A DNA stretch of 64,000 bases from IMG/VR virus record IMGVR_UViG_3300023174_000064, positions 1 to 64,000 of that record, one strand, 5' to 3'. Within the stretch, counting starts at the first letter, position 1, and every line of letters starts with the position of its first letter. The stretch comes from a virus. Positions 1-64,000 of this stretch are shown here, in pieces. A model generated the notes under the pieces. It saw only the letters and a program-made list of their open reading frames with translations, searched no databases and had not been told where the DNA came from. A program made the position numbers and the translations under genes.

Positions 1-186
1 GATGAACTGTTGCATCACTCGCCACCACCGGGGAGGAAGCCCCTTCCCGGTGAGTCGGAGGGTGATGACGATGCCACCTACGACGACGACGAGTGGCACG
101 ATATGGAGGATGACCGTGACCCGAACAACATGAACCGGGCACACGATTACCTCGCTTCACTTGAGCGTCGTGGTTACTTTACTTGA
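1..186 (+). CDS. Partial (5'-truncated) acidic hypothetical protein
   Basis: Frame +1 open from base 1 to TGA 184-186: ...GESEGDDDATYDDDEWHDMEDDRDPNNMNRAHDYLASLERRGYFT*; GC-rich codon usage like neighbours. Confidence 0.6.
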   Translation, partial: DELLHHSPPPGRKPLPGESEGDDDATYDDDEWHDMEDDRDPNNMNRAHDYLASLERRGYFT

Positions 187-210
187 ACTTTTTTTGAAAG
201 GAGATTGCAC

Positions 211-465
211 ATGAATGCAACTACTACAACTCACTCGTTCACTTCACTCAAGCCCCGCCAGCAGGCGTTCGTTCGATTCCTTGTGGAGCAGGGTGTGAAT
301 CACCCCCTCATCAAGCGAGAGGACTTGCAGATTCACAGCGTGGCTTACGGCCTGGGTTCGCCCCCGGCGTGGATCGTCCGTGACGATTCCCGTCGCACCA
401 AGCGTGCCTATTACGAGATTCCTGAAATTGCGGACTGCATGAACTCCGCTTCAGGCACGGCCTGA
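211..465 (+). CDS. Small hypothetical protein, resembles N-terminal domain seen on T4-like phage MoxR/CobS-type AAA proteins
   Basis: AAGGAG at 198-203 before ATG 211; PPAWIVRDDSRRTKRAYYEIP motif; lies upstream of CobT-like vWA gene. Family link is recollection only. Confidence 0.55.
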   Translation: MNATTTTHSFTSLKPRQQAFVRFLVEQGVNHPLIKREDLQIHSVAYGLGSPPAWIVRDDSRRTKRAYYEIPEIADCMNSASGTA

Positions 466-534
466 CCCCCGTGGACACACTTCACATTTTCATCATGTTT
501 CTTCCTTGATTCGCAAGTGTGTCTCTCGTTTGTC

Positions 535-572
535 ACAGACTCCCGGTTCAGGCCGGGAGTCTGTTTCACTTT
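535..572 (+). terminator. Intrinsic terminator-like hairpin
   Basis: ACAGACTCCCGG-ttcagg-CCGGGAGTCTGT 12-bp stem followed by TTCACTTT. Confidence 0.7.
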
Positions 573-658
573 ATATTGAAATGTATAATATGAAATGTAC
601 ACTTCACATTTCAACCGTTTCAATAACGAAAAAAATCCAAATATCTTGGTCAAGTGGG

Positions 659-687
659 TTGACAGCCCCTGAAATGTGTGGTACAAT
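659..687 (+). promoter_or_regulatory. Sigma70-type early promoter (extended -10), likely leaderless transcript
   Basis: TTGACA 659-664, 17-bp spacer, TGn-TACAAT 682-687, ATG at 694 with no SD. Confidence 0.8.
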
Positions 688-693
688 ACCCTC

Positions 694-3000
694 ATGCTCA
701 ACAACAACAACAAGAACGAAGTGAAGGGCGCAATGCGCCACCAGTCGAACGAGTCTCGTTCGGTGTTCGCTCGCATCATGTCCACCGAAAACATTCAGGT
801 GAACTTTGATCCCAAGAGCAAGGACGCATGGTTCGACACCAAGACCCGCGTGCTGAATATGCCGAACTGGACTGGCATGACGCAGGAGGTGTACGACCTG
901 CTGCTTTCCCACGAGGTGAGCCACGCCCTGCACACCCCTGTCACCGGATGGATCGGCCTGACCGACGAACTGGCTGGCCCCAACGCCAGCGATGCTGACA
1001 AGCAGGTGGCCCAGCAGTACATCAACATTGTTGAGGACGCACGCATTGAGCGAATCATCAAGAGCAAGTACCCCGGCCTCGCTCGTGACTACCGCAAGGG
1101 TTACGACTGGCTGGTGAAGTCCGGTATGTTCGGCAAACTGGACAACGCGGCCATCAGCGAGATGGCGTTCATCGACCGCCTGAACCTGCACTTCAAGGTT
1201 GGTCAGCACACCGAACTCTCCGTGCCGTTCTCTGCCAGCGAGCAGCAGGTGGTGGATATGATTGCGGAAGCCGAATCGTTCGAGGATGTGATGAAGGCAA
1301 CCCGGCTCGTGTGGGATCACGAGAGCAGCACCGATGGCAAGCCGCAGCCCAAGACCGCGAAGGGCAACGGTAGTGGTGCAGGCAACGGTGACGGCAACGG
1401 CAAGCCGCAGGACGGTGACGGTGAACCGCAGGACGGTGAGGCTGATGGCGAAGGCAAGCCAACCAACCAGCCCAGCAAGCAGTTGAACCGGATCGCTCCC
1501 AAGACCACACAGGCCCAGCAGAAGTGGATGGAGAAGCACCGCGAGAAGACTCACTCTTGGCAACGCAACGATGATGCCCCGGTGCGGATGCCGGAGTTCG
1601 ATCTCGCACAGATCATCGTGCCTCACACGCAGATCAACGATCAGATCACCGAAGCCCTGAACTCTTGCACCAAGTGCAAGGACTGGCGGAACCTGATGAC
1701 TGCCGACTACAACACATTCGCGTCGGAAGCGAACGCCACGGTGGATGCAATGGTCAAGACCTTCCTCACCAAGAAGGCAGCCAACGCCCATCACCGTCAG
1801 CAGCAGGCCAAGTCGGGCACGCTGGATATGAACCTGCTGTCCACCTACAAGTGGAACGAGGACTTGTTCAAGCACTTCACCATCAAGCCGAACGGCAAGA
1901 ACCACGGGTTCGTGGTGTTCCTTGACTGGTCGGGTTCGATGGCTGGCGTGATTATGAATGTCGTGAAGCAGATGTACATTCTGACTTCGTTCTTCCGCCG
2001 CATCGGTGTGCCATACGAGGTGTACGCTTTCAGCAGCCACCAGCCAACCGACAAGTACGAAGGTGAGTACAACCACTACTACGGCACAGCGGCTGGCAAC
2101 GAGATGGCTGCCAAGTACGACACCATGCACAAGACCTTCATCACCAACGCGGCTGATGATGTGTGCGAGACTCGTCCGTTTTGGTTGTACCAGTTTGCCA
2201 GCAACACCATGAACACCACGCAGTACAAGACTGCGATGCACAACCTGTTCGCGTTGGGGTTCTACGCAGGCAACGAGGCGAGCCGCAAGAACAATTTGAG
2301 CGTGTACCATCCGGCCATGCCGCATTGGTTGGGCCTTGGTGACACTCCGCTGGATCAGGCTCTGATGGCTGCCAATCAGATCGTGAGCGAGTTCCAGCGT
2401 AAGTACCGTATTCAAATTATGAACACGGTGGTGATCACAGACGGCAGCACTTCCGGTTCACCGCTGCACGATGGCAAGAAGACTTCGGGTGGTAAGTACA
2501 TCACCCCGACCCGCTTGGTGAACAAGCGAACCGGATCGTCCTTCTCGCTGAACAACATCGTGACCACCAATGTGCTGGCCGCCTACCTGCAAGACAACAC
2601 GGGCAGCAACACCATCATGCTGTTTCTTGACCAAGCACAGACTGCCAGCAGCGTTCGTATCCCCGGCTATGCGACTGTTCACCCGAACGGCAAGCAGGAC
2701 GAGAGCCTGAACTCGCATTGGACGAACGAGAACTTCCTGCTGGGCCTGCCCACCCGTGGTTGCGAGTACGACCACAACGGCAACGCCATCCCCAGCAACC
2801 CGAAGGATGCCATCGGGTTCAAGCAGGTGTACGCGATTCGTATTCCTCGCAAGGAAGTGGATGACACCTTTGAGGATATGGACATCGGCAATACTGCGTA
2901 CAGCCGCCTGAAGAACCAGTTCGTGAAGTCTCTCCAGCGGAAGATCGTGAGCCGCAGCCTTGTGAACCGCATGGTGGAGGGCATGGCAAAGCATACATAA
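694..3000 (+). CDS. CobT-like protein: N-terminal HEXXH metallopeptidase-like domain + Gly/acidic linker + vWA (MIDAS) domain
   Basis: LLLSHEVSHALHTP, NIVEDARIER, VFLDWSGSM (DxSxS), GDTPL, VITDG; typical T4-like partner of a MoxR/CobS AAA ATPase; start moved to ATG 694 from promoter spacing. Confidence 0.85.
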   Translation: MLNNNNKNEVKGAMRHQSNESRSVFARIMSTENIQVNFDPKSKDAWFDTKTRVLNMPNWTGMTQEVYDLLLSHEVSHALHTPVTGWIGLTDELAGPNASDADKQVAQQYINIVEDARIERIIKSKYPGLARDYRKGYDWLVKSGMFGKLDNAAISEMAFIDRLNLHFKVGQHTELSVPFSASEQQVVDMIAEAESFEDVMKATRLVWDHESSTDGKPQPKTAKGNGSGAGNGDGNGKPQDGDGEPQDGEADGEGKPTNQPSKQLNRIAPKTTQAQQKWMEKHREKTHSWQRNDDAPVRMPEFDLAQIIVPHTQINDQITEALNSCTKCKDWRNLMTADYNTFASEANATVDAMVKTFLTKKAANAHHRQQQAKSGTLDMNLLSTYKWNEDLFKHFTIKPNGKNHGFVVFLDWSGSMAGVIMNVVKQMYILTSFFRRIGVPYEVYAFSSHQPTDKYEGEYNHYYGTAAGNEMAAKYDTMHKTFITNAADDVCETRPFWLYQFASNTMNTTQYKTAMHNLFALGFYAGNEASRKNNLSVYHPAMPHWLGLGDTPLDQALMAANQIVSEFQRKYRIQIMNTVVITDGSTSGSPLHDGKKTSGGKYITPTRLVNKRTGSSFSLNNIVTTNVLAAYLQDNTGSNTIMLFLDQAQTASSVRIPGYATVHPNGKQDESLNSHWTNENFLLGLPTRGCEYDHNGNAIPSNPKDAIGFKQVYAIRIPRKEVDDTFEDMDIGNTAYSRLKNQFVKSLQRKIVSRSLVNRMVEGMAKHT

Positions 3001-3015
3001 TATGGAGGGATTCAG

Positions 3016-3627
3016 ATGGGCAGACTGAAACCTGAAATAAAACAGTTCGTTGAGCAAGTGAGGACGGAACTCCATTCCTATGGGTTCCGTCTTTGCTTTG
3101 GTAGAGGCAGAACCGTGAACGGTGGTGGCTGGCGTTCAATGGGATTCTTCTGCGACCGGGAGCGAGTGGTCAAGGTGGCCCGTGGCCGTCCTGACTGGCT
3201 GGACATCCTGATCCACGAGTACGCTCACTTCCGCCAATGGGTGGAGCAGCCTGCTGGCGTGTACAACGCGGACGCGAGAGCCAGCATCGTGGTGGCCGAC
3301 TACCTGCACCGTGGCAAGACCCCGGAGCCTGCCGTGCTTCGCAGAGCGTTCACCCGTGTCATGGCGTTTGAACGGGACGCAGAGATGCGAGCCGTAGCCG
3401 TTGCGAAAGCCTGGAGCCTGCCTGTGGACTACGCCGCCTATGCCCGGTTTGCGAATCTTTACATTTATTCTCACCACCTGATGCGAGACACCGGACGCTG
3501 GCAAGCCACCGGTAACCCGTACCGGTCGTGGCGACTGGTGGACATGATGCCTGCCGACTTCAAGACTCGCAGCCACGAGTCCATCCCGGCTCCGGTGTAC
3601 GCTGCGCTTGCCCGGTTCTACCGCTGA
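3016..3627 (+). CDS. HEXXH zinc-metallopeptidase-like protein
   Basis: ILIHEYAHFRQW plus downstream FERDAE; GGAGG SD upstream. Confidence 0.7.
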   Translation: MGRLKPEIKQFVEQVRTELHSYGFRLCFGRGRTVNGGGWRSMGFFCDRERVVKVARGRPDWLDILIHEYAHFRQWVEQPAGVYNADARASIVVADYLHRGKTPEPAVLRRAFTRVMAFERDAEMRAVAVAKAWSLPVDYAAYARFANLYIYSHHLMRDTGRWQATGNPYRSWRLVDMMPADFKTRSHESIPAPVYAALARFYR

Positions 3628-3676
3628 CCGTCCGATAAGCGGAAAGTTGATAGTACAGGATTATCGGACATTCCAT

Positions 3677-3704
3677 TTGCTTGTCCGATAATACCGGGTA
3701 TACT
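3677..3704 (+). promoter_or_regulatory. Sigma70-type promoter overlapped by 11-bp inverted repeat
   Basis: TTGCTT 3677-3682, 16 bp, TATACT 3699-3704, ATG 3713; ATTATCGGACA (3660-3670)/TGTCCGATAAT (3682-3692). Confidence 0.55.
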
Positions 3705-3712
3705 GTCCTATA

Positions 3713-4156
3713 ATGCCTGTCAAGTACCACACACCACACAAGCGACACCGGATGACCTACTTCATCCGAAATGCCGTGGACTGTTGCCGAAAGGGAAACA
3801 ACAGGCAGGTGGCAATGCTGCTGGATGAAATATACTTGGAAAACTTATGGGCCTCCCAGAGAGGGCGGTGTGCGTACTCTCGCCGACCTATGTACTTGCC
3901 CACGGTTCCCACTTCTGGTGGTAGAAATGTACAGTTTGCCAAAGGCATCAACATGGCGTATGCCGCCAGCATTGACCGGATCGACTCTAATGAAGGGTAT
4001 ATTCCGGGGAATGTGCATTTTGTTTGCCGTTTCATCAATATGGGAAAGCAAGGATTGTCTGACGCACAGGTGCGCGAGTTTCTTGCGGATGTGGTTGCCA
4101 AGTGGAGTGTTCCGATGGACGACCTGATCGGACTGGAACCGAACCTTGAAAGTTGA
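3713..4156 (+). CDS. HNH-like (beta-beta-alpha-metal) homing-endonuclease-type protein
   Basis: QRGRCAYS...ASIDRIDSNEGYIPGNVHFVCRFINMGK, the SIDRID...GY..GNV..C...N..K signature. Confidence 0.75.
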   Translation: MPVKYHTPHKRHRMTYFIRNAVDCCRKGNNRQVAMLLDEIYLENLWASQRGRCAYSRRPMYLPTVPTSGGRNVQFAKGINMAYAASIDRIDSNEGYIPGNVHFVCRFINMGKQGLSDAQVREFLADVVAKWSVPMDDLIGLEPNLES

Positions 4157-4165
4157 TAGTATGAA

Positions 4166-4213
4166 AAGTTATAGGACATTCGTAATCAATAGGAAATTCG
4201 TAAGTTATAGGAC
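4166..4213. repeat. Left iteron-like cluster (reverse orientation) bracketed by AAGTTATAGGAC direct repeats
   Basis: ATTCGTAATCAATAGGAAATTCGTAA 4178-4203 is the reverse complement of the unit at 4583-4630; AAGTTATAGGAC at 4166-4177 and 4202-4213. Confidence 0.8.
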
Positions 4214-4227
4214 TGTCGTATAACTCG

Positions 4228-4235
4228 TATAAATA
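4228..4235 (+). promoter_or_regulatory. T4-type late promoter
   Basis: TATAAATA exactly, 5 nt before ATG 4241. Confidence 0.75.
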
Positions 4236-4240
4236 ATTGT

Positions 4241-4540
4241 ATGCCAAGTTATAATTATGAATGCGAAAAATGTCAAAAAGTTTGGGAAGAAGTTCACATG
4301 ATGAAAGACCGTGACCTTCCAACCACTCTGCCTTGCCCAAAGTGCAAAGCCAAAGAGTGTGTCAAGAAGTCGTGGTTGGGATGCACACCCGGTCTTGGTG
4401 CAGATCACACTCTAACCCCAGACAAAGCAACTGGTGGTCAATGGAGTGAACTGATGTCAAAGATCAAGCGCGGACAACCAAAGAGAATGCAGGGACGATA
4501 CGATCAGGGTAACAACGCTTCCGGACATCGGTGGCGGTAA
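4241..4540 (+). CDS. FmdB-family zinc-ribbon protein
   Basis: MPSYNYECEKC...PCPKC...GQWSELMSKIK, typical of T4-like phage FmdB-like proteins. Confidence 0.85.
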   Translation: MPSYNYECEKCQKVWEEVHMMKDRDLPTTLPCPKCKAKECVKKSWLGCTPGLGADHTLTPDKATGGQWSELMSKIKRGQPKRMQGRYDQGNNASGHRWR

Positions 4541-4563
4541 CCCGAACCTCGGAACCCGGAACC

Positions 4564-4709
4564 TTACAAATTTCGTAATTGATTACGAATTTCCTATTTG
4601 GTTACGAATTTCCTATTTGGTTACGAATTTTGTAAAAGAATAAGAACTTCCTATTTGTTAGGAAGTTCCTATCCAATTACGATTTTTATATTTGATTACG
4701 AATTTTGTA
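4564..4709. repeat. Right iteron-like array of TTACGAATTT-core repeats with palindromes
   Basis: TTACGAATTTCCTATTTGG at 4583-4601 and 4602-4620, partial at 4621, 4677, 4696, inverted copy 4564-4579; palindrome GAACTTCCTA-tttgt-TAGGAAGTTC 4644-4668. Confidence 0.85.
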
Positions 4710-5621
4710 TTAACTTATATCACCCATAATTCTCAGGTGATGTCTCTCTATATTTTCCAGGTATTTCTTTACCATTTCAAATTCATCTGGTTTTTTAGAA
4801 CCTTTACCGTGCTGCATCAATGCTGCTGACAATGCATTTTCGTGTGCGTGTGTTAATCGGTCAGCAACACTTGGAGGAGGCTCTTCGTTTGATGTACCTG
4901 CTGCTCTTTGTGCTTCTAGTTCCCTGTAATAGTCTGGAGTTTCTTCAGGAGTTTCTCTGGCGTGTCTTGGAATCTCAGTATTCTCTTTTAGTTTGTTGTA
5001 AAAGTACGAAGTTGTATTATAAGATTCGTTAATTGCATCATAATACGGATTGCCAGCTAGCATTTTGTGTCTATTCTCTAGTGAACGTCCAGTTGCGTAC
5101 CCACGTATACCTTGTTCCATATGTTTTCTGTACTCTTTCGGATCAACACCTTTAGGTGCAGGATACACATCAATTAAATCACTGGCTGCATCTGCTATAT
5201 CGTCGTATGAATTTTCTATTCTACCTTTTAATGTTTTACGCATTTGCTTTGTGGAATGACCGTGTTGTTTGTGAAGACCTGTTTCTTCCACCCAATCGTG
5301 TACTGCATTAGAAATTCTCTTTCCCATTTCTTCGCGCTCTGCTTCTAGATCTCGTGGACCACCTGGTTGTCCTGGTCTTGGATCGTCTGGTTGTGGATTG
5401 TATTGATAACCTGGATCTCTATTATAATATTCATTCATTTGACCAGCTTCTCGTTTGCCTTCTTCACGCATCTTGCGCTTGCCTGATCCAGACTTGGTGC
5501 CTTTGCTCCAACTCTTTGGGCGTTGCTTTTGTTTAGGACCACGACGAGCAAACTTGGCGGCTTCCATAAAGTTTTGGACAACGTTTTCTTTTACAACCTT
5601 TTTAATATTTTCCATATCCAT
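4710..5621 (-). CDS. Hypothetical late protein, probable head-internal protein
   Basis: Late promoter TATAAATA at 5653-5660 (minus) and AAGGA SD; segments delimited by VKE/FME/MNE/INE/LKE. Confidence 0.7.
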   Translation of the reverse strand: MDMENIKKVVKENVVQNFMEAAKFARRGPKQKQRPKSWSKGTKSGSGKRKMREEGKREAGQMNEYYNRDPGYQYNPQPDDPRPGQPGGPRDLEAEREEMGKRISNAVHDWVEETGLHKQHGHSTKQMRKTLKGRIENSYDDIADAASDLIDVYPAPKGVDPKEYRKHMEQGIRGYATGRSLENRHKMLAGNPYYDAINESYNTTSYFYNKLKENTEIPRHARETPEETPDYYRELEAQRAAGTSNEEPPPSVADRLTHAHENALSAALMQHGKGSKKPDEFEMVKKYLENIERHHLRIMGDIS

Positions 5622-5659
5622 TGTAGGGTTCCTTGCTATATAATCTTACCTGTATTTAT

Positions 5660-5694
5660 AAAAAAAGCAAGGGAGAGCGTGAACTCTCCCCTGC
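5660..5694 (-). terminator. Intrinsic terminator ending the small RNA
   Basis: GCAGGGGAGAG-ttcacg-CTCTCCCTTGC-TTTTTTT on minus strand. Confidence 0.85.
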
Positions 5695-5789
5695 CTCTAT
5701 GACGATCGAAAGGTAGCGAAGTTCCTTTTAAAGCATGAATGGCGTAGTTCGCGTGAAGGACTGTCTACGACCAACTCAGCCCGATCACC
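5660..5789 (-). ncRNA. Unassigned structured small RNA (~125 nt) with own late promoter and terminator
   Basis: ATAAATA 5792-5798 (minus); closing stem 5781-5789/5701-5709; long stem 5765-5780/5733-5747; loop GCGAA complementary to UUCGC; terminator 5660-5694; no ORF. Confidence 0.7.
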
Positions 5790-5817
5790 TTTATTTATGG
5801 AAAATATGATTTCTAAT

Positions 5818-5845
5818 TTGCATTTTTTTCTTTTGGGTGTATATT
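5818..5845 (+). promoter_or_regulatory. Sigma70-type promoter, leaderless
   Basis: TTGCAT 5818-5823, 16 bp, TATATT 5840-5845, ATG 5852 after 6 nt, no SD; poly-T tract in spacer. Confidence 0.6.
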
Positions 5846-5851
5846 AAACAT

Positions 5852-6424
5852 ATGATTCTTACTCCTACAATTACCATCGATAATAACAATCTCGCCTCTT
5901 TTAACAAGGAAATCAAGCAATTTGATCGCACTCCTGGTACTGTTACCAAGCACTGGGGTGATCGTGATCTGGACGGTCTGAGTATTGAAATGAAGCAGGT
6001 TCGTACACCACAAGGAAACGGTGTGCTGATTATGGCTACCGATAATAACGGTGATGTGGTGCTGACTGCACGTCTGATTACCGCACCTGTTCCACAAGGT
6101 GGATTCCAGTGGGGCCGCAAGGTGTACGTGGTTGATCGGATTCGTGTACACAACGATTACGTGGGTCAGGGTGTTGCTCCCGGTATGTACCGTTGGCTGT
6201 CGGATCGCGGGTATACCCTGATTTCAGACTCGCATCAAACGCCAGTTTCGCTGGCAGTGTGGCGTAAGTTGGGCACGGCTGGTGGTGTGTTCACTGTGAA
6301 CCTGACTGACGGTGTTTGGCGAGCGTATAATCCGTTAAATGTGGAAGATTGGGTGTTGTTTGGAAATAATGATGGAAGCCGTTACTGGCCGATCCGATTC
6401 TTGTTGCCTGCAACCACCAAGTAA
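5852..6424 (+). CDS. GNAT-fold acetyltransferase-like protein
   Basis: VDRIRVHNDYVGQGVAPGMY (V...Y.GQG.A acetyl-CoA motif A) and SDSHQTPVSLAVWRKL. Confidence 0.7.
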   Translation: MILTPTITIDNNNLASFNKEIKQFDRTPGTVTKHWGDRDLDGLSIEMKQVRTPQGNGVLIMATDNNGDVVLTARLITAPVPQGGFQWGRKVYVVDRIRVHNDYVGQGVAPGMYRWLSDRGYTLISDSHQTPVSLAVWRKLGTAGGVFTVNLTDGVWRAYNPLNVEDWVLFGNNDGSRYWPIRFLLPATTK

Positions 6425-6429
6425 AAAAT

Positions 6430-6455
6430 AAAACCCTCCTTCGGGAGGGTTTTTT
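6430..6455 (+). terminator. Intrinsic terminator with C(UUCG)G loop
   Basis: AAAACCCTCC-TTCG-GGAGGGTTTTTT. Confidence 0.9.
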
Positions 6456-6496
6456 ATAATATTTTTGTATGATAAATACCTTATAAGGATTATCAT

Positions 6497-8287
6497 ATGA
6501 GAATTAAACTATTAAACGAAGGTGTAGTAGACTCTGCAAGCCGAAGTGTAGAAGGCAAACCGTCTTACGGTTGGGGTGCTGCTGGTTTAGGTATGATACC
6601 AGATGCTATTGATCCGGTTCAAAGACTAATACAAGGCGGAAAAACATACGAAGATGGTATGTTTCGTTCTTATGATGCAATAGCCGGAAAACAATTTAAA
6701 GACGAACAAGGTAAAACGAGACAAGTTTCTCCCACTCAATCCGATCCTTATTTAAAACAAAAAGATCTGGCCACAGTTGCATTAACTGCAGGTGGTGCTG
6801 TTGAAGGTGTTGCCGATCTACTTGGAAAAAGCGAAAATTCAATAAGCAAATGGATTGCTCATCCTGCTTTAATAGGAGGTATTGGTGTTAAAGATGCATT
6901 TGAAACCGCTAATCAGTTAAGACAAGCAAAAGAATTATGGAATGCAGGAAAAACAACAGAAGCAAAACGTAAAGCGTTAGAAACAATAGAACCTGCCACT
7001 ATAAGTGCTGCTTCTTTGGCGGCACTTGGATCACATTATCTTCCTAGTATTATTCCAGCAACTCCTGCCACCACAGGTACATTTGCCAGAAGTTTGGGTG
7101 GTGCTGTTACAGGACTCACAAATAAATTGGATAAACTTGCCACAGAATACGAGAATGAAGGAATGGAAGGTGTTGAGAAGGCATTAGATACAATGGATTG
7201 GCATGATGCAACAGCCGCTGCATGGGGGGCTGCTGGTCCTGCCATGGATTGGGCTCTTCGAAAACAATTAACTGGAAAAATGGCATCCAAAGCACTACCT
7301 TTTGGAGTAGGAATGATTCCTTCTGCGTTATTTGCAGGAAAACAGTTAGGACATGGGATTATGGATGCATCAAGTGGTAACTTGGAACTTGCATTAAAAA
7401 GAGGAGCATTGGGTGTTGGTGAATTAGTATCAGGATTGGGTTATGCTACTGGAGGTGGAGCTGCTGCAGGAGCTGCTGCCGATGTAGGTATTGCTTTAAA
7501 ACAACAACAACTAGAAAAAGAAGAAGAAGAAATGGATGCTGAAGAATACAGAAAACAAGCGGAAAAAGATACAGAAGCAAGATTAAAACGAGCTGCTGAA
7601 CAACGTAAAGAAAGACTACAACCAGTTTTTGAACAATTCAGAGCAAGAGAACGAGAGAGAGAACGAGAAAAAGATAAAGGTGGAGAACGATTAAGTGATG
7701 CAGAACGTGCCGCTCGTGACGCTCCAGAAGTAAAACCAGAAAAACCAAAAGAACAAGAAACAGAAAAACCAAAAGAACAAGAAACAGAAAAACCAAAAGA
7801 AAAAGAAACAGAAAAAAAACCAGGATTTTGGAGTAGAATATTAAAAGGGCTTGGTATTGCAACTACTGGTGCTGTAGCCGGTGTTGTTGCTGGTGCTAAT
7901 GATGATGCTGATAAAACCGATAAAATTACACCATCAAAGTATTTTGATCCAACCAGAGAAGAAATTGCAGGTAATGAGACTTTAGTTGCTTCTGCAAAAA
8001 CACCACAATTTGATTGGTATAGAAATCAATGGTACACAATGCCAACCAGAATTATGAGTTCTACTATTATCAATGAAGGAAAACTAACTCCTAAAGAGTC
8101 TTTACAACGTAAGTTAAAGAAACAGCGGTATAAGGTTTCTTACGTTCAAGACGGTAAAAAAGTGGAAGTGTTTGCTTCTTCTATTCGTGGTGTTCGCCGA
8201 GTTGTGTATGGAAAGAAACAGTATAAAGTTCACAATTCAACTGGATCTGACGTGACCGGTTACTTTAAGAAACTGCTTGGTAGATAA
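6497..8287 (+). CDS. Ala/Gly-rich putative head-internal (ejected) protein with membrane-type helices
   Basis: ATAAATA 6472-6478 + AAGGA SD; MRIKLLNE start; Gly/Ala hydrophobic helices, KPKEQETE repeats, INE before basic C-terminal domain. Confidence 0.6.
   Translation: MRIKLLNEGVVDSASRSVEGKPSYGWGAAGLGMIPDAIDPVQRLIQGGKTYEDGMFRSYDAIAGKQFKDEQGKTRQVSPTQSDPYLKQKDLATVALTAGGAVEGVADLLGKSENSISKWIAHPALIGGIGVKDAFETANQLRQAKELWNAGKTTEAKRKALETIEPATISAASLAALGSHYLPSIIPATPATTGTFARSLGGAVTGLTNKLDKLATEYENEGMEGVEKALDTMDWHDATAAAWGAAGPAMDWALRKQLTGKMASKALPFGVGMIPSALFAGKQLGHGIMDASSGNLELALKRGALGVGELVSGLGYATGGGAAAGAAADVGIALKQQQLEKEEEEMDAEEYRKQAEKDTEARLKRAAEQRKERLQPVFEQFRAREREREREKDKGGERLSDAERAARDAPEVKPEKPKEQETEKPKEQETEKPKEKETEKKPGFWSRILKGLGIATTGAVAGVVAGANDDADKTDKITPSKYFDPTREEIAGNETLVASAKTPQFDWYRNQWYTMPTRIMSSTIINEGKLTPKESLQRKLKKQRYKVSYVQDGKKVEVFASSIRGVRRVVYGKKQYKVHNSTGSDVTGYFKKLLGR
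7739..7810 (+). repeat. In-frame 24-bp tandem repeat x3 (EKPKEQET)
   Basis: GAAAAACCAAAAGAACAAGAAACA units. Confidence 0.9.
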
Positions 8288-8290
8288 AAT

Positions 8291-8539
8291 TTAAACTACG
8301 CCGTAGGCGGTAAGACCACTGACAGAAATTACTTGATTTGCAATAATTGGTAAAATAGTAGAAGTACCAGTTAAACCGGTATTAGTTAAAGTTACTCCAC
8401 TACCATCAGAAAATTTAAGACCAATTGAATTGGTAGATGAAATGTATGATAAAAAAAGTCCTCTATGAGGAGCCACTATACTAGTTCCGGCGGTTATTCC
8501 AAATACTTTTTGATAAGATGCAGGTGTAATTGCTTTCAT
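8291..8539 (-). CDS. Small beta-rich virion-type protein
   Basis: TATAAATA 8545-8552 5 nt before ATG; G/T/S-rich with GIT, GVT, GLT, GLT. Confidence 0.65.
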   Translation of the reverse strand: MKAITPASYQKVFGITAGTSIVAPHRGLFLSYISSTNSIGLKFSDGSGVTLTNTGLTGTSTILPIIANQVISVSGLTAYGVV

Positions 8540-8603
8540 GTAAGTATTTATAACAGTTATTTTTTTACCATCATATATAATATAGTGATTATTTTATACA
8601 ATT

Positions 8604-9260
8604 ATGAACAATAAAACTTTTACCCATAAATTAGTAAATTTGCAGCAAGGTGAACGAGTAGACGGGTTTTATCAAACTCCAGACGGCAGATTTCCCAGTG
8701 TAACAACTGTGGTAGGCTGGAAAAAGAATCAGTTTTTTGCCGAATGGCGCAAAAAGAATCCTAAAGAAGCTGCCCGTACCAGAACCCGTGGCACCAAGCT
8801 GCACTCTTTAATTGAAACTTATCTGTTAAATGAACCTAAATTTAAAGATCAAGACCCATACACTTTAGATCTTTTTAATCAAATTCAAACAGAAATTGAC
8901 AAAATTGACAACATTTACGCAATTGAAGGCTTTCTTTGGAGCAAGCCGTTACGCATGGCAGGCCGATCTGACTGTATTGCAGACTATAATGGGATTCCCA
9001 GTGTGATCGACTTTAAAGGAAGCACCAGACCCAAACAAAAAGACGACATTCACAGTTACTTTCTACAAGCCACTGCATACGCTGAAATGTGGAAAGAACG
9101 CACTGGGCAACCAATAACACAGATTGTTATCTTAATTTCATGTGATGATGGTACCACTCAGGTGTTTGTGGAGAACACCAAAAATTACAAAAAAGCACTT
9201 GCTGTAGCAATTAAAGAATGGAGAGACGAATATGAACCTAGACAATGTAAACAAGCGTAA
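8604..9260 (+). CDS. PD-(D/E)XK Cas4-like exonuclease of T4-like phages
   Basis: FPSVTTV, RGTKLH, E..L.S..LRMAGRSDCIA, VIDFK, YFLQATAYAEM. Confidence 0.9.
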   Translation: MNNKTFTHKLVNLQQGERVDGFYQTPDGRFPSVTTVVGWKKNQFFAEWRKKNPKEAARTRTRGTKLHSLIETYLLNEPKFKDQDPYTLDLFNQIQTEIDKIDNIYAIEGFLWSKPLRMAGRSDCIADYNGIPSVIDFKGSTRPKQKDDIHSYFLQATAYAEMWKERTGQPITQIVILISCDDGTTQVFVENTKNYKKALAVAIKEWRDEYEPRQCKQA

Positions 9261-9597
9261 TAGTAGAGAATGGTCACTTTTTAATGAAAATTCTCGCGGA
9301 GAAAACAATCGTGCCAGATTTGTTGAAAAATATGGTGGAGAATTTGTTAAAATTAACAAATCTTGGGTTTGGAACTCACGAGTAAAAAAGAAAATGGACT
9401 TTGCTCACACTAAAAAGAAACGAACCATTTATATTTTTACCGATAAAGATGGAATTAAGTATATTACAGACAATTTTACCAGTTTTTGTAAAGACAGAAA
9501 TATTAATGATGCTGCTATGTACGATGTTATTAATGGAAAACGAAAAAGCTTTAAAGGATTTACAGTTGAACGCATTCAACCAAAAGATCAAGCTTAA
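9232..9597 (+). CDS. Hypothetical protein with NUMOD-like C-terminal DNA-binding module
   Basis: DNFTSFCKDRNIN..AMYDVINGKRKSFKGF; GGAG SD; no nuclease motif. Confidence 0.55.
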   Translation: MNLDNVNKRNSREWSLFNENSRGENNRARFVEKYGGEFVKINKSWVWNSRVKKKMDFAHTKKKRTIYIFTDKDGIKYITDNFTSFCKDRNINDAAMYDVINGKRKSFKGFTVERIQPKDQA

Positions 9598-9620
9598 AAA
9601 TCCATAAATAACTGTACACT

Positions 9621-11987
9621 ATGCTTAATCAACCCAACTGGTTCAACGAATCTGAATACGCCGATTTTCTTGCCGAGTCTTCCATTCTTTGGGAGATGAA
9701 TGTTCCATATCAAAAACAAAAGTTTGAAAATCGAAAGAAAATGAGAAATTTTGAACGTGAGACTGCCATCCGTAAAGGCCGTTTAAAGTCTGAACTCACC
9801 AGAGAGTTGTATCAAGCAAAGGCTAAAGGTATTCGTATGGGATTAGGTGAACAATTTAAACAAACATTAATGGATAATTTTTTTAATAAATTAATGGAAG
9901 CTAAAACTGCAATCAAAGCAGAAAAGTCCAGAATGCGTCCAGAAGTGGATCCAGCAGATAAAGAAAGAGACAGAAAACGAGAAGACAGACGACAAGAAGC
10001 ACAAAAAAATCCACTGTCTAATGTGATAATTGTTAAAAATAAAAAATTAAATAAAGTAGAAATTATCACCAAAGAAGATTTTAATTCAAAAACTCACGAA
10101 TTACTTAAAGGAAAAGTAAAAAATATGGATAAAGGAAGTGTCTCTAAAGCAGATCTGAGACATTATTCTGAAATGGATAATTTTATGACTACCAAGACTT
10201 CTATTAAACTACTTGGTAAAAAAGAAAAACAACAAACCAAAAAGAAAACACCAAAACAATCTGGTGAAAATTCACAAGAAACAAAAAGTGAAACTCCCCC
10301 ACCACCAACACCACGAGTTCCTAAAGACGGCAAAGAAATAACTGATCCAGATTCCACATATCCGGATTGGGATCATACTATTGCACAATTTACAAATTAT
10401 ATTCCTGATGCATTAAATACCATTACAGGAAAACCAGTTTCTCCAGAATATCAACAAATAATATCTGTTAGTAGAACTTTAGGTGATTCTTTAAACAGAT
10501 TTACCAGAGAACTACTACAAACTTTTCCACAAGTCAGTGAGATGAAATTTGAAAAAACAGAACTAGTAATGCCTACTGGAAAAATGTGGTCTAAATCTGG
10601 TATTCCTGAGACTTCTCCTAATGCTAATATTATTGGAGTTGGGCCAGATCAAACTTTGGGATTTTCTATTAAAATAGGTGAACAATTATCTCCAACAAAT
10701 AGAGGAGAAGCTGGTCAGGTTCTGAACAGTATTCTTGCTTCTGATTCTGAAGGAAAATATGCTCAAATATTTTCTTTGATGTTTGCTGATTTTATTTTGG
10801 AATTACGAAAGAAATTTTCTTTTGTTAACATGTATGCTCCTTCTACTCAAGTAGAAACACAAGGATCCATAACGATTGCAAGACAAAGATGGGATCGAGA
10901 AAACACAGAAAACAATCAAAAAACCTTTACAAATTCTTGTGGAGATTTTATTGAGAAGTTTTTAAATGATAATATAGATTTAAAAACTGCATTTTTATAT
11001 GAATCTCTGTCAGGCAATTTAAAATTTGATAAAAATCCAGGTTCTGCTCAAGTATTACTGAGTTCCAAAAAAGACGGTTCTGATCTTGCTGCTATTCCTT
11101 TGAACCAGGAATTTGCTTACGATCTTGCAAAATCTGATAGAACAGATTTGAATTTAAACTTTATTCAAACACCAAATTCTAGCAACGGATTTTATCAAAA
11201 TATAATGCAAAAATTTCGTACAGTTAATGAATCATCCATAGATGTCGTTATGGAGATGGAAAGACTTAAAAATAGTATTCCCGATCTTTTAACATTCATG
11301 AATTTGTTTGAGCTTAAATTAAATTCTGTTTCATACCGAACTCCAATTGTTTACTCTGATTTTTATTCTCCCGAATCAGACGTAAGTAATATAGTAACAA
11401 TAAATCAGGGCACAAACAGAGAAAAACAAATCAATATTCCTGTTAGAGCAACTTTTACTTCTGATGGTGAAGAAGAAAATATTATAGAAAAGGGTATTGA
11501 TCAAGTTCTTAATGAATATTTACTTTTAAATGATTATCTGGTTGAAAGTGTAAACGCAGATGAAATATCTTTAGAAGAAGCATGTGATTTTATCTGTGAA
11601 GAATTTAGTTTGATGGAAAAAAGAAATTATCGCAAAGAATACGACAATTACCACGCAAAACCAGAACAAAGAAAAAATCGTAGCAAACGAGTTCTTGCCA
11701 ACAGAATAATGAAAAAAAAGGGTAAAATTCGTAAAGGCGATGGTAATGATACTCATCATAAAGATGGCAACCCTCAAAATAATAGTGTTGACAATTTAAA
11801 AGTAATATCTAAATCAAAAAATCGCAGCATGAACGAAGATCATGGTGCAGGATTTGAAGGTACTCCTGAATTGGTAAATAAATTGCTTCAAGACACTCCC
11901 GGCTCTAATGACCCATTTGTTGGCATGAAAAGTATTCCCTACTTGGAAAGTCGTTTAAACAAGAAACTTAAAGCCAAAAAGAAGTAA
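9621..11987 (+). CDS. Large putative head-internal polyprotein with C-terminal HNH domain
   Basis: ATAAATA 9604-9610; KRNYRKEY...KGDGNDTHHKDGNPQNNSVDNLKVISKSKNRS (HNH) bounded by LME and MNE. Confidence 0.7.
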   Translation: MLNQPNWFNESEYADFLAESSILWEMNVPYQKQKFENRKKMRNFERETAIRKGRLKSELTRELYQAKAKGIRMGLGEQFKQTLMDNFFNKLMEAKTAIKAEKSRMRPEVDPADKERDRKREDRRQEAQKNPLSNVIIVKNKKLNKVEIITKEDFNSKTHELLKGKVKNMDKGSVSKADLRHYSEMDNFMTTKTSIKLLGKKEKQQTKKKTPKQSGENSQETKSETPPPPTPRVPKDGKEITDPDSTYPDWDHTIAQFTNYIPDALNTITGKPVSPEYQQIISVSRTLGDSLNRFTRELLQTFPQVSEMKFEKTELVMPTGKMWSKSGIPETSPNANIIGVGPDQTLGFSIKIGEQLSPTNRGEAGQVLNSILASDSEGKYAQIFSLMFADFILELRKKFSFVNMYAPSTQVETQGSITIARQRWDRENTENNQKTFTNSCGDFIEKFLNDNIDLKTAFLYESLSGNLKFDKNPGSAQVLLSSKKDGSDLAAIPLNQEFAYDLAKSDRTDLNLNFIQTPNSSNGFYQNIMQKFRTVNESSIDVVMEMERLKNSIPDLLTFMNLFELKLNSVSYRTPIVYSDFYSPESDVSNIVTINQGTNREKQINIPVRATFTSDGEEENIIEKGIDQVLNEYLLLNDYLVESVNADEISLEEACDFICEEFSLMEKRNYRKEYDNYHAKPEQRKNRSKRVLANRIMKKKGKIRKGDGNDTHHKDGNPQNNSVDNLKVISKSKNRSMNEDHGAGFEGTPELVNKLLQDTPGSNDPFVGMKSIPYLESRLNKKLKAKKK

Positions 11988-11996
11988 AGGTGTTCA

Positions 11997-12629
11997 ATGA
12001 TTGACGGTCATTTTAGCTTTTCCCAAGATTTTGTTAAAGTATTTGAAGCTTATTCGGCATATGTTGCAGTGGCATGTGCAATGATGTTTGGTGTTTGGAA
12101 AGCATGGACCAAATACAGTAAAGACCGAGAAAATAATGATAACTCTTTCATCACGGTACACGGCGAAATACATGAAGTTCTAACAGAACTCAGAGTATTA
12201 ACAGACTCGGCCAGAGCTCAAGTAATCCAATTTCACAACGGCGAATACTTCATGGATGGTGTATCCATGAGAAAATTTAGTATTACACACGAGTCGTTAG
12301 AAAAAGGAATCGAATCAGACGCCAATCGAATCAAAGGTGTTCTTTGCTCTATGTTTATTCCTTTGCTTAATTTGGTATTAGAAGACAGCCCCCGAATCCA
12401 TTACACAGTAGATCTTAAAAACTCCTACTTGAAACAATACTTGGAATCTCGTAGCGTGGAAGCTTTCAGTGTACTTCCTATTAAGATTCAAAACCAAACA
12501 ACCGGATTTGTAATGGTTCAGTGGTGTAGTGGTCTGAAAGCTGAAAGAATTGATGAAACATTTACTGTAAATGAATTAACCAAGATTCGTAATCAAATTA
12601 CGGCTCAACTAGGACAGCAAAAGCGATGA
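11997..12629 (+). CDS. Single-TM membrane protein with GAF-like C-terminal domain (T4 T-holin-like architecture)
   Basis: TM AYSAYVAVACAMMFGVW; ELRVLTDSARAQVIQFHNG...SITHE...VLPIK...GFVMVQW; 210 aa. Confidence 0.45.
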   Translation: MIDGHFSFSQDFVKVFEAYSAYVAVACAMMFGVWKAWTKYSKDRENNDNSFITVHGEIHEVLTELRVLTDSARAQVIQFHNGEYFMDGVSMRKFSITHESLEKGIESDANRIKGVLCSMFIPLLNLVLEDSPRIHYTVDLKNSYLKQYLESRSVEAFSVLPIKIQNQTTGFVMVQWCSGLKAERIDETFTVNELTKIRNQITAQLGQQKR

Positions 12630-13828
12630 GATTAAACGAAGTATATAAAGATTCCGGATTAGGAAAATGGTTCCATAAACAGTCTGCAACCAAAGAACCT
12701 GGTTGGGATAGATACAATAGTACTGGAAAGCGTGTAGGCAAATGTGGTGATGCCAAAGAAGGCGAATCGTATTCTGCCTGCCTTTCAAAACAAAAGGCCC
12801 AAAAATTAGGTAAAGACGGAATTGGTAGTTTTGTGAAAAGAAAACGAGAAGCACAAAGCGATGCTGGTAGAGGTAAAAAAGGAACAGGTTCTAAAGGAAA
12901 AAAACCAATATTTGTTGAAACCGGTGCAGCAAAGAAAAAGGTAAACGAATCTATGCAAAATACAAATGAAGATTGTGGTTGCGAACACAACGATAAAAAA
13001 TTTAATCTAATGAATAAGATTAAACAAAACATGAAGAAAAAGCTTTTAAAAGAACAAGCTAGTTTTGAAATGTGGAAAAAAAACAATTCAAATATTCAAG
13101 TAACAAAAGAATGTATGGATTTTACTGAATTAGATCTTATGTCGTTTCGTGGTAAAAAAACTTTGGTAGAAACACATAACGGAAATCATTACGGTACTCT
13201 TGGTATTTTTAAAAAGAATTTTGCTTTGTTTGAAGACGGCGAAATCAGCAAAGTGATTGATCCAGCAGAAGTAACAAAGGTTGTATGTGAAGATACACGA
13301 GTTGTAATTTTGGAAAAGAATGTTCCAAACGATTCTAAAAAATGGTCGAATTGTAAGAGTCAAGCAAAAAGTAAATTTGATGTTTATCCAAGTGCGTATG
13401 CAAACGCATGGGCATCAAAATGTTACAAGAAAAAAGGCGGAACTTGGAAGAAAGTAAACGAAGAATTGGACAATAAAATGAAGAACTTAAAAGAAGAAAT
13501 ATCAAAAGAAACGGCAAAATCTGATATAGATTTAATCTTAAGAGAACGATTAAAACATCGTTTTTTTGGTCAAATTTCTGAAGATATTGTAAATAAAGAC
13601 AATAAAGGCAAATTGACTCCACAAAAAACAAATCCTAGAGCCAAAAGTCGAGATAAAATTCGTGAAAAGGTGAAAGATCGAGCCAAAGTGGTAACTGGCC
13701 CTAAAGACAAAAATGGCAATAAAATAAGAGACGACACCCCAGAAGAAGCCGGTTATCGTTTAGCAACCTTTATTGAATTAAAGAAAAAAGGCAAATTGAA
13801 GTCTGATAAAAAGAAAAACAAGAAATAA
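12626..13828 (+). CDS. Basic multi-module putative head-internal protein
   Basis: MRLNE start; GLGKWF..W...CG...C module and KFDVYPSAYANAW..CYKKKGGTW module separated by VNE/LKE/LVE/ILE sites. Confidence 0.65.
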   Translation: MRLNEVYKDSGLGKWFHKQSATKEPGWDRYNSTGKRVGKCGDAKEGESYSACLSKQKAQKLGKDGIGSFVKRKREAQSDAGRGKKGTGSKGKKPIFVETGAAKKKVNESMQNTNEDCGCEHNDKKFNLMNKIKQNMKKKLLKEQASFEMWKKNNSNIQVTKECMDFTELDLMSFRGKKTLVETHNGNHYGTLGIFKKNFALFEDGEISKVIDPAEVTKVVCEDTRVVILEKNVPNDSKKWSNCKSQAKSKFDVYPSAYANAWASKCYKKKGGTWKKVNEELDNKMKNLKEEISKETAKSDIDLILRERLKHRFFGQISEDIVNKDNKGKLTPQKTNPRAKSRDKIREKVKDRAKVVTGPKDKNGNKIRDDTPEEAGYRLATFIELKKKGKLKSDKKKNKK

Positions 13829-13855
13829 AAACTAATAAATAAGGTGGAGACTTAA

Positions 13856-14383
13856 ATGAAAAAGTTTAAACAACTAAAACAACAATTAACAGAAGACGCT
13901 TATATGGATGGTGGAGCTCTAGGTGGCTTTCCTGCTCAAAAATCAACCAGAAGTGCGTTCAGCGATTTTGGTGTTCATCGTATAGAACACGACGATCAAT
14001 TAAAAAGACTACAAGCATTTGTAAACGCTTTTACTAGCCGTGAGTATCTTGAACCACGTGCTGCTTTATCTTTATTACGAGTAAAGTTAAATCTTGCTGG
14101 TTTTGATTTTGATTTCAACAAAAATACAGTAGTTCAAACCAACACACCAACCATCTTTAAATTAAAAAGATTTGGTGGAACTTTTGGTAAAACTTTAACT
14201 ACTCCACACAATGAATTTCAGACTACTGATGGATTTGAAGACATCTTAGACGGAAAGCATCTTGCATTACATACAGTTTTACATGAAGCACCATCCGGTT
14301 TATATAAATTAGAAATCCAAATTATCAAATATTCAAACACACCAGAAGAAGAAATAGAAGATAATTCCTTTAAATTAGATTGA
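13856..14383 (+). CDS. Conserved T4-like late hypothetical protein
   Basis: ATAAATA 13835-13841, GGAG SD; MKKFKQLKQQLTE capsid-targeting-like N-terminus. Confidence 0.7.
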   Translation: MKKFKQLKQQLTEDAYMDGGALGGFPAQKSTRSAFSDFGVHRIEHDDQLKRLQAFVNAFTSREYLEPRAALSLLRVKLNLAGFDFDFNKNTVVQTNTPTIFKLKRFGGTFGKTLTTPHNEFQTTDGFEDILDGKHLALHTVLHEAPSGLYKLEIQIIKYSNTPEEEIEDNSFKLD

Positions 14384-14384
14384 A

Positions 14385-14765
14385 ATGTTGCGTAATCCTT
14401 TGAGTGAAGATAATTTTTTACTTTATGCTATTAAAATGTACGACAATCCCAATTCAAATGGGATTGGAGAATTTTATGAAGATTTAAATCGCATAAAATA
14501 CATTAAAAGATTATTCAACAAATACAGCTGTAAAAAGCCTTTAAAGGATCGATTGGTGTTAAATCATATTTTAATTTTAAACAATGTTTTTGGAGCAGAA
14601 GCTTGTTCTAGAATATTGTTTTATAAAATAGAACCAAAATATTATTCCTATTTAAAAACATTCTTATCATTTCTTCAAATTTTACCTAAATCAATACCAG
14701 AAACTAAAATAGACGAGATTCCATTAGATCACAGAATAATGCAAGCTCTGAAAGAAATCAAATGA
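14385..14765 (+). CDS. Conserved T4-like hypothetical protein
   Basis: LSEDNFLLYAIKMYDNP...EFYEDLNRIKYIKRL...RLVLNHILILNNVFG, widespread in T4-like/cyanophage genomes. Confidence 0.8.
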   Translation: MLRNPLSEDNFLLYAIKMYDNPNSNGIGEFYEDLNRIKYIKRLFNKYSCKKPLKDRLVLNHILILNNVFGAEACSRILFYKIEPKYYSYLKTFLSFLQILPKSIPETKIDEIPLDHRIMQALKEIK

Positions 14766-15136
14766 CAAGCTTAAGTAACATAATAACATGTTTTACCGCC
14801 TCTAAATTTATTGAGGAAGTTACTAAACCAAACTATCGCAATTCTTTAATTGAAACCACTTTATTTGAATTTTCACAAGAGTGTGAACAATTAGGCGGAA
14901 ATAGTGACCTGTTTATACAGATTGCTACCAGAGAATTGGATGCGTGTAGACTATTAGAACAAGAAGGTGGAGCAGCTCCAATCACCAATTCTGTTGGTGG
15001 TGGCGGTATTGCTGGCATGAAACCAGACGATCTGGCAGTTCCAGTGGAAGCTCAAAAACGCCATACATCCAGAAACTCTATATTTAAGCGTAAGAAGCCT
15101 AATACATACTTTAAGGATAAAGATAACAGTTATTGA
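14762..15136 (+). CDS. Hypothetical late protein
   Basis: ATGA coupling; LLEQEGGAAPITNSVGGGGIAG motif typical of T4-like head-region genes. Confidence 0.65.
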   Translation: MTSLSNIITCFTASKFIEEVTKPNYRNSLIETTLFEFSQECEQLGGNSDLFIQIATRELDACRLLEQEGGAAPITNSVGGGGIAGMKPDDLAVPVEAQKRHTSRNSIFKRKKPNTYFKDKDNSY

Positions 15137-15148
15137 GAAAGGATTGTT

Positions 15149-15586
15149 ATGATTGCACCAGAATTATTATCGTTGATTGGTGGCGGGGCTGCTGGATTCC
15201 TTTTCCGTTACATGGCCCAAAAGGCTCAAGACCAAAAGGAAATGTTCCAGCAAATGATGGCTGCCAACAAGCAGACCACTGAAAACCAAACGGCAGCAGC
15301 TGAACGAGTACCACTAGACGTAGGTAAGTTTGTCCGACAACTCATCGTGCTGTCTGTACTGTTTGGTTCAATTCTTGCACCGTTTGTTCTTCCCTTCTTT
15401 GGTATTCCAACCTTTGTGGAAGTAGACGCCAAGACCCCAGAAGGACTGTTTGGTTTAGTACCAGAGTCCACCAAGAAGTTCTTTGTGGAAGTAAACGGAT
15501 ACCTGTTTACCTCTGAAAGTCGTCAAGTACTATTGAGCATCGTAGGCTTCTACTTTGGTTCTGCTGCGGCATCCAACAAATCTTAA
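15149..15586 (+). CDS. Three-TM holin-like membrane protein
   Basis: Three hydrophobic segments, C-terminal IVGFYFGS; AAAGGA SD. Confidence 0.55.
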   Translation: MIAPELLSLIGGGAAGFLFRYMAQKAQDQKEMFQQMMAANKQTTENQTAAAERVPLDVGKFVRQLIVLSVLFGSILAPFVLPFFGIPTFVEVDAKTPEGLFGLVPESTKKFFVEVNGYLFTSESRQVLLSIVGFYFGSAAASNKS

Positions 15587-15596
15587 GGAGTATCCA

Positions 15597-15863
15597 ATGA
15601 AAATAATTACCACACTACTAACTACTTTATTCCTGGCAGCTTGCAACACAGCACCAGCTATTATTCCTGATACTACTTCGGATAATGTTATCATGAAAAA
15701 ACTTGATTACGATATCCAACATGGAGACAAGGTTTCCACCGGCTGGGGGTGGATTCTATGGTATCTACCAATAGTTGCTTTACTCATGGCATGGGCTTGG
15801 AGAAAGTACATTAAAGAGTGTCCAGAATGCGGAAAATCTGAGTCAAATACTCCAAATCCATAA
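15597..15863 (+). CDS. Lipoprotein with C-terminal TM (unimolecular-spanin-like topology)
   Basis: AAGGAG SD; MKIITTLLTTLFLAAC lipobox; WGWILWYLPIVALLMAWAW TM; CPEC tail. Confidence 0.55.
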   Translation: MKIITTLLTTLFLAACNTAPAIIPDTTSDNVIMKKLDYDIQHGDKVSTGWGWILWYLPIVALLMAWAWRKYIKECPECGKSESNTPNP

Positions 15864-15885
15864 ATAAAGAAAAAGGAATACCACC

Positions 15886-16611
15886 ATGGACCCAAGAATG
15901 ATGAACGCATGGCTGCAAAGCCAAACCCAAAAACAACAACAATCTACCCGCTCTTTTGAACTACAAAGACAAGGTATGGCTATTACTGAGCAACTTAATG
16001 CTCAGGAAGAAAAGTATGCTAAATCCCATAAGAGCATGCTTAAAAGCATGATTAAGCAATACGGTGAACAAAAAGGTACCAGAGTATTTTACGCCAAGGT
16101 TCGTGAAGACGTAAAGAAGCTGAATGAAGGTAGGGTTATGCAGATACAGGATCGTTCAACTGGTCAATCAGCTCCTCTTCCATCTACAGATGAAATGATT
16201 AAACAAGGTGAAAAAACGGACGCTGAACTTCAAAATTTAATTAATAAGATGGATGAATATGGAATAGGAAGTAAACCAACTAAAACTAATAATCCTCCTC
16301 CAGCCCAACCATTACCTACCTCTCAAGATGGTTCTAATGTTGTACCAACTTCTCAAAAAGAAAGAAATACACCAGGTGGAGTAGGAGTCCCAAGCGATAT
16401 TCCAATGCCATATACTTCTGGTAATAAAAGACCACAACCTGCTCCACAACCTGCTCCACAACCTGCTCCACAACCTGCTCCACAACCTGCTCCACAACCT
16501 GCTCCAAGACCTCAAAGACCACAACCTCTTCCACAACCTGTTGCAACACCAAACTCCAAGCCAGGACTAAAGAACGATATTGATCGGATGACCGGTCGTG
16601 GTTTATATTAA
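15886..16611 (+). CDS. Pro/Gln-rich putative head-internal protein
   Basis: ATAAATA 15860-15866, AAGGA SD; ITE/LNE sites; PQPA repeats. Confidence 0.65.
   Translation: MDPRMMNAWLQSQTQKQQQSTRSFELQRQGMAITEQLNAQEEKYAKSHKSMLKSMIKQYGEQKGTRVFYAKVREDVKKLNEGRVMQIQDRSTGQSAPLPSTDEMIKQGEKTDAELQNLINKMDEYGIGSKPTKTNNPPPAQPLPTSQDGSNVVPTSQKERNTPGGVGVPSDIPMPYTSGNKRPQPAPQPAPQPAPQPAPQPAPQPAPRPQRPQPLPQPVATPNSKPGLKNDIDRMTGRGLY
16432..16503 (+). repeat. In-frame 12-bp tandem repeat x6 (PQPA)
   Basis: CCACAACCTGCT x6. Confidence 0.95.
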
Positions 16612-16629
16612 TTTATAATAATAAAATAT

Positions 16630-16661
16630 AAAAACCTCCGACCTAAAAATCGGAGGTTTTT
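16630..16661. terminator. Bidirectional intrinsic terminator
   Basis: AAAAACCTCCGA-cctaaaaa-TCGGAGGTTTTT between convergent genes. Confidence 0.85.
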
Positions 16662-17217
16662 ATTTTAGCCCTTTTAATTTTAAGTAAAGAGCCTTACAGA
16701 TAAAGTATGAGTCCACAATATCAGATACTGGATTTCCAATATCCTTTTTGCCAGGACTAATAACATTTTGTAAATTCACAAACGTTTCTTTGAGAAATGC
16801 ATTGTACATCTCTTCTTTGTTGGCATTACCTTTACCAGACGCTTGTTTCTTGATGGCACTGGGTGGAATTACTTCTACCGGTATGCCGGTTTGATGTAAA
16901 CGGTATTTTAGTACACCAGTATTTTCTGCAATATGGAACACTTTACCTTTGGCACCAAACGCGTATCCTTCAATTGCTACCTGTTCACAGCCTGTCAGGT
17001 AATCCATAGCCCAATCTGAAATGTTTTCGTATCTGGAGAAATCGCTATTCCAGTCATGGAACGCTTCTCCTTTGATATTGTTCATGAATAATCGTTGATT
17101 TTTCTTTACATCAGAAAGAAAGTAAAACGCACATCGTTTAAAGCAGAACGCTTCTTCCGAATTAAAAACACAGATGCTGGGACTTGTTAGGGAATAATCT
17201 ATACCTGCAATTAACAT
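16660..17217 (-). CDS. RuvC-like Holliday junction resolvase
   Basis: IAGIDYSLTSP, VAIEGYAF, AENTGVLK, PSAIKK..GKGNANKEEM, DIVDSY. Confidence 0.85.
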   Translation of the reverse strand: MLIAGIDYSLTSPSICVFNSEEAFCFKRCAFYFLSDVKKNQRLFMNNIKGEAFHDWNSDFSRYENISDWAMDYLTGCEQVAIEGYAFGAKGKVFHIAENTGVLKYRLHQTGIPVEVIPPSAIKKQASGKGNANKEEMYNAFLKETFVNLQNVISPGKKDIGNPVSDIVDSYFICKALYLKLKGLK

Positions 17218-17232
17218 GTACTATATTTAGGG

Positions 17233-17328
17233 TTAGAAACCCATAGCCCGAGCGATCAGCATTCCTAGTAGAACACTGATTGCACAAACCATAACTCGAT
17301 GAAAGTTATTCAGTTGAACATTGTTCAC
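17233..17328 (-). CDS. Small TM peptide (31 aa), below ORF-track cutoff
   Basis: AAGGAG 10 nt before GTG; (M)NNVQLNNFHRVMVCAISVLLGMLIARAMGF*. Confidence 0.5.
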   Translation of the reverse strand: MNNVQLNNFHRVMVCAISVLLGMLIARAMGF

Positions 17329-18076
17329 GATTCATCATCTCCTTAATCCAATCCGCATAACGATCCACGCGGATCGCTGATTGGTCAACCATAGTGTTGT
17401 CGATGATGCACATAGATGAAATAATACCTGCCAGACGACCACCATTTTCAAAAACAGCTCCACCTGAATCTCCAAACCAGATGTGTCCGTTTATTGGAAG
17501 AAACTTCATGTACTGAGGTTCTTCTTCCACAGTTCCGTAATACCAGAAGGTTCCTGGTTTGCTTACCTTTTTAATCTCATGAGAGAATCCCACAGTGGTA
17601 AGTGCTTCTCGTTGTGTTAGCTCAGACTTATCGTGTATTAACTGTGCTGGCTGCTCATCACATCCTTCCGTTAAAATTAATATTCCAATATCGTCTACCA
17701 CTTCTCCGTCTTTTCCGGTATATCCGGGGTGAATAATAGTCTTTTCTATCAGATAAGCTTTATCCTTGGTTATAAAATACTGCAAGGTATCGCCGTCAAT
17801 TACATGCCCTGCAGTGAGAACCACTGCAGGGGCAATCAGAACGCCACTTCCTATGAACTGGCCTTTCTGGTTGTGTACGTGCCCCACGCAACCAAACGTA
17901 TCTTTGGTATTGTGATTTACGACCTCGAATCCGGGGAATGGATCTGGCTTACTAATACCCTGTGGTATTTGAATGATTGCGGTGGGGGAGGGTGATTTGG
18001 AGACACTGGCATCTTTCTGGCATCCCATTTGGGCGGCTAGAATCACTGCTGAAAGGATTGCAGTGAGCTTCATCAT
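17306..18076 (-). CDS. Trypsin-like (S1) serine protease, predicted lipoprotein
   Basis: VLTAGH, DIGIL, GDSGG catalytic triad motifs; signal peptide ending AAQMGC. Confidence 0.85.
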   Translation of the reverse strand: MMKLTAILSAVILAAQMGCQKDASVSKSPSPTAIIQIPQGISKPDPFPGFEVVNHNTKDTFGCVGHVHNQKGQFIGSGVLIAPAVVLTAGHVIDGDTLQYFITKDKAYLIEKTIIHPGYTGKDGEVVDDIGILILTEGCDEQPAQLIHDKSELTQREALTTVGFSHEIKKVSKPGTFWYYGTVEEEPQYMKFLPINGHIWFGDSGGAVFENGGRLAGIISSMCIIDNTMVDQSAIRVDRYADWIKEMMNREQCSTE

Positions 18077-18132
18077 TACATAAATATGTATATCAGATAA
18101 CGGAAAAAAACCAAAGATTTTAAGGACTAACC

Positions 18133-18930
18133 ATGAACACCAATAACGAAATGAATATTATTCGCGGTATACTAAACGAACAAGTCGATATAGTTACTCC
18201 TGAATCTGCTTCTATATTCACACCATCATCGTCTGTGCCCGGTTCTGTTAATCCTCAAACTAAACGACCACTATCGCACGAAGAACTAATGGATTTGGTT
18301 AAAAAGTCTTTAGAACAAACACAAGACGCTTTACAATCAGCTGGCAGAAGAGATGCTGCTGTTACACAATATCGAAACAGTGCTCCGGCTGCTCCTAATG
18401 AAGCAGCAATTCGCCAAGACGCTCGTGCAAGCTTTACAACCGATGGACACTGGGATGCAGAAAAGTATAAAGCTTGGAGAGCAGGCAGGGCTGCAGAAGG
18501 TGCAGAATGGGCACAACGCGGTGAAGCTAGAGATAAAGTTAATGCTGTTAGAAAAGAAAATGAAAGATATCTTGGCGATCTTAAAGCCAATCTACAACAG
18601 TCTAGAACAGCCAAGACTCCTGAAGAAAGAACTGGAGCCTTCAATATGGCCATGACTAATGTTGATACCTTTATTTCTAATGCTGAAAGCCGACAACAAA
18701 AAATAGATGCAGACAGAACTGCAAGAACGACTGCTCAAACATCCAATACTGAAACAAAAACAATTCCTGGTATGGACGCTCCTCCACCAACAGAATACTA
18801 TAAGAAACACCCAGAATTATGGGAAAAACGAAAACAAGCAGTAGTTGATTTTAATGCATCTAAAACTGCGGAAGAACGCCAACGACACTTGGATATTGTT
18901 AAACAATTAGATGCTCCATCAGGCTACTAA
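18133..18930 (+). CDS. Putative head-internal helical protein
   Basis: ATAAATA 18080-18086, AAGGA SD; MNTNNEMNIIRGILNEQ leader. Confidence 0.65.
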   Translation: MNTNNEMNIIRGILNEQVDIVTPESASIFTPSSSVPGSVNPQTKRPLSHEELMDLVKKSLEQTQDALQSAGRRDAAVTQYRNSAPAAPNEAAIRQDARASFTTDGHWDAEKYKAWRAGRAAEGAEWAQRGEARDKVNAVRKENERYLGDLKANLQQSRTAKTPEERTGAFNMAMTNVDTFISNAESRQQKIDADRTARTTAQTSNTETKTIPGMDAPPPTEYYKKHPELWEKRKQAVVDFNASKTAEERQRHLDIVKQLDAPSGY

Positions 18931-18962
18931 ATAATATAAATAATATATTACAAAGGATTAAA

Positions 18963-20390
18963 ATGCATAATCTTCCAACCAACAACGAAACTAATCTTAT
19001 TCGTGATATTTTTTCTCAAAGTTCTAAACTAATTAATGAACAAGCTCGGCCTGGACGCAGAGGTAAAGGAAAAGAACGAGAAAAAGATGAAGGTAAAGGT
19101 GGAGAACCATTAAGTGCTGCAGAACGTGCCGCTCGTGACGCTCCAGAAGTAATGCCAACAGACGCTACTGGTCAAGGTGTTCTGTTCCCGGAATTAGTCG
19201 GAGAACTTCCTGCATCAAAAAATCCTATGGATATGGCTGCAGATAGTGTGGTGGATCCTCATTACCCAGAAACCGTACAATCAGAATTTTGGTCATTAGA
19301 AACACCACCAAGCGAACCTACACCATTAACAGGAAAAGGTTCTAAAGGTATCCGAATGCGGGATCTCACTGGCAAAGAAATAAGAGCAGTATATGGAGAA
19401 CCATTTGTTACTATAGGTGATGCGTCACTTCCTATGGGTATGTACCAATGGAGAACAAATAATCCTTATACACCACCTGCACCCAGAAAAGCGAAAGATG
19501 GAATTGTACCACCAACTCCTACACCAACTCCGACTCCCACACCAACTCCTACACCAACTCCGACTCCCACACCAACTCCTACACCTCCTCCTATTGATTC
19601 GGGAGATAAAGGCGACAAAGGCGATGCAGGCATTCCTGGCCTTAAAGGTGATAAAGGCGATAAAGGCGATGCAGGCATTCCAGGCGAAAAGGGTGATCGT
19701 GGTATTCCCGGAGAAAAAGGCGATAAAGGTGATGCAGGCAAAAGATCGTGGTTCGGAGCTCTTGGATTGCTTGGTGGTATTGGTATAATTCCATACATCT
19801 TACCTTATGGTGAAAAATCATCAGACAATACTAAATCACCACCACAAACACCACCAACTCCACCAACTCCAACCCCAGGTCCAGTTTCACCAACCCCAAC
19901 CCCAGGTCCAACACCACCAAAAAAATTAGGTCCTCCAGCTCCTCCAAAACGACCTGATTGGATGCCTAATGTACCGTACGTTCCAACATCTCCTAAACCA
20001 GAACAAACTAAACAACCAGGTAGTCTTCCACTAGTAACTTCAGGTAGAGGAGAACGTGCAGATCAACCACAAAAATCTGGAATGCCTAGAGATATAGAAA
20101 CCAGACCAGCCATGGACGAGGCAGAGTTAGTTCGAGTAGTTCCTGGTTCGCAGTCTTGGAATCAAATGAGTGCAGACCAACAAGAAAAAGTGAGACAACA
20201 CTACCGTTCCGGTAAATCAAATTTGAGTATTCGTTTTAAGAACGGTCAATTTGATGAACCAGGTTATGGTGATCAAGGTCAACACGGAGATATAGTTAAA
20301 GCATTAAATCGTGGATCACGATCACCAACAGAACGTCAGATTCAAGAATCTCTAATGAGTATTGCAAATAAAATTATGAACCAAGGTTAA
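18963..20390 (+). CDS. Putative head-internal protein with PT repeats, collagen segment and TM helix
   Basis: TNNETNLIRDIF..KLINEQ leader; (PT)n; GDK-GDA-GIP collagen; WFGALGLLGGIGIIPYILPY. Confidence 0.7.
   Translation: MHNLPTNNETNLIRDIFSQSSKLINEQARPGRRGKGKEREKDEGKGGEPLSAAERAARDAPEVMPTDATGQGVLFPELVGELPASKNPMDMAADSVVDPHYPETVQSEFWSLETPPSEPTPLTGKGSKGIRMRDLTGKEIRAVYGEPFVTIGDASLPMGMYQWRTNNPYTPPAPRKAKDGIVPPTPTPTPTPTPTPTPTPTPTPTPTPPPIDSGDKGDKGDAGIPGLKGDKGDKGDAGIPGEKGDRGIPGEKGDKGDAGKRSWFGALGLLGGIGIIPYILPYGEKSSDNTKSPPQTPPTPPTPTPGPVSPTPTPGPTPPKKLGPPAPPKRPDWMPNVPYVPTSPKPEQTKQPGSLPLVTSGRGERADQPQKSGMPRDIETRPAMDEAELVRVVPGSQSWNQMSADQQEKVRQHYRSGKSNLSIRFKNGQFDEPGYGDQGQHGDIVKALNRGSRSPTERQIQESLMSIANKIMNQG
19509..19741 (+). 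repeat. (Pro-Thr)n tract followed by Gly-X-Y collagen repeat
   Basis: CCAACTCCTACA/CCGACTCCCACA repeats; about 15 G-X-Y triplets. Confidence 0.9.
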
Positions 20391-20403
20391 TAGGAAATTA
20401 CAA

Positions 20404-22062
20404 ATGGATAAGAAACAAATATTAGAAGCTTTAAAAGACACTATAAACAAAATAACAAATCCTTATGAAACATCCAAAGAAAATTCTGAGGATGATGGTG
20501 GTACCACAATACAAGTAGATAATGAGGATGATATTGTTGATTTGGGTAGTCAAGAAGTAGAATTTCCAAAGCATTTAATACAAGCTCCATATCCACCGGA
20601 AGGAACACATGCTGAATGGAATGAGTTTATTCCTGGTTATTTGCCGTTAATCAAGAAAAAGGATGAAGAAGAAACTAAAGCTCCTTCTTCTATTGCCGAC
20701 GTGTATGCAAGAGATCCCAGATTTGCTCCTCAAGAACCAAATGCTGGTCTTAAATTAGGTCGTACTATTACTATTCCGCCTCCTCCTCTTCCAGAACAAC
20801 CAAAGAATACATCAGTAAAAGCCAAGAAAATGGCGGATGATATCATATCTGGTATTAAAGCTACTGATGCAGAAATGGGCGGTAATAGAATAGCTAATAA
20901 TATCATATCTGGTATTAAAGCTACTGATGCAGAAATGGGCGGTAATAGAATAGCTAATAATATCATATCTGGTATTAAAACTTCTTCTTCTACTGTTGAT
21001 GTGGATGCAAGAGATCCCAGATTTGCTCCTCAAGAACCAAATGCTGGTCTTAAATTGGGTCGTAATATTACTATTCCGCCTCCTCCTCTTCCAAAACAAC
21101 CCATGGATCGTGCTGTTAAGCAATTTAGAAACCGCGAAGAAGAACAGAATGTTGTAAAGGATTTTAATCAACAAACAAAAAGCACATTATCTGCGGAAGA
21201 TCAAAAAAGAAAAGCAGAATTTGATCAATATCAAAAAGATTACGAGCAATATCAAAAAGATTACGATCAATGGGCAAAGGATAATCCAGAAGCATTAAAG
21301 CAAAGATTGCGTCAACAAAGAAGAGAATTCCACGGAAAAGACCCAGCATATGTAACCACTACTGGAGATGAAATTTACAATCCAGAAATAGCTGCTAAAG
21401 TGAAAGCACAAGAACAACAAATTGCACAAATGAATGCAAATACTGCAGCAATGAATGCAGAATCAGAAAAAATTCAAAAAGAAATTGACAGACTTGCTAG
21501 CGGTCAACCAAGCGAGGCTTACGAAAGAAAAAGACTTGGCATTCCTGATGATGGTTCCAGAAGACCAGATACTAGACAAACATCACAAAAATTACCAATG
21601 GGAGGTGGACGTATGGCAGAAGAAAATTCATCGTATTATTACCGTCGTTTAGCAAATCTGTTTGAAGAAACTAGAGAACCATCAGGTCCTCAAGTTAATC
21701 AAGCAGCATACGGATTTAATGCTAGAGGTGGCAGAAATGCACGAAAAGCTTTAGCAAGTCTTCAAAGTGGTATGTGGAGAGGTGATTCCACTGCTAAAGG
21801 ATCTACTCGTAATCCTAATAAAGAAAGAAACGTAGGTAAAAGAGAATTGTCTGGAGAAGACATTAAACAAGCAGTTGCAACACTATATACTGCTGCAATG
21901 GAACATCCAGAATTTAAAAGAATGTTTGAAACTGGAGAATTTGGAAAGGCTCATATAATGAGTCCAAGTTCGGCTGCTCATAGAGCATTATTGGCAAAAT
22001 ATCCTCAAGGACATGAGGTGCATCAAGCGTCTGCAAAGATTTCTGAATACGGAAATAAATAA
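20404..22062 (+). CDS. Putative head-internal protein with internal duplications
   Basis: AGGA SD; duplicated DV.ARDPRFAPQEPNAGLKLGR.ITIPPPPLP; MAEENSSYYYRRLANLFEE. Confidence 0.65.
   Translation: MDKKQILEALKDTINKITNPYETSKENSEDDGGTTIQVDNEDDIVDLGSQEVEFPKHLIQAPYPPEGTHAEWNEFIPGYLPLIKKKDEEETKAPSSIADVYARDPRFAPQEPNAGLKLGRTITIPPPPLPEQPKNTSVKAKKMADDIISGIKATDAEMGGNRIANNIISGIKATDAEMGGNRIANNIISGIKTSSSTVDVDARDPRFAPQEPNAGLKLGRNITIPPPPLPKQPMDRAVKQFRNREEEQNVVKDFNQQTKSTLSAEDQKRKAEFDQYQKDYEQYQKDYDQWAKDNPEALKQRLRQQRREFHGKDPAYVTTTGDEIYNPEIAAKVKAQEQQIAQMNANTAAMNAESEKIQKEIDRLASGQPSEAYERKRLGIPDDGSRRPDTRQTSQKLPMGGGRMAEENSSYYYRRLANLFEETREPSGPQVNQAAYGFNARGGRNARKALASLQSGMWRGDSTAKGSTRNPNKERNVGKRELSGEDIKQAVATLYTAAMEHPEFKRMFETGEFGKAHIMSPSSAAHRALLAKYPQGHEVHQASAKISEYGNK
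20698..21102 (+). repeat. Nested in-frame duplications: 105-bp pair 300 bp apart enclosing a 60-bp tandem
   Basis: 20698-20802 vs 20998-21102 (6 mismatches by eye); 60-bp unit x2.3 at about 20840-20979. Confidence 0.9.
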
Positions 22063-22063
22063 T

Positions 22064-22094
22064 AAAAAACCCCGGCCTGAAAGCCGGGGTTTTT
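22064..22094. terminator. Bidirectional intrinsic terminator
   Basis: AAAAAACCCCGGC-ctgaaa-GCCGGGGTTTTT at the junction of late (+) and replication (-) blocks. Confidence 0.9.
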
Positions 22095-22112
22095 GTTTAC
22101 ACTCAGTTTATC

Positions 22113-22394
22113 TCACAGCGGAATGCGTGAGTTTAGTCCGGTGGTTTTCTTCTTGGGAAGAGCCTCCATCGTATTATCCAGATCTCGGTAAATTTCTAGC
22201 AGATCACGGTCGTGACGATCTTCCATTTCATTTACCTTGCCGTTAATATAGTCCATGTTATTACGGATCTCTTGATGCATCTGTTCACTCTCTCGCTCGC
22301 GTTCAAACTTACCAACAATGTTTTGACGGTAAGCAACAAAAGCCAAAACGATAGTGAAAATAAAATTTAATAAAACTAGATTATCAGTGTTCAT
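22113..22394 (-). CDS. Hypothetical single-TM coiled-coil protein
   Basis: AAAGGA SD before ATG 22394; LVLLNFIFTIVLAFVAY TM. Confidence 0.65.
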   Translation of the reverse strand: MNTDNLVLLNFIFTIVLAFVAYRQNIVGKFERERESEQMHQEIRNNMDYINGKVNEMEDRHDRDLLEIYRDLDNTMEALPKKKTTGLNSRIPL

Positions 22395-22405
22395 AATGTA
22401 TCCTT

Positions 22406-24325
22406 TCAATTATTAGTCAAATCAACCAGTTCACACTTGTCTCCGCTACAAGCGAAGGTTTGTGTTCCAATAGTGGAATCCATCTTTTCCCACTTCTTCA
22501 ATTCACTCCAATCAACATCCTTTGGAGTTGCAGTCAGTAGTTCTTCGTATTGCTCCTTGGTGCAGTCTTGGTATGGAGCCTGACGATAAGAGTGGTCTGA
22601 GTGTGGTAGGAACGAAATACCACTAATCTCATCAAAGTGTTTGTACACCCAAGCACCAACTTCCATCCACTCGTGTTCCTTCACAGTCACGGTGATTGAC
22701 GGCTTGTGTTCGCACCAGTAACGTTGATAAGTCAACCATAACTCTAAATGCTCGATGGCTGTCATATCGTTACGAGTAACTGAACCTACCGCCTTCATTG
22801 GGAACGAGAAAACCATAACGTTCTCAGGCTTCATCACACACGGCTCGTGAGTAAAGCCCTTCTCAATCATCATCTGACACAGAGGATCCTTACGATCTGC
22901 ACGAACAGTGCGGATGTAGTACTCGTTGTGGCGAGCGTGGATACCGGATGCCGCATCAGTAAGTTGAGAAACAGTACCACTTGGCTTGATGCAAGTAATA
23001 GCAGCAGCCGCATTAATGCCTAACTTCTTGGCCCATTCTGCATTAGTCTTAACGGCTGTCTCTTTCAGATTGGCAAGATTAGCCTTTAGACCGTGTGTAT
23101 CACGCATCATCTTGTTGTCCAGAATGCCAGTGAGTGATACACCAAGCAGAGCCTCTTCTTCGCAGTTCTTCTTCCACTCGCTGGATAGGTACGGGAAGTT
23201 GGTTAGTGAGGCTTGCCATGTGCCTAGAATAGACGCCAGACGAACCTTGCGTTGCAGTGACTCCATGGTGTCGGTATCACGAACAATCACTTCTGTCAGA
23301 TTGCAGAACTGACGATCTCGCAGAATAATTTCTGAGCAAGGATTGGTACCGAACTCGTAAGTTGCGTCACGACGATCACCCAGTTTGGCTACCGTCTTTT
23401 GGCAAGCGTCACGATTAAAGATACCACGCTCACCACTCTTGCTCTTGTACAAGGATACCCATTCTTCCATAAAGGTACCAATCTCTGGCTTCTCCTTATA
23501 CACTACACTATTATTCGCAAGTGCTCTTTGAGGATTAGCTTCCCACCATGCTCCAGTCTTAGCATCACGCATCCGTTCATCGGTAAGATTTGAAAGGCTG
23601 ATAAGAGCCGATCTACGGACTCCTCCGACCACCACAATTTCCGCAACCTTGCAGACGAGATCGTGGCATTCGATGGAGGTGAGCTTCCGTCCAGCACTTC
23701 TTCTAAATGTATCCACTGTGAACCTAAACAGATCATCCAGTGGCTTTGGGCCAGACGCACGACCTCCAAAAGTTTTGAGTCGGGCACCAGCAGGGCGTAC
23801 TTTAGATAAGTCCCATCTTGGAATTTGACCACCAATAAGTAGGGAGATAAGCTCTTTGTAAGCCTTAGCCCAACCAGCCTTGCTGTCTTGTACAATGATC
23901 GTCGTGTCTGAGTCAGTAAACTGTTCAGCGACTGTAGGAAGTTTGTCCACATATTGTCTCTCCACGGAGAATCCTACTCCGGTTCCACACATCAGAATAT
24001 AAAGAATTTCATCGAAAGCACGAACACGATTAACAGCAACATACGAGCAGTTATAACCAGCAGTGTTGTCACGATCCAAAGCCTCGCCTGCAGTCATTAG
24101 TGAACGCATTGAAGGCATGATTTCTTGGTTCAGAACTGCTTGACGAAGTTCTTCACGAGTTTCCTTGTCAAGCTTACACTTAGTGCTGTTCTTAAGATGC
24201 TTATCAAAGTAATCAAAGTAACGGTTCACCGTTTCTTCCCAAGTCTCACGACGACCTTCGGTTTCTAGCCAACGACTGTAACGGGAAAGATGAATGAACT
24301 CTTGATAAGCTGTAGGTAAATGCAT
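22406..24325 (-). CDS. nrdJ: Class II (adenosylcobalamin-dependent) ribonucleotide reductase
   Basis: PSMR, YNCSY, VGGVRRSA, GTNPCSEI, TCIKPSGT, C-terminal CSGDKC; no nrdB nearby. Confidence 0.9.
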   Translation of the reverse strand: MHLPTAYQEFIHLSRYSRWLETEGRRETWEETVNRYFDYFDKHLKNSTKCKLDKETREELRQAVLNQEIMPSMRSLMTAGEALDRDNTAGYNCSYVAVNRVRAFDEILYILMCGTGVGFSVERQYVDKLPTVAEQFTDSDTTIIVQDSKAGWAKAYKELISLLIGGQIPRWDLSKVRPAGARLKTFGGRASGPKPLDDLFRFTVDTFRRSAGRKLTSIECHDLVCKVAEIVVVGGVRRSALISLSNLTDERMRDAKTGAWWEANPQRALANNSVVYKEKPEIGTFMEEWVSLYKSKSGERGIFNRDACQKTVAKLGDRRDATYEFGTNPCSEIILRDRQFCNLTEVIVRDTDTMESLQRKVRLASILGTWQASLTNFPYLSSEWKKNCEEEALLGVSLTGILDNKMMRDTHGLKANLANLKETAVKTNAEWAKKLGINAAAAITCIKPSGTVSQLTDAASGIHARHNEYYIRTVRADRKDPLCQMMIEKGFTHEPCVMKPENVMVFSFPMKAVGSVTRNDMTAIEHLELWLTYQRYWCEHKPSITVTVKEHEWMEVGAWVYKHFDEISGISFLPHSDHSYRQAPYQDCTKEQYEELLTATPKDVDWSELKKWEKMDSTIGTQTFACSGDKCELVDLTNN

Positions 24326-24355
24326 ATTTAATTTTCTCCTGTTTGTTAAGTAAGT

Positions 24356-25048
24356 TTATTTAGCGGTCAGAACTGCCCAAGAATGCGGAAATAACGGTTC
24401 CAGAATTTTTCCAATTGCTGCTGCGTACTGTTGGACCTCCCATTGGGCATGGGTGTCTATTCGTTGTTTAAAGACACGAGCGTACGCTGAGAGCGATCCG
24501 GTCCACCACCACTCGGTGTAGGTACCTTGTGGCAATAAAGCTCGGGCTTGCTCAGGGGCAACCCCTTCTTTTAATAATGTTTTGTATATTTCCACCGAGT
24601 CCAAAGCAATCCTATTATACACCCGATCCAGGTCCTCGACAACTGGATCGTACATAAAATCTGAACTTCCTTGTTTGGCTCCGTCTGTGGGAGCAGAACG
24701 CCAGTCAGGAGTGTAAAATTCTGGTTCTGCCGTTACATACCGACGAGAAACTTCGTTTTCCGTAAATCCCACTTTATGTTTAAAAAGTTGGGTTCTTACA
24801 AAAATTGGAGCTTTGATTCGCAAGGTAATCTGCGGGTGCGCAAATGGCGTCCAGTGGTTGTGCTCGGCCAAATACTTGATGAGTTTTTGGTCTCTCTGTG
24901 ATAACTGACGTGAACCATCCTCTGCTGTTTCCCACTCACTGGTTTTAGCGAATGAGACCCTAGCAGCATTTGCCACCATAAGATCTGAGCCCATATGTTC
25001 GATATATTCAACATGTCCTTTGTCCAGTACATTAATTGTTTGCTTCAT
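24356..25048 (-). CDS. thyX: Flavin-dependent thymidylate synthase
   Basis: VANAARVS, HWTPF, APIFVRTQLFKH..NEVSRRY, EQAR..LP, HAQWE. Confidence 0.95.
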   Translation of the reverse strand: MKQTINVLDKGHVEYIEHMGSDLMVANAARVSFAKTSEWETAEDGSRQLSQRDQKLIKYLAEHNHWTPFAHPQITLRIKAPIFVRTQLFKHKVGFTENEVSRRYVTAEPEFYTPDWRSAPTDGAKQGSSDFMYDPVVEDLDRVYNRIALDSVEIYKTLLKEGVAPEQARALLPQGTYTEWWWTGSLSAYARVFKQRIDTHAQWEVQQYAAAIGKILEPLFPHSWAVLTAK

Positions 25049-25322
25049 AATTATCATCATCAAAATCTAAATCTTCTTCAATGTCGTCTTCATCAACATT
25101 CTTGTCTTCAACCAGTTCGTCAAAATCAATTTCAAAATCTGTTATATCCAAGTCTGTATGATCTTGCGCGTACTTATGTGCCTTCTTATACATGTCTGGA
25201 TCAATTTCTTTCACGTATTCCATAAACATAAAACAGAAAACTATAATTGGATTGTTTGTATCCATTTCAATTTCTTCAAACTCTTCCCCTTCGTCTTCTG
25301 GCTTGTTTACATCTTCTTCCAT
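25032..25322 (-). CDS. Highly acidic hypothetical protein
   Basis: AAGGA SD; D/E-rich termini; overlaps primase and thyX. Confidence 0.6.
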   Translation of the reverse strand: MEEDVNKPEDEGEEFEEIEMDTNNPIIVFCFMFMEYVKEIDPDMYKKAHKYAQDHTDLDITDFEIDFDELVEDKNVDEDDIEEDLDFDDDNYEANN

Positions 25323-26344
25323 TTATTGATCCTTATTTGTGCTTCTAGACCTGACGCAGAGTTACTGTTAATGATATTTAGGATTTCCTTGGCGTCCATA
25401 CCACCCATGATCATATCATTAATATCCTTAAACTTCATACTTTCTGGCCACACACAAACCTTTTTATTTTCTTTCACTAAGCGTTCCATGGTGTGAATAA
25501 CTTGCACGTTTCGTGGTTCATTATCCATCACAAAAATCATGGGACGATCTTTAATATATTTTGGAATATTAAACGCATCACTCATTCCTACAGTTGCAAC
25601 ACAGTTAGGAATGAAAAGAGAATCCAGTGGACCTTCTACAACATATATGGTGCCTAGTGCGTTCACACGATCCAGGCCGTACCAAGACTTGTGTTCTTCT
25701 TCTTTCGGCTTGATGGTGATGTAACGAACCGACTTGCGAGCGTTACGGTCTGTGGACACCTTGATGATGCGACCTTGTGCTCCAACCAGATGACCCTTGT
25801 GGTCTAAAATTGGAATTACTAGACGACTTTCAGCATCTAGTGCTTCTGCCGTTTCTGGATTGATTCGCTTGGCCCAGTCAGCAAAATTTTCCGCATAATA
25901 TAGATGCTTCCACATTGCCTTGGGAATTTGACGTAACTCTACAAATTGACGACACGCATGATTAGGAGGAAGTTCTGCAACCATTGGAAGCTCAATATTG
26001 TACTTCTTCTTGGGTTTATTGGAGAATAACATGTCCTTCTTTTCCTTTTTTGGTGGGTTAGAGAGATTCTTTTCCTTGAACTTTTCTAGACTGTACTCTT
26101 TACATAGGCTTGGAGAAACTTGACTCATAAAGTTGTATAAGTTCAATCCAACACTACAGTTATGGCATTTAAAAAAGAATTCACCTTTCTTCTCAAAGAA
26201 AAAACCACGAGCCTTAACTTTATTCTTTGTAGAATCACCACAGATCGGACAACGACAGTTGGCAAGATTGTCTTTTTTCCAACTGAATCGCTCTAGTTGA
26301 CCAGACATCAGATTAATAAATTTTTTATCAATAAAAATTGTCAT
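25307..26344 (-). CDS. gp61: T4 gp61-like DNA primase
   Basis: CRCPICGDS...CHNC zinc finger; VVEGPLDSLF, DNEPRN, KDINDM TOPRIM motifs. Confidence 0.95.
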   Translation of the reverse strand: MTIFIDKKFINLMSGQLERFSWKKDNLANCRCPICGDSTKNKVKARGFFFEKKGEFFFKCHNCSVGLNLYNFMSQVSPSLCKEYSLEKFKEKNLSNPPKKEKKDMLFSNKPKKKYNIELPMVAELPPNHACRQFVELRQIPKAMWKHLYYAENFADWAKRINPETAEALDAESRLVIPILDHKGHLVGAQGRIIKVSTDRNARKSVRYITIKPKEEEHKSWYGLDRVNALGTIYVVEGPLDSLFIPNCVATVGMSDAFNIPKYIKDRPMIFVMDNEPRNVQVIHTMERLVKENKKVCVWPESMKFKDINDMIMGGMDAKEILNIINSNSASGLEAQIRINKWKKM

Positions 26345-27735
26345 GAGCGATACCTTGAGAAATCCTTCTTACCAAACTTGTTGGTAAACTTTACTTCTTC
26401 TTGTTTTTCCGTTTCTTGTTCTTGGTTTGCGTCTGCAAGTTGTGGTTGTTCCACATCAAACAGCTTCATCTTGGCACGATTGATACCCACAATAAACTTA
26501 CGATTGATTGCGGTATCGTTGTATCGGTTCTTCAACTGCTTCACCATGATCTGATTCATCTCGTCTAGTTTCTCTGTGGAGATCAGGGCAAACATGAAAT
26601 CAGCGGTTGCAGGCAGACCAAATGATTCTGATGTGTCTTCCAAACCAATATCCGTGCTGGCAAATCCGATACGATTAACTTGTGTGGCAGACCAAATTGG
26701 AACACCACGCTCGGTTGCAAGACCACGAAGTTCTTCCGCAATCGCCTTGATGAAGGTGTAAGAGTTTACATTTGCTCCCGGCTTCATTCTGGAAGACGCA
26801 CAAATATTCAGATAATCAATCACAATCATGTCAGGCTTAAACTTCTTCTTCAGATTAAGTTCATCCAGTAGTACACGGAAATGATTTACATTTGCCGTGG
26901 CTGTTGGATACTCCTTGATGATCAATTTACCCTTGGCGTTTTGCTTCAGATTGGCAATCTTCTTGTCGTATGTTTCTTTGGGAAGTTCACGCAGAGAATC
27001 CAAAGTAATATCCAGCAGATTTGCGTCGATACGCTCTGCGATTCGTTCTTCCGCCATTTCACAGGTGATATACAGAACATTCATGCCTTGATTCAGGCAG
27101 TTAGCTGCATGATGACAAAGGAATAGAGACTTACCGACTCCAGTACCTGCCATTACTATATTTAGGGTTTTGGTGGGCGTACCACCGTTTGTAATGGTAT
27201 TAAAGAAGTCTAGATCAAACGGAATACGCTTCTCCGTCTTGTGGTAAAACTCGTATCGTGCTTCTGAATCTTCTAGGTAATCGTGACCGATATTAGTATC
27301 AAAACTAACTGCAAGAGCGTCAGACAAAATACTAGGAATAGCAGTTCGGATTTTGTCTTTGGACTTTCCATCCATGATTTGGATAGATTCCATGATGCCA
27401 TTGTAGAGAGCCTTCTCTTTGCAGAAGTTTTCAGTTTCTGTAACCAGCCAATCAAGATTGTGTTCCTCTGCTGACTTCTTGTTGAAGTCGTTCAACATTT
27501 CAATGCACTGATCATACTCGGTCTGACTAACACCCTTGTGCTTCTCAAGACAGATACTCATGGCATCCTTGGACGGACACGCATTATACCGCATCACAAA
27601 ATCGTGGATGCAAGTATACACCATTTGGACAGGCTTCCGGTGGAAGTACTCCGTCTTAATAAATGGAATAACTTTCTTGTAGAAGTCTTCTCGAAAGAGA
27701 AGAGCTTCCAGAAGCACTAATTCAAATTCTTTCAT
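26341..27735 (-). CDS. gp41: T4 gp41-like replicative helicase
   Basis: AGTGVGKS Walker [36 protein letters not shown]. Confidence 0.95.
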
Positions 27736-28745
27736 TGTCCGTACTTAAATTCCTTGGCTACTGCTTCTTCTAAACGCTTCATGACATCTTCAGTGAAGAA
27801 CTTTTCTGGTTCCTCGTTGATGTTCTTCTCGAACGCCTTCTCACCACCAGGAAGTTCGATACGAGTAGACACCTTCTTGAATATATCATACTTTAGAGCC
27901 AAGTCAAGAAGTCCGTAGTAACGATTTAGACCACTATCGTAGTTTAGTCGAACGTCTACCATTTGGTTTTCCTTGGTGAGACGACTCTTGTACAACTTAC
28001 AGTGAATAATATTACCAACCACCTGACCGTCTGCATCCTTGTCCTTCTTCTTGGACAGGTAAACAATGGTAGAGGCTGCATACTTGAGGCCAGAGCCACC
28101 ACCCATTTCCTTGGTTGGAACATAAGAACCAATAACATCATAGGTGTGATTAGTCATTACTAGTGGAATACCAGCCTTGCCAAGCTTTAGGGTAAGCACA
28201 CGGAAAGTACTCTTGATGACTTGAGAACGAGTCATGTCACGCACTTCCTTGCCTTCAGCCGTATCGTTGATTTCCTTGCTGGTGCTCAACATACCCAGCG
28301 AGTCCAGTACAACCATCAGCGGCTTACGCTTGTCTGATTCTTGTTCCAGATACTTGTCCACAATCTTGATTAACTGATTACGGAACTCTTCAATGGTGGC
28401 AACCGGAAATACTGCCACACGCTTAGGATCAACACCGCGATCAATAAACATGTCGGAGGTTACCGCTTGTTCTGAATCAAAGTACAGCACCATGCCGTCT
28501 TTACGGTCATCCAGAAACTTGCGAACCATACCAAGCGAGAAGTACGTCTTACCAGTAGCAGACTCGCCAGCCAGCGCAATAATCTTGTTGTCCGCAATTC
28601 CACCGTACATGGAACCAGACACAAGCGCATTGAAAGCGTACGAGCCGGTGTCAATAAAGCCACGGACATCGCTGCCTTCAATACCGTCTTCAATCATACC
28701 TGCATACTGATTACCAGATTCTTTAATTAGTTCATTTAGATTCAT
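27732..28745 (-). CDS. uvsX: UvsX RecA-like recombinase
   Basis: [38 protein letters not shown]. Confidence 0.95.
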
Positions 28746-28824
28746 CGTCTTTGCTCCATTTCTTTTCTAGTCTATCACAAATCACTACTATCGCTGCCAA
28801 AAATATAATTATTACAAGATCCAT
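28732..28824 (-). CDS. Small TM peptide (30 aa), below ORF-track cutoff
   Basis: AAGGA SD; [30 protein letters not shown]; overlaps uvsX start. Confidence 0.55.
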
Positions 28825-28834
28825 ATGTGCGTCC

Positions 28835-31408
28835 TTACACAAAGAAATCCTCTAACGATGGGGTCTTTCTTATGCTCCATTGTAGCACATCTAAAATGGT
28901 TTTCAAGGGATCTTCAAAAGATTTTTCAAATTGTAGGTCACGATCCACGTACTTATCTAGGTGCAGTTCTTTAGGAATTTGCGTTCCAAAAGAAATAACG
29001 TGCTCGTTTCCACTTACGAACGAAAGTGGATTTGGTTCCTTCAAGTAAACAAATTTAATTTTTTCTGCTTCTCCAATTGGACGGTACTTCTTTTCCAATC
29101 CGTTCTCGTACAAGAAGTGATTGAACAATAGCGATCCCTTTACAGCAATCGGAGTAGACTTCTTGTACACGCCAGTCTTGCACGAGTACTTGTCCATTCC
29201 GGAAACAGACCGTGGGAATGCGATATCATCAATTCCGGCTTGATCAAACTGATCACGGAATTGTTCCACAAAATCTTGAACCGCTTTCTCGCCTTGATTC
29301 ATAATCAAACTAATAGCGGTCTTTAGTGCCTTACGCACAATCTGTGGTGTGCTGGATCGGGCTGTTTCAATACCCATGATCTTGAGTTCTGGTTCTTTCA
29401 GTAGAACGCCTTCTTCGCCCATCATCACGTTAAGCATGTATCGTTTCTTTGCAGTCCAGATGCCTTTACTGCAAATACTCTCACGCTTCATTCGCATCTT
29501 TTGTGTGTACGCGTTCATGGTTTTTGCCAATTCCTCGTAGCGTTGTTGGATAAACGGCTCAATCTTATCTTTGCAAAGTTTTTCGAGCGTTTCTGTGATT
29601 TTTGCATCCGGGATATTCTTACCTGCAAAGATTCGTTGAACCACTTTATCCATGCATAGATATACGGAATCTGTATCAGACGCCACAACAAAATCCACGT
29701 CTGTGGTTCCCGCCATCCGATTCAAAAACTTGTTTAACTCTTGTTCAATCCAACGGATAGACAGCTTTCCGGAAACTGTGATGGCTTCTGCACAATCAAT
29801 ATCGTAATACCGGAAGTACTGATTTCCTACCGCACCGAATGCGGAATTCAACTGAATCTTTCGCACAAGTTGAAAGTTGTGGTACTTGGAAATCTGATAC
29901 TCCAACTCTTCTCTCTTGGCAGCAGATGCGGTAGGGTCTAGAGCCTTGAGGGCTCGCTTGGCTTCCAACATCTTTTCCTTGTACATCTTGCGTTCTTCAT
30001 ACATGGTTTCCATAAGTTCAGGCAGGAACCCTTGCTTGTCTCGCTTGAAGTATACACCGTTTGCTGCAATCGCAAGATTTCTTTCTGCGGCAGTTTGTTG
30101 GTGGTCTTGAACACGAAGAAATTGTGTTTGTGCTGTTTCAGAGTGTGGATTCAGTACATGGTCTGGATCCAGTGTATTCCGTTTACCAAGTGGATCTTTC
30201 ATTTCTGGAGAAATGTTGTACTGCATGATAAGATGCGGGTACAGTGAGTCCAAGTCGAACGACACAATCCAGTTGTGCATACCCACTTGCGGGTCTTTCA
30301 CGTATGCACCTTGAAACTGTTCACTCTTCTCTTCCACTTCCGGCTTTAACGGAACTGCAATAAACTTGCTGGCCAGATGATGGTAAATGATACAATCCCA
30401 AGTCTTTACTTGAGAGAACGTGTCTGTGAAATTAACTTTAGCATTATACGCCAGTGCTACCACCAGTTCCAGCAGTTTCAACTTCTTGTCTAGTTTTTGA
30501 ACCAGCGTAACGTCGTGTGAGTTATACTCCATAAACTTTTGAAAGTCTTTGGTGTAGAAATCCTTGATGCTGTCGTGTTCAGAATAATCTAGCTTTTCCT
30601 CGCCCAACTCTACATTGGCAATATGGTTCAGGCTGTACGACTCACGATTAGTGTACGTAAATTTGATGTACAGTTCGTAGTAGTCTAGCGTGGCAACACC
30701 CAGCAGATCAAATACTGTGTGATCCTTGCCTTTACGGTTCACAATCTTTTCTTGAATCTTTCGGATGGGAGACAATCGCTTGGCAGTTTTCTCGTCAAAC
30801 AGTTTCACCACTCGCTTATAGATGTACGGAATATCGAAGAACCTGATGTTCCATCCGGTAATGATGTCTGGATAATGTGTTTCCCAGTACTCAAGGAAAG
30901 CACGCAACATGCTGCGTTCATCACCAAACACGTGGCATTCCACACCGGGCAGATCAAACTGGTGTAGAGCAAACGAAACTCGCTTGCCGTCGTTCTCCAC
31001 CGTGATGGCATTGATGCGCTCGTTGGGATCTTCCAGAGACGGAAACCCGTTTTCTGATTCAGTCTCAATGTCTATGAATCCTACACGAAGATCCTTGTAA
31101 ACATACGGAACTTCTCCTGGATACTGATCTCCAATATACTGAGCAGTCCAGTCTGTGTTACCGTAGATCTTGAAGTTGGCAACCGATGAGTACCGATCAA
31201 TTGCTTCACGGCAATCACTAATATCTCCCGGCTGAAACGCTTCCAGTGGAACACCTTCCAGACTGTGCCATCTGGCTCCCTTCTTCAGAGAAGGAACAAA
31301 CAGTGTTGGTTGAAACTGGGTCTTGTTAACAATCCGCTTACCGTTCTCGTATCCAATCTCAACAACCGTGTTTCCAACCGTGTGAACCGCAGTATAAAAT
31401 TTAGACAT
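28835..31408 (-). CDS. gp43: T4 gp43-like family B DNA polymerase
   Basis: DIET exo I, GWN..FFD, SFDLDSLYP, K..LNSAFG, SDTDS, KKRY. Confidence 0.97.
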   Translation of the reverse strand: MSKFYTAVHTVGNTVVEIGYENGKRIVNKTQFQPTLFVPSLKKGARWHSLEGVPLEAFQPGDISDCREAIDRYSSVANFKIYGNTDWTAQYIGDQYPGEVPYVYKDLRVGFIDIETESENGFPSLEDPNERINAITVENDGKRVSFALHQFDLPGVECHVFGDERSMLRAFLEYWETHYPDIITGWNIRFFDIPYIYKRVVKLFDEKTAKRLSPIRKIQEKIVNRKGKDHTVFDLLGVATLDYYELYIKFTYTNRESYSLNHIANVELGEEKLDYSEHDSIKDFYTKDFQKFMEYNSHDVTLVQKLDKKLKLLELVVALAYNAKVNFTDTFSQVKTWDCIIYHHLASKFIAVPLKPEVEEKSEQFQGAYVKDPQVGMHNWIVSFDLDSLYPHLIMQYNISPEMKDPLGKRNTLDPDHVLNPHSETAQTQFLRVQDHQQTAAERNLAIAANGVYFKRDKQGFLPELMETMYEERKMYKEKMLEAKRALKALDPTASAAKREELEYQISKYHNFQLVRKIQLNSAFGAVGNQYFRYYDIDCAEAITVSGKLSIRWIEQELNKFLNRMAGTTDVDFVVASDTDSVYLCMDKVVQRIFAGKNIPDAKITETLEKLCKDKIEPFIQQRYEELAKTMNAYTQKMRMKRESICSKGIWTAKKRYMLNVMMGEEGVLLKEPELKIMGIETARSSTPQIVRKALKTAISLIMNQGEKAVQDFVEQFRDQFDQAGIDDIAFPRSVSGMDKYSCKTGVYKKSTPIAVKGSLLFNHFLYENGLEKKYRPIGEAEKIKFVYLKEPNPLSFVSGNEHVISFGTQIPKELHLDKYVDRDLQFEKSFEDPLKTILDVLQWSIRKTPSLEDFFV

Positions 31409-31721
31409 TCTTCTTATCTTTTAAGTAGGAGTGCAGTAGTACCATGTAGTTGATTACATCTACTATTGTATCCTCAAAAGACTCGTTGGCAACCTCTAAC
31501 TTACCCGATTCCATGAATGAAGACAGGCGGCTCATCTTGTCGGTTATACGAACCAGAAACCCTACTTCGGTTGGGCAAATACCCATAGACTGAACCCGAG
31601 TAAAGTTGGCAAACGGCTCTACACCGTTTCGGCCTGCGTAGTCTGCGTTCTTCTTTTTCATCAGTTCACGTGCCATATTGCATAACATTTCGTGATTACG
31701 AATAAGGTCATCTCGTGTCAT
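31401..31721 (-). CDS. DUF1599 / nucleotide-modification-associated (MazG-like) protein
   Basis: KKNADYAG..PFANF...VRITDKMSR...ESFEDTIVDVINY. Confidence 0.75.
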   Translation of the reverse strand: MTRDDLIRNHEMLCNMARELMKKKNADYAGRNGVEPFANFTRVQSMGICPTEVGFLVRITDKMSRLSSFMESGKLEVANESFEDTIVDVINYMVLLHSYLKDKKNV

Positions 31722-32239
31722 TGTGTAACTCCTGTGGAACCAAAACCGCCATTACGATCCGTCTTTTGTGTTGGCCGTTCGGTTGTTTCCATAATATTGT
31801 ATTGTTCGCATCGTACAAGTTCCGCTTGTGCAACACGATCACCGTGATATATGTAGACTGGATCGGTAGAAATATTCAATAACATTATCTTGGATTCTTC
31901 AACATAGTCTGAATCAATAATGCCTTGAGAGTTTGCCATCACCATGCCTTGCTTGAGAGCAAGACCGGAACGAGCGTGGATACGCACTGAATACCCTTCT
32001 GGAATATCAAAAATAATTCCGGTAGGAATCAGTAGTCTCTGGCCGGGATCAATTTTAATGTACCGAGACCCTTCGGTGGTTTCTAGAATGGGCGGCTTGC
32101 ATTCTTTATTGTTTGCACAGAATCCCTTAACTTCGTATAGCGGTTGACCCAGATAAGCACGAACATCAAAACATGCAGCTTGAACTGTTGCGTGTTTTGG
32201 AATATGTACGTCTGGGTATAATTTATAGACTTTCAACAT
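31718..32239 (-). CDS. dut: Trimeric dUTPase
   Basis: AACFD, ARSGLA, GIIDSDY, RVAQ, RNGGFGSTG; start 32239 inferred from promoter. Confidence 0.92.
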   Translation of the reverse strand: MLKVYKLYPDVHIPKHATVQAACFDVRAYLGQPLYEVKGFCANNKECKPPILETTEGSRYIKIDPGQRLLIPTGIIFDIPEGYSVRIHARSGLALKQGMVMANSQGIIDSDYVEESKIMLLNISTDPVYIYHGDRVAQAELVRCEQYNIMETTERPTQKTDRNGGFGSTGVTQ

Positions 32240-32245
32240 CATCAT

Positions 32246-32273
32246 AATATACATCAAAAAAACAAAAAGTCAA
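32246..32273 (-). promoter_or_regulatory. Sigma70-type promoter for replication operon
   Basis: TTGACT 32268-32273, 16 bp, TATATT 32246-32251, ATG 6 nt later. Confidence 0.65.
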
Positions 32274-32470
32274 GGAGTTTCTAGAACATCTGGTGCAGTA
32301 AATCGTGGATTTGTATTAGGATCATAAACCCATCCGTTTGAAGTATCAAGTTCATTTTCGTTTAATTGAATCGGAATCCAACCTCTGTGTTGATATTGAT
32401 CACCAATACCGTCCCAAATTATAATATATTCTACAATATTTGTTTCTATATTTACTAGTGCCCAACGCAT
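32270..32470 (-). CDS. Small tail-fibre-associated protein
   Basis: GGAG SD; WALV...VEYIIIWDG...GWVYD..RFTAP, typical follower of Gly-rich fibre genes. Confidence 0.65.
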   Translation of the reverse strand: MRWALVNIETNIVEYIIIWDGIGDQYQHRGWIPIQLNENELDTSNGWVYDPNTNPRFTAPDVLETP

Positions 32471-32480
32471 ATGATGCTCC

Positions 32481-33407
32481 TTACGACAATACTGCTATCA
32501 CACAATAACCGTTTCCGCCTGCTCCACCGTTTCCACCGTTGTTTGAAACTTGACCACCACCACCGCCACCGCCACCACTACCTCGGTATCCTTTTCCACC
32601 GTTACCAGCATTAGAGATTGCTCCTCCACCACCACCTTGAGCACCAATCCCAACAGAAAATTTACCAAATATTTGTTGTGTGGAGTCTGATCCGTTAGTA
32701 CTAGCACCAGCAGCAGTGTAAATATTGGTAACTCTTGCAAATGCAGGAGAAACTATAGAAGGAGAACCAGAAAGTGTAGTAACAAATTGCGCATTTCCAC
32801 CACCTGTTGCAATACCGCCGGTACTTACTCCACCACCACCACAACCACCTCCACTGTATTGGTGTTGAAGTGATTGTGTTGTTACTGTGGCATTACTACC
32901 TGCAGTACCAGCAATTGCTGCTACTGCAATGGTGGCAGATTGGATATATCCTGTACCAGCAGATCCTGCTGTTCCTGATGCAGCACCACCACCACCACCA
33001 CCGCCTGCGGTAGACGAAATCATTAAAAATCCTGGAAGACCGTTAATTGTAATAAAAGATTGTTGTCCGGTACCGCCGTTATTGCCGATTGCGTTAGTAG
33101 TTGAACCAGTACCACTAGTTCCTCCTGCGCCTATAGTTACTTGCAAGATAGTTCCAGGTCCACCAAGATCTTCCACCCTAAAATCTTGTAAAGAAACGCT
33201 ACCGCCACCACCGCCACCACCTCCAGAAATAGCTGTAGACGCTCCTGTTTTTCCTCCTCCTCCACCACCACCGCCACCACCAACTAAAAATATACGAAGA
33301 ATTTTTGCTCCGGGTGGAATTACATAGGAACCAGAAGAATCAAACTCTTTGAGAGTTTCTGCAGTAGACGTTAAATTAGGAGAAAATCCAAAAACACCTT
33401 GATTCAT
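32481..33407 (-). CDS. Glycine-rich virion (tail) protein
   Basis: F.SSGSY.IP.G...VGGGGGGG...GAGGNGYCVI glycine-rich domain. Confidence 0.8.
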   Translation of the reverse strand: MNQGVFGFSPNLTSTAETLKEFDSSGSYVIPPGAKILRIFLVGGGGGGGGGGKTGASTAISGGGGGGGGSVSLQDFRVEDLGGPGTILQVTIGAGGTSGTGSTTNAIGNNGGTGQQSFITINGLPGFLMISSTAGGGGGGGAASGTAGSAGTGYIQSATIAVAAIAGTAGSNATVTTQSLQHQYSGGGCGGGGVSTGGIATGGGNAQFVTTLSGSPSIVSPAFARVTNIYTAAGASTNGSDSTQQIFGKFSVGIGAQGGGGGAISNAGNGGKGYRGSGGGGGGGGQVSNNGGNGGAGGNGYCVIAVLS

Positions 33408-33829
33408 AATAGACCTGATTCAACAATAAAGTTTGTGGTTGCACTAACTGAAGTGGAAGCAAAAAGTGAACACGTGCTGGCTCCGGTTCCTCCAGGAAGA
33501 ATTAAACCTATTAGTTCTGGCACTTCTTGACGAGGACATGCGGTAGTACCTGCAGTCACTGTGACAGCAGGAATAATTTTTTCTACTATTAATCGCTTAT
33601 TGGTTCCGTTGTCTGTACTAACAAAGAAACGAATAGTTGTGGCAGTGGTTGTTGCTGTTGCTACAATAGCGACACGATTGATACGTTTACCTACACCTGA
33701 ACCAGCAGCCACTGCGGGTCCTGAACAAACGGTTACAAAGCTTGAGGGAGCGATTGTAGACGTATCTGCAGTTAATCCTTGAGCGTACTCTAATATTGGT
33801 TGTGATGTGAATTGTGCTGACGTTGCCAT
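33404..33829 (-). CDS. Hypothetical virion protein
   Basis: ATAAATAGGAG upstream; beta-rich T/A composition; ATGA-coupled to Gly-rich gene. Confidence 0.65.
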   Translation of the reverse strand: MATSAQFTSQPILEYAQGLTADTSTIAPSSFVTVCSGPAVAAGSGVGKRINRVAIVATATTTATTIRFFVSTDNGTNKRLIVEKIIPAVTVTAGTTACPRQEVPELIGLILPGGTGASTCSLFASTSVSATTNFIVESGLL

Positions 33830-33844
33830 ATATTCTCCTATTTA

Positions 33845-34291
33845 TTATATAATTCCGATACTGTAAAGATATAAATTTAATCCTGGAAGTAATACTGAAC
33901 CGGTTGTTCCTTGTACTGAACTTACACCAATAACATCACCAGTAGATCCGTTAAACGATGCTACTCCTGTTACTGCTCCGGTAGATCCGTTGAAACTAGC
34001 CACGTAACTGTTAAAAGTAACAGCACCAGTAGATCCGTTAAAACTTTGAACACCTGTGTTTGTAAATGTAATACCTTTACTACCTGCAGACACACTTATT
34101 CCAGTGCTAGCGTATGCAGTTAATGTGCCTGTTAATCCGTTAAACGATGCCACACCAGTAACATCACCTGTTAATCCGTTAAACGAACTTACTGCTATAG
34201 GTATACTTGCAGAATCACTAATAACAGTGGTTGCTGTAATACCTACTGCAAGACCGGAAACTGCTACGAATGGTTGTATGGTATCTGGCAT
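33845..34291 (-). CDS. Short tail-fibre-like protein with V-x-S-F-N-G-x-T-G repeats
   Basis: Six VxSxNGxTG-type repeats; AGGAG SD. Confidence 0.75.
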   Translation of the reverse strand: MPDTIQPFVAVSGLAVGITATTVISDSASIPIAVSSFNGLTGDVTGVASFNGLTGTLTAYASTGISVSAGSKGITFTNTGVQSFNGSTGAVTFNSYVASFNGSTGAVTGVASFNGSTGDVIGVSSVQGTTGSVLLPGLNLYLYSIGII

Positions 34292-34315
34292 TTTATCTCC
34301 TAGTCATTACCCGTT

Positions 34316-37300
34316 TTATTGAACACGCACAGTGGTTGTGAATACGGTGCTGTTGGCGGAAAGTGGTGTGGCACGAATCAACAAGTTTTTTGGAAAACCA
34401 CTCAAAATTGTACTATAAGACGAAACAGGGCCGGTTGCTCCTGTGCGAATCAAGCCGTATTGCGTGTTTACGGTATTGGTTCCGTCCTGCACCACCAACA
34501 TCTTCAACATTTCAGTTTTGTTCAACACGGTATCACGAGCAGAAATTGTGACCTCAAACGCAGGATAGCCCATTACTGGTGGTATTTGACTATTGTCGTA
34601 AACCGAATCAATCGTGGCAATAGTTTGATTGGCTGTGGTAGCCGTTGTGGTGGTTCGGTAAGTTTGAACAAACGAATAGGTGTCTGCAAACGATGGAGCC
34701 GATACTTGATTAAGGAAACTTCCGGTGGTGATTATTCCGTTAGGTGCCCTTAGTCTAACTGTTTGTGTGGTGTCATTAACACTAATGTATGTGCCGTTAT
34801 TGAGGAAATCGCTATCACCCTCAAAACCGTAATCTCCAATAGTTGTTAAATTTCCATTATTATTTATTGCTACTACTGTTCCGGTATACGGATACAAACC
34901 GTCTGTGTATTGAGTTACCGCACTTAAATTGGTGCTGTATATGTCTGTGGCAGTCAAGTTTCCAAATGTTGCACCACGTGTCACATACAGAGTGGATGCG
35001 GTGATTCCTGCGGTGAAACGGGTCAGAGACGAGAATATTCCGCCTGCTGAAGAGATACCGGCATTTGCTGACAGTAAACGGGTAAAGGTAGCCGTTACTC
35101 CTGTTAGCGATCCGTTGAGTGTTATGCCACCCGCAGCACTAAGACCAGCAGTAAAGTTTTGTTGAGCAGTAAATGTATTTGCTACACTGGTTGTTACTCC
35201 TGTAACTGCTCCTGTTAAACCATTAAAACTGGACACGTATGAGTTAAAGGTAACAGCACCAGTTGAACCGTTCCAACTTTGTACACCAGTATTTGTAAAA
35301 GTAATTCCATTACCACCTGCCGCAATACTTACTCCGGTAGACGCCAACAGACTGAGAGCTCCTGTGAGGCCATTAACAGAGTTTACACCAGAAATAGCAC
35401 CAGTGGCACCGTTGAATGTGGAAACACCTGTAACCGCACCGGTAAGGCCGTTTACAGAATTCACACCAGAAACAGCACCAGTAGCACCGTTGAATGTGGC
35501 AACACCTGTAACTGCACCAGTAGAACCGTTCCAACTTTGTACACCAGTATTTGTTATAGTAGGATTAGTTGTTCCGGTTATGGATATACCTGTACCAGCA
35601 TTAATAGCAGTCACTCCAGTAACTGCTCCTGTTAAACCATTAAAACTGGACACGTATGAGTTAAAGGTAACAGCACCAGTTGAACCGTTCCAACTTTGTA
35701 CACCAGTATTAGTGAATGTAATTCCTTTACCACCTGCCGCAATACTTACTCCGGTAGATGCCAACAGGCTGAGAGCTCCTGTAAGGCCGTTTACAGAATT
35801 CACACCAGAAACAGCTCCAGTAAGGCCGTTGAATGAATTAACTATATTAGAAGCGTAAATGTTTGCAAAAGTTACTCCACCTGTTACTGATAGGTTATTA
35901 ATAAAAATGCCATTTGTAATACCTCGAATACGACCACCATTTAATGATGATATTGTACCAGTATCATCAAATGTCCAAACAGCACCAGATACTCCGATTC
36001 CAACTACATCATTATCAACAGAAACAAACGAATTCAAATTATTACTAACTAGTTCAGCATAACTAAAAGCACCGGTTGGGGCTTTTAGATCTATACCATA
36101 ACCTGTTTCAAAAACATCACTTATTATTGCACCATTTGGTAGCAATACGCTTCCTGTGGCTCCAAGACTAAGTACAGAAGCTCCATTGATTAGCCTATCT
36201 ACATTTACATTTCCTGTTGCGCCATTAACTGAAGACACGCCAGTATTGATTAAAGTTATTTCTTTACCACCAGCAACCACACTGATTCCAGTACCACCAA
36301 AGAATGTTAATGCTCCGGTTAATCCGTTTGCAGAGTTTAAACCAGAGATTGTTCCGGTAGCACCATTGAAGGAATTAACCAAAGGAAGCGTGGTAACAGC
36401 AGAGTTGACCCACAATCCCTGTGTGCTGTCGTAACGCAGAATTTGATTGTTTGCAGGAGTTGTAACAGCAACATCACCCAAGTCATCCAAATTCAATACG
36501 GTTGATGCTCCACCACCGCCTGTGGTGTTTCGGAAGAAACCACCGGGAACAATACGGCAGTCACCAGTAGAAGACGCATTGGAACCGCCGCCACGCACAA
36601 TAAGCCATCCCAAGAACACACCGTTGTATCGTGTAATGTCTGCTTCCGCAAATGTTTCCAGTAGAATGTTGTTTGCGGCAACAGTATCTGTTGAGTAGGA
36701 CGCTGTGCCGTAGTAGATGTATAGCGCATTGTTTAGTCCCGGAATCTTGTAGACTCGCTGTATAGACCAGTTGTTGTTGCTGATGTTTCCAAGAGTTCCG
36801 CTGCCGTTATCGTAATTTCCAAAATTAACGGTAGTGCGGACAACCGGATCTGTTCTGTAAGTACCATCAGCATTTCTGTACAGGTAGAATAGTTGTTGCA
36901 CAGGCACAGAAGAACTGTCTGTGACAAGACTTGGATTGTTGACATCGACATCCATGTTTGCGCCCAAAGCAAACGCAGTACCCGTGGTGTGCTGTATTTG
37001 ACCTGTGGTTCCGTATCCACTCAGCACATAACCGTCTATTTTGAGTGCACCGAAGTAACGAATAAATGTTTCGTATTGTGCGCTTGAAGCGTAGGCTACG
37101 ATTGGGTGGTAGTGAACTCGGTTCACATAAGCCCGTGATTGGTGAACCGCATTACCAATCACCACGCTGTTCAGGTATTGGGTTTGGGTAAAATTGCTAG
37201 ACGACTGTTGTAGATTTCCTGATGAATCAATACGGAAGAAAGTAAAGTCGGATGATGTCATTCCTGCAAGGGTAACACCTGTCTTGGCAGTCCATGTTAC

Positions 37301-38602
37301 GGTTTGCAGAGAGGGTGCAGGATACCCTCCTGTGGCAGCGTTTACCGTGGCAATGATTCCTGCTCCTGCGGAAACATCCACTGCTGCTGTATTTCCTGCA
37401 TTGATTGTAAGGACACCACCGTACAGAAGTCCTGATTGAATTTCTTCAAGAATACGATCACCATTCACTCCCTTAATAAGATCAGCATCCAATCCTGAAC
37501 CTGCACCGTCATTTCCTGCGTGCCATGCGGTGTAACCCGCAATGGTTACTCGACCATTACCAAATGTGGCTCCTGACGCACTAATACCTGCGTTGAATGT
37601 ATTGAGTGCGGTGAATATATTGGCAACAGAAGTGGTTACGCCAGTGACAGCTCCTGTAAAACCGTTGAATGATGTTACGTAATCACCAACATTACCACCA
37701 GACACAGCAACATCAACCTGTTTGCCTTTTCTGGTAACAGTAATGTTGTCACCAACAAAGTTAATATCGTTAACCGACTTGATTACTCTGGCACGATCTT
37801 TATAGATGCCGACTGCACCACCACCAATCGAGCCTGTATTCAGCCACTGAAAATTCTGTGCTACTGTTTGTGCGTCCAGTTTGGTTTTTACCAGACTGGT
37901 AAGTTCTTGTTTAAATTTAGATCCATCAAAAGAAAGCTCACCTTCTTCCAGTACTAACGGATAGTTGGCAGAAATAATATTAGACTCACCGGGATCGCCT
38001 TTTGGTCCTTGAGGACCTTCAGGACCTTGTGGACCTATAGGACCCAGTAATCCTTGAGGACCAGGTTCTCCCTTGGCACCCGGAATACCTTTTGGACCTT
38101 GCGGACCAACAGGACCGATTTCACCTTCTGGGCCTTCTGGACCTTGAACGCCTTGTGGACCTTCAGGACCTACCTCTCCTTTAGGACCTCTGACACCAAT
38201 AGGACCGGGAACACCTTGTGGACCTATTTCACCTGGAACACCTTGAGGACCGATAGGGCCTTGAATGCCTTGTGGACCCATAGGACCTTCTGGGCCTTGT
38301 GGTCCAATAGGACCTTCTGGGCCTATGTCTCCTTGAACACCCTGTTCGCCTTTATCACCCGGCCAGCCAGTCTCTCCAGTATCACCCTTTTCACCTTTTA
38401 ATCCTTGTGGGCCTTGAGGACCGGGTTCGCCTTGAGGACCAGCCCATCCGTCTTCACCTGCGGGTCCTTGGGGGCCTGCTGGACCTTGAGGACCTCGTGG
38501 CCCAACAGGACCTCTCAGATCCTGTGTTGATTGTATTTCACTTTGCGGAGAAACCACAGGGGTTGGTTTATCCAAATTAAAGTATTGCTTAAACTTGTCC
38601 AT
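34316..38602 (-). CDS. Long tail fibre: N-terminal collagen, V-x-S-x-N-G-x-T-G repeats
   Basis: Long G-P-X collagen tract (about 37990-38515), many VSSFNGLTGAV repeats; CTAAATA 6 nt before ATG. Confidence 0.85.
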   Translation of the reverse strand: MDKFKQYFNLDKPTPVVSPQSEIQSTQDLRGPVGPRGPQGPAGPQGPAGEDGWAGPQGEPGPQGPQGLKGEKGDTGETGWPGDKGEQGVQGDIGPEGPIGPQGPEGPMGPQGIQGPIGPQGVPGEIGPQGVPGPIGVRGPKGEVGPEGPQGVQGPEGPEGEIGPVGPQGPKGIPGAKGEPGPQGLLGPIGPQGPEGPQGPKGDPGESNIISANYPLVLEEGELSFDGSKFKQELTSLVKTKLDAQTVAQNFQWLNTGSIGGGAVGIYKDRARVIKSVNDINFVGDNITVTRKGKQVDVAVSGGNVGDYVTSFNGFTGAVTGVTTSVANIFTALNTFNAGISASGATFGNGRVTIAGYTAWHAGNDGAGSGLDADLIKGVNGDRILEEIQSGLLYGGVLTINAGNTAAVDVSAGAGIIATVNAATGGYPAPSLQTVTWTAKTGVTLAGMTSSDFTFFRIDSSGNLQQSSSNFTQTQYLNSVVIGNAVHQSRAYVNRVHYHPIVAYASSAQYETFIRYFGALKIDGYVLSGYGTTGQIQHTTGTAFALGANMDVDVNNPSLVTDSSSVPVQQLFYLYRNADGTYRTDPVVRTTVNFGNYDNGSGTLGNISNNNWSIQRVYKIPGLNNALYIYYGTASYSTDTVAANNILLETFAEADITRYNGVFLGWLIVRGGGSNASSTGDCRIVPGGFFRNTTGGGGASTVLNLDDLGDVAVTTPANNQILRYDSTQGLWVNSAVTTLPLVNSFNGATGTISGLNSANGLTGALTFFGGTGISVVAGGKEITLINTGVSSVNGATGNVNVDRLINGASVLSLGATGSVLLPNGAIISDVFETGYGIDLKAPTGAFSYAELVSNNLNSFVSVDNDVVGIGVSGAVWTFDDTGTISSLNGGRIRGITNGIFINNLSVTGGVTFANIYASNIVNSFNGLTGAVSGVNSVNGLTGALSLLASTGVSIAAGGKGITFTNTGVQSWNGSTGAVTFNSYVSSFNGLTGAVTGVTAINAGTGISITGTTNPTITNTGVQSWNGSTGAVTGVATFNGATGAVSGVNSVNGLTGAVTGVSTFNGATGAISGVNSVNGLTGALSLLASTGVSIAAGGNGITFTNTGVQSWNGSTGAVTFNSYVSSFNGLTGAVTGVTTSVANTFTAQQNFTAGLSAAGGITLNGSLTGVTATFTRLLSANAGISSAGGIFSSLTRFTAGITASTLYVTRGATFGNLTATDIYSTNLSAVTQYTDGLYPYTGTVVAINNNGNLTTIGDYGFEGDSDFLNNGTYISVNDTTQTVRLRAPNGIITTGSFLNQVSAPSFADTYSFVQTYRTTTTATTANQTIATIDSVYDNSQIPPVMGYPAFEVTISARDTVLNKTEMLKMLVVQDGTNTVNTQYGLIRTGATGPVSSYSTILSGFPKNLLIRATPLSANSTVFTTTVRVQ
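35200..35830 (-). repeat. Recent in-frame duplication inside tail fibre (417-bp offset)
   Basis: About 90 bp identical at 35202-35293 and 35619-35710, similarity extends further. Confidence 0.85.
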
Positions 38603-38655
38603 TGTAAATATTTAGAGTATAATTTAAATGGTTCCGGTAATTACAATGTAATTGT

Positions 38656-40365
38656 TCATAAACTTAAAGTATCAACAAAAACTAAACCACCCAAACCAGC
38701 ACCAACTATTGGTCCCGTAGGAATATAAACTTTAACATCTTCTGTTGTAATAAACGGACTGGATATTAAATTATACACAAAAGGAGCAGTATTAGTAGGG
38801 TTGGTTTGTGATATTAAAGTATTTCCTGCGTATACAGACATAGTTTGGTTCCATGAAGGATAATCAAGGGTATCACCAATCAAAACACGAACAGATTCTA
38901 CTAAAACTCTTTGACCATACGAAGAGAATGTGTGTGTTGCTCCAGATAAACCTGGAGCATTTATAAATCCATTTGCATTTTTTGTATTTTTATTTCTATC
39001 TAAACCGCCCATTCCTCCAACATAACGACCACCAGTCTGATATTCTCCACGTAAATAAATATTTTCTATGCCTTTACAATTTTGAAATATTACAGGAGGC
39101 CATTGATAATAACTTTGAGATCCAGTGACCCATTGAATATTTGCACTGGGAGCCGAAGCCAAATTCTTACAAATCATTCCGCAATTATTATAATTTCCTA
39201 ATGCGTTTTGAGCTTTAATTTTAATTTTAGCTTGTTGATTTGGTGTTTCTCCCCATTGACCTCCATCCAATTCTACAATATAATTATCTCCTCGTAAATC
39301 AAAAGGATATACATCAGATTTTGATTCCCCACCTGCTATTCCACAGTTAACAAACTTTACGTAAGCTCCACCAGTTAATTCTATAACTTTACTGGTTCCA
39401 GCAAGGTTTCCTTTAGGTTCGTATTCCCATTTAGTATTAGTAACTAAATATTGGGCAACTGCACCAACAGAATCATTAGATATTTTAAGGAAAGTTCCTG
39501 GCATAATTACTGTACCGGAATCTACGTGTAAATACTCATAACCTTTAATATCAAAAGCAGCATAAGTAACTCCGTACCAAGAACAATCCACGAATCGATT
39601 GACTAAAGCTTGCGTATTTCTAGACCAAACAACAGTGTTAGCACCATTAAAATAAGATCCGGAAACAACATTAGTGTCTTCATTTATATCACAAGTATAC
39701 TTAAGAATAGTATTAAAACCATAAGTACTTATTCTATTAATGTATAATCGTCTTCCACCACCACCACCATTTAAAGTTATACAATTTCTTTGTGTGTTGG
39801 TATTACCACTTAAATCTTGAAATGCCAAGTCATGAAATTCTAAAGTGTCGTAAGGACCTGCAAAAAATACTGTGCTATAATTAGATTTTGTGGTGGTTAT
39901 AACAGAAACATCAGAACCATCACCAGCAAATTTCACTCCAAGAGCAGACGCTAAATTTACTGAGCAAGTAATTCCAGTAATTCCTGTGGTATTACATGTA
40001 TTTAATGCTGTTGGTAAATTTAATTCTCGATTTAATAAATATTTACCACGCGGAATATAAATAGTTCCCGTTCTTGCTGGAACAGATGGAGACGCAGAAC
40101 ATATACCAGTAGGAACTGTAAATCTTAAAAAATCATATGCGTTTTGAAATGCTAAACTGTCATCAGTAACACCATCACCAACAGCACCAAAATCTCTAAC
40201 ATTGCAAAAATCACGTAATTTATTTTCTACTGTTCTATTTACTCCATTTGTGGAAAAAGTATTACCAAATCCGTAAGTATAACCAATACTACTAATTATT
40301 TGATTGGTTTTATCAAACCAAGTTTCAAACGTATCTGTTCCGGTTAATCCTGTTATTCTTGGCAT
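38656..40365 (-). CDS. Tailspike-like right-handed beta-helix (pectate-lyase-3-like) protein
   Basis: NVRDFGAVGDGVTDDSLAFQNA, IYIPRGKY. Confidence 0.85.
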   Translation of the reverse strand: MPRITGLTGTDTFETWFDKTNQIISSIGYTYGFGNTFSTNGVNRTVENKLRDFCNVRDFGAVGDGVTDDSLAFQNAYDFLRFTVPTGICSASPSVPARTGTIYIPRGKYLLNRELNLPTALNTCNTTGITGITCSVNLASALGVKFAGDGSDVSVITTTKSNYSTVFFAGPYDTLEFHDLAFQDLSGNTNTQRNCITLNGGGGGRRLYINRISTYGFNTILKYTCDINEDTNVVSGSYFNGANTVVWSRNTQALVNRFVDCSWYGVTYAAFDIKGYEYLHVDSGTVIMPGTFLKISNDSVGAVAQYLVTNTKWEYEPKGNLAGTSKVIELTGGAYVKFVNCGIAGGESKSDVYPFDLRGDNYIVELDGGQWGETPNQQAKIKIKAQNALGNYNNCGMICKNLASAPSANIQWVTGSQSYYQWPPVIFQNCKGIENIYLRGEYQTGGRYVGGMGGLDRNKNTKNANGFINAPGLSGATHTFSSYGQRVLVESVRVLIGDTLDYPSWNQTMSVYAGNTLISQTNPTNTAPFVYNLISSPFITTEDVKVYIPTGPIVGAGLGGLVFVDTLSL

Positions 40366-40385
40366 AATAGTATTTATCGATCCTT

Positions 40386-41912
40386 TTAATCAATTCTATA
40401 ATTGTTTATTTTATTTGCGGAAGCAGCAAGTGAGTATCCAGAAATAGGACTTGCTCCATAAAAAATACTAGAACTGTAGAGAATTCCTGCTGTTGTTCCT
40501 CCAGTATTCACATTATCAATCAATGAAAAATTATTCATTGTGGCAGAAAAATTATCAGCAGACCACAACCAACCAAATGTTTTACCAGGAGCGTCTGTAA
40601 GTTGTTCTACCATATTACCTGTAAATTGGTAGAAAGTAGGAGCAGTATCAAGAGCAGGCGATCTGTGATCGTGTGTAGTCAAATTTCCAAAAAACATACA
40701 CGGACCTATTATTTTATTATTTGTGGCTGTAAAAAATAAAGGATTAGCAGCGCCAGTATAACCACGAGACGCACCAACAAAAACTTGAAGAACTCCAGCA
40801 GATTTTGGAACAGAATTTATAACTTGATTTCCGGATACAGTATAAGAACGAGTTCTTTGAATTTTCGCTCCATTATAAAAATTAATACAAGCAAAACCAC
40901 CTACGTCTGCCGATAATCCGCTTTGAGCAAATGGAGTTAAACCAGTACTGGTTGGCTCATAGTAAAAATTATTATTGTATATCTGACCTACTACAAATTG
41001 AGCGTTTACTTCTGCTGGTTGAGCTATTGGTAGAATATTTCTATAAAATGTATTATTTGAAATTATACTTCGATCATTTTGAATTTTAATGGATCGACCT
41101 TTACAGTTTCTGAAATGATTATTAGTTATTGTTGCAGCACTTTCATTAAATGTAATGCCGTTAATATCATTCGGAAGATAACCAAATACAGATAAACAAT
41201 CACAATCTGAATTACTATTTGATTGTGTCCAACCAGAAGAAACGTTTTCAAAATAACAACCAGAAACGTTTACATTTTTAGGATATGCGTTTCCTGAGCG
41301 TTGTATAGCAACTCCCACTGTTCCAGCAGAGTTTTGAGTTCCTGTTCCGTTTGCACGTGTATGATTTATTACCTGAGAATTTGTTAGATTTACGTATTTA
41401 CTACCACTAATAAATAGACCACCACCCCCAAGTCCTACCCCAAGATCGCCTCCTTGATATGAATTTAGGAACGCACAACGATCAATTTCTATTGTTCCCG
41501 TCATTCCTAGTGAATCTTCTATAGCAAGGCATGCAAGAGCTTTATTATTGCCGTCAAATTTAATTCCTTGCATTTTAACATCATACCCTTGATTTGAAAT
41601 AAACCACATATGTTGTGCTGTGGTTCCGCAAACTATTCGAGCGTCTTCGCCAATAATATGCAAAGTACGATTCATAGTTCTTTCTATTTGGCGATTAAAG
41701 CGCGGACCAGTTCCTGTTAACAGATAATCCCCTTTAGGAAAATACAAAACTGAATTAGTAATACCATTTGCGGCATTAAGAGCAGCACTGATACCTAATG
41801 TATCGTCTATTGTTCCGTTTCCTACTGCGCCGTAATCACGGACAGAAACTAATCTTGGATTTGTAAAGGTTATTCTTGTGTCTGTTCCGGTTAATTTTAT
41901 TGATGGTTCCAT
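40386..41912 (-). CDS. Second tailspike-like beta-helix protein
   Basis: SVRDYGAVGNGTIDDT..ISAALNA, LYFPKGDY, I.NN.F repeats. Confidence 0.85.
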   Translation of the reverse strand: MEPSIKLTGTDTRITFTNPRLVSVRDYGAVGNGTIDDTLGISAALNAANGITNSVLYFPKGDYLLTGTGPRFNRQIERTMNRTLHIIGEDARIVCGTTAQHMWFISNQGYDVKMQGIKFDGNNKALACLAIEDSLGMTGTIEIDRCAFLNSYQGGDLGVGLGGGGLFISGSKYVNLTNSQVINHTRANGTGTQNSAGTVGVAIQRSGNAYPKNVNVSGCYFENVSSGWTQSNSNSDCDCLSVFGYLPNDINGITFNESAATITNNHFRNCKGRSIKIQNDRSIISNNTFYRNILPIAQPAEVNAQFVVGQIYNNNFYYEPTSTGLTPFAQSGLSADVGGFACINFYNGAKIQRTRSYTVSGNQVINSVPKSAGVLQVFVGASRGYTGAANPLFFTATNNKIIGPCMFFGNLTTHDHRSPALDTAPTFYQFTGNMVEQLTDAPGKTFGWLWSADNFSATMNNFSLIDNVNTGGTTAGILYSSSIFYGASPISGYSLAASANKINNYRID

Positions 41913-41943
41913 GATTATATTTATTGTTATTTAAAATTAAACA

Positions 41944-44900
41944 TTATGGTGGGCATGAAGATATTGTGATGTTGGGATTAGTTATTCCTCGTAAATATTT
42001 AAAATCATTTATTGTAATTTTACCAAAAGAAATTCCAGGAATTAATTTTATATCGTAATCCCAAGACGGGAACACGTAGGTCGGAACATTAAATCTGGTA
42101 GTACACCCAGTAGTTGATGCAAGAGTTGTGGTATTTCTTAAATTATAACTTGCGTAATTTTGTATTACCGGTATTTCTGTTATAACAGTATATGATGGAG
42201 GAGTATCTGTGGTAGAAGTATCCCAAATGCCACAAGTCAATCCTCCTAGCGCATAAGTTATTCCTGTTGTATTATTTATAGCTTGAATAATTTGATTATT
42301 AAATGTGGTTCTCCAAATATATTTGAAGTTGCGTAGTTTAGCTCCTGTAGTAACGTAAAGATCTCTGTATGAGATTGCTGTTGTTGATGAGCTACTACTT
42401 TGAGAAACTTTTCCGCCTAATAGAGTATTCAAGCTTGCAACATGAGAATTTAAAGTAATTCCGTGTGCTGTGCGTTCAGCTGCAGTAAGTCCACCATCAC
42501 CACCATTCCACAGATAAAATATTTCAGCTCCCAATAAGAATGTGTGTGTTATATTCTCATAATAATATCTGCGATCTAAATTATATTTTGAATCTGTATA
42601 ACCCAAACCGTTTATCCAAGGTTGTAGTGGTGTGGATGGAGAACTGCGTTTGCAACTTCTAGTTTCTTGTTGGTCAACAACAAATGCAGTCCAAGCAGAT
42701 GACGGTAATTGTTGTCCACTATCATCTAATACCAATCGGGTTGGATCTGAATCTGATATTGACCAAGACGTTAATATTCCACCCAATTCTCCGTACAGAT
42801 AAGGAGAAGCTGCTGTTCCAAATATGGCACTAAACGGTTGTTGATGTCCATTTAAATCTGGTGGTGGATTATTTGTAGTAATTACACAATCGTAATTACT
42901 GCCTCGTAGACCTGGTATTTTTGTCTTTGTATAATTCCATAATGCTTGATTTAAACCAGCAACTCCAAGAGAACGTAAAGCATTATTCCAAGCTAAATAT
43001 GCAGTATTTCCACTACCGGCTCCCTGTAATACTGCATCTAAATTCACACCTTGTAATTGAGTACTTAATGCTGTAATTCCGTGTTTAGATTGAGTAAATC
43101 TGGCATCTGATGTGATTGCTCTTAGTACTTCTGCATCTGTTGTTTTAATACTATTTTTTAGACCAGGTATACTCCAATTAGAGAATGAACCAACAGCATC
43201 TTCATTATCAAATGCCCAATAATCAAATGTTACTCCATTACTTACTAGTCCGTCTATCCACGGATTCCACTCTGCTTGTACTTTAGTTATTGCGTCATCA
43301 AACCAAGGACTGTAAGTTAATCCCAGACCAGCTGTATCAAAAGTAGAACCCAAGAAAGCTTTTTGGAAGTGGTAACGATAAGTTCCAAGTACACGTTTAC
43401 CTGGTGCAATAGTCTTAAACTTGTCTGCAATAGCCGTAAACCCGGTAATTGTTTGTTTTGCAAGCAGAGATTCATTCACAGAGAATGGTGCACCCGGATC
43501 GATTTGAGTAATACCATTTACCCACACTATAGGTATTATATGAGACAATGATGTACTTCCAATCCAAGGTTCCCAATACGCAACATATACTGCAGGTGTT
43601 GTAGCTACTGCAATTGCGCTTAGTGTTGTGTTTAATTTTAAATTGTTTTCATCATAGTAAGAACCACCTGATGTTCCTAACATCACATTAATTGCGTAAT
43701 GGCGACTTGGTGGTATTGCTCCTACCCCAGGAACAGCCGTATAAGCGTATTTAAACGAATTATTTACTGTTAATTCTCGTTCTAGCCGAATTGGTTGATT
43801 GCCGGTCAACGTCATTAATACATCAACACCACTATAAGTTACACCAACACTGTTTGTATTATATGGAATTGGTTGTGACCAAGCAACATTCCAAGTTTTA
43901 TTGTTTGATCCAGATATTGGATATAAAGTAAGGCCAGTGTCTGTTCCTTCTTTTGGTAATGGGAACGTGTTTGCAGCACTGGCTCCGGTGTAACCAACGT
44001 GGAATCGATAATATACTCTGCTGGCCGGTCCTGTTGCGTACGGACCTGTTGCAGACCATGAAGCACCAGGATAAATTGGATTGTACGCACTGATACCAAC
44101 AACGTCTTCAATTTGAATGGTTGCAGATCCTTCAGAATACGACCAAGTAATACCTCGTGTGCATTTTCCTATTTGATATTGATACGGCTCAAACTGATAA
44201 GTGAGTCCTTCTGGTGCAATATATGTTGGTACTAAACTACTGCCGTAAGACAGATAATTTGCAGTATCACCACCTCTTGCTGTAGAATTTGGTGGACCTC
44301 CCCATCCGTACAAGTAACCATCACTTGGACCAACCCAACCTGGTACGGCTTCTGCCCATCCATATTGTCGAGCAGTTAATCCTCTAGTATTATAAGTTGG
44401 GAGCAGATCAATAAATGCGTAACCACCAGTACTATTAAAAGTGACACCAGACCATGGGCAGGTTTGAGGCACCGCATAATCTTTCCTCTCACCTAGCTGC
44501 ATTTTATTGTGACCTTTTGCTCTCACTGTTTCGGTTACAAAATATTCCGCAGTGGTTGTGTTTGAACCAGAACCTTCGCTTATTGCTCTAGGTTCTCCTG
44601 CTTCTAATAGTAGTACGGCATCGCCCAGATAAGCAGAAATGTGACCACTATCCGAATTTGTTTTTTCATCTCGACCATTAACACCTTTACCCCAAATACC
44701 AAATATTAACGGTTTATTAAAATTATCGTTCGTTTGTGGAGTTCCGTCTGAATTCCAACTTGTATTAGTTAAAAAATTAGAGTGAAAACGTGGTATAACA
44801 TGTTCGGACTTCCACACAAAACAATTTTCTCCAGCAAAATAACCCCAAGGCGGAAGTACTTTACTGTTTATTTGGCCTCGGTCCACATATTTTTTCATTT

Positions 44901-47900
44901 CGTAATAATAAAGAGTGTCTATATCCGAATCTTGTGCTGCATTAACAAACCAGTTATACAATTCGGAAATTGCTGATCCAGTAGTTCCGGGAGCAGGGCT
45001 TTCGCTTGCCAGAGCAGCTTGTAGTAATACTCCGTAAGGGTAAAATTGATATCCATTTCGTGTGGTTTCCCATCCTGCAGTATTACAAGAACCAAAATTA
45101 ACTACTAAATTGTTTGGCATTATGCGGCTAATAACCCACTTCCACGCGTTATTAGCCCATGCACCATACGAAATACCAGGTACACTTGTGTTAAAATAAT
45201 CTGGTGTGTTTGCAGTATCCCATAAACGTCGGTCTCCGGCACGTTTAGTAGCAGTTAATACCTTAATAAAGTCCGGCATGGATTGAGCTGCGTAGCCCCA
45301 TCCTTCCATCCAATGCCCGGTTTGATCTGCACTTGTGCAACCGTACAACATACGTTCCAAACATGAAGCCCACGTTTCTGCCCACATATTATAAGCTGCA
45401 AGCAATCCTTGTCGCTGTGTGTTGTTTATTGCGTACGGATAAACGTACATTGCTGCCAACATTCTGTTTGCAGCAGGTGTTATATTTTGATTGCTAGTAA
45501 TGTAACCTTTATTGTCTGGATCTGGATAAAAATATCCACCACCAACTTTATATGTGTTATACCAGTATTTCTCACCAGTTCTGCCGGTACCAGGTTCTTC
45601 CCATATACTTCCTGGAGCTCCATCAGGATAAACGTAAGCGTCTTTAGGGGTACCGTCTGGCCAATACTTTCTGGTGCAATACCAAGGTCTTCCTTCTTCT
45701 GTGTGTTTCACACCATCAAAAATTTCTTTAACAAACAAGTTTCTAACATCATTCAATATTGGTCCCCAACTAGCGTCTGTTAATAGTGTTATTGGTGAAA
45801 TCACAGGATCAACACTAGAGGTTGCTCCTATGATATTATGCATAATATTAAGAAGACCTTCAAGTGCCCATCCGTCAAACAAATACATTCCAGTATCTGC
45901 AGACCATCCCTGTGGTGACCAAGTATTTAAAGTGACTCCTTGTGCTTTAATGTAATCTAAAGTAGCACCTAGTGGAAACGGTGTTTGACGAACACCAGGA
46001 CCACACAAGCCCATTGGATAATTCTGGTTTGCTTCTAATCTCCAAAGTTGAGTTGTATTAGCTCCACCGTTTGAAATTGACAATCCATTACCACTTCTTG
46101 CTAACGGATAATGTGATCGGTATTCTGCTAAAAGTATTTTTAAATTATTTAAAATTTCTGTGTTTAATGCATCTAAATTAGCTTGAGATTTAATACCAGA
46201 AACAATACCACCATTGTTTTGTAAAATTTGTCGTTGATATTTCCAAGCAGTTCCTAAAACTTTTAAATACGTTGAAACAGTATATACTTGTGTGGCATCA
46301 ATCTCATGTAAAACTTGAAGTAGTTTATTTCTTACAAGATTATAAGAAGTACTACTATTATATGTGGTGGATGGAACATAATTACCGTATAATGGATTTA
46401 TGGTGCTTATGCCGTATAATAAAACATCATTAAATGAATACGGTCGTTTTATTAAATTCTTACCACCAGTTATACCGGAAGTAAACCCAAACAGTCTTGA
46501 TTCAACAATAGTGTTATTACTACTCAATAATCCATACGAATAATTTATATTATTAAAATTATTATACAAATTATATGTTGTGGTTGCGCAAGCTCCGGCT
46601 ATTGCGGTTAATCCGGCAACCACCGAACCAATATCAGCACCAGAATAAAATATATTTTCTGTGCGTGGAGTTAATCTTCCGGTTGATTTGGGACGAAATA
46701 CCCCGGTTGCTGTATTATCAGCGTATGTACTGTAATTTACTCCCGTTGTTTTCTTTTTTGGTGCAGTTATTGTATACAAATCACTAACGTGTGTGTCTGC
46801 AAACGATTTCATGCTTTGGTAAAGGGAATCTGGTAGAACCTCACCGTAAGAATACGTGAAAGAATTTATGGGAGCTGTAGTAGTGCCCGATATAGTTGTT
46901 ACTGTGATTGCATTAGGACCAACAGTTATTCCAACAGGAGTGACTAATGTTAATCCGCTTATTGTGTTTGCAATCACATTTACAGCAATACCACCAATAG
47001 TAACACTTTGTGTGTTTGATAAATAATTTCCAGATATTGTTAAAGTAGTTCCACCACTAATTAATCCAAAACTTGGTGTTACGCTTGTTATAATTGGATT
47101 AAAACCAATAGAACCGGTATCTGTTGTACTTGGACTGCTTTCTCCTCGAATTAAATCATAACTTGTAACATAATAAGTGTAAACAGTACCGGGTGTTGCA
47201 GTATAATCATTAAATTGTTCACTAGTAGTAATTCCTATGTTTTCTAATGTTGGTAAATTCCTATAAATTTTATATCCACTTATACCAGAAATACTATTCC
47301 ATGTTATATTTACACGATCTGTATACACACCATCAGAAGCTGAAACTCCGGAAGGAGGAAATATAAATCCTCTAGTCAATGAAGCATATCCAGTTACACC
47401 AAAATTACTGTCTCCTAATGCACACGAAGATTTAAGAGCGTAAATATATTCTCGACCAATCAAAACATTAGAATCAGTGTAAGCAGTATTAGTAGTGGTT
47501 GCTAACAACGAAAGAGTTTGAGGAGGAACAGACGTATCGTATCGATACACTTTGTAAGCGGTTGCTCCAGTTACTCCGTTCCAACTCAAAATAACACGAT
47601 TAAAATAACTGCCATTAGATGTTGTAAAATTAGCAGGAGCGGTTAATCCTCTCCAACCATAAGCAGGAGAACTTAAATTACTTTCTAAAGTAAATCCATT
47701 TTGTATAACAAAAGATTTAATATTATATTTAAATAAAGTACCAGGCAAAGAAACAGTATCAAAAAAAGTATTAGTGGAAACAGTTCCTGCTAGTATGGTA
47801 TCGTTTTTGAATACTTTATATCCGTTTACTCCTGCTATATTATTCCATTGAACTAAAATTTTATCTTCATATGTACCGTAACTTGCTGTTACTCCTCTAG

Positions 47901-48069
47901 GAATAAAACCAGGCCCCAACGAGCCCGCACTACTTATTAAATTACCAGAAAATAATAATATTTTATACTTTATTTTTTTTTTAATTTTAAATGAAATTAA
48001 ATTACCGGAATCAAAAGTTTTGTTTCCTGTTAATATAGAAGTATCTTGTTGTAATATTTTTAATTTCAT
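41944..48069 (-). CDS. 2041-aa multidomain virion protein: 3 FN3-like, IPT/TIG, heparinase II/III-like lyase region, possible C-terminal glycosidase
   Basis: V.W..V.GA..YKVYR FN3 repeats; PIITSVTPSFG..SGGTTLTISG IPT; GHWMEGWGY, DSGHI...LLLEAG, KGHN. Confidence 0.65.
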   Translation of the reverse strand: MKLKILQQDTSILTGNKTFDSGNLISFKIKKKIKYKILLFSGNLISSAGSLGPGFIPRGVTASYGTYEDKILVQWNNIAGVNGYKVFKNDTILAGTVSTNTFFDTVSLPGTLFKYNIKSFVIQNGFTLESNLSSPAYGWRGLTAPANFTTSNGSYFNRVILSWNGVTGATAYKVYRYDTSVPPQTLSLLATTTNTAYTDSNVLIGREYIYALKSSCALGDSNFGVTGYASLTRGFIFPPSGVSASDGVYTDRVNITWNSISGISGYKIYRNLPTLENIGITTSEQFNDYTATPGTVYTYYVTSYDLIRGESSPSTTDTGSIGFNPIITSVTPSFGLISGGTTLTISGNYLSNTQSVTIGGIAVNVIANTISGLTLVTPVGITVGPNAITVTTISGTTTAPINSFTYSYGEVLPDSLYQSMKSFADTHVSDLYTITAPKKKTTGVNYSTYADNTATGVFRPKSTGRLTPRTENIFYSGADIGSVVAGLTAIAGACATTTYNLYNNFNNINYSYGLLSSNNTIVESRLFGFTSGITGGKNLIKRPYSFNDVLLYGISTINPLYGNYVPSTTYNSSTSYNLVRNKLLQVLHEIDATQVYTVSTYLKVLGTAWKYQRQILQNNGGIVSGIKSQANLDALNTEILNNLKILLAEYRSHYPLARSGNGLSISNGGANTTQLWRLEANQNYPMGLCGPGVRQTPFPLGATLDYIKAQGVTLNTWSPQGWSADTGMYLFDGWALEGLLNIMHNIIGATSSVDPVISPITLLTDASWGPILNDVRNLFVKEIFDGVKHTEEGRPWYCTRKYWPDGTPKDAYVYPDGAPGSIWEEPGTGRTGEKYWYNTYKVGGGYFYPDPDNKGYITSNQNITPAANRMLAAMYVYPYAINNTQRQGLLAAYNMWAETWASCLERMLYGCTSADQTGHWMEGWGYAAQSMPDFIKVLTATKRAGDRRLWDTANTPDYFNTSVPGISYGAWANNAWKWVISRIMPNNLVVNFGSCNTAGWETTRNGYQFYPYGVLLQAALASESPAPGTTGSAISELYNWFVNAAQDSDIDTLYYYEMKKYVDRGQINSKVLPPWGYFAGENCFVWKSEHVIPRFHSNFLTNTSWNSDGTPQTNDNFNKPLIFGIWGKGVNGRDEKTNSDSGHISAYLGDAVLLLEAGEPRAISEGSGSNTTTAEYFVTETVRAKGHNKMQLGERKDYAVPQTCPWSGVTFNSTGGYAFIDLLPTYNTRGLTARQYGWAEAVPGWVGPSDGYLYGWGGPPNSTARGGDTANYLSYGSSLVPTYIAPEGLTYQFEPYQYQIGKCTRGITWSYSEGSATIQIEDVVGISAYNPIYPGASWSATGPYATGPASRVYYRFHVGYTGASAANTFPLPKEGTDTGLTLYPISGSNNKTWNVAWSQPIPYNTNSVGVTYSGVDVLMTLTGNQPIRLERELTVNNSFKYAYTAVPGVGAIPPSRHYAINVMLGTSGGSYYDENNLKLNTTLSAIAVATTPAVYVAYWEPWIGSTSLSHIIPIVWVNGITQIDPGAPFSVNESLLAKQTITGFTAIADKFKTIAPGKRVLGTYRYHFQKAFLGSTFDTAGLGLTYSPWFDDAITKVQAEWNPWIDGLVSNGVTFDYWAFDNEDAVGSFSNWSIPGLKNSIKTTDAEVLRAITSDARFTQSKHGITALSTQLQGVNLDAVLQGAGSGNTAYLAWNNALRSLGVAGLNQALWNYTKTKIPGLRGSNYDCVITTNNPPPDLNGHQQPFSAIFGTAASPYLYGELGGILTSWSISDSDPTRLVLDDSGQQLPSSAWTAFVVDQQETRSCKRSSPSTPLQPWINGLGYTDSKYNLDRRYYYENITHTFLLGAEIFYLWNGGDGGLTAAERTAHGITLNSHVASLNTLLGGKVSQSSSSSTTAISYRDLYVTTGAKLRNFKYIWRTTFNNQIIQAINNTTGITYALGGLTCGIWDTSTTDTPPSYTVITEIPVIQNYASYNLRNTTTLASTTGCTTRFNVPTYVFPSWDYDIKLIPGISFGKITINDFKYLRGITNPNITISSCPP

Positions 48070-48075
48070 TTTTAA

Positions 48076-48327
48076 TTAAATAGGATTTGGTGAAATATCA
48101 CTTTCAATCTCTTCATCTTTTGGTTTGGTTGGTTGAACTGGTGGTACTAATGGTGGACCGAAATAATATTCTGGCTGTTGTGTTTGTAATAATGGAAAAT
48201 TTATTTGAGCAGATATAATTAAAGTTTTGTTTATATTTTTAATGTACATAAAGTACACATCATTTGCTAAAAATTGTTTCAGCAAAACTTTAATATTTTT
48301 TTCAGATTGTTTGACCTTCAGCTTCAT
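48076..48327 (-). CDS. Hypothetical protein
   Basis: AGGA SD; MKLK N-terminus shared with next gene. Confidence 0.55.
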   Translation of the reverse strand: MKLKVKQSEKNIKVLLKQFLANDVYFMYIKNINKTLIISAQINFPLLQTQQPEYYFGPPLVPPVQPTKPKDEEIESDISPNPI

Positions 48328-48339
48328 AGTTGTTCCTAA

Positions 48340-48747
48340 TTATTCAGGATTTACTTGAAGTCTGCCTTCTAATAATTTTTCAGAATACGTTACACCAATT
48401 AAAAGTTTTAAATCATAAAATAATTTTCCAACAGGTAATGAATTAGTAGTTTTTTTATCCAGTTCTATCAGAATACCACCATCTAAAGATGTAGTATTGT
48501 AATTAACATTAAGCCGAATACCACCGTATTCAGCTCCAGTACCAGGAGAACTGGCCCCAGTATACCCATATGTCACGCCATTTGTGGTGGCAAAAACTAA
48601 TGGGAAATCGGCGGTTTTATATCTTTCTATTTTAAGTTCAGCCGTATAGGAAGAAAGGTCTACACCAACATCAGAATCGGAAAGATACTGTATCCAAGCA
48701 TTTAAATTACAATTTTTATTTACATCAAGATCGTATTGTGCTGCCAT
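48340..48747 (-). CDS. Small virion/baseplate-adaptor-like protein
   Basis: MAA.YDL...DLSSYTAELKI...T..LP.G..FYDL...KLLEG.L.V pattern common in myovirus structural genes. Confidence 0.65.
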   Translation of the reverse strand: MAAQYDLDVNKNCNLNAWIQYLSDSDVGVDLSSYTAELKIERYKTADFPLVFATTNGVTYGYTGASSPGTGAEYGGIRLNVNYNTTSLDGGILIELDKKTTNSLPVGKLFYDLKLLIGVTYSEKLLEGRLQVNPE

Positions 48748-48761
48748 ACAATATATATCAT

Positions 48762-50006
48762 TTATCTGCTGACAGTTTTTCTTTCTTTAAACTTGGATTT
48801 AACAGCGTGTGCTGGAAAAAGAGCAGGTTTATGATCTTTTCTTTCGCTTTGCTTTTTGGCTTGTTCGTCCATCTGCCTAATAATTTCCATTTGATTAGTG
48901 TCTTCAAAGAACTTTAAGTACTGATTTAAATTGTTTTGTACCCGATCGATATCATTCTCTGGAAGACGATTTTCCATCAAAAGTTTCTTACAAGCAGCAT
49001 AACCCATATGGGCCTTTCCTGCGTAAAAAGCAGTCGAACCAATTTCGTCTAAAATTCCATATTTATAAACGTCCTCAGACACGAATAGGATATCTTCGGC
49101 TGGATATGGGATATCCATAGCCATCTTGGCGTATAAGAAACCTAGACGGGGATGACCCATCAGTCTGTAAATTTTAGCGATTTGGTGTAAAGGTTCAGCA
49201 CGAATTGGTCTGAGTTCCCAGGCTTCTAAAAATGCTTGTTGAATTTCTATCCATGGTTTATTTAAGAGACCACGGCACATACCAATACGATATGCTGCGT
49301 AATATTGTTCCTCTTCCCAACCACCCATCATTATTCGTTTTACGTAAGCTTGTTCTGCTTTTTCCCATTGTTGAGAATCAAAATAACTTTGAGCAAGATA
49401 GAACTGATAACGAATGTTATCTGGCTCGTCTACCAGAGCCTTTTCTAGCATTTCTGCGTCTCTTTTGTATTTTTCTACAGGTTCGATACCTACGTTACGG
49501 GCTCCCATTGTTCTAGCAACAATTCCGTATTGACCTTCAATTTTTGCAATTTTTGGTTGTTGGTTTTCAGTTGTTGGATATTCGTGAAGAATACCAACAT
49601 ACTTCCATCCGCGACCTGTTCGGAAGATTTGAGTTCTCCACCACGAGAAATCTTGACGACGGAACTGTAAAGCAAATGCGTCAAGTTCTTCTGAAATATT
49701 TGTTGGAAATTTAAATGTACCTTGAATAAAATCGTCAGCGTCAATCATCCACGCCCAATCAGCTTTACCATCACATAACTTTAAAGCTTCTGATCGATTA
49801 TGACCGAACGAAACCCACGGTTGTTCGTGTAGCTCTCCTGGAATACCCTTCTCTGCAAAATAAGACCGAATAAGATCTTGAGTGCCATCTGTTGATCCAG
49901 TATCAACAATTACCCAATAATCAATATACTTATGGACAGAATCCAGACACTCTTTAATAATGTGAGTTTCATTCTTTACGATCATTGACAGACATAATTT
50001 AGGCAT
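48762..50006 (-). CDS. GT2 glycosyltransferase with TPR repeats
   Basis: LSMIVKNE, VDTGSTDGT, IDADD, GILHEY, RYQFYLAQSY..TPRs; GGAG SD. Confidence 0.9.
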   Translation of the reverse strand: MPKLCLSMIVKNETHIIKECLDSVHKYIDYWVIVDTGSTDGTQDLIRSYFAEKGIPGELHEQPWVSFGHNRSEALKLCDGKADWAWMIDADDFIQGTFKFPTNISEELDAFALQFRRQDFSWWRTQIFRTGRGWKYVGILHEYPTTENQQPKIAKIEGQYGIVARTMGARNVGIEPVEKYKRDAEMLEKALVDEPDNIRYQFYLAQSYFDSQQWEKAEQAYVKRIMMGGWEEEQYYAAYRIGMCRGLLNKPWIEIQQAFLEAWELRPIRAEPLHQIAKIYRLMGHPRLGFLYAKMAMDIPYPAEDILFVSEDVYKYGILDEIGSTAFYAGKAHMGYAACKKLLMENRLPENDIDRVQNNLNQYLKFFEDTNQMEIIRQMDEQAKKQSERKDHKPALFPAHAVKSKFKERKTVSR

Positions 50007-50023
50007 AGTATAAATCTCCGTAC

Positions 50024-50959
50024 TTATTTATGTGCGCTTTGTAACCAATCTTTAAGTTGTACCTTACAATTCCATCCAAAATGTTGTTTTATCTTGCTGA
50101 TATCTGCCAAAGTTATTCTGGATTCTCCAATTCTTGGAGGAATGTTGATTCTGCTTCCACCAATCATATCAGCTATTTCATTCACTGAATGGTTAACTCC
50201 AGAACCTACATTATAAATTTGACCCCATTTCCAAATATTATATTCTATTTCATTGGTTATTAAATATTTTGGAGCTTGAAATTCTGCAGCAAGAATATTT
50301 GCTTGAACCACATCACTAACGTGAGTGAAATCTCTTCTTTGATTGCCATCACCAACAATAGTCATGGGTTCTCCTGCACTATTTTGTCTTAAAAAGATAC
50401 CAATAACAGGAGCGTATTGACCCTTCAATGGTTGTCGTTCACCGTAAACATTGAAATATCTAAAAATTACTGTTTCTAAACCAAATAAAGAAGAATACAT
50501 TTTACAAAATTCTTCTCCTCCGACTTTAGATACAGAGTATGGATTTAAACAATCATTAGACATGGTTTCTTTTAAAGGAGGAATATTCTTTAAACCATAC
50601 GCAGAAGAAGTAGAAGAGTACATGACCCTTTTTACACCAGCTTCTCTGGCGCACTGCAGCATTGTGCAAGTACCAACAACATTTGTTTTAGCTGCTTTAA
50701 TAGGATTTAAAATTGCTGGTTGAATTCTTGCTTCTGCAGCAAGGTGAAATACGTAATCTATCCCATCATATAATGGTCTAGTGGATTCGTAATCACATAC
50801 GTCTAATATATGATTATTTGTATCAGATCTCCAGTAAAAATGATCATGTACATCTGAAGATTCGTTATCAATTACGGTTACTTCGTAACCTTTTTTTACT
50901 AGCCCATCAACTAAATTTGATCCTATAAATCCAGCTCCACCAGTTACTAATGCTTTCAT
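50024..50959 (-). CDS. NAD-dependent nucleotide-sugar epimerase/dehydratase
   Basis: VTGGAGFIGS, HLAA, SSSAYG, YSVSK, RYFNVYG, RDFTHVSD. Confidence 0.93.
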   Translation of the reverse strand: MKALVTGGAGFIGSNLVDGLVKKGYEVTVIDNESSDVHDHFYWRSDTNNHILDVCDYESTRPLYDGIDYVFHLAAEARIQPAILNPIKAAKTNVVGTCTMLQCAREAGVKRVMYSSTSSAYGLKNIPPLKETMSNDCLNPYSVSKVGGEEFCKMYSSLFGLETVIFRYFNVYGERQPLKGQYAPVIGIFLRQNSAGEPMTIVGDGNQRRDFTHVSDVVQANILAAEFQAPKYLITNEIEYNIWKWGQIYNVGSGVNHSVNEIADMIGGSRINIPPRIGESRITLADISKIKQHFGWNCKVQLKDWLQSAHK

Positions 50960-52053
50960 TATATTAATTCCTTTTCAACTCTTGCTAAAGCAGATCCAAC
51001 CACTTGATGCATGTCGTAATATTTATAATCTGCTAATCGACCTCCCATAATATATTTGGCAGAATTTACTCTATCCTTATATGATTTATATAATTTATTA
51101 TTTTTTTCATCATTAATTGGATAAAATTTTTCTTTTCCTGGTGTCCATTGTTCTGGATATTCTTTTGTTATTATTGTTTTATTTTGTTTACCAAATATAA
51201 AATGCTTGTGCTCTATAATTCTTGTGTATGGTACTGTTTCTTGTGTGTGATTAATTGCAGCGTTTCCTTGATAATCTGGAATATCGTGTTGTTCGTGTTC
51301 AAACTTTAAACTTCTCCATTCTAAATGTCCTAAATCACAATTAAAAAATTCATCTATAGGACCAGTATAAACAATCTTTCTTGCTGTATTATCAAAGTGT
51401 TGCTTATTAGCAAGATAATCTGTATTTAAACGAACCTCTATTCCATCTAATAATTTTTCAAAAATTGCAGTATAACCGTCTTTTGGTATACCTTGATAAC
51501 AGTCTTCAAAATAATTATCATCCATTGTCAGGCGGATAGGCAATCGTTTTATTATTGATGCTGGTAAATCTTTTGGTTCTTTACCCCATTGTTTTTTGGT
51601 GTAACCGTATATAAATTTTTTGTATATCTCTTCACCTACTTGAGATAATATCCATTCTTCTAAATTTTTTGGATTATCATTTTTAATTTTTACTTGTTCC
51701 AGCTTTTGTTTTGCTTCTTCTGGAGTTTTTACTTCCCATAATTGGTATAAAGTAAAAAGATTTATTGGAAAAGAATATAAATTATCGTTGTCTACTTTTG
51801 GTCTATAAACAAAATGGTTAAATTCTGTCCAACGATTCATGTAATCCCACACACGCTTATTGCTGGTGTGAAAGATATGAGGACCGTATTCGTGTATGTC
51901 TATACCTTCTATCTTTTTAGTATAACAATTTCCACCTATATGATTTCTTTTGTCTATAACCAGACATTTAAAACCAACATCAGTCAGTTCTCTGGCAAAT
52001 ATTGCTCCAAATAATCCAGAACCAACTATGATATAATCATGATATTCTTTCAT
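50959..52053 (-). CDS. glf: UDP-galactopyranose mutase
   Basis: VGSGLFG, HIGGNCY, YGPHIFHT, YTKKQWG, RIIEHKHF, GRLADYKYYDMHQ. Confidence 0.95.
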   Translation of the reverse strand: MKEYHDYIIVGSGLFGAIFARELTDVGFKCLVIDKRNHIGGNCYTKKIEGIDIHEYGPHIFHTSNKRVWDYMNRWTEFNHFVYRPKVDNDNLYSFPINLFTLYQLWEVKTPEEAKQKLEQVKIKNDNPKNLEEWILSQVGEEIYKKFIYGYTKKQWGKEPKDLPASIIKRLPIRLTMDDNYFEDCYQGIPKDGYTAIFEKLLDGIEVRLNTDYLANKQHFDNTARKIVYTGPIDEFFNCDLGHLEWRSLKFEHEQHDIPDYQGNAAINHTQETVPYTRIIEHKHFIFGKQNKTIITKEYPEQWTPGKEKFYPINDEKNNKLYKSYKDRVNSAKYIMGGRLADYKYYDMHQVVGSALARVEKELI

Positions 52054-52104
52054 TAAATTTCTTTTATTAAACTAGTAATTTTTTAAATTTACTCATAACT
52101 ATAA

Positions 52105-53013
52105 TCATATTAAAAATCCACGTTCTATTAATTTTTTATTATTTAATTGAATTAATTTATCAAATTTACTGTTTGGCATTACTTTTTTATTTTTATTTGC
52201 ACTATTATGCCAATGCCAAGCAAAACAATCTAAAAACATATATTTGTCTGGGCAATCAATTTCAAACCACAATGCATCCCGTTGTTGACTCAATGGTTCA
52301 TCGATTATACTAATTAACCATTCTATATTAAAAAAAGAACCAGGTAAAATTGTATACTTGTATTTTTGATATACCCTAGCAAACATATCCTTTCCCCATA
52401 TAGTTGAACCACCACGAATAGGCATATTTGGTATTTCTTTAATTAGATACTGTGAAAATTCACTATTTTTCTTCAAAGAAAGAACTGTAGCACAAGCACC
52501 TTCAATTTCATAATCTACTGCCGAACCCCATTGATACATGTATTCTTGATCTAATAATGGTTTAAAATCTTTCAATAAAATAACATCCATATCAATCCAA
52601 ATCCCTCCATACTTATGGAGAGCAAGAATACGCAATAAATCACTTTGAAGATAGTGTAAATTGTCTTTGGCTAAAAGACGATCTAATTGACCTTCTAACA
52701 CTGTCCCTTTTGCTTCTTCTATTGGATCGTATATTTTAAATATAATTTGATCTTTGAATGGGGCCAGACATTCTAAATTTTCAATAGAATAATCCGACCA
52801 AAGTATTAAGTTTGTTTTTTGTAAATTTTGTGTAGCAAAATATGATTTGATGCACTCTAATTCTTTTTCTGTCTTTAATTCGCTATAAACATGAAAGTTT
52901 ACCTTTTCTTCGGGATAATCATAATCACTTTGATTTATATTTTTTAAATATTCATAACAATCTAGATAATTACGATATAAATTATAATGAGTTTCTTTTG
53001 AAATATTAATCAT
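52105..53013 (-). CDS. GT32/OCH1-like DXD glycosyltransferase
   Basis: SDLLRILALHKYGGIWIDMD, WG, HWH. Confidence 0.85.
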   Translation of the reverse strand: MINISKETHYNLYRNYLDCYEYLKNINQSDYDYPEEKVNFHVYSELKTEKELECIKSYFATQNLQKTNLILWSDYSIENLECLAPFKDQIIFKIYDPIEEAKGTVLEGQLDRLLAKDNLHYLQSDLLRILALHKYGGIWIDMDVILLKDFKPLLDQEYMYQWGSAVDYEIEGACATVLSLKKNSEFSQYLIKEIPNMPIRGGSTIWGKDMFARVYQKYKYTILPGSFFNIEWLISIIDEPLSQQRDALWFEIDCPDKYMFLDCFAWHWHNSANKNKKVMPNSKFDKLIQLNNKKLIERGFLI

Positions 53014-53852
53014 ATATTTTCCATTATTTGTATAATACTATTATCTTCTTCATCGTATATTAAATTAATAGATTCTGCTTGAGGAAAATCTCTAAAATGA
53101 AATATTCTAATTTTATTCTTATCAGCTGCCATCAAAGTATCGTCTGGTCTATTAATTTTATCAGATAGAAGTTTTACGTTTTCTTTGTGGTAATCTTCTG
53201 TTGTTCTAATATCACCAGAATGAACGCTCGTTCCTATACTGTCACATCTATTGGCTAATACACAGATTTTTGTTCTTCCCTTAAATTCTCCAGTTTTATT
53301 AAATCTAGTATTTTCCGACCATCTTTGATTGCTTTGCAGATAAACTGGAACATTTTTTATAAACTTTTTTGATGGTGGTGGTTTCATATCAAACGAGGGA
53401 ATTAAAAATCTATCATATTTTTTAAAATTAATATCTGATAATACTTGTTTTATATAGTCGTCATCACAAGGAACTAAATATTCATCAACATCTAAAAAAA
53501 ATACTATATGAATATCGTCTTCGGATTCAATTGTTTGTTTTGTATTCCATTCGTTTTTAATAAAATGTAAACCATTATTATAACTTCTGCATATTCTTTG
53601 ATATAGATCTTCATTGCATGCGTAATCATTTCCGCTATTATAATAAATGTTAGTTACCTGAGTTTTATCAGAACATATTAATGATACACTAGTATCAGTG
53701 GATATAATATCATTTACTATTTTTTTAGTATTGTCTATAGACAAATCATCATAAATTAAAATTCTGTCTATGCCTATTTTTTTATGATATTTAATCCAAT
53801 CCAGAATACGATGTTCTTCGTTATAAATTTGTGCTATCAAACAGGTTTTCAT
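53010..53852 (-). CDS. GT2-like/GT92-like glycosyltransferase
   Basis: NE..RILDWIKYH..IGIDR..IYDD.S.D, FLDVDEY, IFHF. Confidence 0.8.
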   Translation of the reverse strand: MKTCLIAQIYNEEHRILDWIKYHKKIGIDRILIYDDLSIDNTKKIVNDIISTDTSVSLICSDKTQVTNIYYNSGNDYACNEDLYQRICRSYNNGLHFIKNEWNTKQTIESEDDIHIVFFLDVDEYLVPCDDDYIKQVLSDINFKKYDRFLIPSFDMKPPPSKKFIKNVPVYLQSNQRWSENTRFNKTGEFKGRTKICVLANRCDSIGTSVHSGDIRTTEDYHKENVKLLSDKINRPDDTLMAADKNKIRIFHFRDFPQAESINLIYDEEDNSIIQIMENI

Positions 53853-54394
53853 TTTTTATAAATCCAACATCCTTCTTGTGAAGTGATATTATCAAGTAAT
53901 TCATGAACAGCTTTATTAACTCCAGTCCAACCATAATCATGACCTGCTAAATAACCATTTTTCTTTATTTTTGGTAACCAACATTTTATATCTTCAAGCA
54001 CACATTCATACGAATGACAAGCATCAATAAAAACTACGTCTAAAGATTCGTCTTCAAATTGTTTACTTGCTTCTGTTGAATCCATTCTTAATGGAGTGAC
54101 TGCTGTTATAACCGGTTTTATATTTTCCATGAAAACATCATATAAAGTATTGGTTTTGATATAATGATCGTTTTTATGTTCTTCTGAACCTAACCAAGTA
54201 TCAACTGCATAAAATTTAATATTTTTTGCAGAATTTATAATTTCTACAGCAAGATATGCTGTACTTTTTCCTTTCCAACAACCAACTTCAACAATAGTTG
54301 AATCATTAGGTAAAGAAGAAACAAAAAAAGAATATAATTGTGGGTATTCAAACCAATTTTCACCAAAATTTAAATTTTTATAAATGTGTTCCAT
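53849..54394 (-). CDS. Class I SAM methyltransferase (Methyltransf_24-like)
   Basis: VEVGCWKGKS, VDTW, FIDACHSYE, GHDY. Confidence 0.9.
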   Translation of the reverse strand: MEHIYKNLNFGENWFEYPQLYSFFVSSLPNDSTIVEVGCWKGKSTAYLAVEIINSAKNIKFYAVDTWLGSEEHKNDHYIKTNTLYDVFMENIKPVITAVTPLRMDSTEASKQFEDESLDVVFIDACHSYECVLEDIKCWLPKIKKNGYLAGHDYGWTGVNKAVHELLDNITSQEGCWIYKK

Positions 54395-54406
54395 ATTTTT
54401 CCTTAA

Positions 54407-55063
54407 TTAAATTTTCTTATTAATAAAAAGAGCATCACCGGCCAAATATGGGGTATATGGTTTATCTGTAGGATCTTCGTAATATTCTGCCATTTCAAAA
54501 CCAAATTCTCGTAAAACGGAAGATATATCTTGAAGTGTCGGACTACCAGGACGCCAATTTTTATCTATAACAACTTCAGTTATTATGTATTTTGTATTAT
54601 TTAATATTTTTTGATTCTTGAATGCTTCGTATTCTGCTCCTTCAATATCAGAGCAAATTAAATCTATTGTTTTAATATTTCTAATATCACATTCATAATC
54701 TAGTGTAGTGGTTTCTATTTGTTGCTTTATAGTTGGTAAATATTTGTGTTTGTAGATTGAAGAACTTCCTAATATTTCTGGACTATTTGAATCTATAGAC
54801 CAATAATCAACATGACCTCTGCTCGAATATAATGCTTTAGGAACAAATTCAATTTTTGTATTGTTTTTAAGTTTATTAATTTTTTCCTGACAAATAGATA
54901 TTAGCTGTGGATTACATTCAAAAGATATAAATGTATTTGGTTCATAATAAGAAATAATAGGTTCTATAAAAGAAGCATCATTAGTACCCAATTCAAAAAT
55001 AGTATTTATTTTTTCTTTTGAAATGTGTTTTGTAAATTGTTCAAATAAATATGGTATGTTCAC
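54407..55063 (-). CDS. FkbM-family methyltransferase
   Basis: FELGTN, FECNP, TTLD, DIEGAEY, GDALF. Confidence 0.85.
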   Translation of the reverse strand: MNIPYLFEQFTKHISKEKINTIFELGTNDASFIEPIISYYEPNTFISFECNPQLISICQEKINKLKNNTKIEFVPKALYSSRGHVDYWSIDSNSPEILGSSSIYKHKYLPTIKQQIETTTLDYECDIRNIKTIDLICSDIEGAEYEAFKNQKILNNTKYIITEVVIDKNWRPGSPTLQDISSVLREFGFEMAEYYEDPTDKPYTPYLAGDALFINKKI

Positions 55064-55076
55064 TTAAATTGATCCT

Positions 55077-55544
55077 TTATTGATTTTTAATTTTTGATAT
55101 AATATCACTGGTAGAAAAATTTTTTATTTTAGGAAAAAAAATTAACTCTTTTGTGAATTCTTTTCCTATTATGTTTTTGTTTTTATATTCTTCGCCTATT
55201 ACCATTTTTGATGGATTTAAATCCGATATAATATTTGCCAATTCTTCATCAGTGTCGTATACAAAAACTCCATCTACATATTTTAGAGAAAGAAGCATAG
55301 AAATTCTAGAAATTTCATCATTGATTGGTCTATCTTTTCCTTTGTTAGTTTTTACTCTAAAATCTGAATCTAAACCAACAAATACTAAACAATTTTGTAA
55401 ACTGTTACTATATTCTCTACACTTAGATAATAATTCTAAATGTCCTAAATGTAGGACATCATAACAACCATTAGTCCATACAACATCGGTATAATGTGGT
55501 AAAGGACTCCAATCGCCAGCTTGTCCATAATAATTAATGCTCAT
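55077..55544 (-). CDS. RfaE/HldE-type nucleotidyltransferase (heptose-1-P adenylyltransferase-like)
   Basis: TNGCYDVLHLGH, VGLDSD..V..NKG.DRPIN, STSDII. Confidence 0.85.
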   Translation of the reverse strand: MSINYYGQAGDWSPLPHYTDVVWTNGCYDVLHLGHLELLSKCREYSNSLQNCLVFVGLDSDFRVKTNKGKDRPINDEISRISMLLSLKYVDGVFVYDTDEELANIISDLNPSKMVIGEEYKNKNIIGKEFTKELIFFPKIKNFSTSDIISKIKNQ

Positions 55545-55553
55545 GATATACTT

Positions 55554-56390
55554 TTATATATTATTTATTTGAGTTTTCCACCACGATATTTTTAATTTAT
55601 TAAAATTAAATTTTGTAGTTTGCATTTCTTCATATTTCTTATATAAAAACTCTTCAGTTATTTCTGACCATTGTTCAATAAAAACAATAGGAAGATCTTT
55701 AAAAAATCTATATGCTGGTTCGTATCGTACGATTGGAATCGTTTTAGAATACAAAGCTTCCCACAATCTATGTGTATCAACTCCATTACCACGAGGACAA
55801 AGAATAAATTTATGTTGTACCATATCATGCAAAAAAGATGATATATTAGTTTTATCATTATTATCGGAACAAATATTAAACCAAGTTTCGCCTTTTTTCT
55901 TTTTATCTAAAAATGCATGAAATAATGGTTGCCTTTCTGGTGGATGTGTTTCTTGTCTAAAATTAACATACAATAAATTATTTCTTTTATTATTTGTGTT
56001 TATTTTTTTAATATCATTTATTTTTGTGGTTATATTACAATACGAATTAGCTATTCCTAATGGGATAGGTATTATATCAGGATGTTCGTAAGTACTATTA
56101 ATTGCATACCAATTTGAAACATTTGATGGTTTGTATTTTACAATATCAGCGTTTATTGCAATATCAGAATTATGTGTTATAACATTTATATTTGTATATT
56201 GTTTATTATTATTTAAAATATAAAATAATTCATTTAAAGCGTATTCAGTTTTTGAAAATATTGTTATATTTGATTTTAAATTTAAATTTATACTTTGATC
56301 AAATGCTGTTGGTTTGTAATAATAATCACAAATAGATTTAAACGTCTCTCCCGAAACAAAATCATCTAATATATCATTTTTAAAATTCAT
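55554..56390 (-). CDS. Exostosin (GT47)-like glycosyltransferase
   Basis: THNSD, PIPLG, KFILCPRGNGVDTHRLWEAL. Confidence 0.8.
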   Translation of the reverse strand: MNFKNDILDDFVSGETFKSICDYYYKPTAFDQSINLNLKSNITIFSKTEYALNELFYILNNNKQYTNINVITHNSDIAINADIVKYKPSNVSNWYAINSTYEHPDIIPIPLGIANSYCNITTKINDIKKINTNNKRNNLLYVNFRQETHPPERQPLFHAFLDKKKKGETWFNICSDNNDKTNISSFLHDMVQHKFILCPRGNGVDTHRLWEALYSKTIPIVRYEPAYRFFKDLPIVFIEQWSEITEEFLYKKYEEMQTTKFNFNKLKISWWKTQINNI

Positions 56391-56400
56391 ATAATTTGTT

Positions 56401-57072
56401 TTAATATAAAATTAATTTCCAGCTATTCTTTAATTTAAAAATTCCATTAGCTTTTCTAATATTATGAAATATACCAGATTTTACATTTAAAGATTGGGCT
56501 AAATGTATAAAAGAGCTGTCTATACAATGTACTTCTTGTGCTTCTTCAATTAGGCCACACCAATCTAATAAACAATCAGTTAATGGTGTAACAAATATTT
56601 TTTTAATATTATTATCAATCTTTAAATTAAATTTACAATCAGATCCTTCATTATGAATAAGAATAAAAGGTTCATTTTTTAAACCTAATTTATTTTTAAT
56701 TGTGTTTTCTCTTTTTACATTTCTATTTATTTTAAAATATTTCCATCTAATATCAAATGGTATTCCATTAGTTTCATAGAAAGAAACATCCCAATCATCT
56801 CTTGTTTTATGAAACCCAATAGAAATTATTTTATTACATTGTTTAATTTCTGGTAAACTATAAACGTCTTGATCATTGTTGACTTCTAGAGGCACTATTT
56901 TTGACTCATCATCATACATTTTTTTTACTGTAAAAATATTATTTTTTTTTGTTGGTAGATATAAAATATCTGGTTTTATTTGTTCGTTTATAAATCGAAC
57001 GAGGCCATTGCAAATTAAATGATCCCCTAAACCTAAATGATGATGGAGTAAAATGATATTTTTATTGTCCAT
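56401..57072 (-). CDS. GT-B, GT9 (heptosyltransferase)-like glycosyltransferase
   Basis: LGLGDH N-terminal motif and CIDSSFIHLA, resembling GT9 GD.../DS...HLA. Confidence 0.55.
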   Translation of the reverse strand: MDNKNIILLHHHLGLGDHLICNGLVRFINEQIKPDILYLPTKKNNIFTVKKMYDDESKIVPLEVNNDQDVYSLPEIKQCNKIISIGFHKTRDDWDVSFYETNGIPFDIRWKYFKINRNVKRENTIKNKLGLKNEPFILIHNEGSDCKFNLKIDNNIKKIFVTPLTDCLLDWCGLIEEAQEVHCIDSSFIHLAQSLNVKSGIFHNIRKANGIFKLKNSWKLILY

Positions 57073-57793
57073 ACCATTTATTATTAAATAATTTTATAGA
57101 GTTTATTTGATCTTTTGGTATGCTAAGATGTGCCAATAAATCGTTTCTCACAAATATCATGTTACCGGTATGACACACGCAGCTATATCCTTTATTGATT
57201 CCTACTTTTAAAGAATCCATAAAACTATAACCTTTAGATTTATTATCTTGTTCTGCTGGAGCTAAACCACTATTAATCTCTATTATTACAATTTTAGGGG
57301 ACAGTTTATGTTCTTCCCAAATTTCATGATCATAAGAATCTATGTCTATATTTAAAATATCATAATTTGATGAAAATTGTTTAACTTGAGCTAAGGATTC
57401 GTCTAATGTTTTTATTTCTGCATTAAAATAAAATATATCACAATTTTCATGCATCGCTTTACAACCAGCATAACCTGCATCAACTTTAGCTTTATCTGAT
57501 ATTGCAGTAAAATGATTTAAAGCTATTACATTTGGATATACTTGTGGTAGATCTTGTAGTGATAGGTATTTTGGTTCACATGCCCCACCAACTAAGGAAG
57601 GCTCAATCATAACAGCATGACATCCTTGATTAATAAGATGCCGTACGTTACTGTATGCGATACCATCGTATGCACCAACATCTACAACCCACATATCAGG
57701 AATATTTAATCCTAATTCCTTGATTAGTTGTTCTAAGATTCCGTCTTCACCATTTTGACTGTATTTATTTTTTATAAAAGTATAATAATGCAT
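57062..57793 (-). CDS. FkbM-like methyltransferase
   Basis: YSQNGEDGI, VDVGAYDG..SN, NIDIDS.D, TGNMIFVR. Confidence 0.8.
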   Translation of the reverse strand: MHYYTFIKNKYSQNGEDGILEQLIKELGLNIPDMWVVDVGAYDGIAYSNVRHLINQGCHAVMIEPSLVGGACEPKYLSLQDLPQVYPNVIALNHFTAISDKAKVDAGYAGCKAMHENCDIFYFNAEIKTLDESLAQVKQFSSNYDILNIDIDSYDHEIWEEHKLSPKIVIIEINSGLAPAEQDNKSKGYSFMDSLKVGINKGYSCVCHTGNMIFVRNDLLAHLSIPKDQINSIKLFNNKWYGQ

Positions 57794-58509
57794 TATATTA
57801 TCCACATATTTTCTGATTTAAACCACTCTATTTTTTGTTGAGTTCCTACACAAAAATTAGCATGAATTATTGTTTGTCCTAATCTTTCTTTTGGTCCATT
57901 ATTTGAAAAATATAAATGTCCATTTGTTGCAAATGTAGTTTCAAGTGTATTTAATTTTATATCACCTCTTGCTAAAATATGATTTAAAATTGCTTGATCA
58001 TGCCATTCACCAGAATCTGTTTTTATCTGTGCTAAATTATTTGCTATTTGTATAGCTTCTTGAAATAGTTGTTTTATTGTATTATTGTTTTTTAATAACA
58101 TTACTCCAGCACACCACCTTGATCCAACCGGTCTATCAGTTTGGCATATCATATCATGAGTATCGTTTTCAATTTGTTTTAATTTTTCTGTTGGGTCTTT
58201 TGCAAAAAATACATCAGAATCAATAAAAAATATATTTTCATTTATTTCATTTAAAGTGTCTAATATGCACTTCAATTTAATAAACATTATTAATTTAAAT
58301 TCTTGTGTTCCATAATCCCAATAATTTGATTTAAATTTATAAGACGTTTTTACAGTTACATTTTTTATATTTTTTTCTATAAAAAAATTTTCACTTTCAT
58401 CATCAAGACAAAACATAATCATTTCTTCGTCTGTAAATTTTCGAAGAGATAATATCATGTTGTATGACAATTCTAAAGAACCATTATTTGTAAAGGATAC
58501 ATATTTCAT
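57793..58509 (-). CDS. Nucleotide-diphospho-sugar transferase (GT77-like)
   Basis: FIDSDVFF..DP, CAG, HDQAILN, IHANF..G...K. Confidence 0.8.
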   Translation of the reverse strand: MKYVSFTNNGSLELSYNMILSLRKFTDEEMIMFCLDDESENFFIEKNIKNVTVKTSYKFKSNYWDYGTQEFKLIMFIKLKCILDTLNEINENIFFIDSDVFFAKDPTEKLKQIENDTHDMICQTDRPVGSRWCAGVMLLKNNNTIKQLFQEAIQIANNLAQIKTDSGEWHDQAILNHILARGDIKLNTLETTFATNGHLYFSNNGPKERLGQTIIHANFCVGTQQKIEWFKSENMWII

Positions 58510-58511
58510 AA

Positions 58512-59342
58512 TTAAGAACACTCGTTGAATATATTTATATACTTTTGTTTATCTATTTCAGTGATATATCTTTGTTTTCCAATATATTCATTATCATGAA
58601 ATATACCACAAGACGAACAACAATTTAAATGACAATGACCTTTACCATTCTCACCAAACCAGTGTGGATATTTTATTGGATCATTTTCTATACCACTATG
58701 CCATTCTGGAAATTTAATATTCCACCAACCTTGTCCTCTTAATCGTGGAATAGGAAATGGGTGTTTTATTTCATTTCTGTACATGTTGCCAAACCAATCA
58801 TCATGAACATAAGCTTTATCAATTATTCTTGGATAAATTTCTGATCGTAAAAATTTTTGATCTATTCCGTGATTATTATCGATTTCTTTTCTGGGATATT
58901 CTTGTATTAGATCCATCATTTCCGTTATTACGCCATTTCTGCATCCCCATGCGCCACCACAAATAGGCCAACCGTGTTGACAACAATCTCTTAGAATGTG
59001 AAAATCTTTATCACTATTTAACCATTCGTCTACTGCTGCTTTGTCGCGTATTGATAATCTAGAATCTGTATCTCTAGAAATCATAACATCCACGCTTGGA
59101 TCTGATGCTGGATAAAATCTCCAAAACATACCATTCCAGCTAACATCTTCATCCATCATAAACACTTCTGTATTTTTTCTGCCAGTTAATTCTTTTATTG
59201 CTATTTTTGGAACTGTTGGTGCAACATAATAACGACAAGTCCACCCTTCCCATTCTTTTTCTGCTATATCGGCATTTAAAATACCACCCATAATATAAAA
59301 TGGATTTTTACCCCACATAGAAAATGATATTACTTTTTTCAT
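58512..59342 (-). CDS. GT-A-like protein (KKVISFS.WG family)
   Basis: KKVISFSMWG, GMFWRF, SRDTDSR, FHILRD, GGAWG, DQ.FL. Confidence 0.7.
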   Translation of the reverse strand: MKKVISFSMWGKNPFYIMGGILNADIAEKEWEGWTCRYYVAPTVPKIAIKELTGRKNTEVFMMDEDVSWNGMFWRFYPASDPSVDVMISRDTDSRLSIRDKAAVDEWLNSDKDFHILRDCCQHGWPICGGAWGCRNGVITEMMDLIQEYPRKEIDNNHGIDQKFLRSEIYPRIIDKAYVHDDWFGNMYRNEIKHPFPIPRLRGQGWWNIKFPEWHSGIENDPIKYPHWFGENGKGHCHLNCCSSCGIFHDNEYIGKQRYITEIDKQKYINIFNECS

Positions 59343-60181
59343 TGATTTACTCTTTTTAAAATTTGATGACATACTGCATCTAATGTAAAATATTCAGGAT
59401 AAACTTGTTTTATCCGGTTTAACATGTTGTTGTGCTTTTCGTCTGAAATAGACTGTAATATGTTTTTTAAATTGCATATTTGGTTTTGTTTTATTATTAC
59501 ACAAAATTCAGACCAATCCAATTCATCAGACCAAGGAAGGTAGTGATCGTCACTTACATATACAGGAACTGCTCCTATTTGCATTGTTTCATATAATCTA
59601 AAACTACTTTTACCGTATCCTCTGGGGCATAATACAAATTTACTTCTGTTTGTTACATCTATAAAATGGTTTAGTTTATCTTCCGATACTGTTATATCCC
59701 AACCACCTTGTGTGAATAAAAAATCACTGTCTTGTTTGAACGTATTATATAATTCGTTTCGTATTCCATGCGTGGCAGAACCAACAAAAGAACAAAATAT
59801 GTCTTTTGTTTTTGGTTCTGGAACACGAATAGCAGAGCATATTAATGGAATAGGAATACAATTTGGTCCAGAATAATTTCCACCAGCAGAAAATACTTTG
59901 GTGTTTGGTGGTAATTTTTGAGCTGGAGCATCATCGTGTTGACTAACAGTATAGTAAGACAATTCAGGATTTAATGAATTTAAAAATGCTTGTAAGATAT
60001 TCCAAGGCATTCCGTTATTATAATAAGAAGTCCATAAAACTGGAATAAAAAATTTCTTAGTGTTTGGTTGATTTTTTATCAAAAACTCCATAAAATAATC
60101 TTCCAAATATAATCCTTGATGGTAAGGAGGATATGTTGGATAATTTGGTTTAGGTGCAAAAAAATCCAAAGTTATGTTCAT
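59339..60181 (-). CDS. Exostosin (GT47)-like glycosyltransferase
   Basis: SFVGS.TH.IR, KFVLCPRGYG.SSFRLYE...GAVPV. Confidence 0.85.
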   Translation of the reverse strand: MNITLDFFAPKPNYPTYPPYHQGLYLEDYFMEFLIKNQPNTKKFFIPVLWTSYYNNGMPWNILQAFLNSLNPELSYYTVSQHDDAPAQKLPPNTKVFSAGGNYSGPNCIPIPLICSAIRVPEPKTKDIFCSFVGSATHGIRNELYNTFKQDSDFLFTQGGWDITVSEDKLNHFIDVTNRSKFVLCPRGYGKSSFRLYETMQIGAVPVYVSDDHYLPWSDELDWSEFCVIIKQNQICNLKNILQSISDEKHNNMLNRIKQVYPEYFTLDAVCHQILKRVNQ

Positions 60182-60876
60182 GAACAAGTTCCTTTTTTAA
60201 ATTGTTCTCTATGATATGGATTTAATTGATAATCATTTCCGTTTTCATCAATACCAAAAGGTTCACCTATAAAATAATTATGTGGATCTTGTTCTCTTGA
60301 CATAGAAATAGGATGACCGCCAAGACGAGTACAGGTATCATGTATGTACACGTTTGTTTCTGGATTTAATAATGGACAAACATAAGACCATAAAAATTGT
60401 TGATCTACATTCTTGATATCGTTAAATATTGGTGTGGTTTCATAATGTTTTATCATTTCATTTATTGGTAATTTTACATTTTTAGCTCCCCAAGCTCCAC
60501 CCAACATAGGAACATCGTGACAGGGATGATCTCGTATTATATGAAACGATCTATTACTATTCAACCATTCATTTACGGCATATACTTCTCTTGGTCCGAT
60601 TCTAGAATCTGTATCTCTTGATAAAAATATGTTAATATCTTCTTGTAGTGGTAAGAATCTATAAGTCATTATATGTGAAGATCCTGGTCTATCTAAAACA
60701 ACAACTTCAGAATGTTTTTTTAATAAATTAATTTTTGATTCGTTAAAATCATTAGAAACATAAAATCTACAAATAAATCCTGGATAATAACGAGCAACCA
60801 GATCTATATTTTTCAATGCACCTTTAAAATAAAGATCATTTTCTCCCCAAAGACAATAACTTACAATATTTTTCAT
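60178..60876 (-). CDS. GT-A-like protein, paralog of 58512-59342
   Basis: KNIVSYCLWG, SRDTDSR, FHIIRDHP.H, GGAWG, DQQFL. Confidence 0.7.
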   Translation of the reverse strand: MKNIVSYCLWGENDLYFKGALKNIDLVARYYPGFICRFYVSNDFNESKINLLKKHSEVVVLDRPGSSHIMTYRFLPLQEDINIFLSRDTDSRIGPREVYAVNEWLNSNRSFHIIRDHPCHDVPMLGGAWGAKNVKLPINEMIKHYETTPIFNDIKNVDQQFLWSYVCPLLNPETNVYIHDTCTRLGGHPISMSREQDPHNYFIGEPFGIDENGNDYQLNPYHREQFKKGTCS

Positions 60877-62372
60877 CGTTGTGTTTCGGTTATTTCTGGA
60901 TCGTAAAGATAATGATATAATATCTGTTCGATATTTGATTCTGTTTTAATTAATCCAGATTTAAACAATTTATCAGAATAATCACTATCTTCTGATAAAT
61001 TTATTTCTGGAAACATTATTTCTCTTGCCATACTAGTTTTTACTGGATTTAAATGATTTATAGGTCTGTATTGAATACCATCTTTTCTAAAATTACCACC
61101 ATTTTTATTGGCATGGCTGAATTGCATAACTAGTTGATTTTGAATATAATAATTACCATAAAATCCAACACAATCCACACCTTTTTCTAATTCTGGTAAA
61201 ATAGCAGTAAAATAATTATGACTAACCATATCATCATCGTCTATAAAGCAAACATATTTTCCTCTTGCTGTCATCAATACTTCATTTCTTTTTTCGCCTA
61301 CTTTTTTTTGTTTTTTATCTTTATTAACAAATATTTCTATTTTATGTGCTTGATCTGCAGGAATTATTTGTTTTAAATGATTTAAAAGTCTTGTTAAAAA
61401 ATGCTCTCTTCCTTCTATAGTAAGAATACCAACAGTCAATAATGTATCAGATACATTTATTTTTTGTTTGATTGTTTGTTCAACTCGTTTAGAAAAACTC
61501 TGTGCGTATTCTTTTGCCTTTTCAAAATTGTCCTCTATTTTAAATTTTAATTTTTTGTAAGTGGTTTCATCAATATTATTAACAATATGGACAAGCTCTT
61601 CTATTGAATTAAAAGTAAATAAACCACCAGTATCAAAATATTCTCCAATATTAGGACAACCAAAATATATTGGGATTGTTTTTGTGATTAAACAATCTAT
61701 TAATTTTTCAGAAAAATAATTTGGTTGAATACAGTTTTCCACAATAATAGAAAATTGTGAATAAAATAAATTATCCTTTTCTCCATTAGGAATATGACCA
61801 TCATGAAGAGTATCAGAGAATCCATTTACGTTAGTTGGAGATCTAGCACTAGACCAAAATACCGTAGGTTTATTTAAATTATTTTTATTGTTCCAGATGT
61901 CTCGACGCATCTCATAGCCAATCATACCACGATGTCCTGTAGCCATGAAGGATATTTGATATTTTTTATCTTTGTATTTTTCTTCTAAACCTTCTTCATA
62001 AACGCCTAAAGAATCTGGATGTTGTAATTCTATTTTATTTAACCAAGTACCACCGTAAAGAAATAAAGTAGAATTATCACAACTATTAAGTATTTCTTCA
62101 TCTGTACACATAATAAGATCATATTCGGATGCATGATCTATGATATCATTGATTCGTTCTTTATTTGGCGAACAAACAGGTTCGCTGGTTACAATTAAAA
62201 CTTTATATGCATTTAAATTTTTAAAAGGAACTTTATATCCTTGAGTGTTTGGAAAACGATATAAAGGAAATTTATTATTACCAAAACGAGCAGTATGTAT
62301 TTCTACTGGTCGATCAAAATCCATTAGATCCGAGCCTAACAGATAATCTGCATTAAAAATTGTTGGTTTCAT
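60873..62372 (-). CDS. GT10-like + GT2 fusion glycosyltransferase
   Basis: FSIIVEN..NYFSEKLIDC...TIPIYFG (GT10) then GEKRN...YVCFIDDDD (GT2). Confidence 0.8.
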   Translation of the reverse strand: MKPTIFNADYLLGSDLMDFDRPVEIHTARFGNNKFPLYRFPNTQGYKVPFKNLNAYKVLIVTSEPVCSPNKERINDIIDHASEYDLIMCTDEEILNSCDNSTLFLYGGTWLNKIELQHPDSLGVYEEGLEEKYKDKKYQISFMATGHRGMIGYEMRRDIWNNKNNLNKPTVFWSSARSPTNVNGFSDTLHDGHIPNGEKDNLFYSQFSIIVENCIQPNYFSEKLIDCLITKTIPIYFGCPNIGEYFDTGGLFTFNSIEELVHIVNNIDETTYKKLKFKIEDNFEKAKEYAQSFSKRVEQTIKQKINVSDTLLTVGILTIEGREHFLTRLLNHLKQIIPADQAHKIEIFVNKDKKQKKVGEKRNEVLMTARGKYVCFIDDDDMVSHNYFTAILPELEKGVDCVGFYGNYYIQNQLVMQFSHANKNGGNFRKDGIQYRPINHLNPVKTSMAREIMFPEINLSEDSDYSDKLFKSGLIKTESNIEQILYHYLYDPEITETQR

Positions 62373-63231
62373 TATTAATCATCTCAAAAAGATCATCGTC
62401 TGCTAATTTTAATTTATTAAGAGCTTTGTAATTGTGCTCTATCGCTTTGCTTTTATTTATGTAGGTTTCTTCGTTTAAAGAATCAAATATTTTTTTTTCT
62501 TTATCTAATTCTAACCAAATAATTCCTTCTGGATCAAAAATATCAGGAAGTTTTTTAGTTCCACAATATACAGGAATTGTTCCTGTAGCAAAACAGTCTG
62601 TTAATTTTTCTGTGTAATAAGAATCGTATATACCATTCTCAACAACTACACTAAACATATAATCCTTTAAACCATCAATTTTAGTGTTCCAAGGATTTCT
62701 AGGATCATTTACTGTTCTGCTGGTTCCATGAGCTCCTCCAAATACATCAAAACCACAATCTAATGCTATTCGAGCAATTTGATGCCGATATACGTGGCCT
62801 TCTGTTAGTTTTTTGGGAGAGCAAAACATAGAGCATTGTTTTTTCTTGGGATAAACACTCCATTTATCTTTTGGAATCCACGGATAATTGCTACCATTTT
62901 GGCAATAAACAAAATTTGGATGTAACTGTAGAAGAGCACTGTCACAAGTAAAAATTTTATTATAATAACTATTAAACAATACTTTATAATTGTTTATTAA
63001 AAAATCATAAACATTTGGAACTATAAATCTAGATTCGCATATCCAACCAAATCTTTTTTCTTTGGGTTTAGAAAAATCTGGATTTATTAACAGACCTAAA
63101 TCTAAATGAACATCACAAATACCTTCAGTGTTTGACCAATCGAACTTATTTGGTTTTATGTTTGAACAAGAAGAATATTGTGGTTCGAATGGTAAAGCAA
63201 TACCTTTTACTTTGTACCGGGACTCTGCCAT
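62353..63231 (-). CDS. GT10 (fucosyltransferase)-like glycosyltransferase
   Basis: YMFSVVVEN..YYTEKLTDCFATGTIPVY.G. Confidence 0.8.
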   Translation of the reverse strand: MAESRYKVKGIALPFEPQYSSCSNIKPNKFDWSNTEGICDVHLDLGLLINPDFSKPKEKRFGWICESRFIVPNVYDFLINNYKVLFNSYYNKIFTCDSALLQLHPNFVYCQNGSNYPWIPKDKWSVYPKKKQCSMFCSPKKLTEGHVYRHQIARIALDCGFDVFGGAHGTSRTVNDPRNPWNTKIDGLKDYMFSVVVENGIYDSYYTEKLTDCFATGTIPVYCGTKKLPDIFDPEGIIWLELDKEKKIFDSLNEETYINKSKAIEHNYKALNKLKLADDDLFEMINNETNNF

Positions 63232-63845
63232 GCTATTAAATCCTCACTCATTCCTAATTTTTTAAGTGCTTCTTTTTTAGAATCTACGTCAGCCAATCCC
63301 ATTACTATTACACTAGCATCGTTTTCTTGACCGGGCCAAACACAATATTCTGGTCCTATAAATTTTATTTTAAATCCATCTTTTTGATAAAAAGAATGCA
63401 AAATGCCAATAAGAGCTTCATGATCAAACCATTGACCATTATTTGCCATTTGCCTTGCCATAAATGTCCAATGTTGAAGAAATTCTAATACTTTAGAATT
63501 AAAATCCAAATAAATTGGAGATGCTTTTGCTGCTTGTAATTTATTTGTTGAGCAAGACACAGCTACATCAGTATTACCTACAAACTGGTCAAATACATCT
63601 AATGATTTGCGAACATCAGAATCAATATCTAACCAAACAACTGGTTTTTGTTTTTCTATTAATAATTGGTATATGAACTGAGGCTTACTTAGACAATTTT
63701 TTTGATATGTTCCTAATGATTGTTTTTTTCTAATATCATGAGGAATATTCAATTCTCTTAGTTGTTTTGTAAGACGATGAGAATGGTCACTATAATACGT
63801 TTTATTGTCTATATCACTAAAAAAAGAAATCACTTCGGTTTGCAT
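63207..63845 (-). CDS. GT-A fold DXD glycosyltransferase-like protein
   Basis: NCLSKPQFI, VVWLDIDS, FDHE; CTAAATA late promoter inside regA 3' end. Confidence 0.65.
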   Translation of the reverse strand: MQTEVISFFSDIDNKTYYSDHSHRLTKQLRELNIPHDIRKKQSLGTYQKNCLSKPQFIYQLLIEKQKPVVWLDIDSDVRKSLDVFDQFVGNTDVAVSCSTNKLQAAKASPIYLDFNSKVLEFLQHWTFMARQMANNGQWFDHEALIGILHSFYQKDGFKIKFIGPEYCVWPGQENDASVIVMGLADVDSKKEALKKLGMSEDLIAWQSPGTK

Positions 63846-63847
63846 AA

Positions 63848-64000
63848 TTAAGAGTTTCCTATATGGTATTTAGGCACCAGTTGCCATTCTTTCTTTTCTT
63901 TATGGGGAATAATTTTTAGTTGAGCCAAAGAAATAATTGGTTCTTTGTACTCGTCTGGATCCACAGCTTCTACTAGTCCCCATTCTACCAGAAGCTTTAC
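63848..64000 (-). CDS. regA: RegA translational repressor, C-terminal part (truncated by window)
   Basis: VKLLVEWGLVE...LAQLKIIPHKEKKEWQLVPKYHIG*. Confidence 0.9.
   Translation of the reverse strand, partial: VKLLVEWGLVEAVDPDEYKEPIISLAQLKIIPHKEKKEWQLVPKYHIGNS

What the first reader, a model, noticed from the sequence alone, without database searches (positions are those of the whole stretch)
5660..5798. Stand-alone late-expressed structured RNA with three-way junction and complementary loops
Seen (minus strand): ATAAATA box, then GGUGAUCGG pairing with UCGAUCGUC (P1), a long bulged stem GCUGAGUUGGUCGUAG/CUACGCCAUUCAUGC (P2) with loop ACAGUCCUUCACGCGAA, a short stem AAGG/CCUU (P3) with loop AACUUCGCUA, then a strong terminator. 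Loop GCGAA is the exact complement of loop UUCGC. An alternative pairing GUCCUU/AAGGAAC competes with P3, suggesting a switch or double pseudoknot. The segment is GC-richer than its flanks and has no ORF, and the next gene has its own late promoter. Inference: a trans-acting phage RNA; the 3WJ plus hand-in-hand loops is reminiscent of phi29 pRNA or the SRP Alu domain, but I cannot assign it to a family.
Basis: partly seen in the sequence, partly recalled or inferred. Interest (0 to 1): 0.82.

Follow-up and report, generated by a model that had tools for sequence, protein, structure and literature searches.

The report
Phage small RNA antisense to 23S rRNA
This is a real stand-alone small RNA gene of an uncultured T4-like lake phage, and its transcript is the reverse complement of a core part of bacterial 23S ribosomal RNA, so the phage probably pairs an RNA directly with its host's large ribosomal RNA, which I found described in no paper.

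Summary
That covers the ATAAATA box, stems P1-P3, the GCGAA/UUCGC loops, the strong terminator, the absence of an ORF, and the next gene's own TATAAATA.

The key point was missed. The non-transcribed strand is a shortened copy of 23S rRNA domain IV (E. coli 1913-2008), so the RNA is antisense to it. It covers the helix 69 loop and 3' strand and the junction strands on both sides of helix 71, and it skips helix 71.

Three diagnostic bases are of the Planctomycetota type.

I collected 92 distinct relatives from lake and ocean phage contigs:
- 66 have an NTAAATA box.
- 90 have a clear terminator-like hairpin and T-run, with 64 different stems.
- P1 covaries.
- The anti-rRNA blocks are the conserved parts.
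- Some subtypes match variable rRNA stretches of particular Planctomycetota exactly, over 20-30 nt.

There is no Rfam match, no match in cultured phages, and no paper.

The likeness to phi29 pRNA or the SRP Alu domain and the proposed switch are not supported. The 3WJ core alone folds no better than shuffled sequence.

The most likely mechanism is base pairing with host 23S rRNA at the subunit interface. This is inferred and untested.

Other agents of this scan reported the same kind of RNA in other phage genomes.

The parts
5792..5799 (-). T4-type late-promoter box CATAAATA. The transcription start is inferred near 5786, at the G of GAUCGGG.
   Evidence: Sequence. ATAAATA is about 6-fold enriched in intergenic DNA, and 24 of 29 such sites precede same-strand genes. 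66 of 92 relatives have NTAAATA, and P1 starts within 9 nt of the box in 49 of those 66. The three bases before GAUCGGG vary and pair poorly in type A.
5780..5789 (-). P1 5' strand (GGUGAUCGGG). It closes the RNA by pairing with the anti-helix-69 segment. It is not derived from rRNA antisense.
   Evidence: Covariation across the family: column -2 has G-C 53, U-A 5, C-G 1; column +1 has A-U 32, G-C 42, G-U 5. A sequence's own 5' and 3' strands pair better than cross-pairings in 51 of 53 cases. Pairing is better on the RNA strand than on the opposite strand in 34 cases against 5.
5759..5781 (-). Block antisense to 23S about 1989-2008 (GGCUGAGUUGGUCGUAGACAGUC). It forms the 5' strand of P2 and the start of loop L2.
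   Evidence: Alignments to E. coli and Planctomycetota 23S. P2 is paired in all 24 type-A relatives.
5748..5764 (-). Loop L2 (ACAGUCCUUCACGCGAA). Its first part varies among relatives. The GCGAA at 5752-5748 is invariant and complementary to UUCGC in L3.
   Evidence: Predicted mostly unpaired.
5733..5746 (-). Block UACGCCAUUCAUGC, a perfect complement of Planctomycetota-type 23S 1964-1977. It forms the 3' strand of P2.
   Evidence: 14-nt exact match. Conserved in 80-90% of the family. The target is mostly unpaired in the Rfam LSU consensus structure.
5710..5727 (-). Block AAGGAACUUCGCUACCUU, a perfect 18-nt complement of 23S 1927-1944 with G at 1938. It contains the P3 stem and the exposed 10-nt loop AACUUCGCUA.
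   Evidence: The loop has an unpaired probability of about 0.9. A search that did not use this block still found it kept. 15 of 18 target bases are unpaired in the LSU consensus structure.
5697..5707 (-). Block GAUCGUCAUAG, antisense to the helix 69 loop and 3' strand (23S 1914-1924, with G at 1918), with one mismatch in this copy. Most of it is the P1 3' strand.
5661..5697 (-). Intrinsic terminator: a G+C-rich hairpin followed by a U-run.
   Evidence: 90 of 92 relatives have a hairpin and T-run here, with 64 different stems and a mean of -18 kcal/mol.
5653..5660 (-). TATAAATA late promoter of the next gene (4710-5621, minus strand). It abuts the terminator and is not part of the RNA.

Best explanation
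The segment 5786 to about 5661 on the minus strand is a self-contained gene for a roughly 125-nt non-coding RNA. It is transcribed late from a T4-type ATAAATA promoter and ended by an intrinsic terminator.

The RNA is the reverse complement of a shortened 23S rRNA domain IV (E. coli numbering 1913-2008). It covers the helix 69 loop and 3' strand, the junction strands 1927-1944 and 1963-1977 on either side of helix 71, and part of 1989-2008. The helix 71 hairpin itself is left out. Stem P1 closes the molecule, and the 10-nt loop AACUUCGCUA is left exposed.

Most likely the RNA acts in trans by base pairing with the host's 23S rRNA, which by its diagnostic bases is of Planctomycetota type. The target would be nascent rRNA or free 50S subunits. 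Pairing would start from the exposed loop and then open P1 and P2.

This would occupy the region of the subunit interface that forms the bridges to the 30S subunit. The outcome would be blocked 50S maturation or subunit joining, or a duplex open to double-strand-specific RNases.

Shown here: the gene, its strand, its family, its complementarity and the P1 stem. Inferred: binding in the cell and its consequence.
For: **Complementarity to 23S**
- The plus strand aligns to E. coli rrlB 1913-2010 with score 50.5, against 21.4 +/- 2.6 for 200 shuffles and 23.5 for the other orientation.
- Scores against Planctomycetota 23S are higher: 74.5 for the window and 56-87.5 for most other subtype representatives (51 for L039). 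The same sequences score 36.5-58.5 against E. coli.
- The 18-mer with G1938 hit only 23S genes in genome contigs.
- The other two differences from E. coli (G1918, U1967) are also of Planctomycetota type.

**The antisense strand is the transcribed one**
- Promoter box upstream: 66 of 92 relatives.
- Terminator downstream: 90 of 92 relatives.
- G-U pairs favour that strand.

**Family conservation**
- The conserved positions are the rRNA-complementary ones: 1914-1925, 1927-1944 and 1964-1977. Helix 71 is deleted, or replaced by an unrelated covarying hairpin.
- A search anchored on another block still recovered the 18-mer.

**Target accessibility**
- The conserved blocks face rRNA stretches that are unpaired in the Rfam LSU consensus structure. 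The skipped part is the self-paired helix 71.

**Matches to variable rRNA**
- Subtypes match variable rRNA stretches of particular lineages exactly. L185 matches 30 nt of a Phycisphaeraceae 23S. Type D matches 20-23 nt. Type E matches 20 nt.
- The subtypes nevertheless share derived features: P1, loss of helix 71, and CCUUUCG in place of CCUUAGG.

**Energetics**
- Net hybridisation after unfolding both partners is -56.4 kcal/mol with a Planctomycetota 23S fragment and -34.7 with E. coli. Shuffled RNAs give -6.8 +/- 2.9. Helix 71 stays folded in the predicted duplex.

**Precedent**
- Synthetic antisense PNA against helix 69 and other 23S sites inhibits E. coli growth (PMC7038079).
- A MazF toxin cleaves helix 70 (10.1101/432989), which implies that the region can be reached.
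Against: - There is no experimental or clean transcript evidence. Only assembled contigs could be laid on the region, and they show neither strand nor ends.
- In mature 70S ribosomes the target lies at the subunit interface in tertiary contacts, so pairing may need nascent rRNA or free 50S.
- Much of the antisense sequence is sequestered inside the RNA's own stems, P1 and P2. GCGAA may also mask the seed.
- A late-expressed inhibitor of ribosomes would also hit the phage's own late translation.
- The host is unknown. The phage has only 38% G+C. Related contigs carry permuted tmRNA genes, which fit other host phyla as I recall.
- The family's bases opposite 1938 and 1967 are not correlated, so the Planctomycetota bases could reflect ancestry alone.
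- The 19-mer used to collect most relatives biases the apparent conservation of that block.
Confidence: 0.55

Rival explanations
1. A structured RNA with a function of its own, such as a protein-binding scaffold, a decoy or an anti-defence RNA. It arose from a captured, inverted piece of host rDNA, and the complementarity to 23S is ancestry, not mechanism.
For: P1 covaries, and P2 is kept in type A (83). The derived GCGAA element is invariant in types A, B, C, E and F and pairs with the seed. Anti-rRNA segments are largely paired inside the RNA. The bases opposite 1938 and 1967 vary independently.
Against: The conserved unpaired bases are exactly the rRNA-complementary ones. The blocks face rRNA junction strands and skip helix 71. 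Exact 20-30 nt matches to variable rRNA regions of particular lineages are hard to keep without ongoing selection or repeated exchange with host rDNA. The core fold is not unusually stable. No conserved neighbouring protein gene exists.
Confidence: 0.27
2. A cis-acting leader, that is a riboswitch or attenuator built as a three-way junction with kissing loops. It would control read-through of the terminator into the downstream late gene.
For: The layout is promoter, then structured RNA, then terminator, then gene. The architecture looks superficially like a purine riboswitch.
Against: The downstream gene has its own TATAAATA. Downstream genes differ between contigs, and in L012 and L017 the next long ORF is convergent. 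Terminators are strong and their sequences are unrelated. No antiterminator is conserved. There is no Rfam riboswitch hit.
Confidence: 0.05
3. A packaging RNA like phi29 pRNA, or a mimic of the SRP Alu domain.
For: Only the predicted three-way junction and two complementary loops.
Against: No Rfam match to pRNA or SRP families. P3 is absent in some subtypes. The fold is no more stable than shuffles. The rRNA-antisense origin explains the sequence fully.
Confidence: 0.02
4. A functionless remnant of captured host rDNA, or an element that acts as DNA, such as a recombination or homing-site relic.
For: The region 1917-1951 of 23S rDNA is a known hotspot for intron insertion (own knowledge). Insertions after about 1954, in helix 71, were seen in two bacterial 23S genes here.
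Against: The element is conserved in more than 100 contigs with a promoter and terminator. Stem covariation is strand-specific and includes G-U pairs. The element is far better conserved than the spacer next to it.
Confidence: 0.03

Closest known systems
Loop-presenting antisense RNAs and trans-acting base-pairing sRNAs (CopA/CopT of plasmid R1, RNA I/RNA II of ColE1, phage-encoded sRNAs). Named from own knowledge.
   Same: It is a small, discrete, terminator-ended RNA. It has extended complementarity to a target RNA, and part of that complementarity sits in an exposed hairpin loop.
   Different: The target would be ribosomal RNA rather than an mRNA or a replication primer. The complementarity comes in several blocks that skip a target hairpin. 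The RNA is trans-encoded in a virus and the target is in the host.
Synthetic antisense oligomers (PNA) against 23S rRNA helix 69, the peptidyl transferase centre and the sarcin loop (reviewed in PMC7038079).
   Same: They use antisense pairing to functional 23S rRNA sites, helix 69 among them. They inhibit translation or growth.
   Different: They are man-made 10-15-mers that invade mature ribosomes. The present RNA is natural, about 125 nt, folded and of unknown effect.
Phage RNAs antisense to 23S helix 69-71 noted earlier in this scan (e1-5763264, e1-5635382 and others).
   Same: They have the same target region. e1-5763264 describes the same architecture (stand-alone, late, T4-like lake phage, Planctomycetota-type bases).
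   Different: Several of the others are about 60-nt sRNAs with a 5' seed, or elements in 3' UTRs. These are unchecked AI notes, not publications.
phi29 pRNA and the SRP Alu domain
   Same: A predicted three-way junction with two mutually complementary loops.
   Different: There is no sequence or covariance-model match. The phage type, gene context and origin all differ. See the membership tests.

Membership tests
phi29 pRNA (Rfam pRNA family) | Match to the family's covariance model | tested here: not met
   No Rfam family reaches gathering score in the window. At E <= 10 in 5600-5860 the only hit is Termite-leu, 23.5 bits against a cut-off of 51, on the terminator.
   GCGAA and UUCGC never vary in 24 type-A relatives, so there is no covariation to judge. 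The phage is T4-like. Prohead binding cannot be tested here.
SRP RNA Alu domain | Match to SRP covariance models, with the conserved Alu loop-loop pairs | tested here: not met
   No SRP family hit at gathering score or at E <= 10.
Riboswitch or cis-regulatory leader | A conserved association with one downstream gene family, and a terminator-antiterminator alternative | tested here: not met
   Downstream genes differ, and in some loci the next long ORF is convergent. 64 unrelated terminator stems. The next gene has its own promoter.
Bacterial LSU rRNA gene or fragment (RF02541) | Match to the LSU model in the sense orientation as part of an rRNA gene | tested here: not met
   RF02541 finds nothing in the 146-kb phage record at E <= 10. 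The likeness is 92 nt, rearranged, and transcribed from the opposite strand.
Trans-acting antisense RNA | A discrete transcription unit with its own promoter and terminator and no ORF | tested here: met
   Shown by sequence signals only. No transcript mapping was possible.
Trans-acting antisense RNA | Extended complementarity to a defined target, beyond chance | tested here: met
Trans-acting antisense RNA | Demonstrated binding to the target, and an effect on it | not testable with these tools
   Needs bench work, and no cultured host or phage is available. Cultured-phage records gave no match.
Phage anti-23S RNA family (types A-F defined here) | A P1-closed RNA carrying GGAAYUUCGCUACCUU and a UACGC..UCRUG block, with helix 71 skipped, followed by a terminator | tested here: met
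   The window copy is type A. It is 99% identical to L002 and L003 and 86% to L006 and L007, and it aligns with 23 other type-A members.

The most novel reading that the evidence does not exclude
Large aquatic phages carry a natural anti-ribosome RNA. It is a late-made, folded antisense RNA that grips the junction strands around helices 69-71 of the host's 23S rRNA. Its variable blocks are tuned to the host lineage's own rRNA sequence. It would be the first natural RNA known to target rRNA by extended base pairing, whether to stop 50S maturation or subunit joining, to trigger cleavage, or to shield the site from helix-70-cutting toxins. It would also serve as a built-in host barcode, pointing here to Planctomycetota as hosts of T4-like lake phages.
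Probability: 0.5. Interest if true: 0.9.

Novelty: new variant of a known kind. Interest (0 to 1): 0.8.

Why it matters
If the RNA does pair with 23S rRNA, phages would be manipulating the ribosome's RNA core directly with an RNA. That would be a new target class for natural antisense regulation. It would also be a natural counterpart of the synthetic anti-rRNA oligomers being developed as antibacterials.

The family is abundant in lakes and oceans, and its members are short. They could be tested with in-vitro transcribed RNA and purified 50S subunits or domain IV transcripts.

The lineage-specific blocks could also give a new way to predict hosts for uncultured phages, sequence against sequence. 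For this window and its relatives they suggest Planctomycetota.

Tried and rejected
- **Rfam:** no family at gathering score. One spurious low hit on the terminator. Other subtypes gave only tRNAs, tmRNA and manA elsewhere in the loci, plus one true archaeal LSU gene. That gene unmasked L263 and L274 as rRNA, and I removed them.
- **tRNA-like reading:** ARAGORN finds nothing in the window.
- **Cultured phages:** no match to the element. A search with E. coli 23S 1899-2019 returned only host rRNA contamination filed as phage records.
- **E. coli genomes:** no blastn hit at that database size. Direct alignment was needed.
- **Neighbouring genes:** PHROGs and Pfam name none of them usefully in seven contexts.
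- **Expression:** two metatranscriptome runs and two runs probably of DNA hold parts of the stretch, but only as contigs. One RNA-library contig spans 5698-6138, crossing the promoter spacer, which fits DNA carry-over or a relative. This says nothing either way about a discrete transcript.
- **Host check:** the high-G+C gene 3016-3627 was not found in 301 Planctomycetota genomes. This is uninformative.
- **Second rRNA-like element:** none in the 146-kb record. No RNA complementary to the 16S 3' tail in the window.
- **Other ATAAATA sites:** two boxes near 55,000 with no downstream gene lie inside a GTG-start ORF that my crude gene caller missed.
- **Cross-subtype alignment:** MAFFT put the P1 5' strands out of register. 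I therefore counted P1 with my own helix-anchored script, which is fitted to the helix and so leans towards it.
- **Literature:** four full-text searches for a phage RNA complementary to 23S rRNA found nothing relevant.

Full report
**What is there.** On the minus strand the intergenic region 5622-5851 lies between a plus-strand gene (5852-6424) and a minus-strand gene (5621-4710). It holds the following, in order:
- CATAAATA at 5799-5792;
- a 93-nt core;
- a strong hairpin and U-run at 5697-5661;
- directly after it, the TATAAATA of the next gene.

The core has 48% G+C against 20-41% around it. No ORF of 30 aa or more lies within it on the minus strand.

ATAAATA is a genuine promoter-like signal in this 146-kb T4-like phage record. 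Of its 55 sites, 29 lie in the 9% of the DNA that is intergenic. Of those 29, 24 sit 5-70 nt before a same-strand gene. The site at 5792-5798 is one of the few with no gene behind it.

**What it is.** Relatives collected by pattern scans showed a constant 3' block joined to very different 5' halves and terminators. This led me to compare the sequence with 23S rRNA.
- The plus strand aligns to E. coli rrlB 1913-2010. The score is 50.5, against 21.4 +/- 2.6 for 200 shuffles and 23.5 for the opposite orientation.
- So the transcribed strand is antisense to 23S domain IV.
- The three places where the block differs from E. coli (G1918, G1938, U1967) are the bases of Planctomycetota 23S.
- The 18-mer with G1938 occurs in genome contigs only in 23S genes. 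About 100 of the 120 listed are Planctomycetota by title.
- Alignment scores rise from 36.5-58.5 against E. coli to 51-87.5 against Planctomycetota.
- The phage record holds no other rRNA-like piece.

**The family.** Viral and metagenome scans gave 92 distinct members after cleaning. I had removed true rRNA genes, two archaeal LSU genes and chance hits. The members come from lakes and oceans.
- 66 of the 92 have an NTAAATA box. P1 begins within 9 nt of the box in 49 of those 66.
- 90 of the 92 have a strong hairpin and T-run about 40 nt after the core, with 64 different stems.
- Flanking genes differ, and none could be named.
- Several loci sit next to tRNA clusters and a permuted tmRNA gene. 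In this genome the tRNAs are about 107 kb away.
- Subtypes range from near-pure antisense copies (L185, type D) to the compact 67-nt type B. The window copy is type A.

**Structure.**
- **P1 is real.** Its 3' strand is the anti-helix-69 segment. The 5' strand changes with it, for example G-C, U-A and C-G at one column, and A-U 32 against G-C 42 at another. A sequence's own strands pair better than cross-pairings in 51 of 53 cases. G-U pairs favour the transcribed strand in 34 cases against 5.
- **Transcription start.** Within 24 type-A copies, the bases before GAUCGGG vary and pair poorly. This fits a start near 5786.
- **P2 and the loops.** P2 is paired in every type-A copy, with one compensatory change and a few wobble changes. 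GCGAA/UUCGC and most of P3 never vary there.
- **P3** is missing in subtypes such as L219, L218 and L245.
- **The proposed switch** uses the variable L2 loop.
- **Stability.** The core fold alone is not more stable than shuffles, z = -0.86.

**Why pairing with rRNA is the best reading.**
- The positions conserved across the family are the rRNA-complementary ones: 1914-1925, 1927-1944 and 1964-1977. Helix 71 (1945-1961) is deleted. In type D it is replaced by an unrelated hairpin whose stem covaries.
- In the Rfam LSU consensus structure the covered stretches are mostly unpaired junction strands and the helix 69 loop. The skipped part is the self-paired helix 71.
- A search anchored on a different block still recovered the 18-mer seed.
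- Subtypes match variable rRNA stretches of particular Planctomycetota lineages exactly, over 20-30 nt. Yet they share derived features, which points to selection or repeated exchange rather than one old capture.
- Predicted net hybridisation is -56.4 kcal/mol with a Planctomycetota fragment and -34.7 with E. coli. Shuffled RNAs give -6.8 +/- 2.9. Helix 71 stays folded and is looped out of the duplex. The seed loop is unpaired with probability about 0.9.
- Synthetic antisense oligomers against helix 69 inhibit E. coli (PMC7038079). A MazF toxin cuts helix 70 (10.1101/432989). The region is therefore reachable and vulnerable.

**What remains open.**
- No transcript ends, strand or binding could be shown. 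The laid runs were contigs only.
- Much of the antisense sequence is masked in the RNA's own stems.
- The benefit of hitting ribosomes late in infection is unclear.
- The host is unknown. The Planctomycetota bases could be inherited rather than functional, because the bases opposite 1938 and 1967 vary independently.
- The main rival is therefore a structured RNA with its own partner, derived from inverted rDNA.

**Novelty.** Rfam, cultured phage records and four literature searches gave nothing. Earlier AI notes of this scan describe the same kind of RNA in other phage genomes, one with the same architecture and Planctomycetota-type bases. I read the rRNA-related notes after reaching the rRNA reading. 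They agree with it, but they are not independent evidence.

Noticed in passing
window 1-4000: A high-G+C island (54-62% in most 400-nt bins, against 30-40% further on) holds a CobT-like peptidase gene (676-3000, phrog_459) and unnamed genes. The peptidase's nearest cultured relatives are cyanomyoviruses, at only about 28% identity.
   Followed up: partly
L014:5262-5612 and L033:1705-2059; tRNAs in L012, L014, L017, L033, L169, L218: Several contigs that carry the anti-23S RNA have it within a few kb of a tRNA cluster and a permuted tmRNA gene. L012 also has a manA RNA at 7843-8046. This hints at an island of translation-related RNA genes.
   Followed up: partly
L130 and L148 (bacterial 23S genes), L290 (viral contig): The 23S sequence is interrupted in helix 71 (after about position 1954 in L130 and L148) by unrelated sequence, probably introns. 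This is inside the stretch that the phage RNAs skip.
   Followed up: no
Type D relatives, e.g. L012, L020, L294, L295, L208: The hairpin that replaces anti-helix-71 has a covarying stem. Its loop keeps a short AUC-containing motif (UAUCUA, UAUCAG, AAUCUA), which suggests a separate contact.
   Followed up: no
Type B relatives (L014, L016, L019, L028, L039, L040): The short 67-nt subtype sits before an ORF with a similar N-terminus (starting like MGFHEK..YPVV). In several loci it also sits after a large divergent ORF (L019, L039, L040). Where tested (L016, L019, L040), these ORFs match no PHROG or Pfam family.
   Followed up: partly
'phages' collection, e.g. PQ800148.1, KM209255.1, OR844775.1: Short records filed as phages are plain host 23S rRNA, in other words contamination. 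They can mislead searches for rRNA-like phage sequences.
   Followed up: no
window 4710-5621 (-) and 5852-6424 (+): Both genes flanking the RNA match no named family. The 190-aa plus-strand protein is 97-98% identical in two other contigs, while the spacer next to it diverges.
   Followed up: partly

Follow-up and report, generated by a model that had tools for sequence, protein, structure and literature searches.

A candidate sugar-attachment motif, Gly-(aliphatic)-Thr, on the tail fibres of a T4-like water phage

Enzymes that combine a glycosyltransferase domain with TPR repeats modify peptides and proteins in several bacterial systems. In Clostridioides difficile, SgtA, a roughly 360-aa enzyme with a GT-A domain followed by TPR repeats, is encoded immediately upstream of the gene of its substrate, the surface fibre protein BclA3; it adds O-GlcNAc to Thr of G-P-T triplets in vitro, and other enzymes extend this first O-linked sugar in vivo (PMC7157674). 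Similar Thr-ladder collagens, of BclA type, are found on Bacillus spores. SunS and ThuS (PDB 7msn and 7msk) are soluble S/O-glycosyltransferases with a GT-A and a helical TPR-like domain that glycosylate a ribosomal peptide, a glycocin precursor, in the cytoplasm; SunS modifies a Cys in one small bacteriocin precursor. Listeria GmaR and other GT2+TPR flagellin O-glycosyltransferases act in the cytoplasm on a surface filament protein before assembly; to our knowledge, no G-x-T rule has been reported for the flagellin sites. Among viruses, mycobacteriophages encode transferases that decorate their own structural proteins with O-linked glycans, which sit on C-terminal tails of capsid and tail-tube subunits, with no short sequon spread through the proteins (Freeman et al. 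2023, cited in PMC12619734).

Here, we analyzed a stretch of 64,000 nucleotides (hereafter, the window; positions 1 to 64,000 of the IMG/VR record IMGVR_UViG_3300023174_000064) of an uncultured T4-like water phage, whose 146-kb record is estimated to be 80% complete. A preliminary description, made from the sequence alone, had proposed that the tripeptide G-[AVILFMYWC]-T (G-h-T) accumulates in exterior virion proteins encoded next to a cluster of sugar genes, and that a GT2-TPR enzyme primes O-glycosylation at its Thr. Features of the locus are listed in Table 1.

Table 1. Genes of the fibre module, the sugar island and an additional motif-rich gene (positions in the window; motif counts are observed G-h-T versus the number expected from shuffled sequences)
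Positions	Strand	Product	G-h-T	Features
8291..8539	-	82-aa late-gene product, function unknown, possibly a small virion protein	4 vs 0.6 (p 0.001)	TATAAATA box directly upstream, at 8545-8552; no family match
33845..34291	-	148-aa protein built of the same repeat as the collagen-like fibre	4 vs 1.3	
34316..38602	-	Collagen-like tail fibre, 1428 aa	29 vs 9.7	Pfam Collagen, PHROG tail fibre; motifs outside the collagen part, mostly in 13-residue SFNGLTGAVTGVT-type repeats
38656..40365	-	Tailspike-like beta-helix protein, 569 aa	7 vs 2.7	Pfam Pect-lyase_RHGA_epim, PHROG tail spike
40386..41912	-	Tailspike-like beta-helix protein, 508 aa	6 vs 2.0	Pfam Pect-lyase_RHGA_epim, PHROG tail spike
41944..48069	-	2041-aa multidomain outer protein (IPT/TIG and others)	35 vs 8.8 (z 9.2)	Pfam TIG; scattered, non-repeated motifs, each in a different context
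48076..48327	-	83-aa protein of unknown function	0	No Pfam match
48340..48747	-	135-aa Ig-like protein, likely fibre anchor (T5 p132 / BppU-N-like), first gene of the fibre module	3 vs 0.5	AF2 model all-beta, pLDDT 86
48762..50006	-	GT2-TPR glycosyltransferase, 414 aa, SunS/ThuS/GmaR-like; proposed priming enzyme for Thr in G-h-T		Pfam Glycos_transf_2 plus TPR; AF2 model pLDDT 92.5
50024..63845	-	Low-GC (26-32%) island of 17 soluble sugar genes upstream of GT2-TPR		Epimerase/dehydratase, Glf, GT32-like, GT92/GT2_4-like, Methyltransf_24, two FkbM-type methyltransferases, HldE-domain-II-like nucleotidyltransferase, two GT47-like, Nucleotid_trans GT, 499-aa GT2, GT10-like and four genes without a family (Pfam and NCBIfam)

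The observed excess of the motif was confirmed, and our counts reproduced those given in the preliminary description. By contrast, gp43 contains none and the 639-aa putative NrdJ contains one (1.1 expected). Beyond the window, a 1284-aa and a 1342-aa protein are also enriched (24 versus 9.3 and 19 versus 4.9). When 12 outer virion proteins were pooled, 146 motifs were found against 43.7 expected (z 16), while the next of 400 X-h-Z patterns reached only z 4.5; G-h-S was enriched only 1.5-fold, and T-h-T, S-h-T and N-h-T were not enriched. The middle residue is I, L, V or C at 4-8 times and A at 2.5 times the expectation; polar residues are not enriched in this position, and G-P-T is depleted. 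The excess survived shuffling within 20- or 40-residue windows (z 15.5) and dipeptide-preserving shuffles (146 versus 71, z 10.6). It is present in the coding frame only (146 versus 0-17 in the other frames), and codon use at the motif is ordinary. The excess acts at the protein level.

Two claims of the preliminary description had to be corrected. The motifs had been said not to lie in tandem repeats, but this is true for the 2041-aa and 1342-aa proteins only, since in three fibre proteins much of the count comes from the 13-residue repeat SFNGLTGAVTGVT, a structural fibre repeat. In addition, 12 glycosyltransferase-like genes had been claimed, of which Pfam supports eight; the three methyltransferases, the epimerase, Glf and the HldE-like gene were confirmed.

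The enriched proteins have unrelated folds, and include an IPT-containing giant, beta-helix spikes, an RCC1-repeat protein, a gp10-like wedge protein and the Ig-like anchor. In contrast, the major head protein contains no motif, enzymes are not enriched, and head, portal, sheath, tube and gp6 orthologues show no excess (1.4x in phages with the GT2-TPR gene and 1.48x in phages without it). Thus, the glycan coat over the whole virion that had been suggested is not supported, and at most the fibres and the baseplate periphery would be coated.

We next compared the fibre-like proteins, with collagen segments masked, of phages from one MCP family. Among carriers of the GT2-TPR gene the enrichment was 2.84x in the phage studied here, 3.03x in its close relatives, 2.25x in 69 further loci, and 2.63x, 2.81x, 2.24x and 2.19x in four genomes designated G005, G012 (complete, 50% GC), G014 and G016, respectively. 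Among phages without the gene it was 0.77x in G009 (a complete genome with terminal repeats and no GT2 gene at all), 1.19x in G006, and 1.37x in cyanophage S-CAM4 plus Flavobacterium phage immuto. This contrast of 2.2-3.0x with the gene and 0.8-1.4x without it supports a dependence of the excess on the enzyme. However, the genomes without the gene form one clade on the MCP tree, and gene presence and motif excess are therefore linked by a single evolutionary contrast plus outgroups. Covariation of sequon identity with the GT clade, which had been set as a test beforehand, was not seen: G-h-T remained the top motif in every GT2-TPR identity bin from 51 to 86%.

Conservation of the motif was examined as well. 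Motif Thr is more conserved than other Thr in every identity bin (0.60 versus 0.42, 0.74 versus 0.57, 0.83 versus 0.67 and 0.96 versus 0.83), and motifs private to one of two diverged homologues still exceed the composition expectation 1.6-1.7-fold. The orthologue of the 2041-aa protein, at 87% identity, keeps 31 of 35 motifs. In the anchor protein, G57 and T59 are at least 90% conserved in 42 homologues; Foldseek matched its predicted structure to DT57C and T5 baseplate chains and to BppU-N domain proteins.

The best solved relatives of GT2-TPR by sequence are ThuS (7msk), GmaR (22ao; the second-best PDB sequence hit, matching over the N-terminal ~90 residues only) and SunS (7msn), all peptide or protein glycosyltransferases. 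A Foldseek search with the AF2 model placed SunS/ThuS first over the full length (about 400 columns, E 5e-16), with the next GT2 at 5e-7. The predicted structure has a GT-A catalytic domain followed by a helical TPR-like domain, with strands and helices in residues 4-163 and helices in residues 176-388; DADD at residues 89-92, which contains the DxD motif, and DTGSTD at residues 35-40 are invariant or nearly so. The only NCBIfam glycosyltransferase hit was the SunS family (TIGR04195), but the score, 47.3 bits, lies far below the curated equivalog cut-off of 350; the protein is thus related to this family but is not an orthologue of SunS. Its likeness to SgtA is drawn from domain architecture and gene position alone.

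The enzyme is 76-86% identical in 21 relatives and 51-68% identical in more than 60 further viral contigs. The order of variable sugar genes, GT2-TPR, anchor protein and fibres is conserved down to 46% identity, with the anchor gene following GT2-TPR in nearly all relatives and the motif-rich anchor and fibre genes following it in this phage and in over 60 relatives. The fibres are hypervariable, and the content of the sugar island is almost entirely different even in relatives whose GT2-TPR is 76-86% identical. No island product has a hydrophobic 19-residue window above 1.3, and no priming phosphoglycosyl transferase, flippase, polymerase or ABC exporter was found by Pfam among the island genes, which are wholly cytoplasmic by this criterion.

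Support independent of phages comes from bacteria, where 36 of 80 loci with a 38-47% identical homologue, across several phyla, carry a (G-x-T)n collagen-like run within 6 kb, resembling the SgtA-BclA3 pair. Some phages with the gene also carry Thr-ladder collagens; in G005, 600 of 663 triplets are G-x-T. The collagen triplets of the phage studied here are of G-P-Q type with almost no G-x-T, and its conserved GT2-TPR would need another acceptor. Two more distant homologues give no support: in Tunturi_5 (37% identity) the only excess is in collagen G-A-T/G-P-T triplets, and on enterobacterial plasmids (36% identity) the gene sits beside an autotransporter with no G-x-T excess.

The interpretation put forward in the preliminary description is, in our view, partly supported. 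We consider it most likely, with a probability of about 0.55, that the phage O-glycosylates its own fibre and peripheral baseplate proteins in the host cytoplasm. In this view, GT2-TPR, encoded as the last gene before the fibre module, would transfer a first sugar to the Thr of G-(I/L/V/A/C)-T, a motif that would sit where a turn glycine opens a beta-strand, with the aliphatic residue buried and Thr facing out. Soluble transferases, methyltransferases and nucleotide-sugar enzymes of the island would then extend this sugar, and, since the island is swapped between relatives, the glycan would differ from phage to phage, like a serotype, while outer proteins would have accumulated and kept the motif. 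Our analysis shows the motif excess, its restriction to outer proteins and to the clade carrying the enzyme, the family and predicted fold of the enzyme, the conserved gene order and the lack of export genes. That Thr is modified, that GT2-TPR transfers sugar to G-x-T and acts as the primer, that the other enzymes extend a protein-linked glycan, and the nature and purpose of the glycan are inferred from sequence alone, without chemical evidence; possible roles are shielding of fibres from proteases or non-specific sticking, or tuning of host binding. Compared to SgtA-BclA3, where proven sites of this type are G-P-T or G-A-T in collagen-like chains, the putative acceptors here are scattered in globular beta domains and in a 13-residue fibre repeat, so that the local structure differs, and the system is viral, with a swappable 17-gene island. 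Compared to mycobacteriophages, the excess is in the fibres and not in the head and tube, and the host group and phage family differ. More tentatively, a large clade of aquatic T4-like phages may run a general, sequon-directed O-glycosylation system for its receptor-binding apparatus, with a conserved SunS/SgtA-like primer reading G-x-T, outer proteins evolving to gain and keep the sequon, and a hypervariable, horizontally swapped island giving each lineage its own fibre "glycotype", a viral counterpart of O-antigen or flagellin glycan diversity.

The strongest alternative, though unlikely, is that G-h-T is a favoured turn-to-strand junction and repeat unit of fibre modules that circulate by recombination within this clade and is read by nothing, with GT2-TPR and the island glycosylating only Thr-ladder collagens where present, or some other target. 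Indeed, in the model of the 135-aa protein all three motifs sit at a turn glycine, two opening a beta-strand and one leading into a loop, so that the motif looks like an ordinary beta-hairpin exit; the aliphatic middle residue fits a buried strand position, and both the contribution of the SFNGLTGAVTGVT repeat and the single clade-level contrast are compatible with this view. On the other hand, the same kinds of fold in phages without the gene show no excess, the excess spans unrelated folds and includes private motifs, the lack of enrichment of G-h-S, T-h-T, S-h-T and N-h-T is not what a generic strand-start preference predicts, and GT2-TPR is kept in this phage despite the absence of G-x-T collagen.

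Less likely still, the island makes or alters a non-protein glycan, either a host surface polysaccharide built on host lipid carriers or a sugar hypermodification of phage DNA, and is unrelated to the motif. Phage glycosyltransferases do modify host serotype and phage DNA (reviewed in PMC12619734), the island has low GC and is hypervariable like O-antigen loci, and peripheral-membrane transferases need no membrane segment of their own. However, the island lacks the membrane proteins of a Wzx/Wzy- or ABC-dependent polysaccharide locus, no thymidylate-synthase-like dCMP/dUMP hydroxymethylase (PF00303), as expected for T4-type DNA hydroxymethylpyrimidine glycosylation, was found in the 146-kb record, estimated to be 80% complete, the relatives of GT2-TPR act on peptides and proteins, and the fixed position ahead of the fibre module is left unexplained. 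That the motif is instead read or written by something else, such as a fibre-assembly chaperone or another Thr-modifying enzyme, is the least likely reading: although nothing computed here ties the motif chemically to sugar and several other genes of unknown function occur in genomes with GT2-TPR and not in the two without it, no kinase or other Thr-modifying family was seen among these clade-specific genes (several of which have no family assignment), and GT2-TPR is the one clade-specific enzyme with a known link to G-x-T.

Against a link between the enzyme and the motif, one distant T4-like contig (L032) has a fibre with 17 motifs versus 3.9 expected and no GT2-TPR on its 25%-complete fragment. 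The 83-aa protein encoded between the anchor and the 2041-aa protein is poorly conserved, being found in 2 of 21 relatives. The sugar island is followed by regA at 63848-64252.

The stretch analyzed is the first 64 kb of a 146-kb linear IMG/VR virus record that is estimated to be 80% complete. The virus is a T4-like myovirus, whose DNA polymerase is 47% identical to those of cyanomyoviruses, and the rest of the record encodes a gp23-type head protein, sheath, wedge proteins, regA, clamp and clamp loader. Megablast of the region found nothing, the 2041-aa protein has no match in isolated phages, and a gp6-based search for related loci retrieved only two contigs. The features considered here are collected in the table below.

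Positions of the features discussed (window coordinates unless another record is named)
Feature	Position	Strand	Remarks
High-GC start of the record	1-4000		56% GC against about 40% for the rest of the phage
ORFs without a Pfam family	676-3000, 3016-3627, 3713-4156		the 203-aa one has homologues in other phages that carry GT2-TPR
Late-promoter-type box TATAAATA	8545-8552		just upstream of the 82-aa gene
Late-promoter-type box TATAAATA	4228-4235		just upstream of a 99-aa gene
Late-promoter-type box TATAAATA	18935-18942		just upstream of the 475-aa collagen-like gene
Late-promoter-type box TATAAATA	58532-58539		inside the sugar island, before 57793-58521
Late-promoter-type box TATAAATA	51020-51027		inside the sugar island, before the epimerase
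Second collagen-like protein, 475 aa	18963-20390	plus	G-D-K type triplets
Fibre module	32-48 kb	minus
135-aa protein, predicted fibre anchor	48340-48747
GT2-TPR glycosyltransferase gene	48762-50006
Sugar island	48.8-63.8 kb		low GC (26-32%)
regA (translational repressor) and beyond	63848-64000, continuing in the genome to 65246		regA bounds the island
Fourth sugar-type methyltransferase (Methyltransf_24/TylF-like)	genome 64686-65246		just beyond the island, before the clamp-loader genes
1342-aa RCC1-repeat protein	genome 107330-111358 (7330-11358 of the fetched stretch L004)
Tandem GT2-TPR genes and 2335-aa protein	about 80.5-91.5 kb of contig G005
GT2-TPR homologue and autotransporter	Citrobacter plasmid NZ_CP056187.1, 2915-7191

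Genes were called and the tripeptide G-[AVILFMYWC]-T (G-h-T below) was counted in each protein against 2000 shuffles of the same protein. The counts of the preliminary description were reproduced: 35 vs 8.8 expected in the 2041-aa protein, 29 vs 9.7 in the 1428-aa fibre, 7 vs 2.7 and 6 vs 2.0 in the two tailspikes, 3 vs 0.5 in the 135-aa protein, 4 vs 0.6 in the 82-aa protein and 0 in gp43. Outside the window, four more baseplate-region or fibre-like proteins are enriched, while the head protein has no motif. Among all 400 X-hydrophobic-Z patterns in 12 outer proteins, G-h-T stands alone (146 vs 43.7, z 16); the runner-up has z 4.5, and G-h-S is only at 1.5x. The middle residue is I, L, V or C at 4-8x and A at 2.5x, and polar residues and Pro are not enriched. 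The 475-aa collagen-like protein is an outlier among the G/T-rich proteins, since it has 0 G-h-T despite its high Gly and Thr content. Thus, the motif excess that had been noticed from the sequence is real.

We next considered whether the excess could arise trivially. It survives shuffling within 20- or 40-residue windows as well as dipeptide-preserving shuffles, which rules out an artefact of overall or local composition. A DNA-level motif can also be rejected, since the pattern is seen only in the coding frame and codon use is ordinary; it is therefore a protein-level signal. Collagen G-X-Y triplets explain the signal in the fibre of Tunturi_5, which carries a distant GT2-TPR homologue, and the G-h-Q signal, but not that of the phage studied here, where the excess stays at 2.84x after collagen masking. 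One correction to the preliminary description is needed: in the 1428-, 1284- and 148-aa proteins, many copies belong to a 13-residue repeat, SFNGLTGAVTGVT, while in the 2041- and 1342-aa proteins every copy has a different context.

To determine whether the excess is simply a generic property of beta-rich fibre proteins, fibre and structural proteins of cyanophage S-CAM4 and Flavobacterium phage immuto were analyzed and gave 1.3x and 1.15x, respectively. We then took phages of the same head-protein family and asked which of them carry the GT2-TPR gene. Fibre-like proteins were defined beforehand by length and Gly/Thr content, and collagen-like runs were masked. As can be seen from the table below, all sets with the gene show a higher ratio than those without it, so that S-CAM4, immuto and the two genomes lacking the gene, G009 and G006, rule out the generic explanation.

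Observed/expected ratio of G-h-T in collagen-masked fibre-like proteins of phages with and without the GT2-TPR gene (labels beginning with G are individual genomes)
Group	Genome or set	Ratio
With GT2-TPR	this phage	2.84
With GT2-TPR	close relatives	3.03
With GT2-TPR	69 further loci	2.25
With GT2-TPR	G005	2.63
With GT2-TPR	G012 (complete, 50% GC)	2.81
With GT2-TPR	G014	2.24
With GT2-TPR	G016	2.19
Without	G009 (complete, terminal repeats, no GT2 gene)	0.77
Without	G006	1.19
Without	S-CAM4 plus immuto	1.37

On the head-protein tree, however, the genomes without the enzyme form one clade, and the association therefore amounts to one evolutionary contrast plus outgroups. Orthologues of core virion proteins show no difference between the two groups (1.4x and 1.48x). 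A shift of the sequon with the glycosyltransferase clade, which had been proposed as a test, was not seen, since G-h-T is the top motif in every bin of enzyme identity from 51 to 86%.

The product of the GT2-TPR gene matches Pfam GT2 and TPR. Its best solved relatives by sequence are ThuS, GmaR and SunS, all of which are peptide or protein glycosyltransferases, and a confident predicted structure (pLDDT 92.5) matches SunS and ThuS over the full length at E 5e-16, with the next GT2 at 5e-7. The only NCBIfam glycosyltransferase hit is the SunS family, far below its cut-off, and the protein is thus a relative, not an orthologue. The gene is 76-86% identical in 21 viral contigs and 51-68% identical in more than 60 others, out of at least 555 viral contigs with a relative; for two sets of close and distant homologues, the contexts examined provided gene order only. 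In nearly all of these 21 and more than 60 contigs, GT2-TPR is followed by a 134-155-aa protein and then by hypervariable, motif-rich fibre genes. The small protein is predicted to be an Ig-like sandwich resembling the T5/DT57C p132 collar protein and BppU N-domains and is likely a structural fibre anchor, a reading that was preferred over a cofactor of the enzyme. Its G57-x-T59 is at least 90% conserved in 42 homologues, and in the model each motif glycine sits in a turn and two of the three motifs open a strand.

Upstream of GT2-TPR, the sugar genes are almost completely different even between close relatives, and in sister clades they include aminotransferase, NeuB-like, TPP-enzyme and sulfotransferase-like genes. 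None of the island's products has a membrane segment, and no flippase, polymerase, exporter or priming phosphoglycosyl transferase is present. No thymidylate-synthase-type hydroxymethylase was found in the record, which argues against DNA glycosylation. The T4-type late-promoter box TATAAATA is not more frequent than chance overall (9 vs 6.2), and the few copies located right before genes are weak evidence for timing.

Independent evidence on what this enzyme family may act on comes from bacteria. SgtA, which resembles GT2-TPR in its described architecture, is a 358-aa enzyme with a GT-A domain and TPR repeats that is encoded just upstream of bclA3; it adds beta-O-GlcNAc to Thr of G-P-T collagen triplets in vitro, and the sugar is further extended in vivo (PMC7157674). 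We retrieved the 80 best bacterial loci for the phage enzyme family (38-47% identity), which come from Actinomycetota, several Proteobacteria classes, Myxococcota, Acidobacteriota and Bacteroidota. Thirty-six of them carry an uninterrupted (G-x-T)n collagen-like run, made of G-A-T/G-P-T triplets, within 6 kb of the homologue, in genomes of 44-72% GC. This looks like a widespread pairing of the SgtA-BclA3 type well beyond Firmicutes. Several phages with the enzyme also have such Thr-ladder collagens. G005 has two tandem GT2-TPR genes followed by a 2335-aa protein, which accounts for most of the genome's 663 collagen triplets, 600 of which are G-x-T. The collagen segments of the phage studied here are of the G-P-Q type, and if its well-conserved enzyme keeps the family's taste for G-x-T, the scattered motifs and the 13-residue repeat are the only candidates.

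The evolution of the motif was analyzed in 167 pairs of homologous fibre-like proteins. Motif Thr is more conserved than other Thr in every identity bin (0.60 vs 0.42, 0.74 vs 0.57, 0.83 vs 0.67 and 0.96 vs 0.83), and at 30-60% identity the motifs found in only one partner still exceed the whole composition-based expectation 1.6-1.7x. Though the pairs are not independent and alignment shifts could inflate the number of such private motifs, this suggests continuing gain and not only inheritance of old structural positions.

The proposal of the preliminary description, that the virion proteins are O-glycosylated at G-h-T by the products of the neighbouring genes, is partly supported. We estimate the probability of fibre O-glycosylation at G-h-T primed by GT2-TPR at about 0.55; while the motif excess and its distribution follow from the sequences, modification of the threonines and the priming role of GT2-TPR are inferred, as there is no chemical evidence. 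Since the head is unmarked, the "glycan coat" proposed for the virion overstates the case, and at most the fibres and the baseplate periphery would be decorated. The main alternative, a clade-specific structural building habit with the enzyme acting elsewhere, appears unlikely but remains possible, since the aliphatic middle residue and the depletion of G-P-T mean that the local structure is a strand start and not the collagen-type chain of proven sites. One distant T4-like contig has a motif-rich fibre and no enzyme on its 25%-complete fragment. Other glycan targets or other readers of the motif share the small remaining probability.

Protein glycosylation of phage particles is documented for mycobacteriophages only, and without a sequon, and G-x-T glycosylation is likewise known; what differs here is a scattered sequon on T4-like fibres paired with a swappable glycan island, and our literature searches found no description of this motif in phages or of such a pairing. 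If this reading holds, a very common group of freshwater and marine T4-like phages would carry sugar-coated, serotype-like fibres, which bears on host recognition, on protease and grazing resistance and on how fibre sequences should be interpreted. It would also supply a short, portable O-glycosylation tag with a soluble cytoplasmic enzyme, which is useful for glyco-engineering, and would link a widespread bacterial GT2-TPR family to (G-x-T)n collagen-like surface proteins well beyond Clostridioides and Bacillus.

Two more distant homologues of the enzyme do not support the reading. In Tunturi_5, only collagen triplets are enriched. On conjugative enterobacterial plasmids, represented by the Citrobacter plasmid, a 36%-identical homologue sits directly downstream of a 990-aa autotransporter with no G-x-T excess, and this may be a different adhesin-glycosyltransferase pair. 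Finally, the 1342-aa RCC1-repeat protein carries Cys-rich runs such as GCTGCTGTC and GCTGCSGCTG, which account for most of the 8-fold excess of G-C-T.
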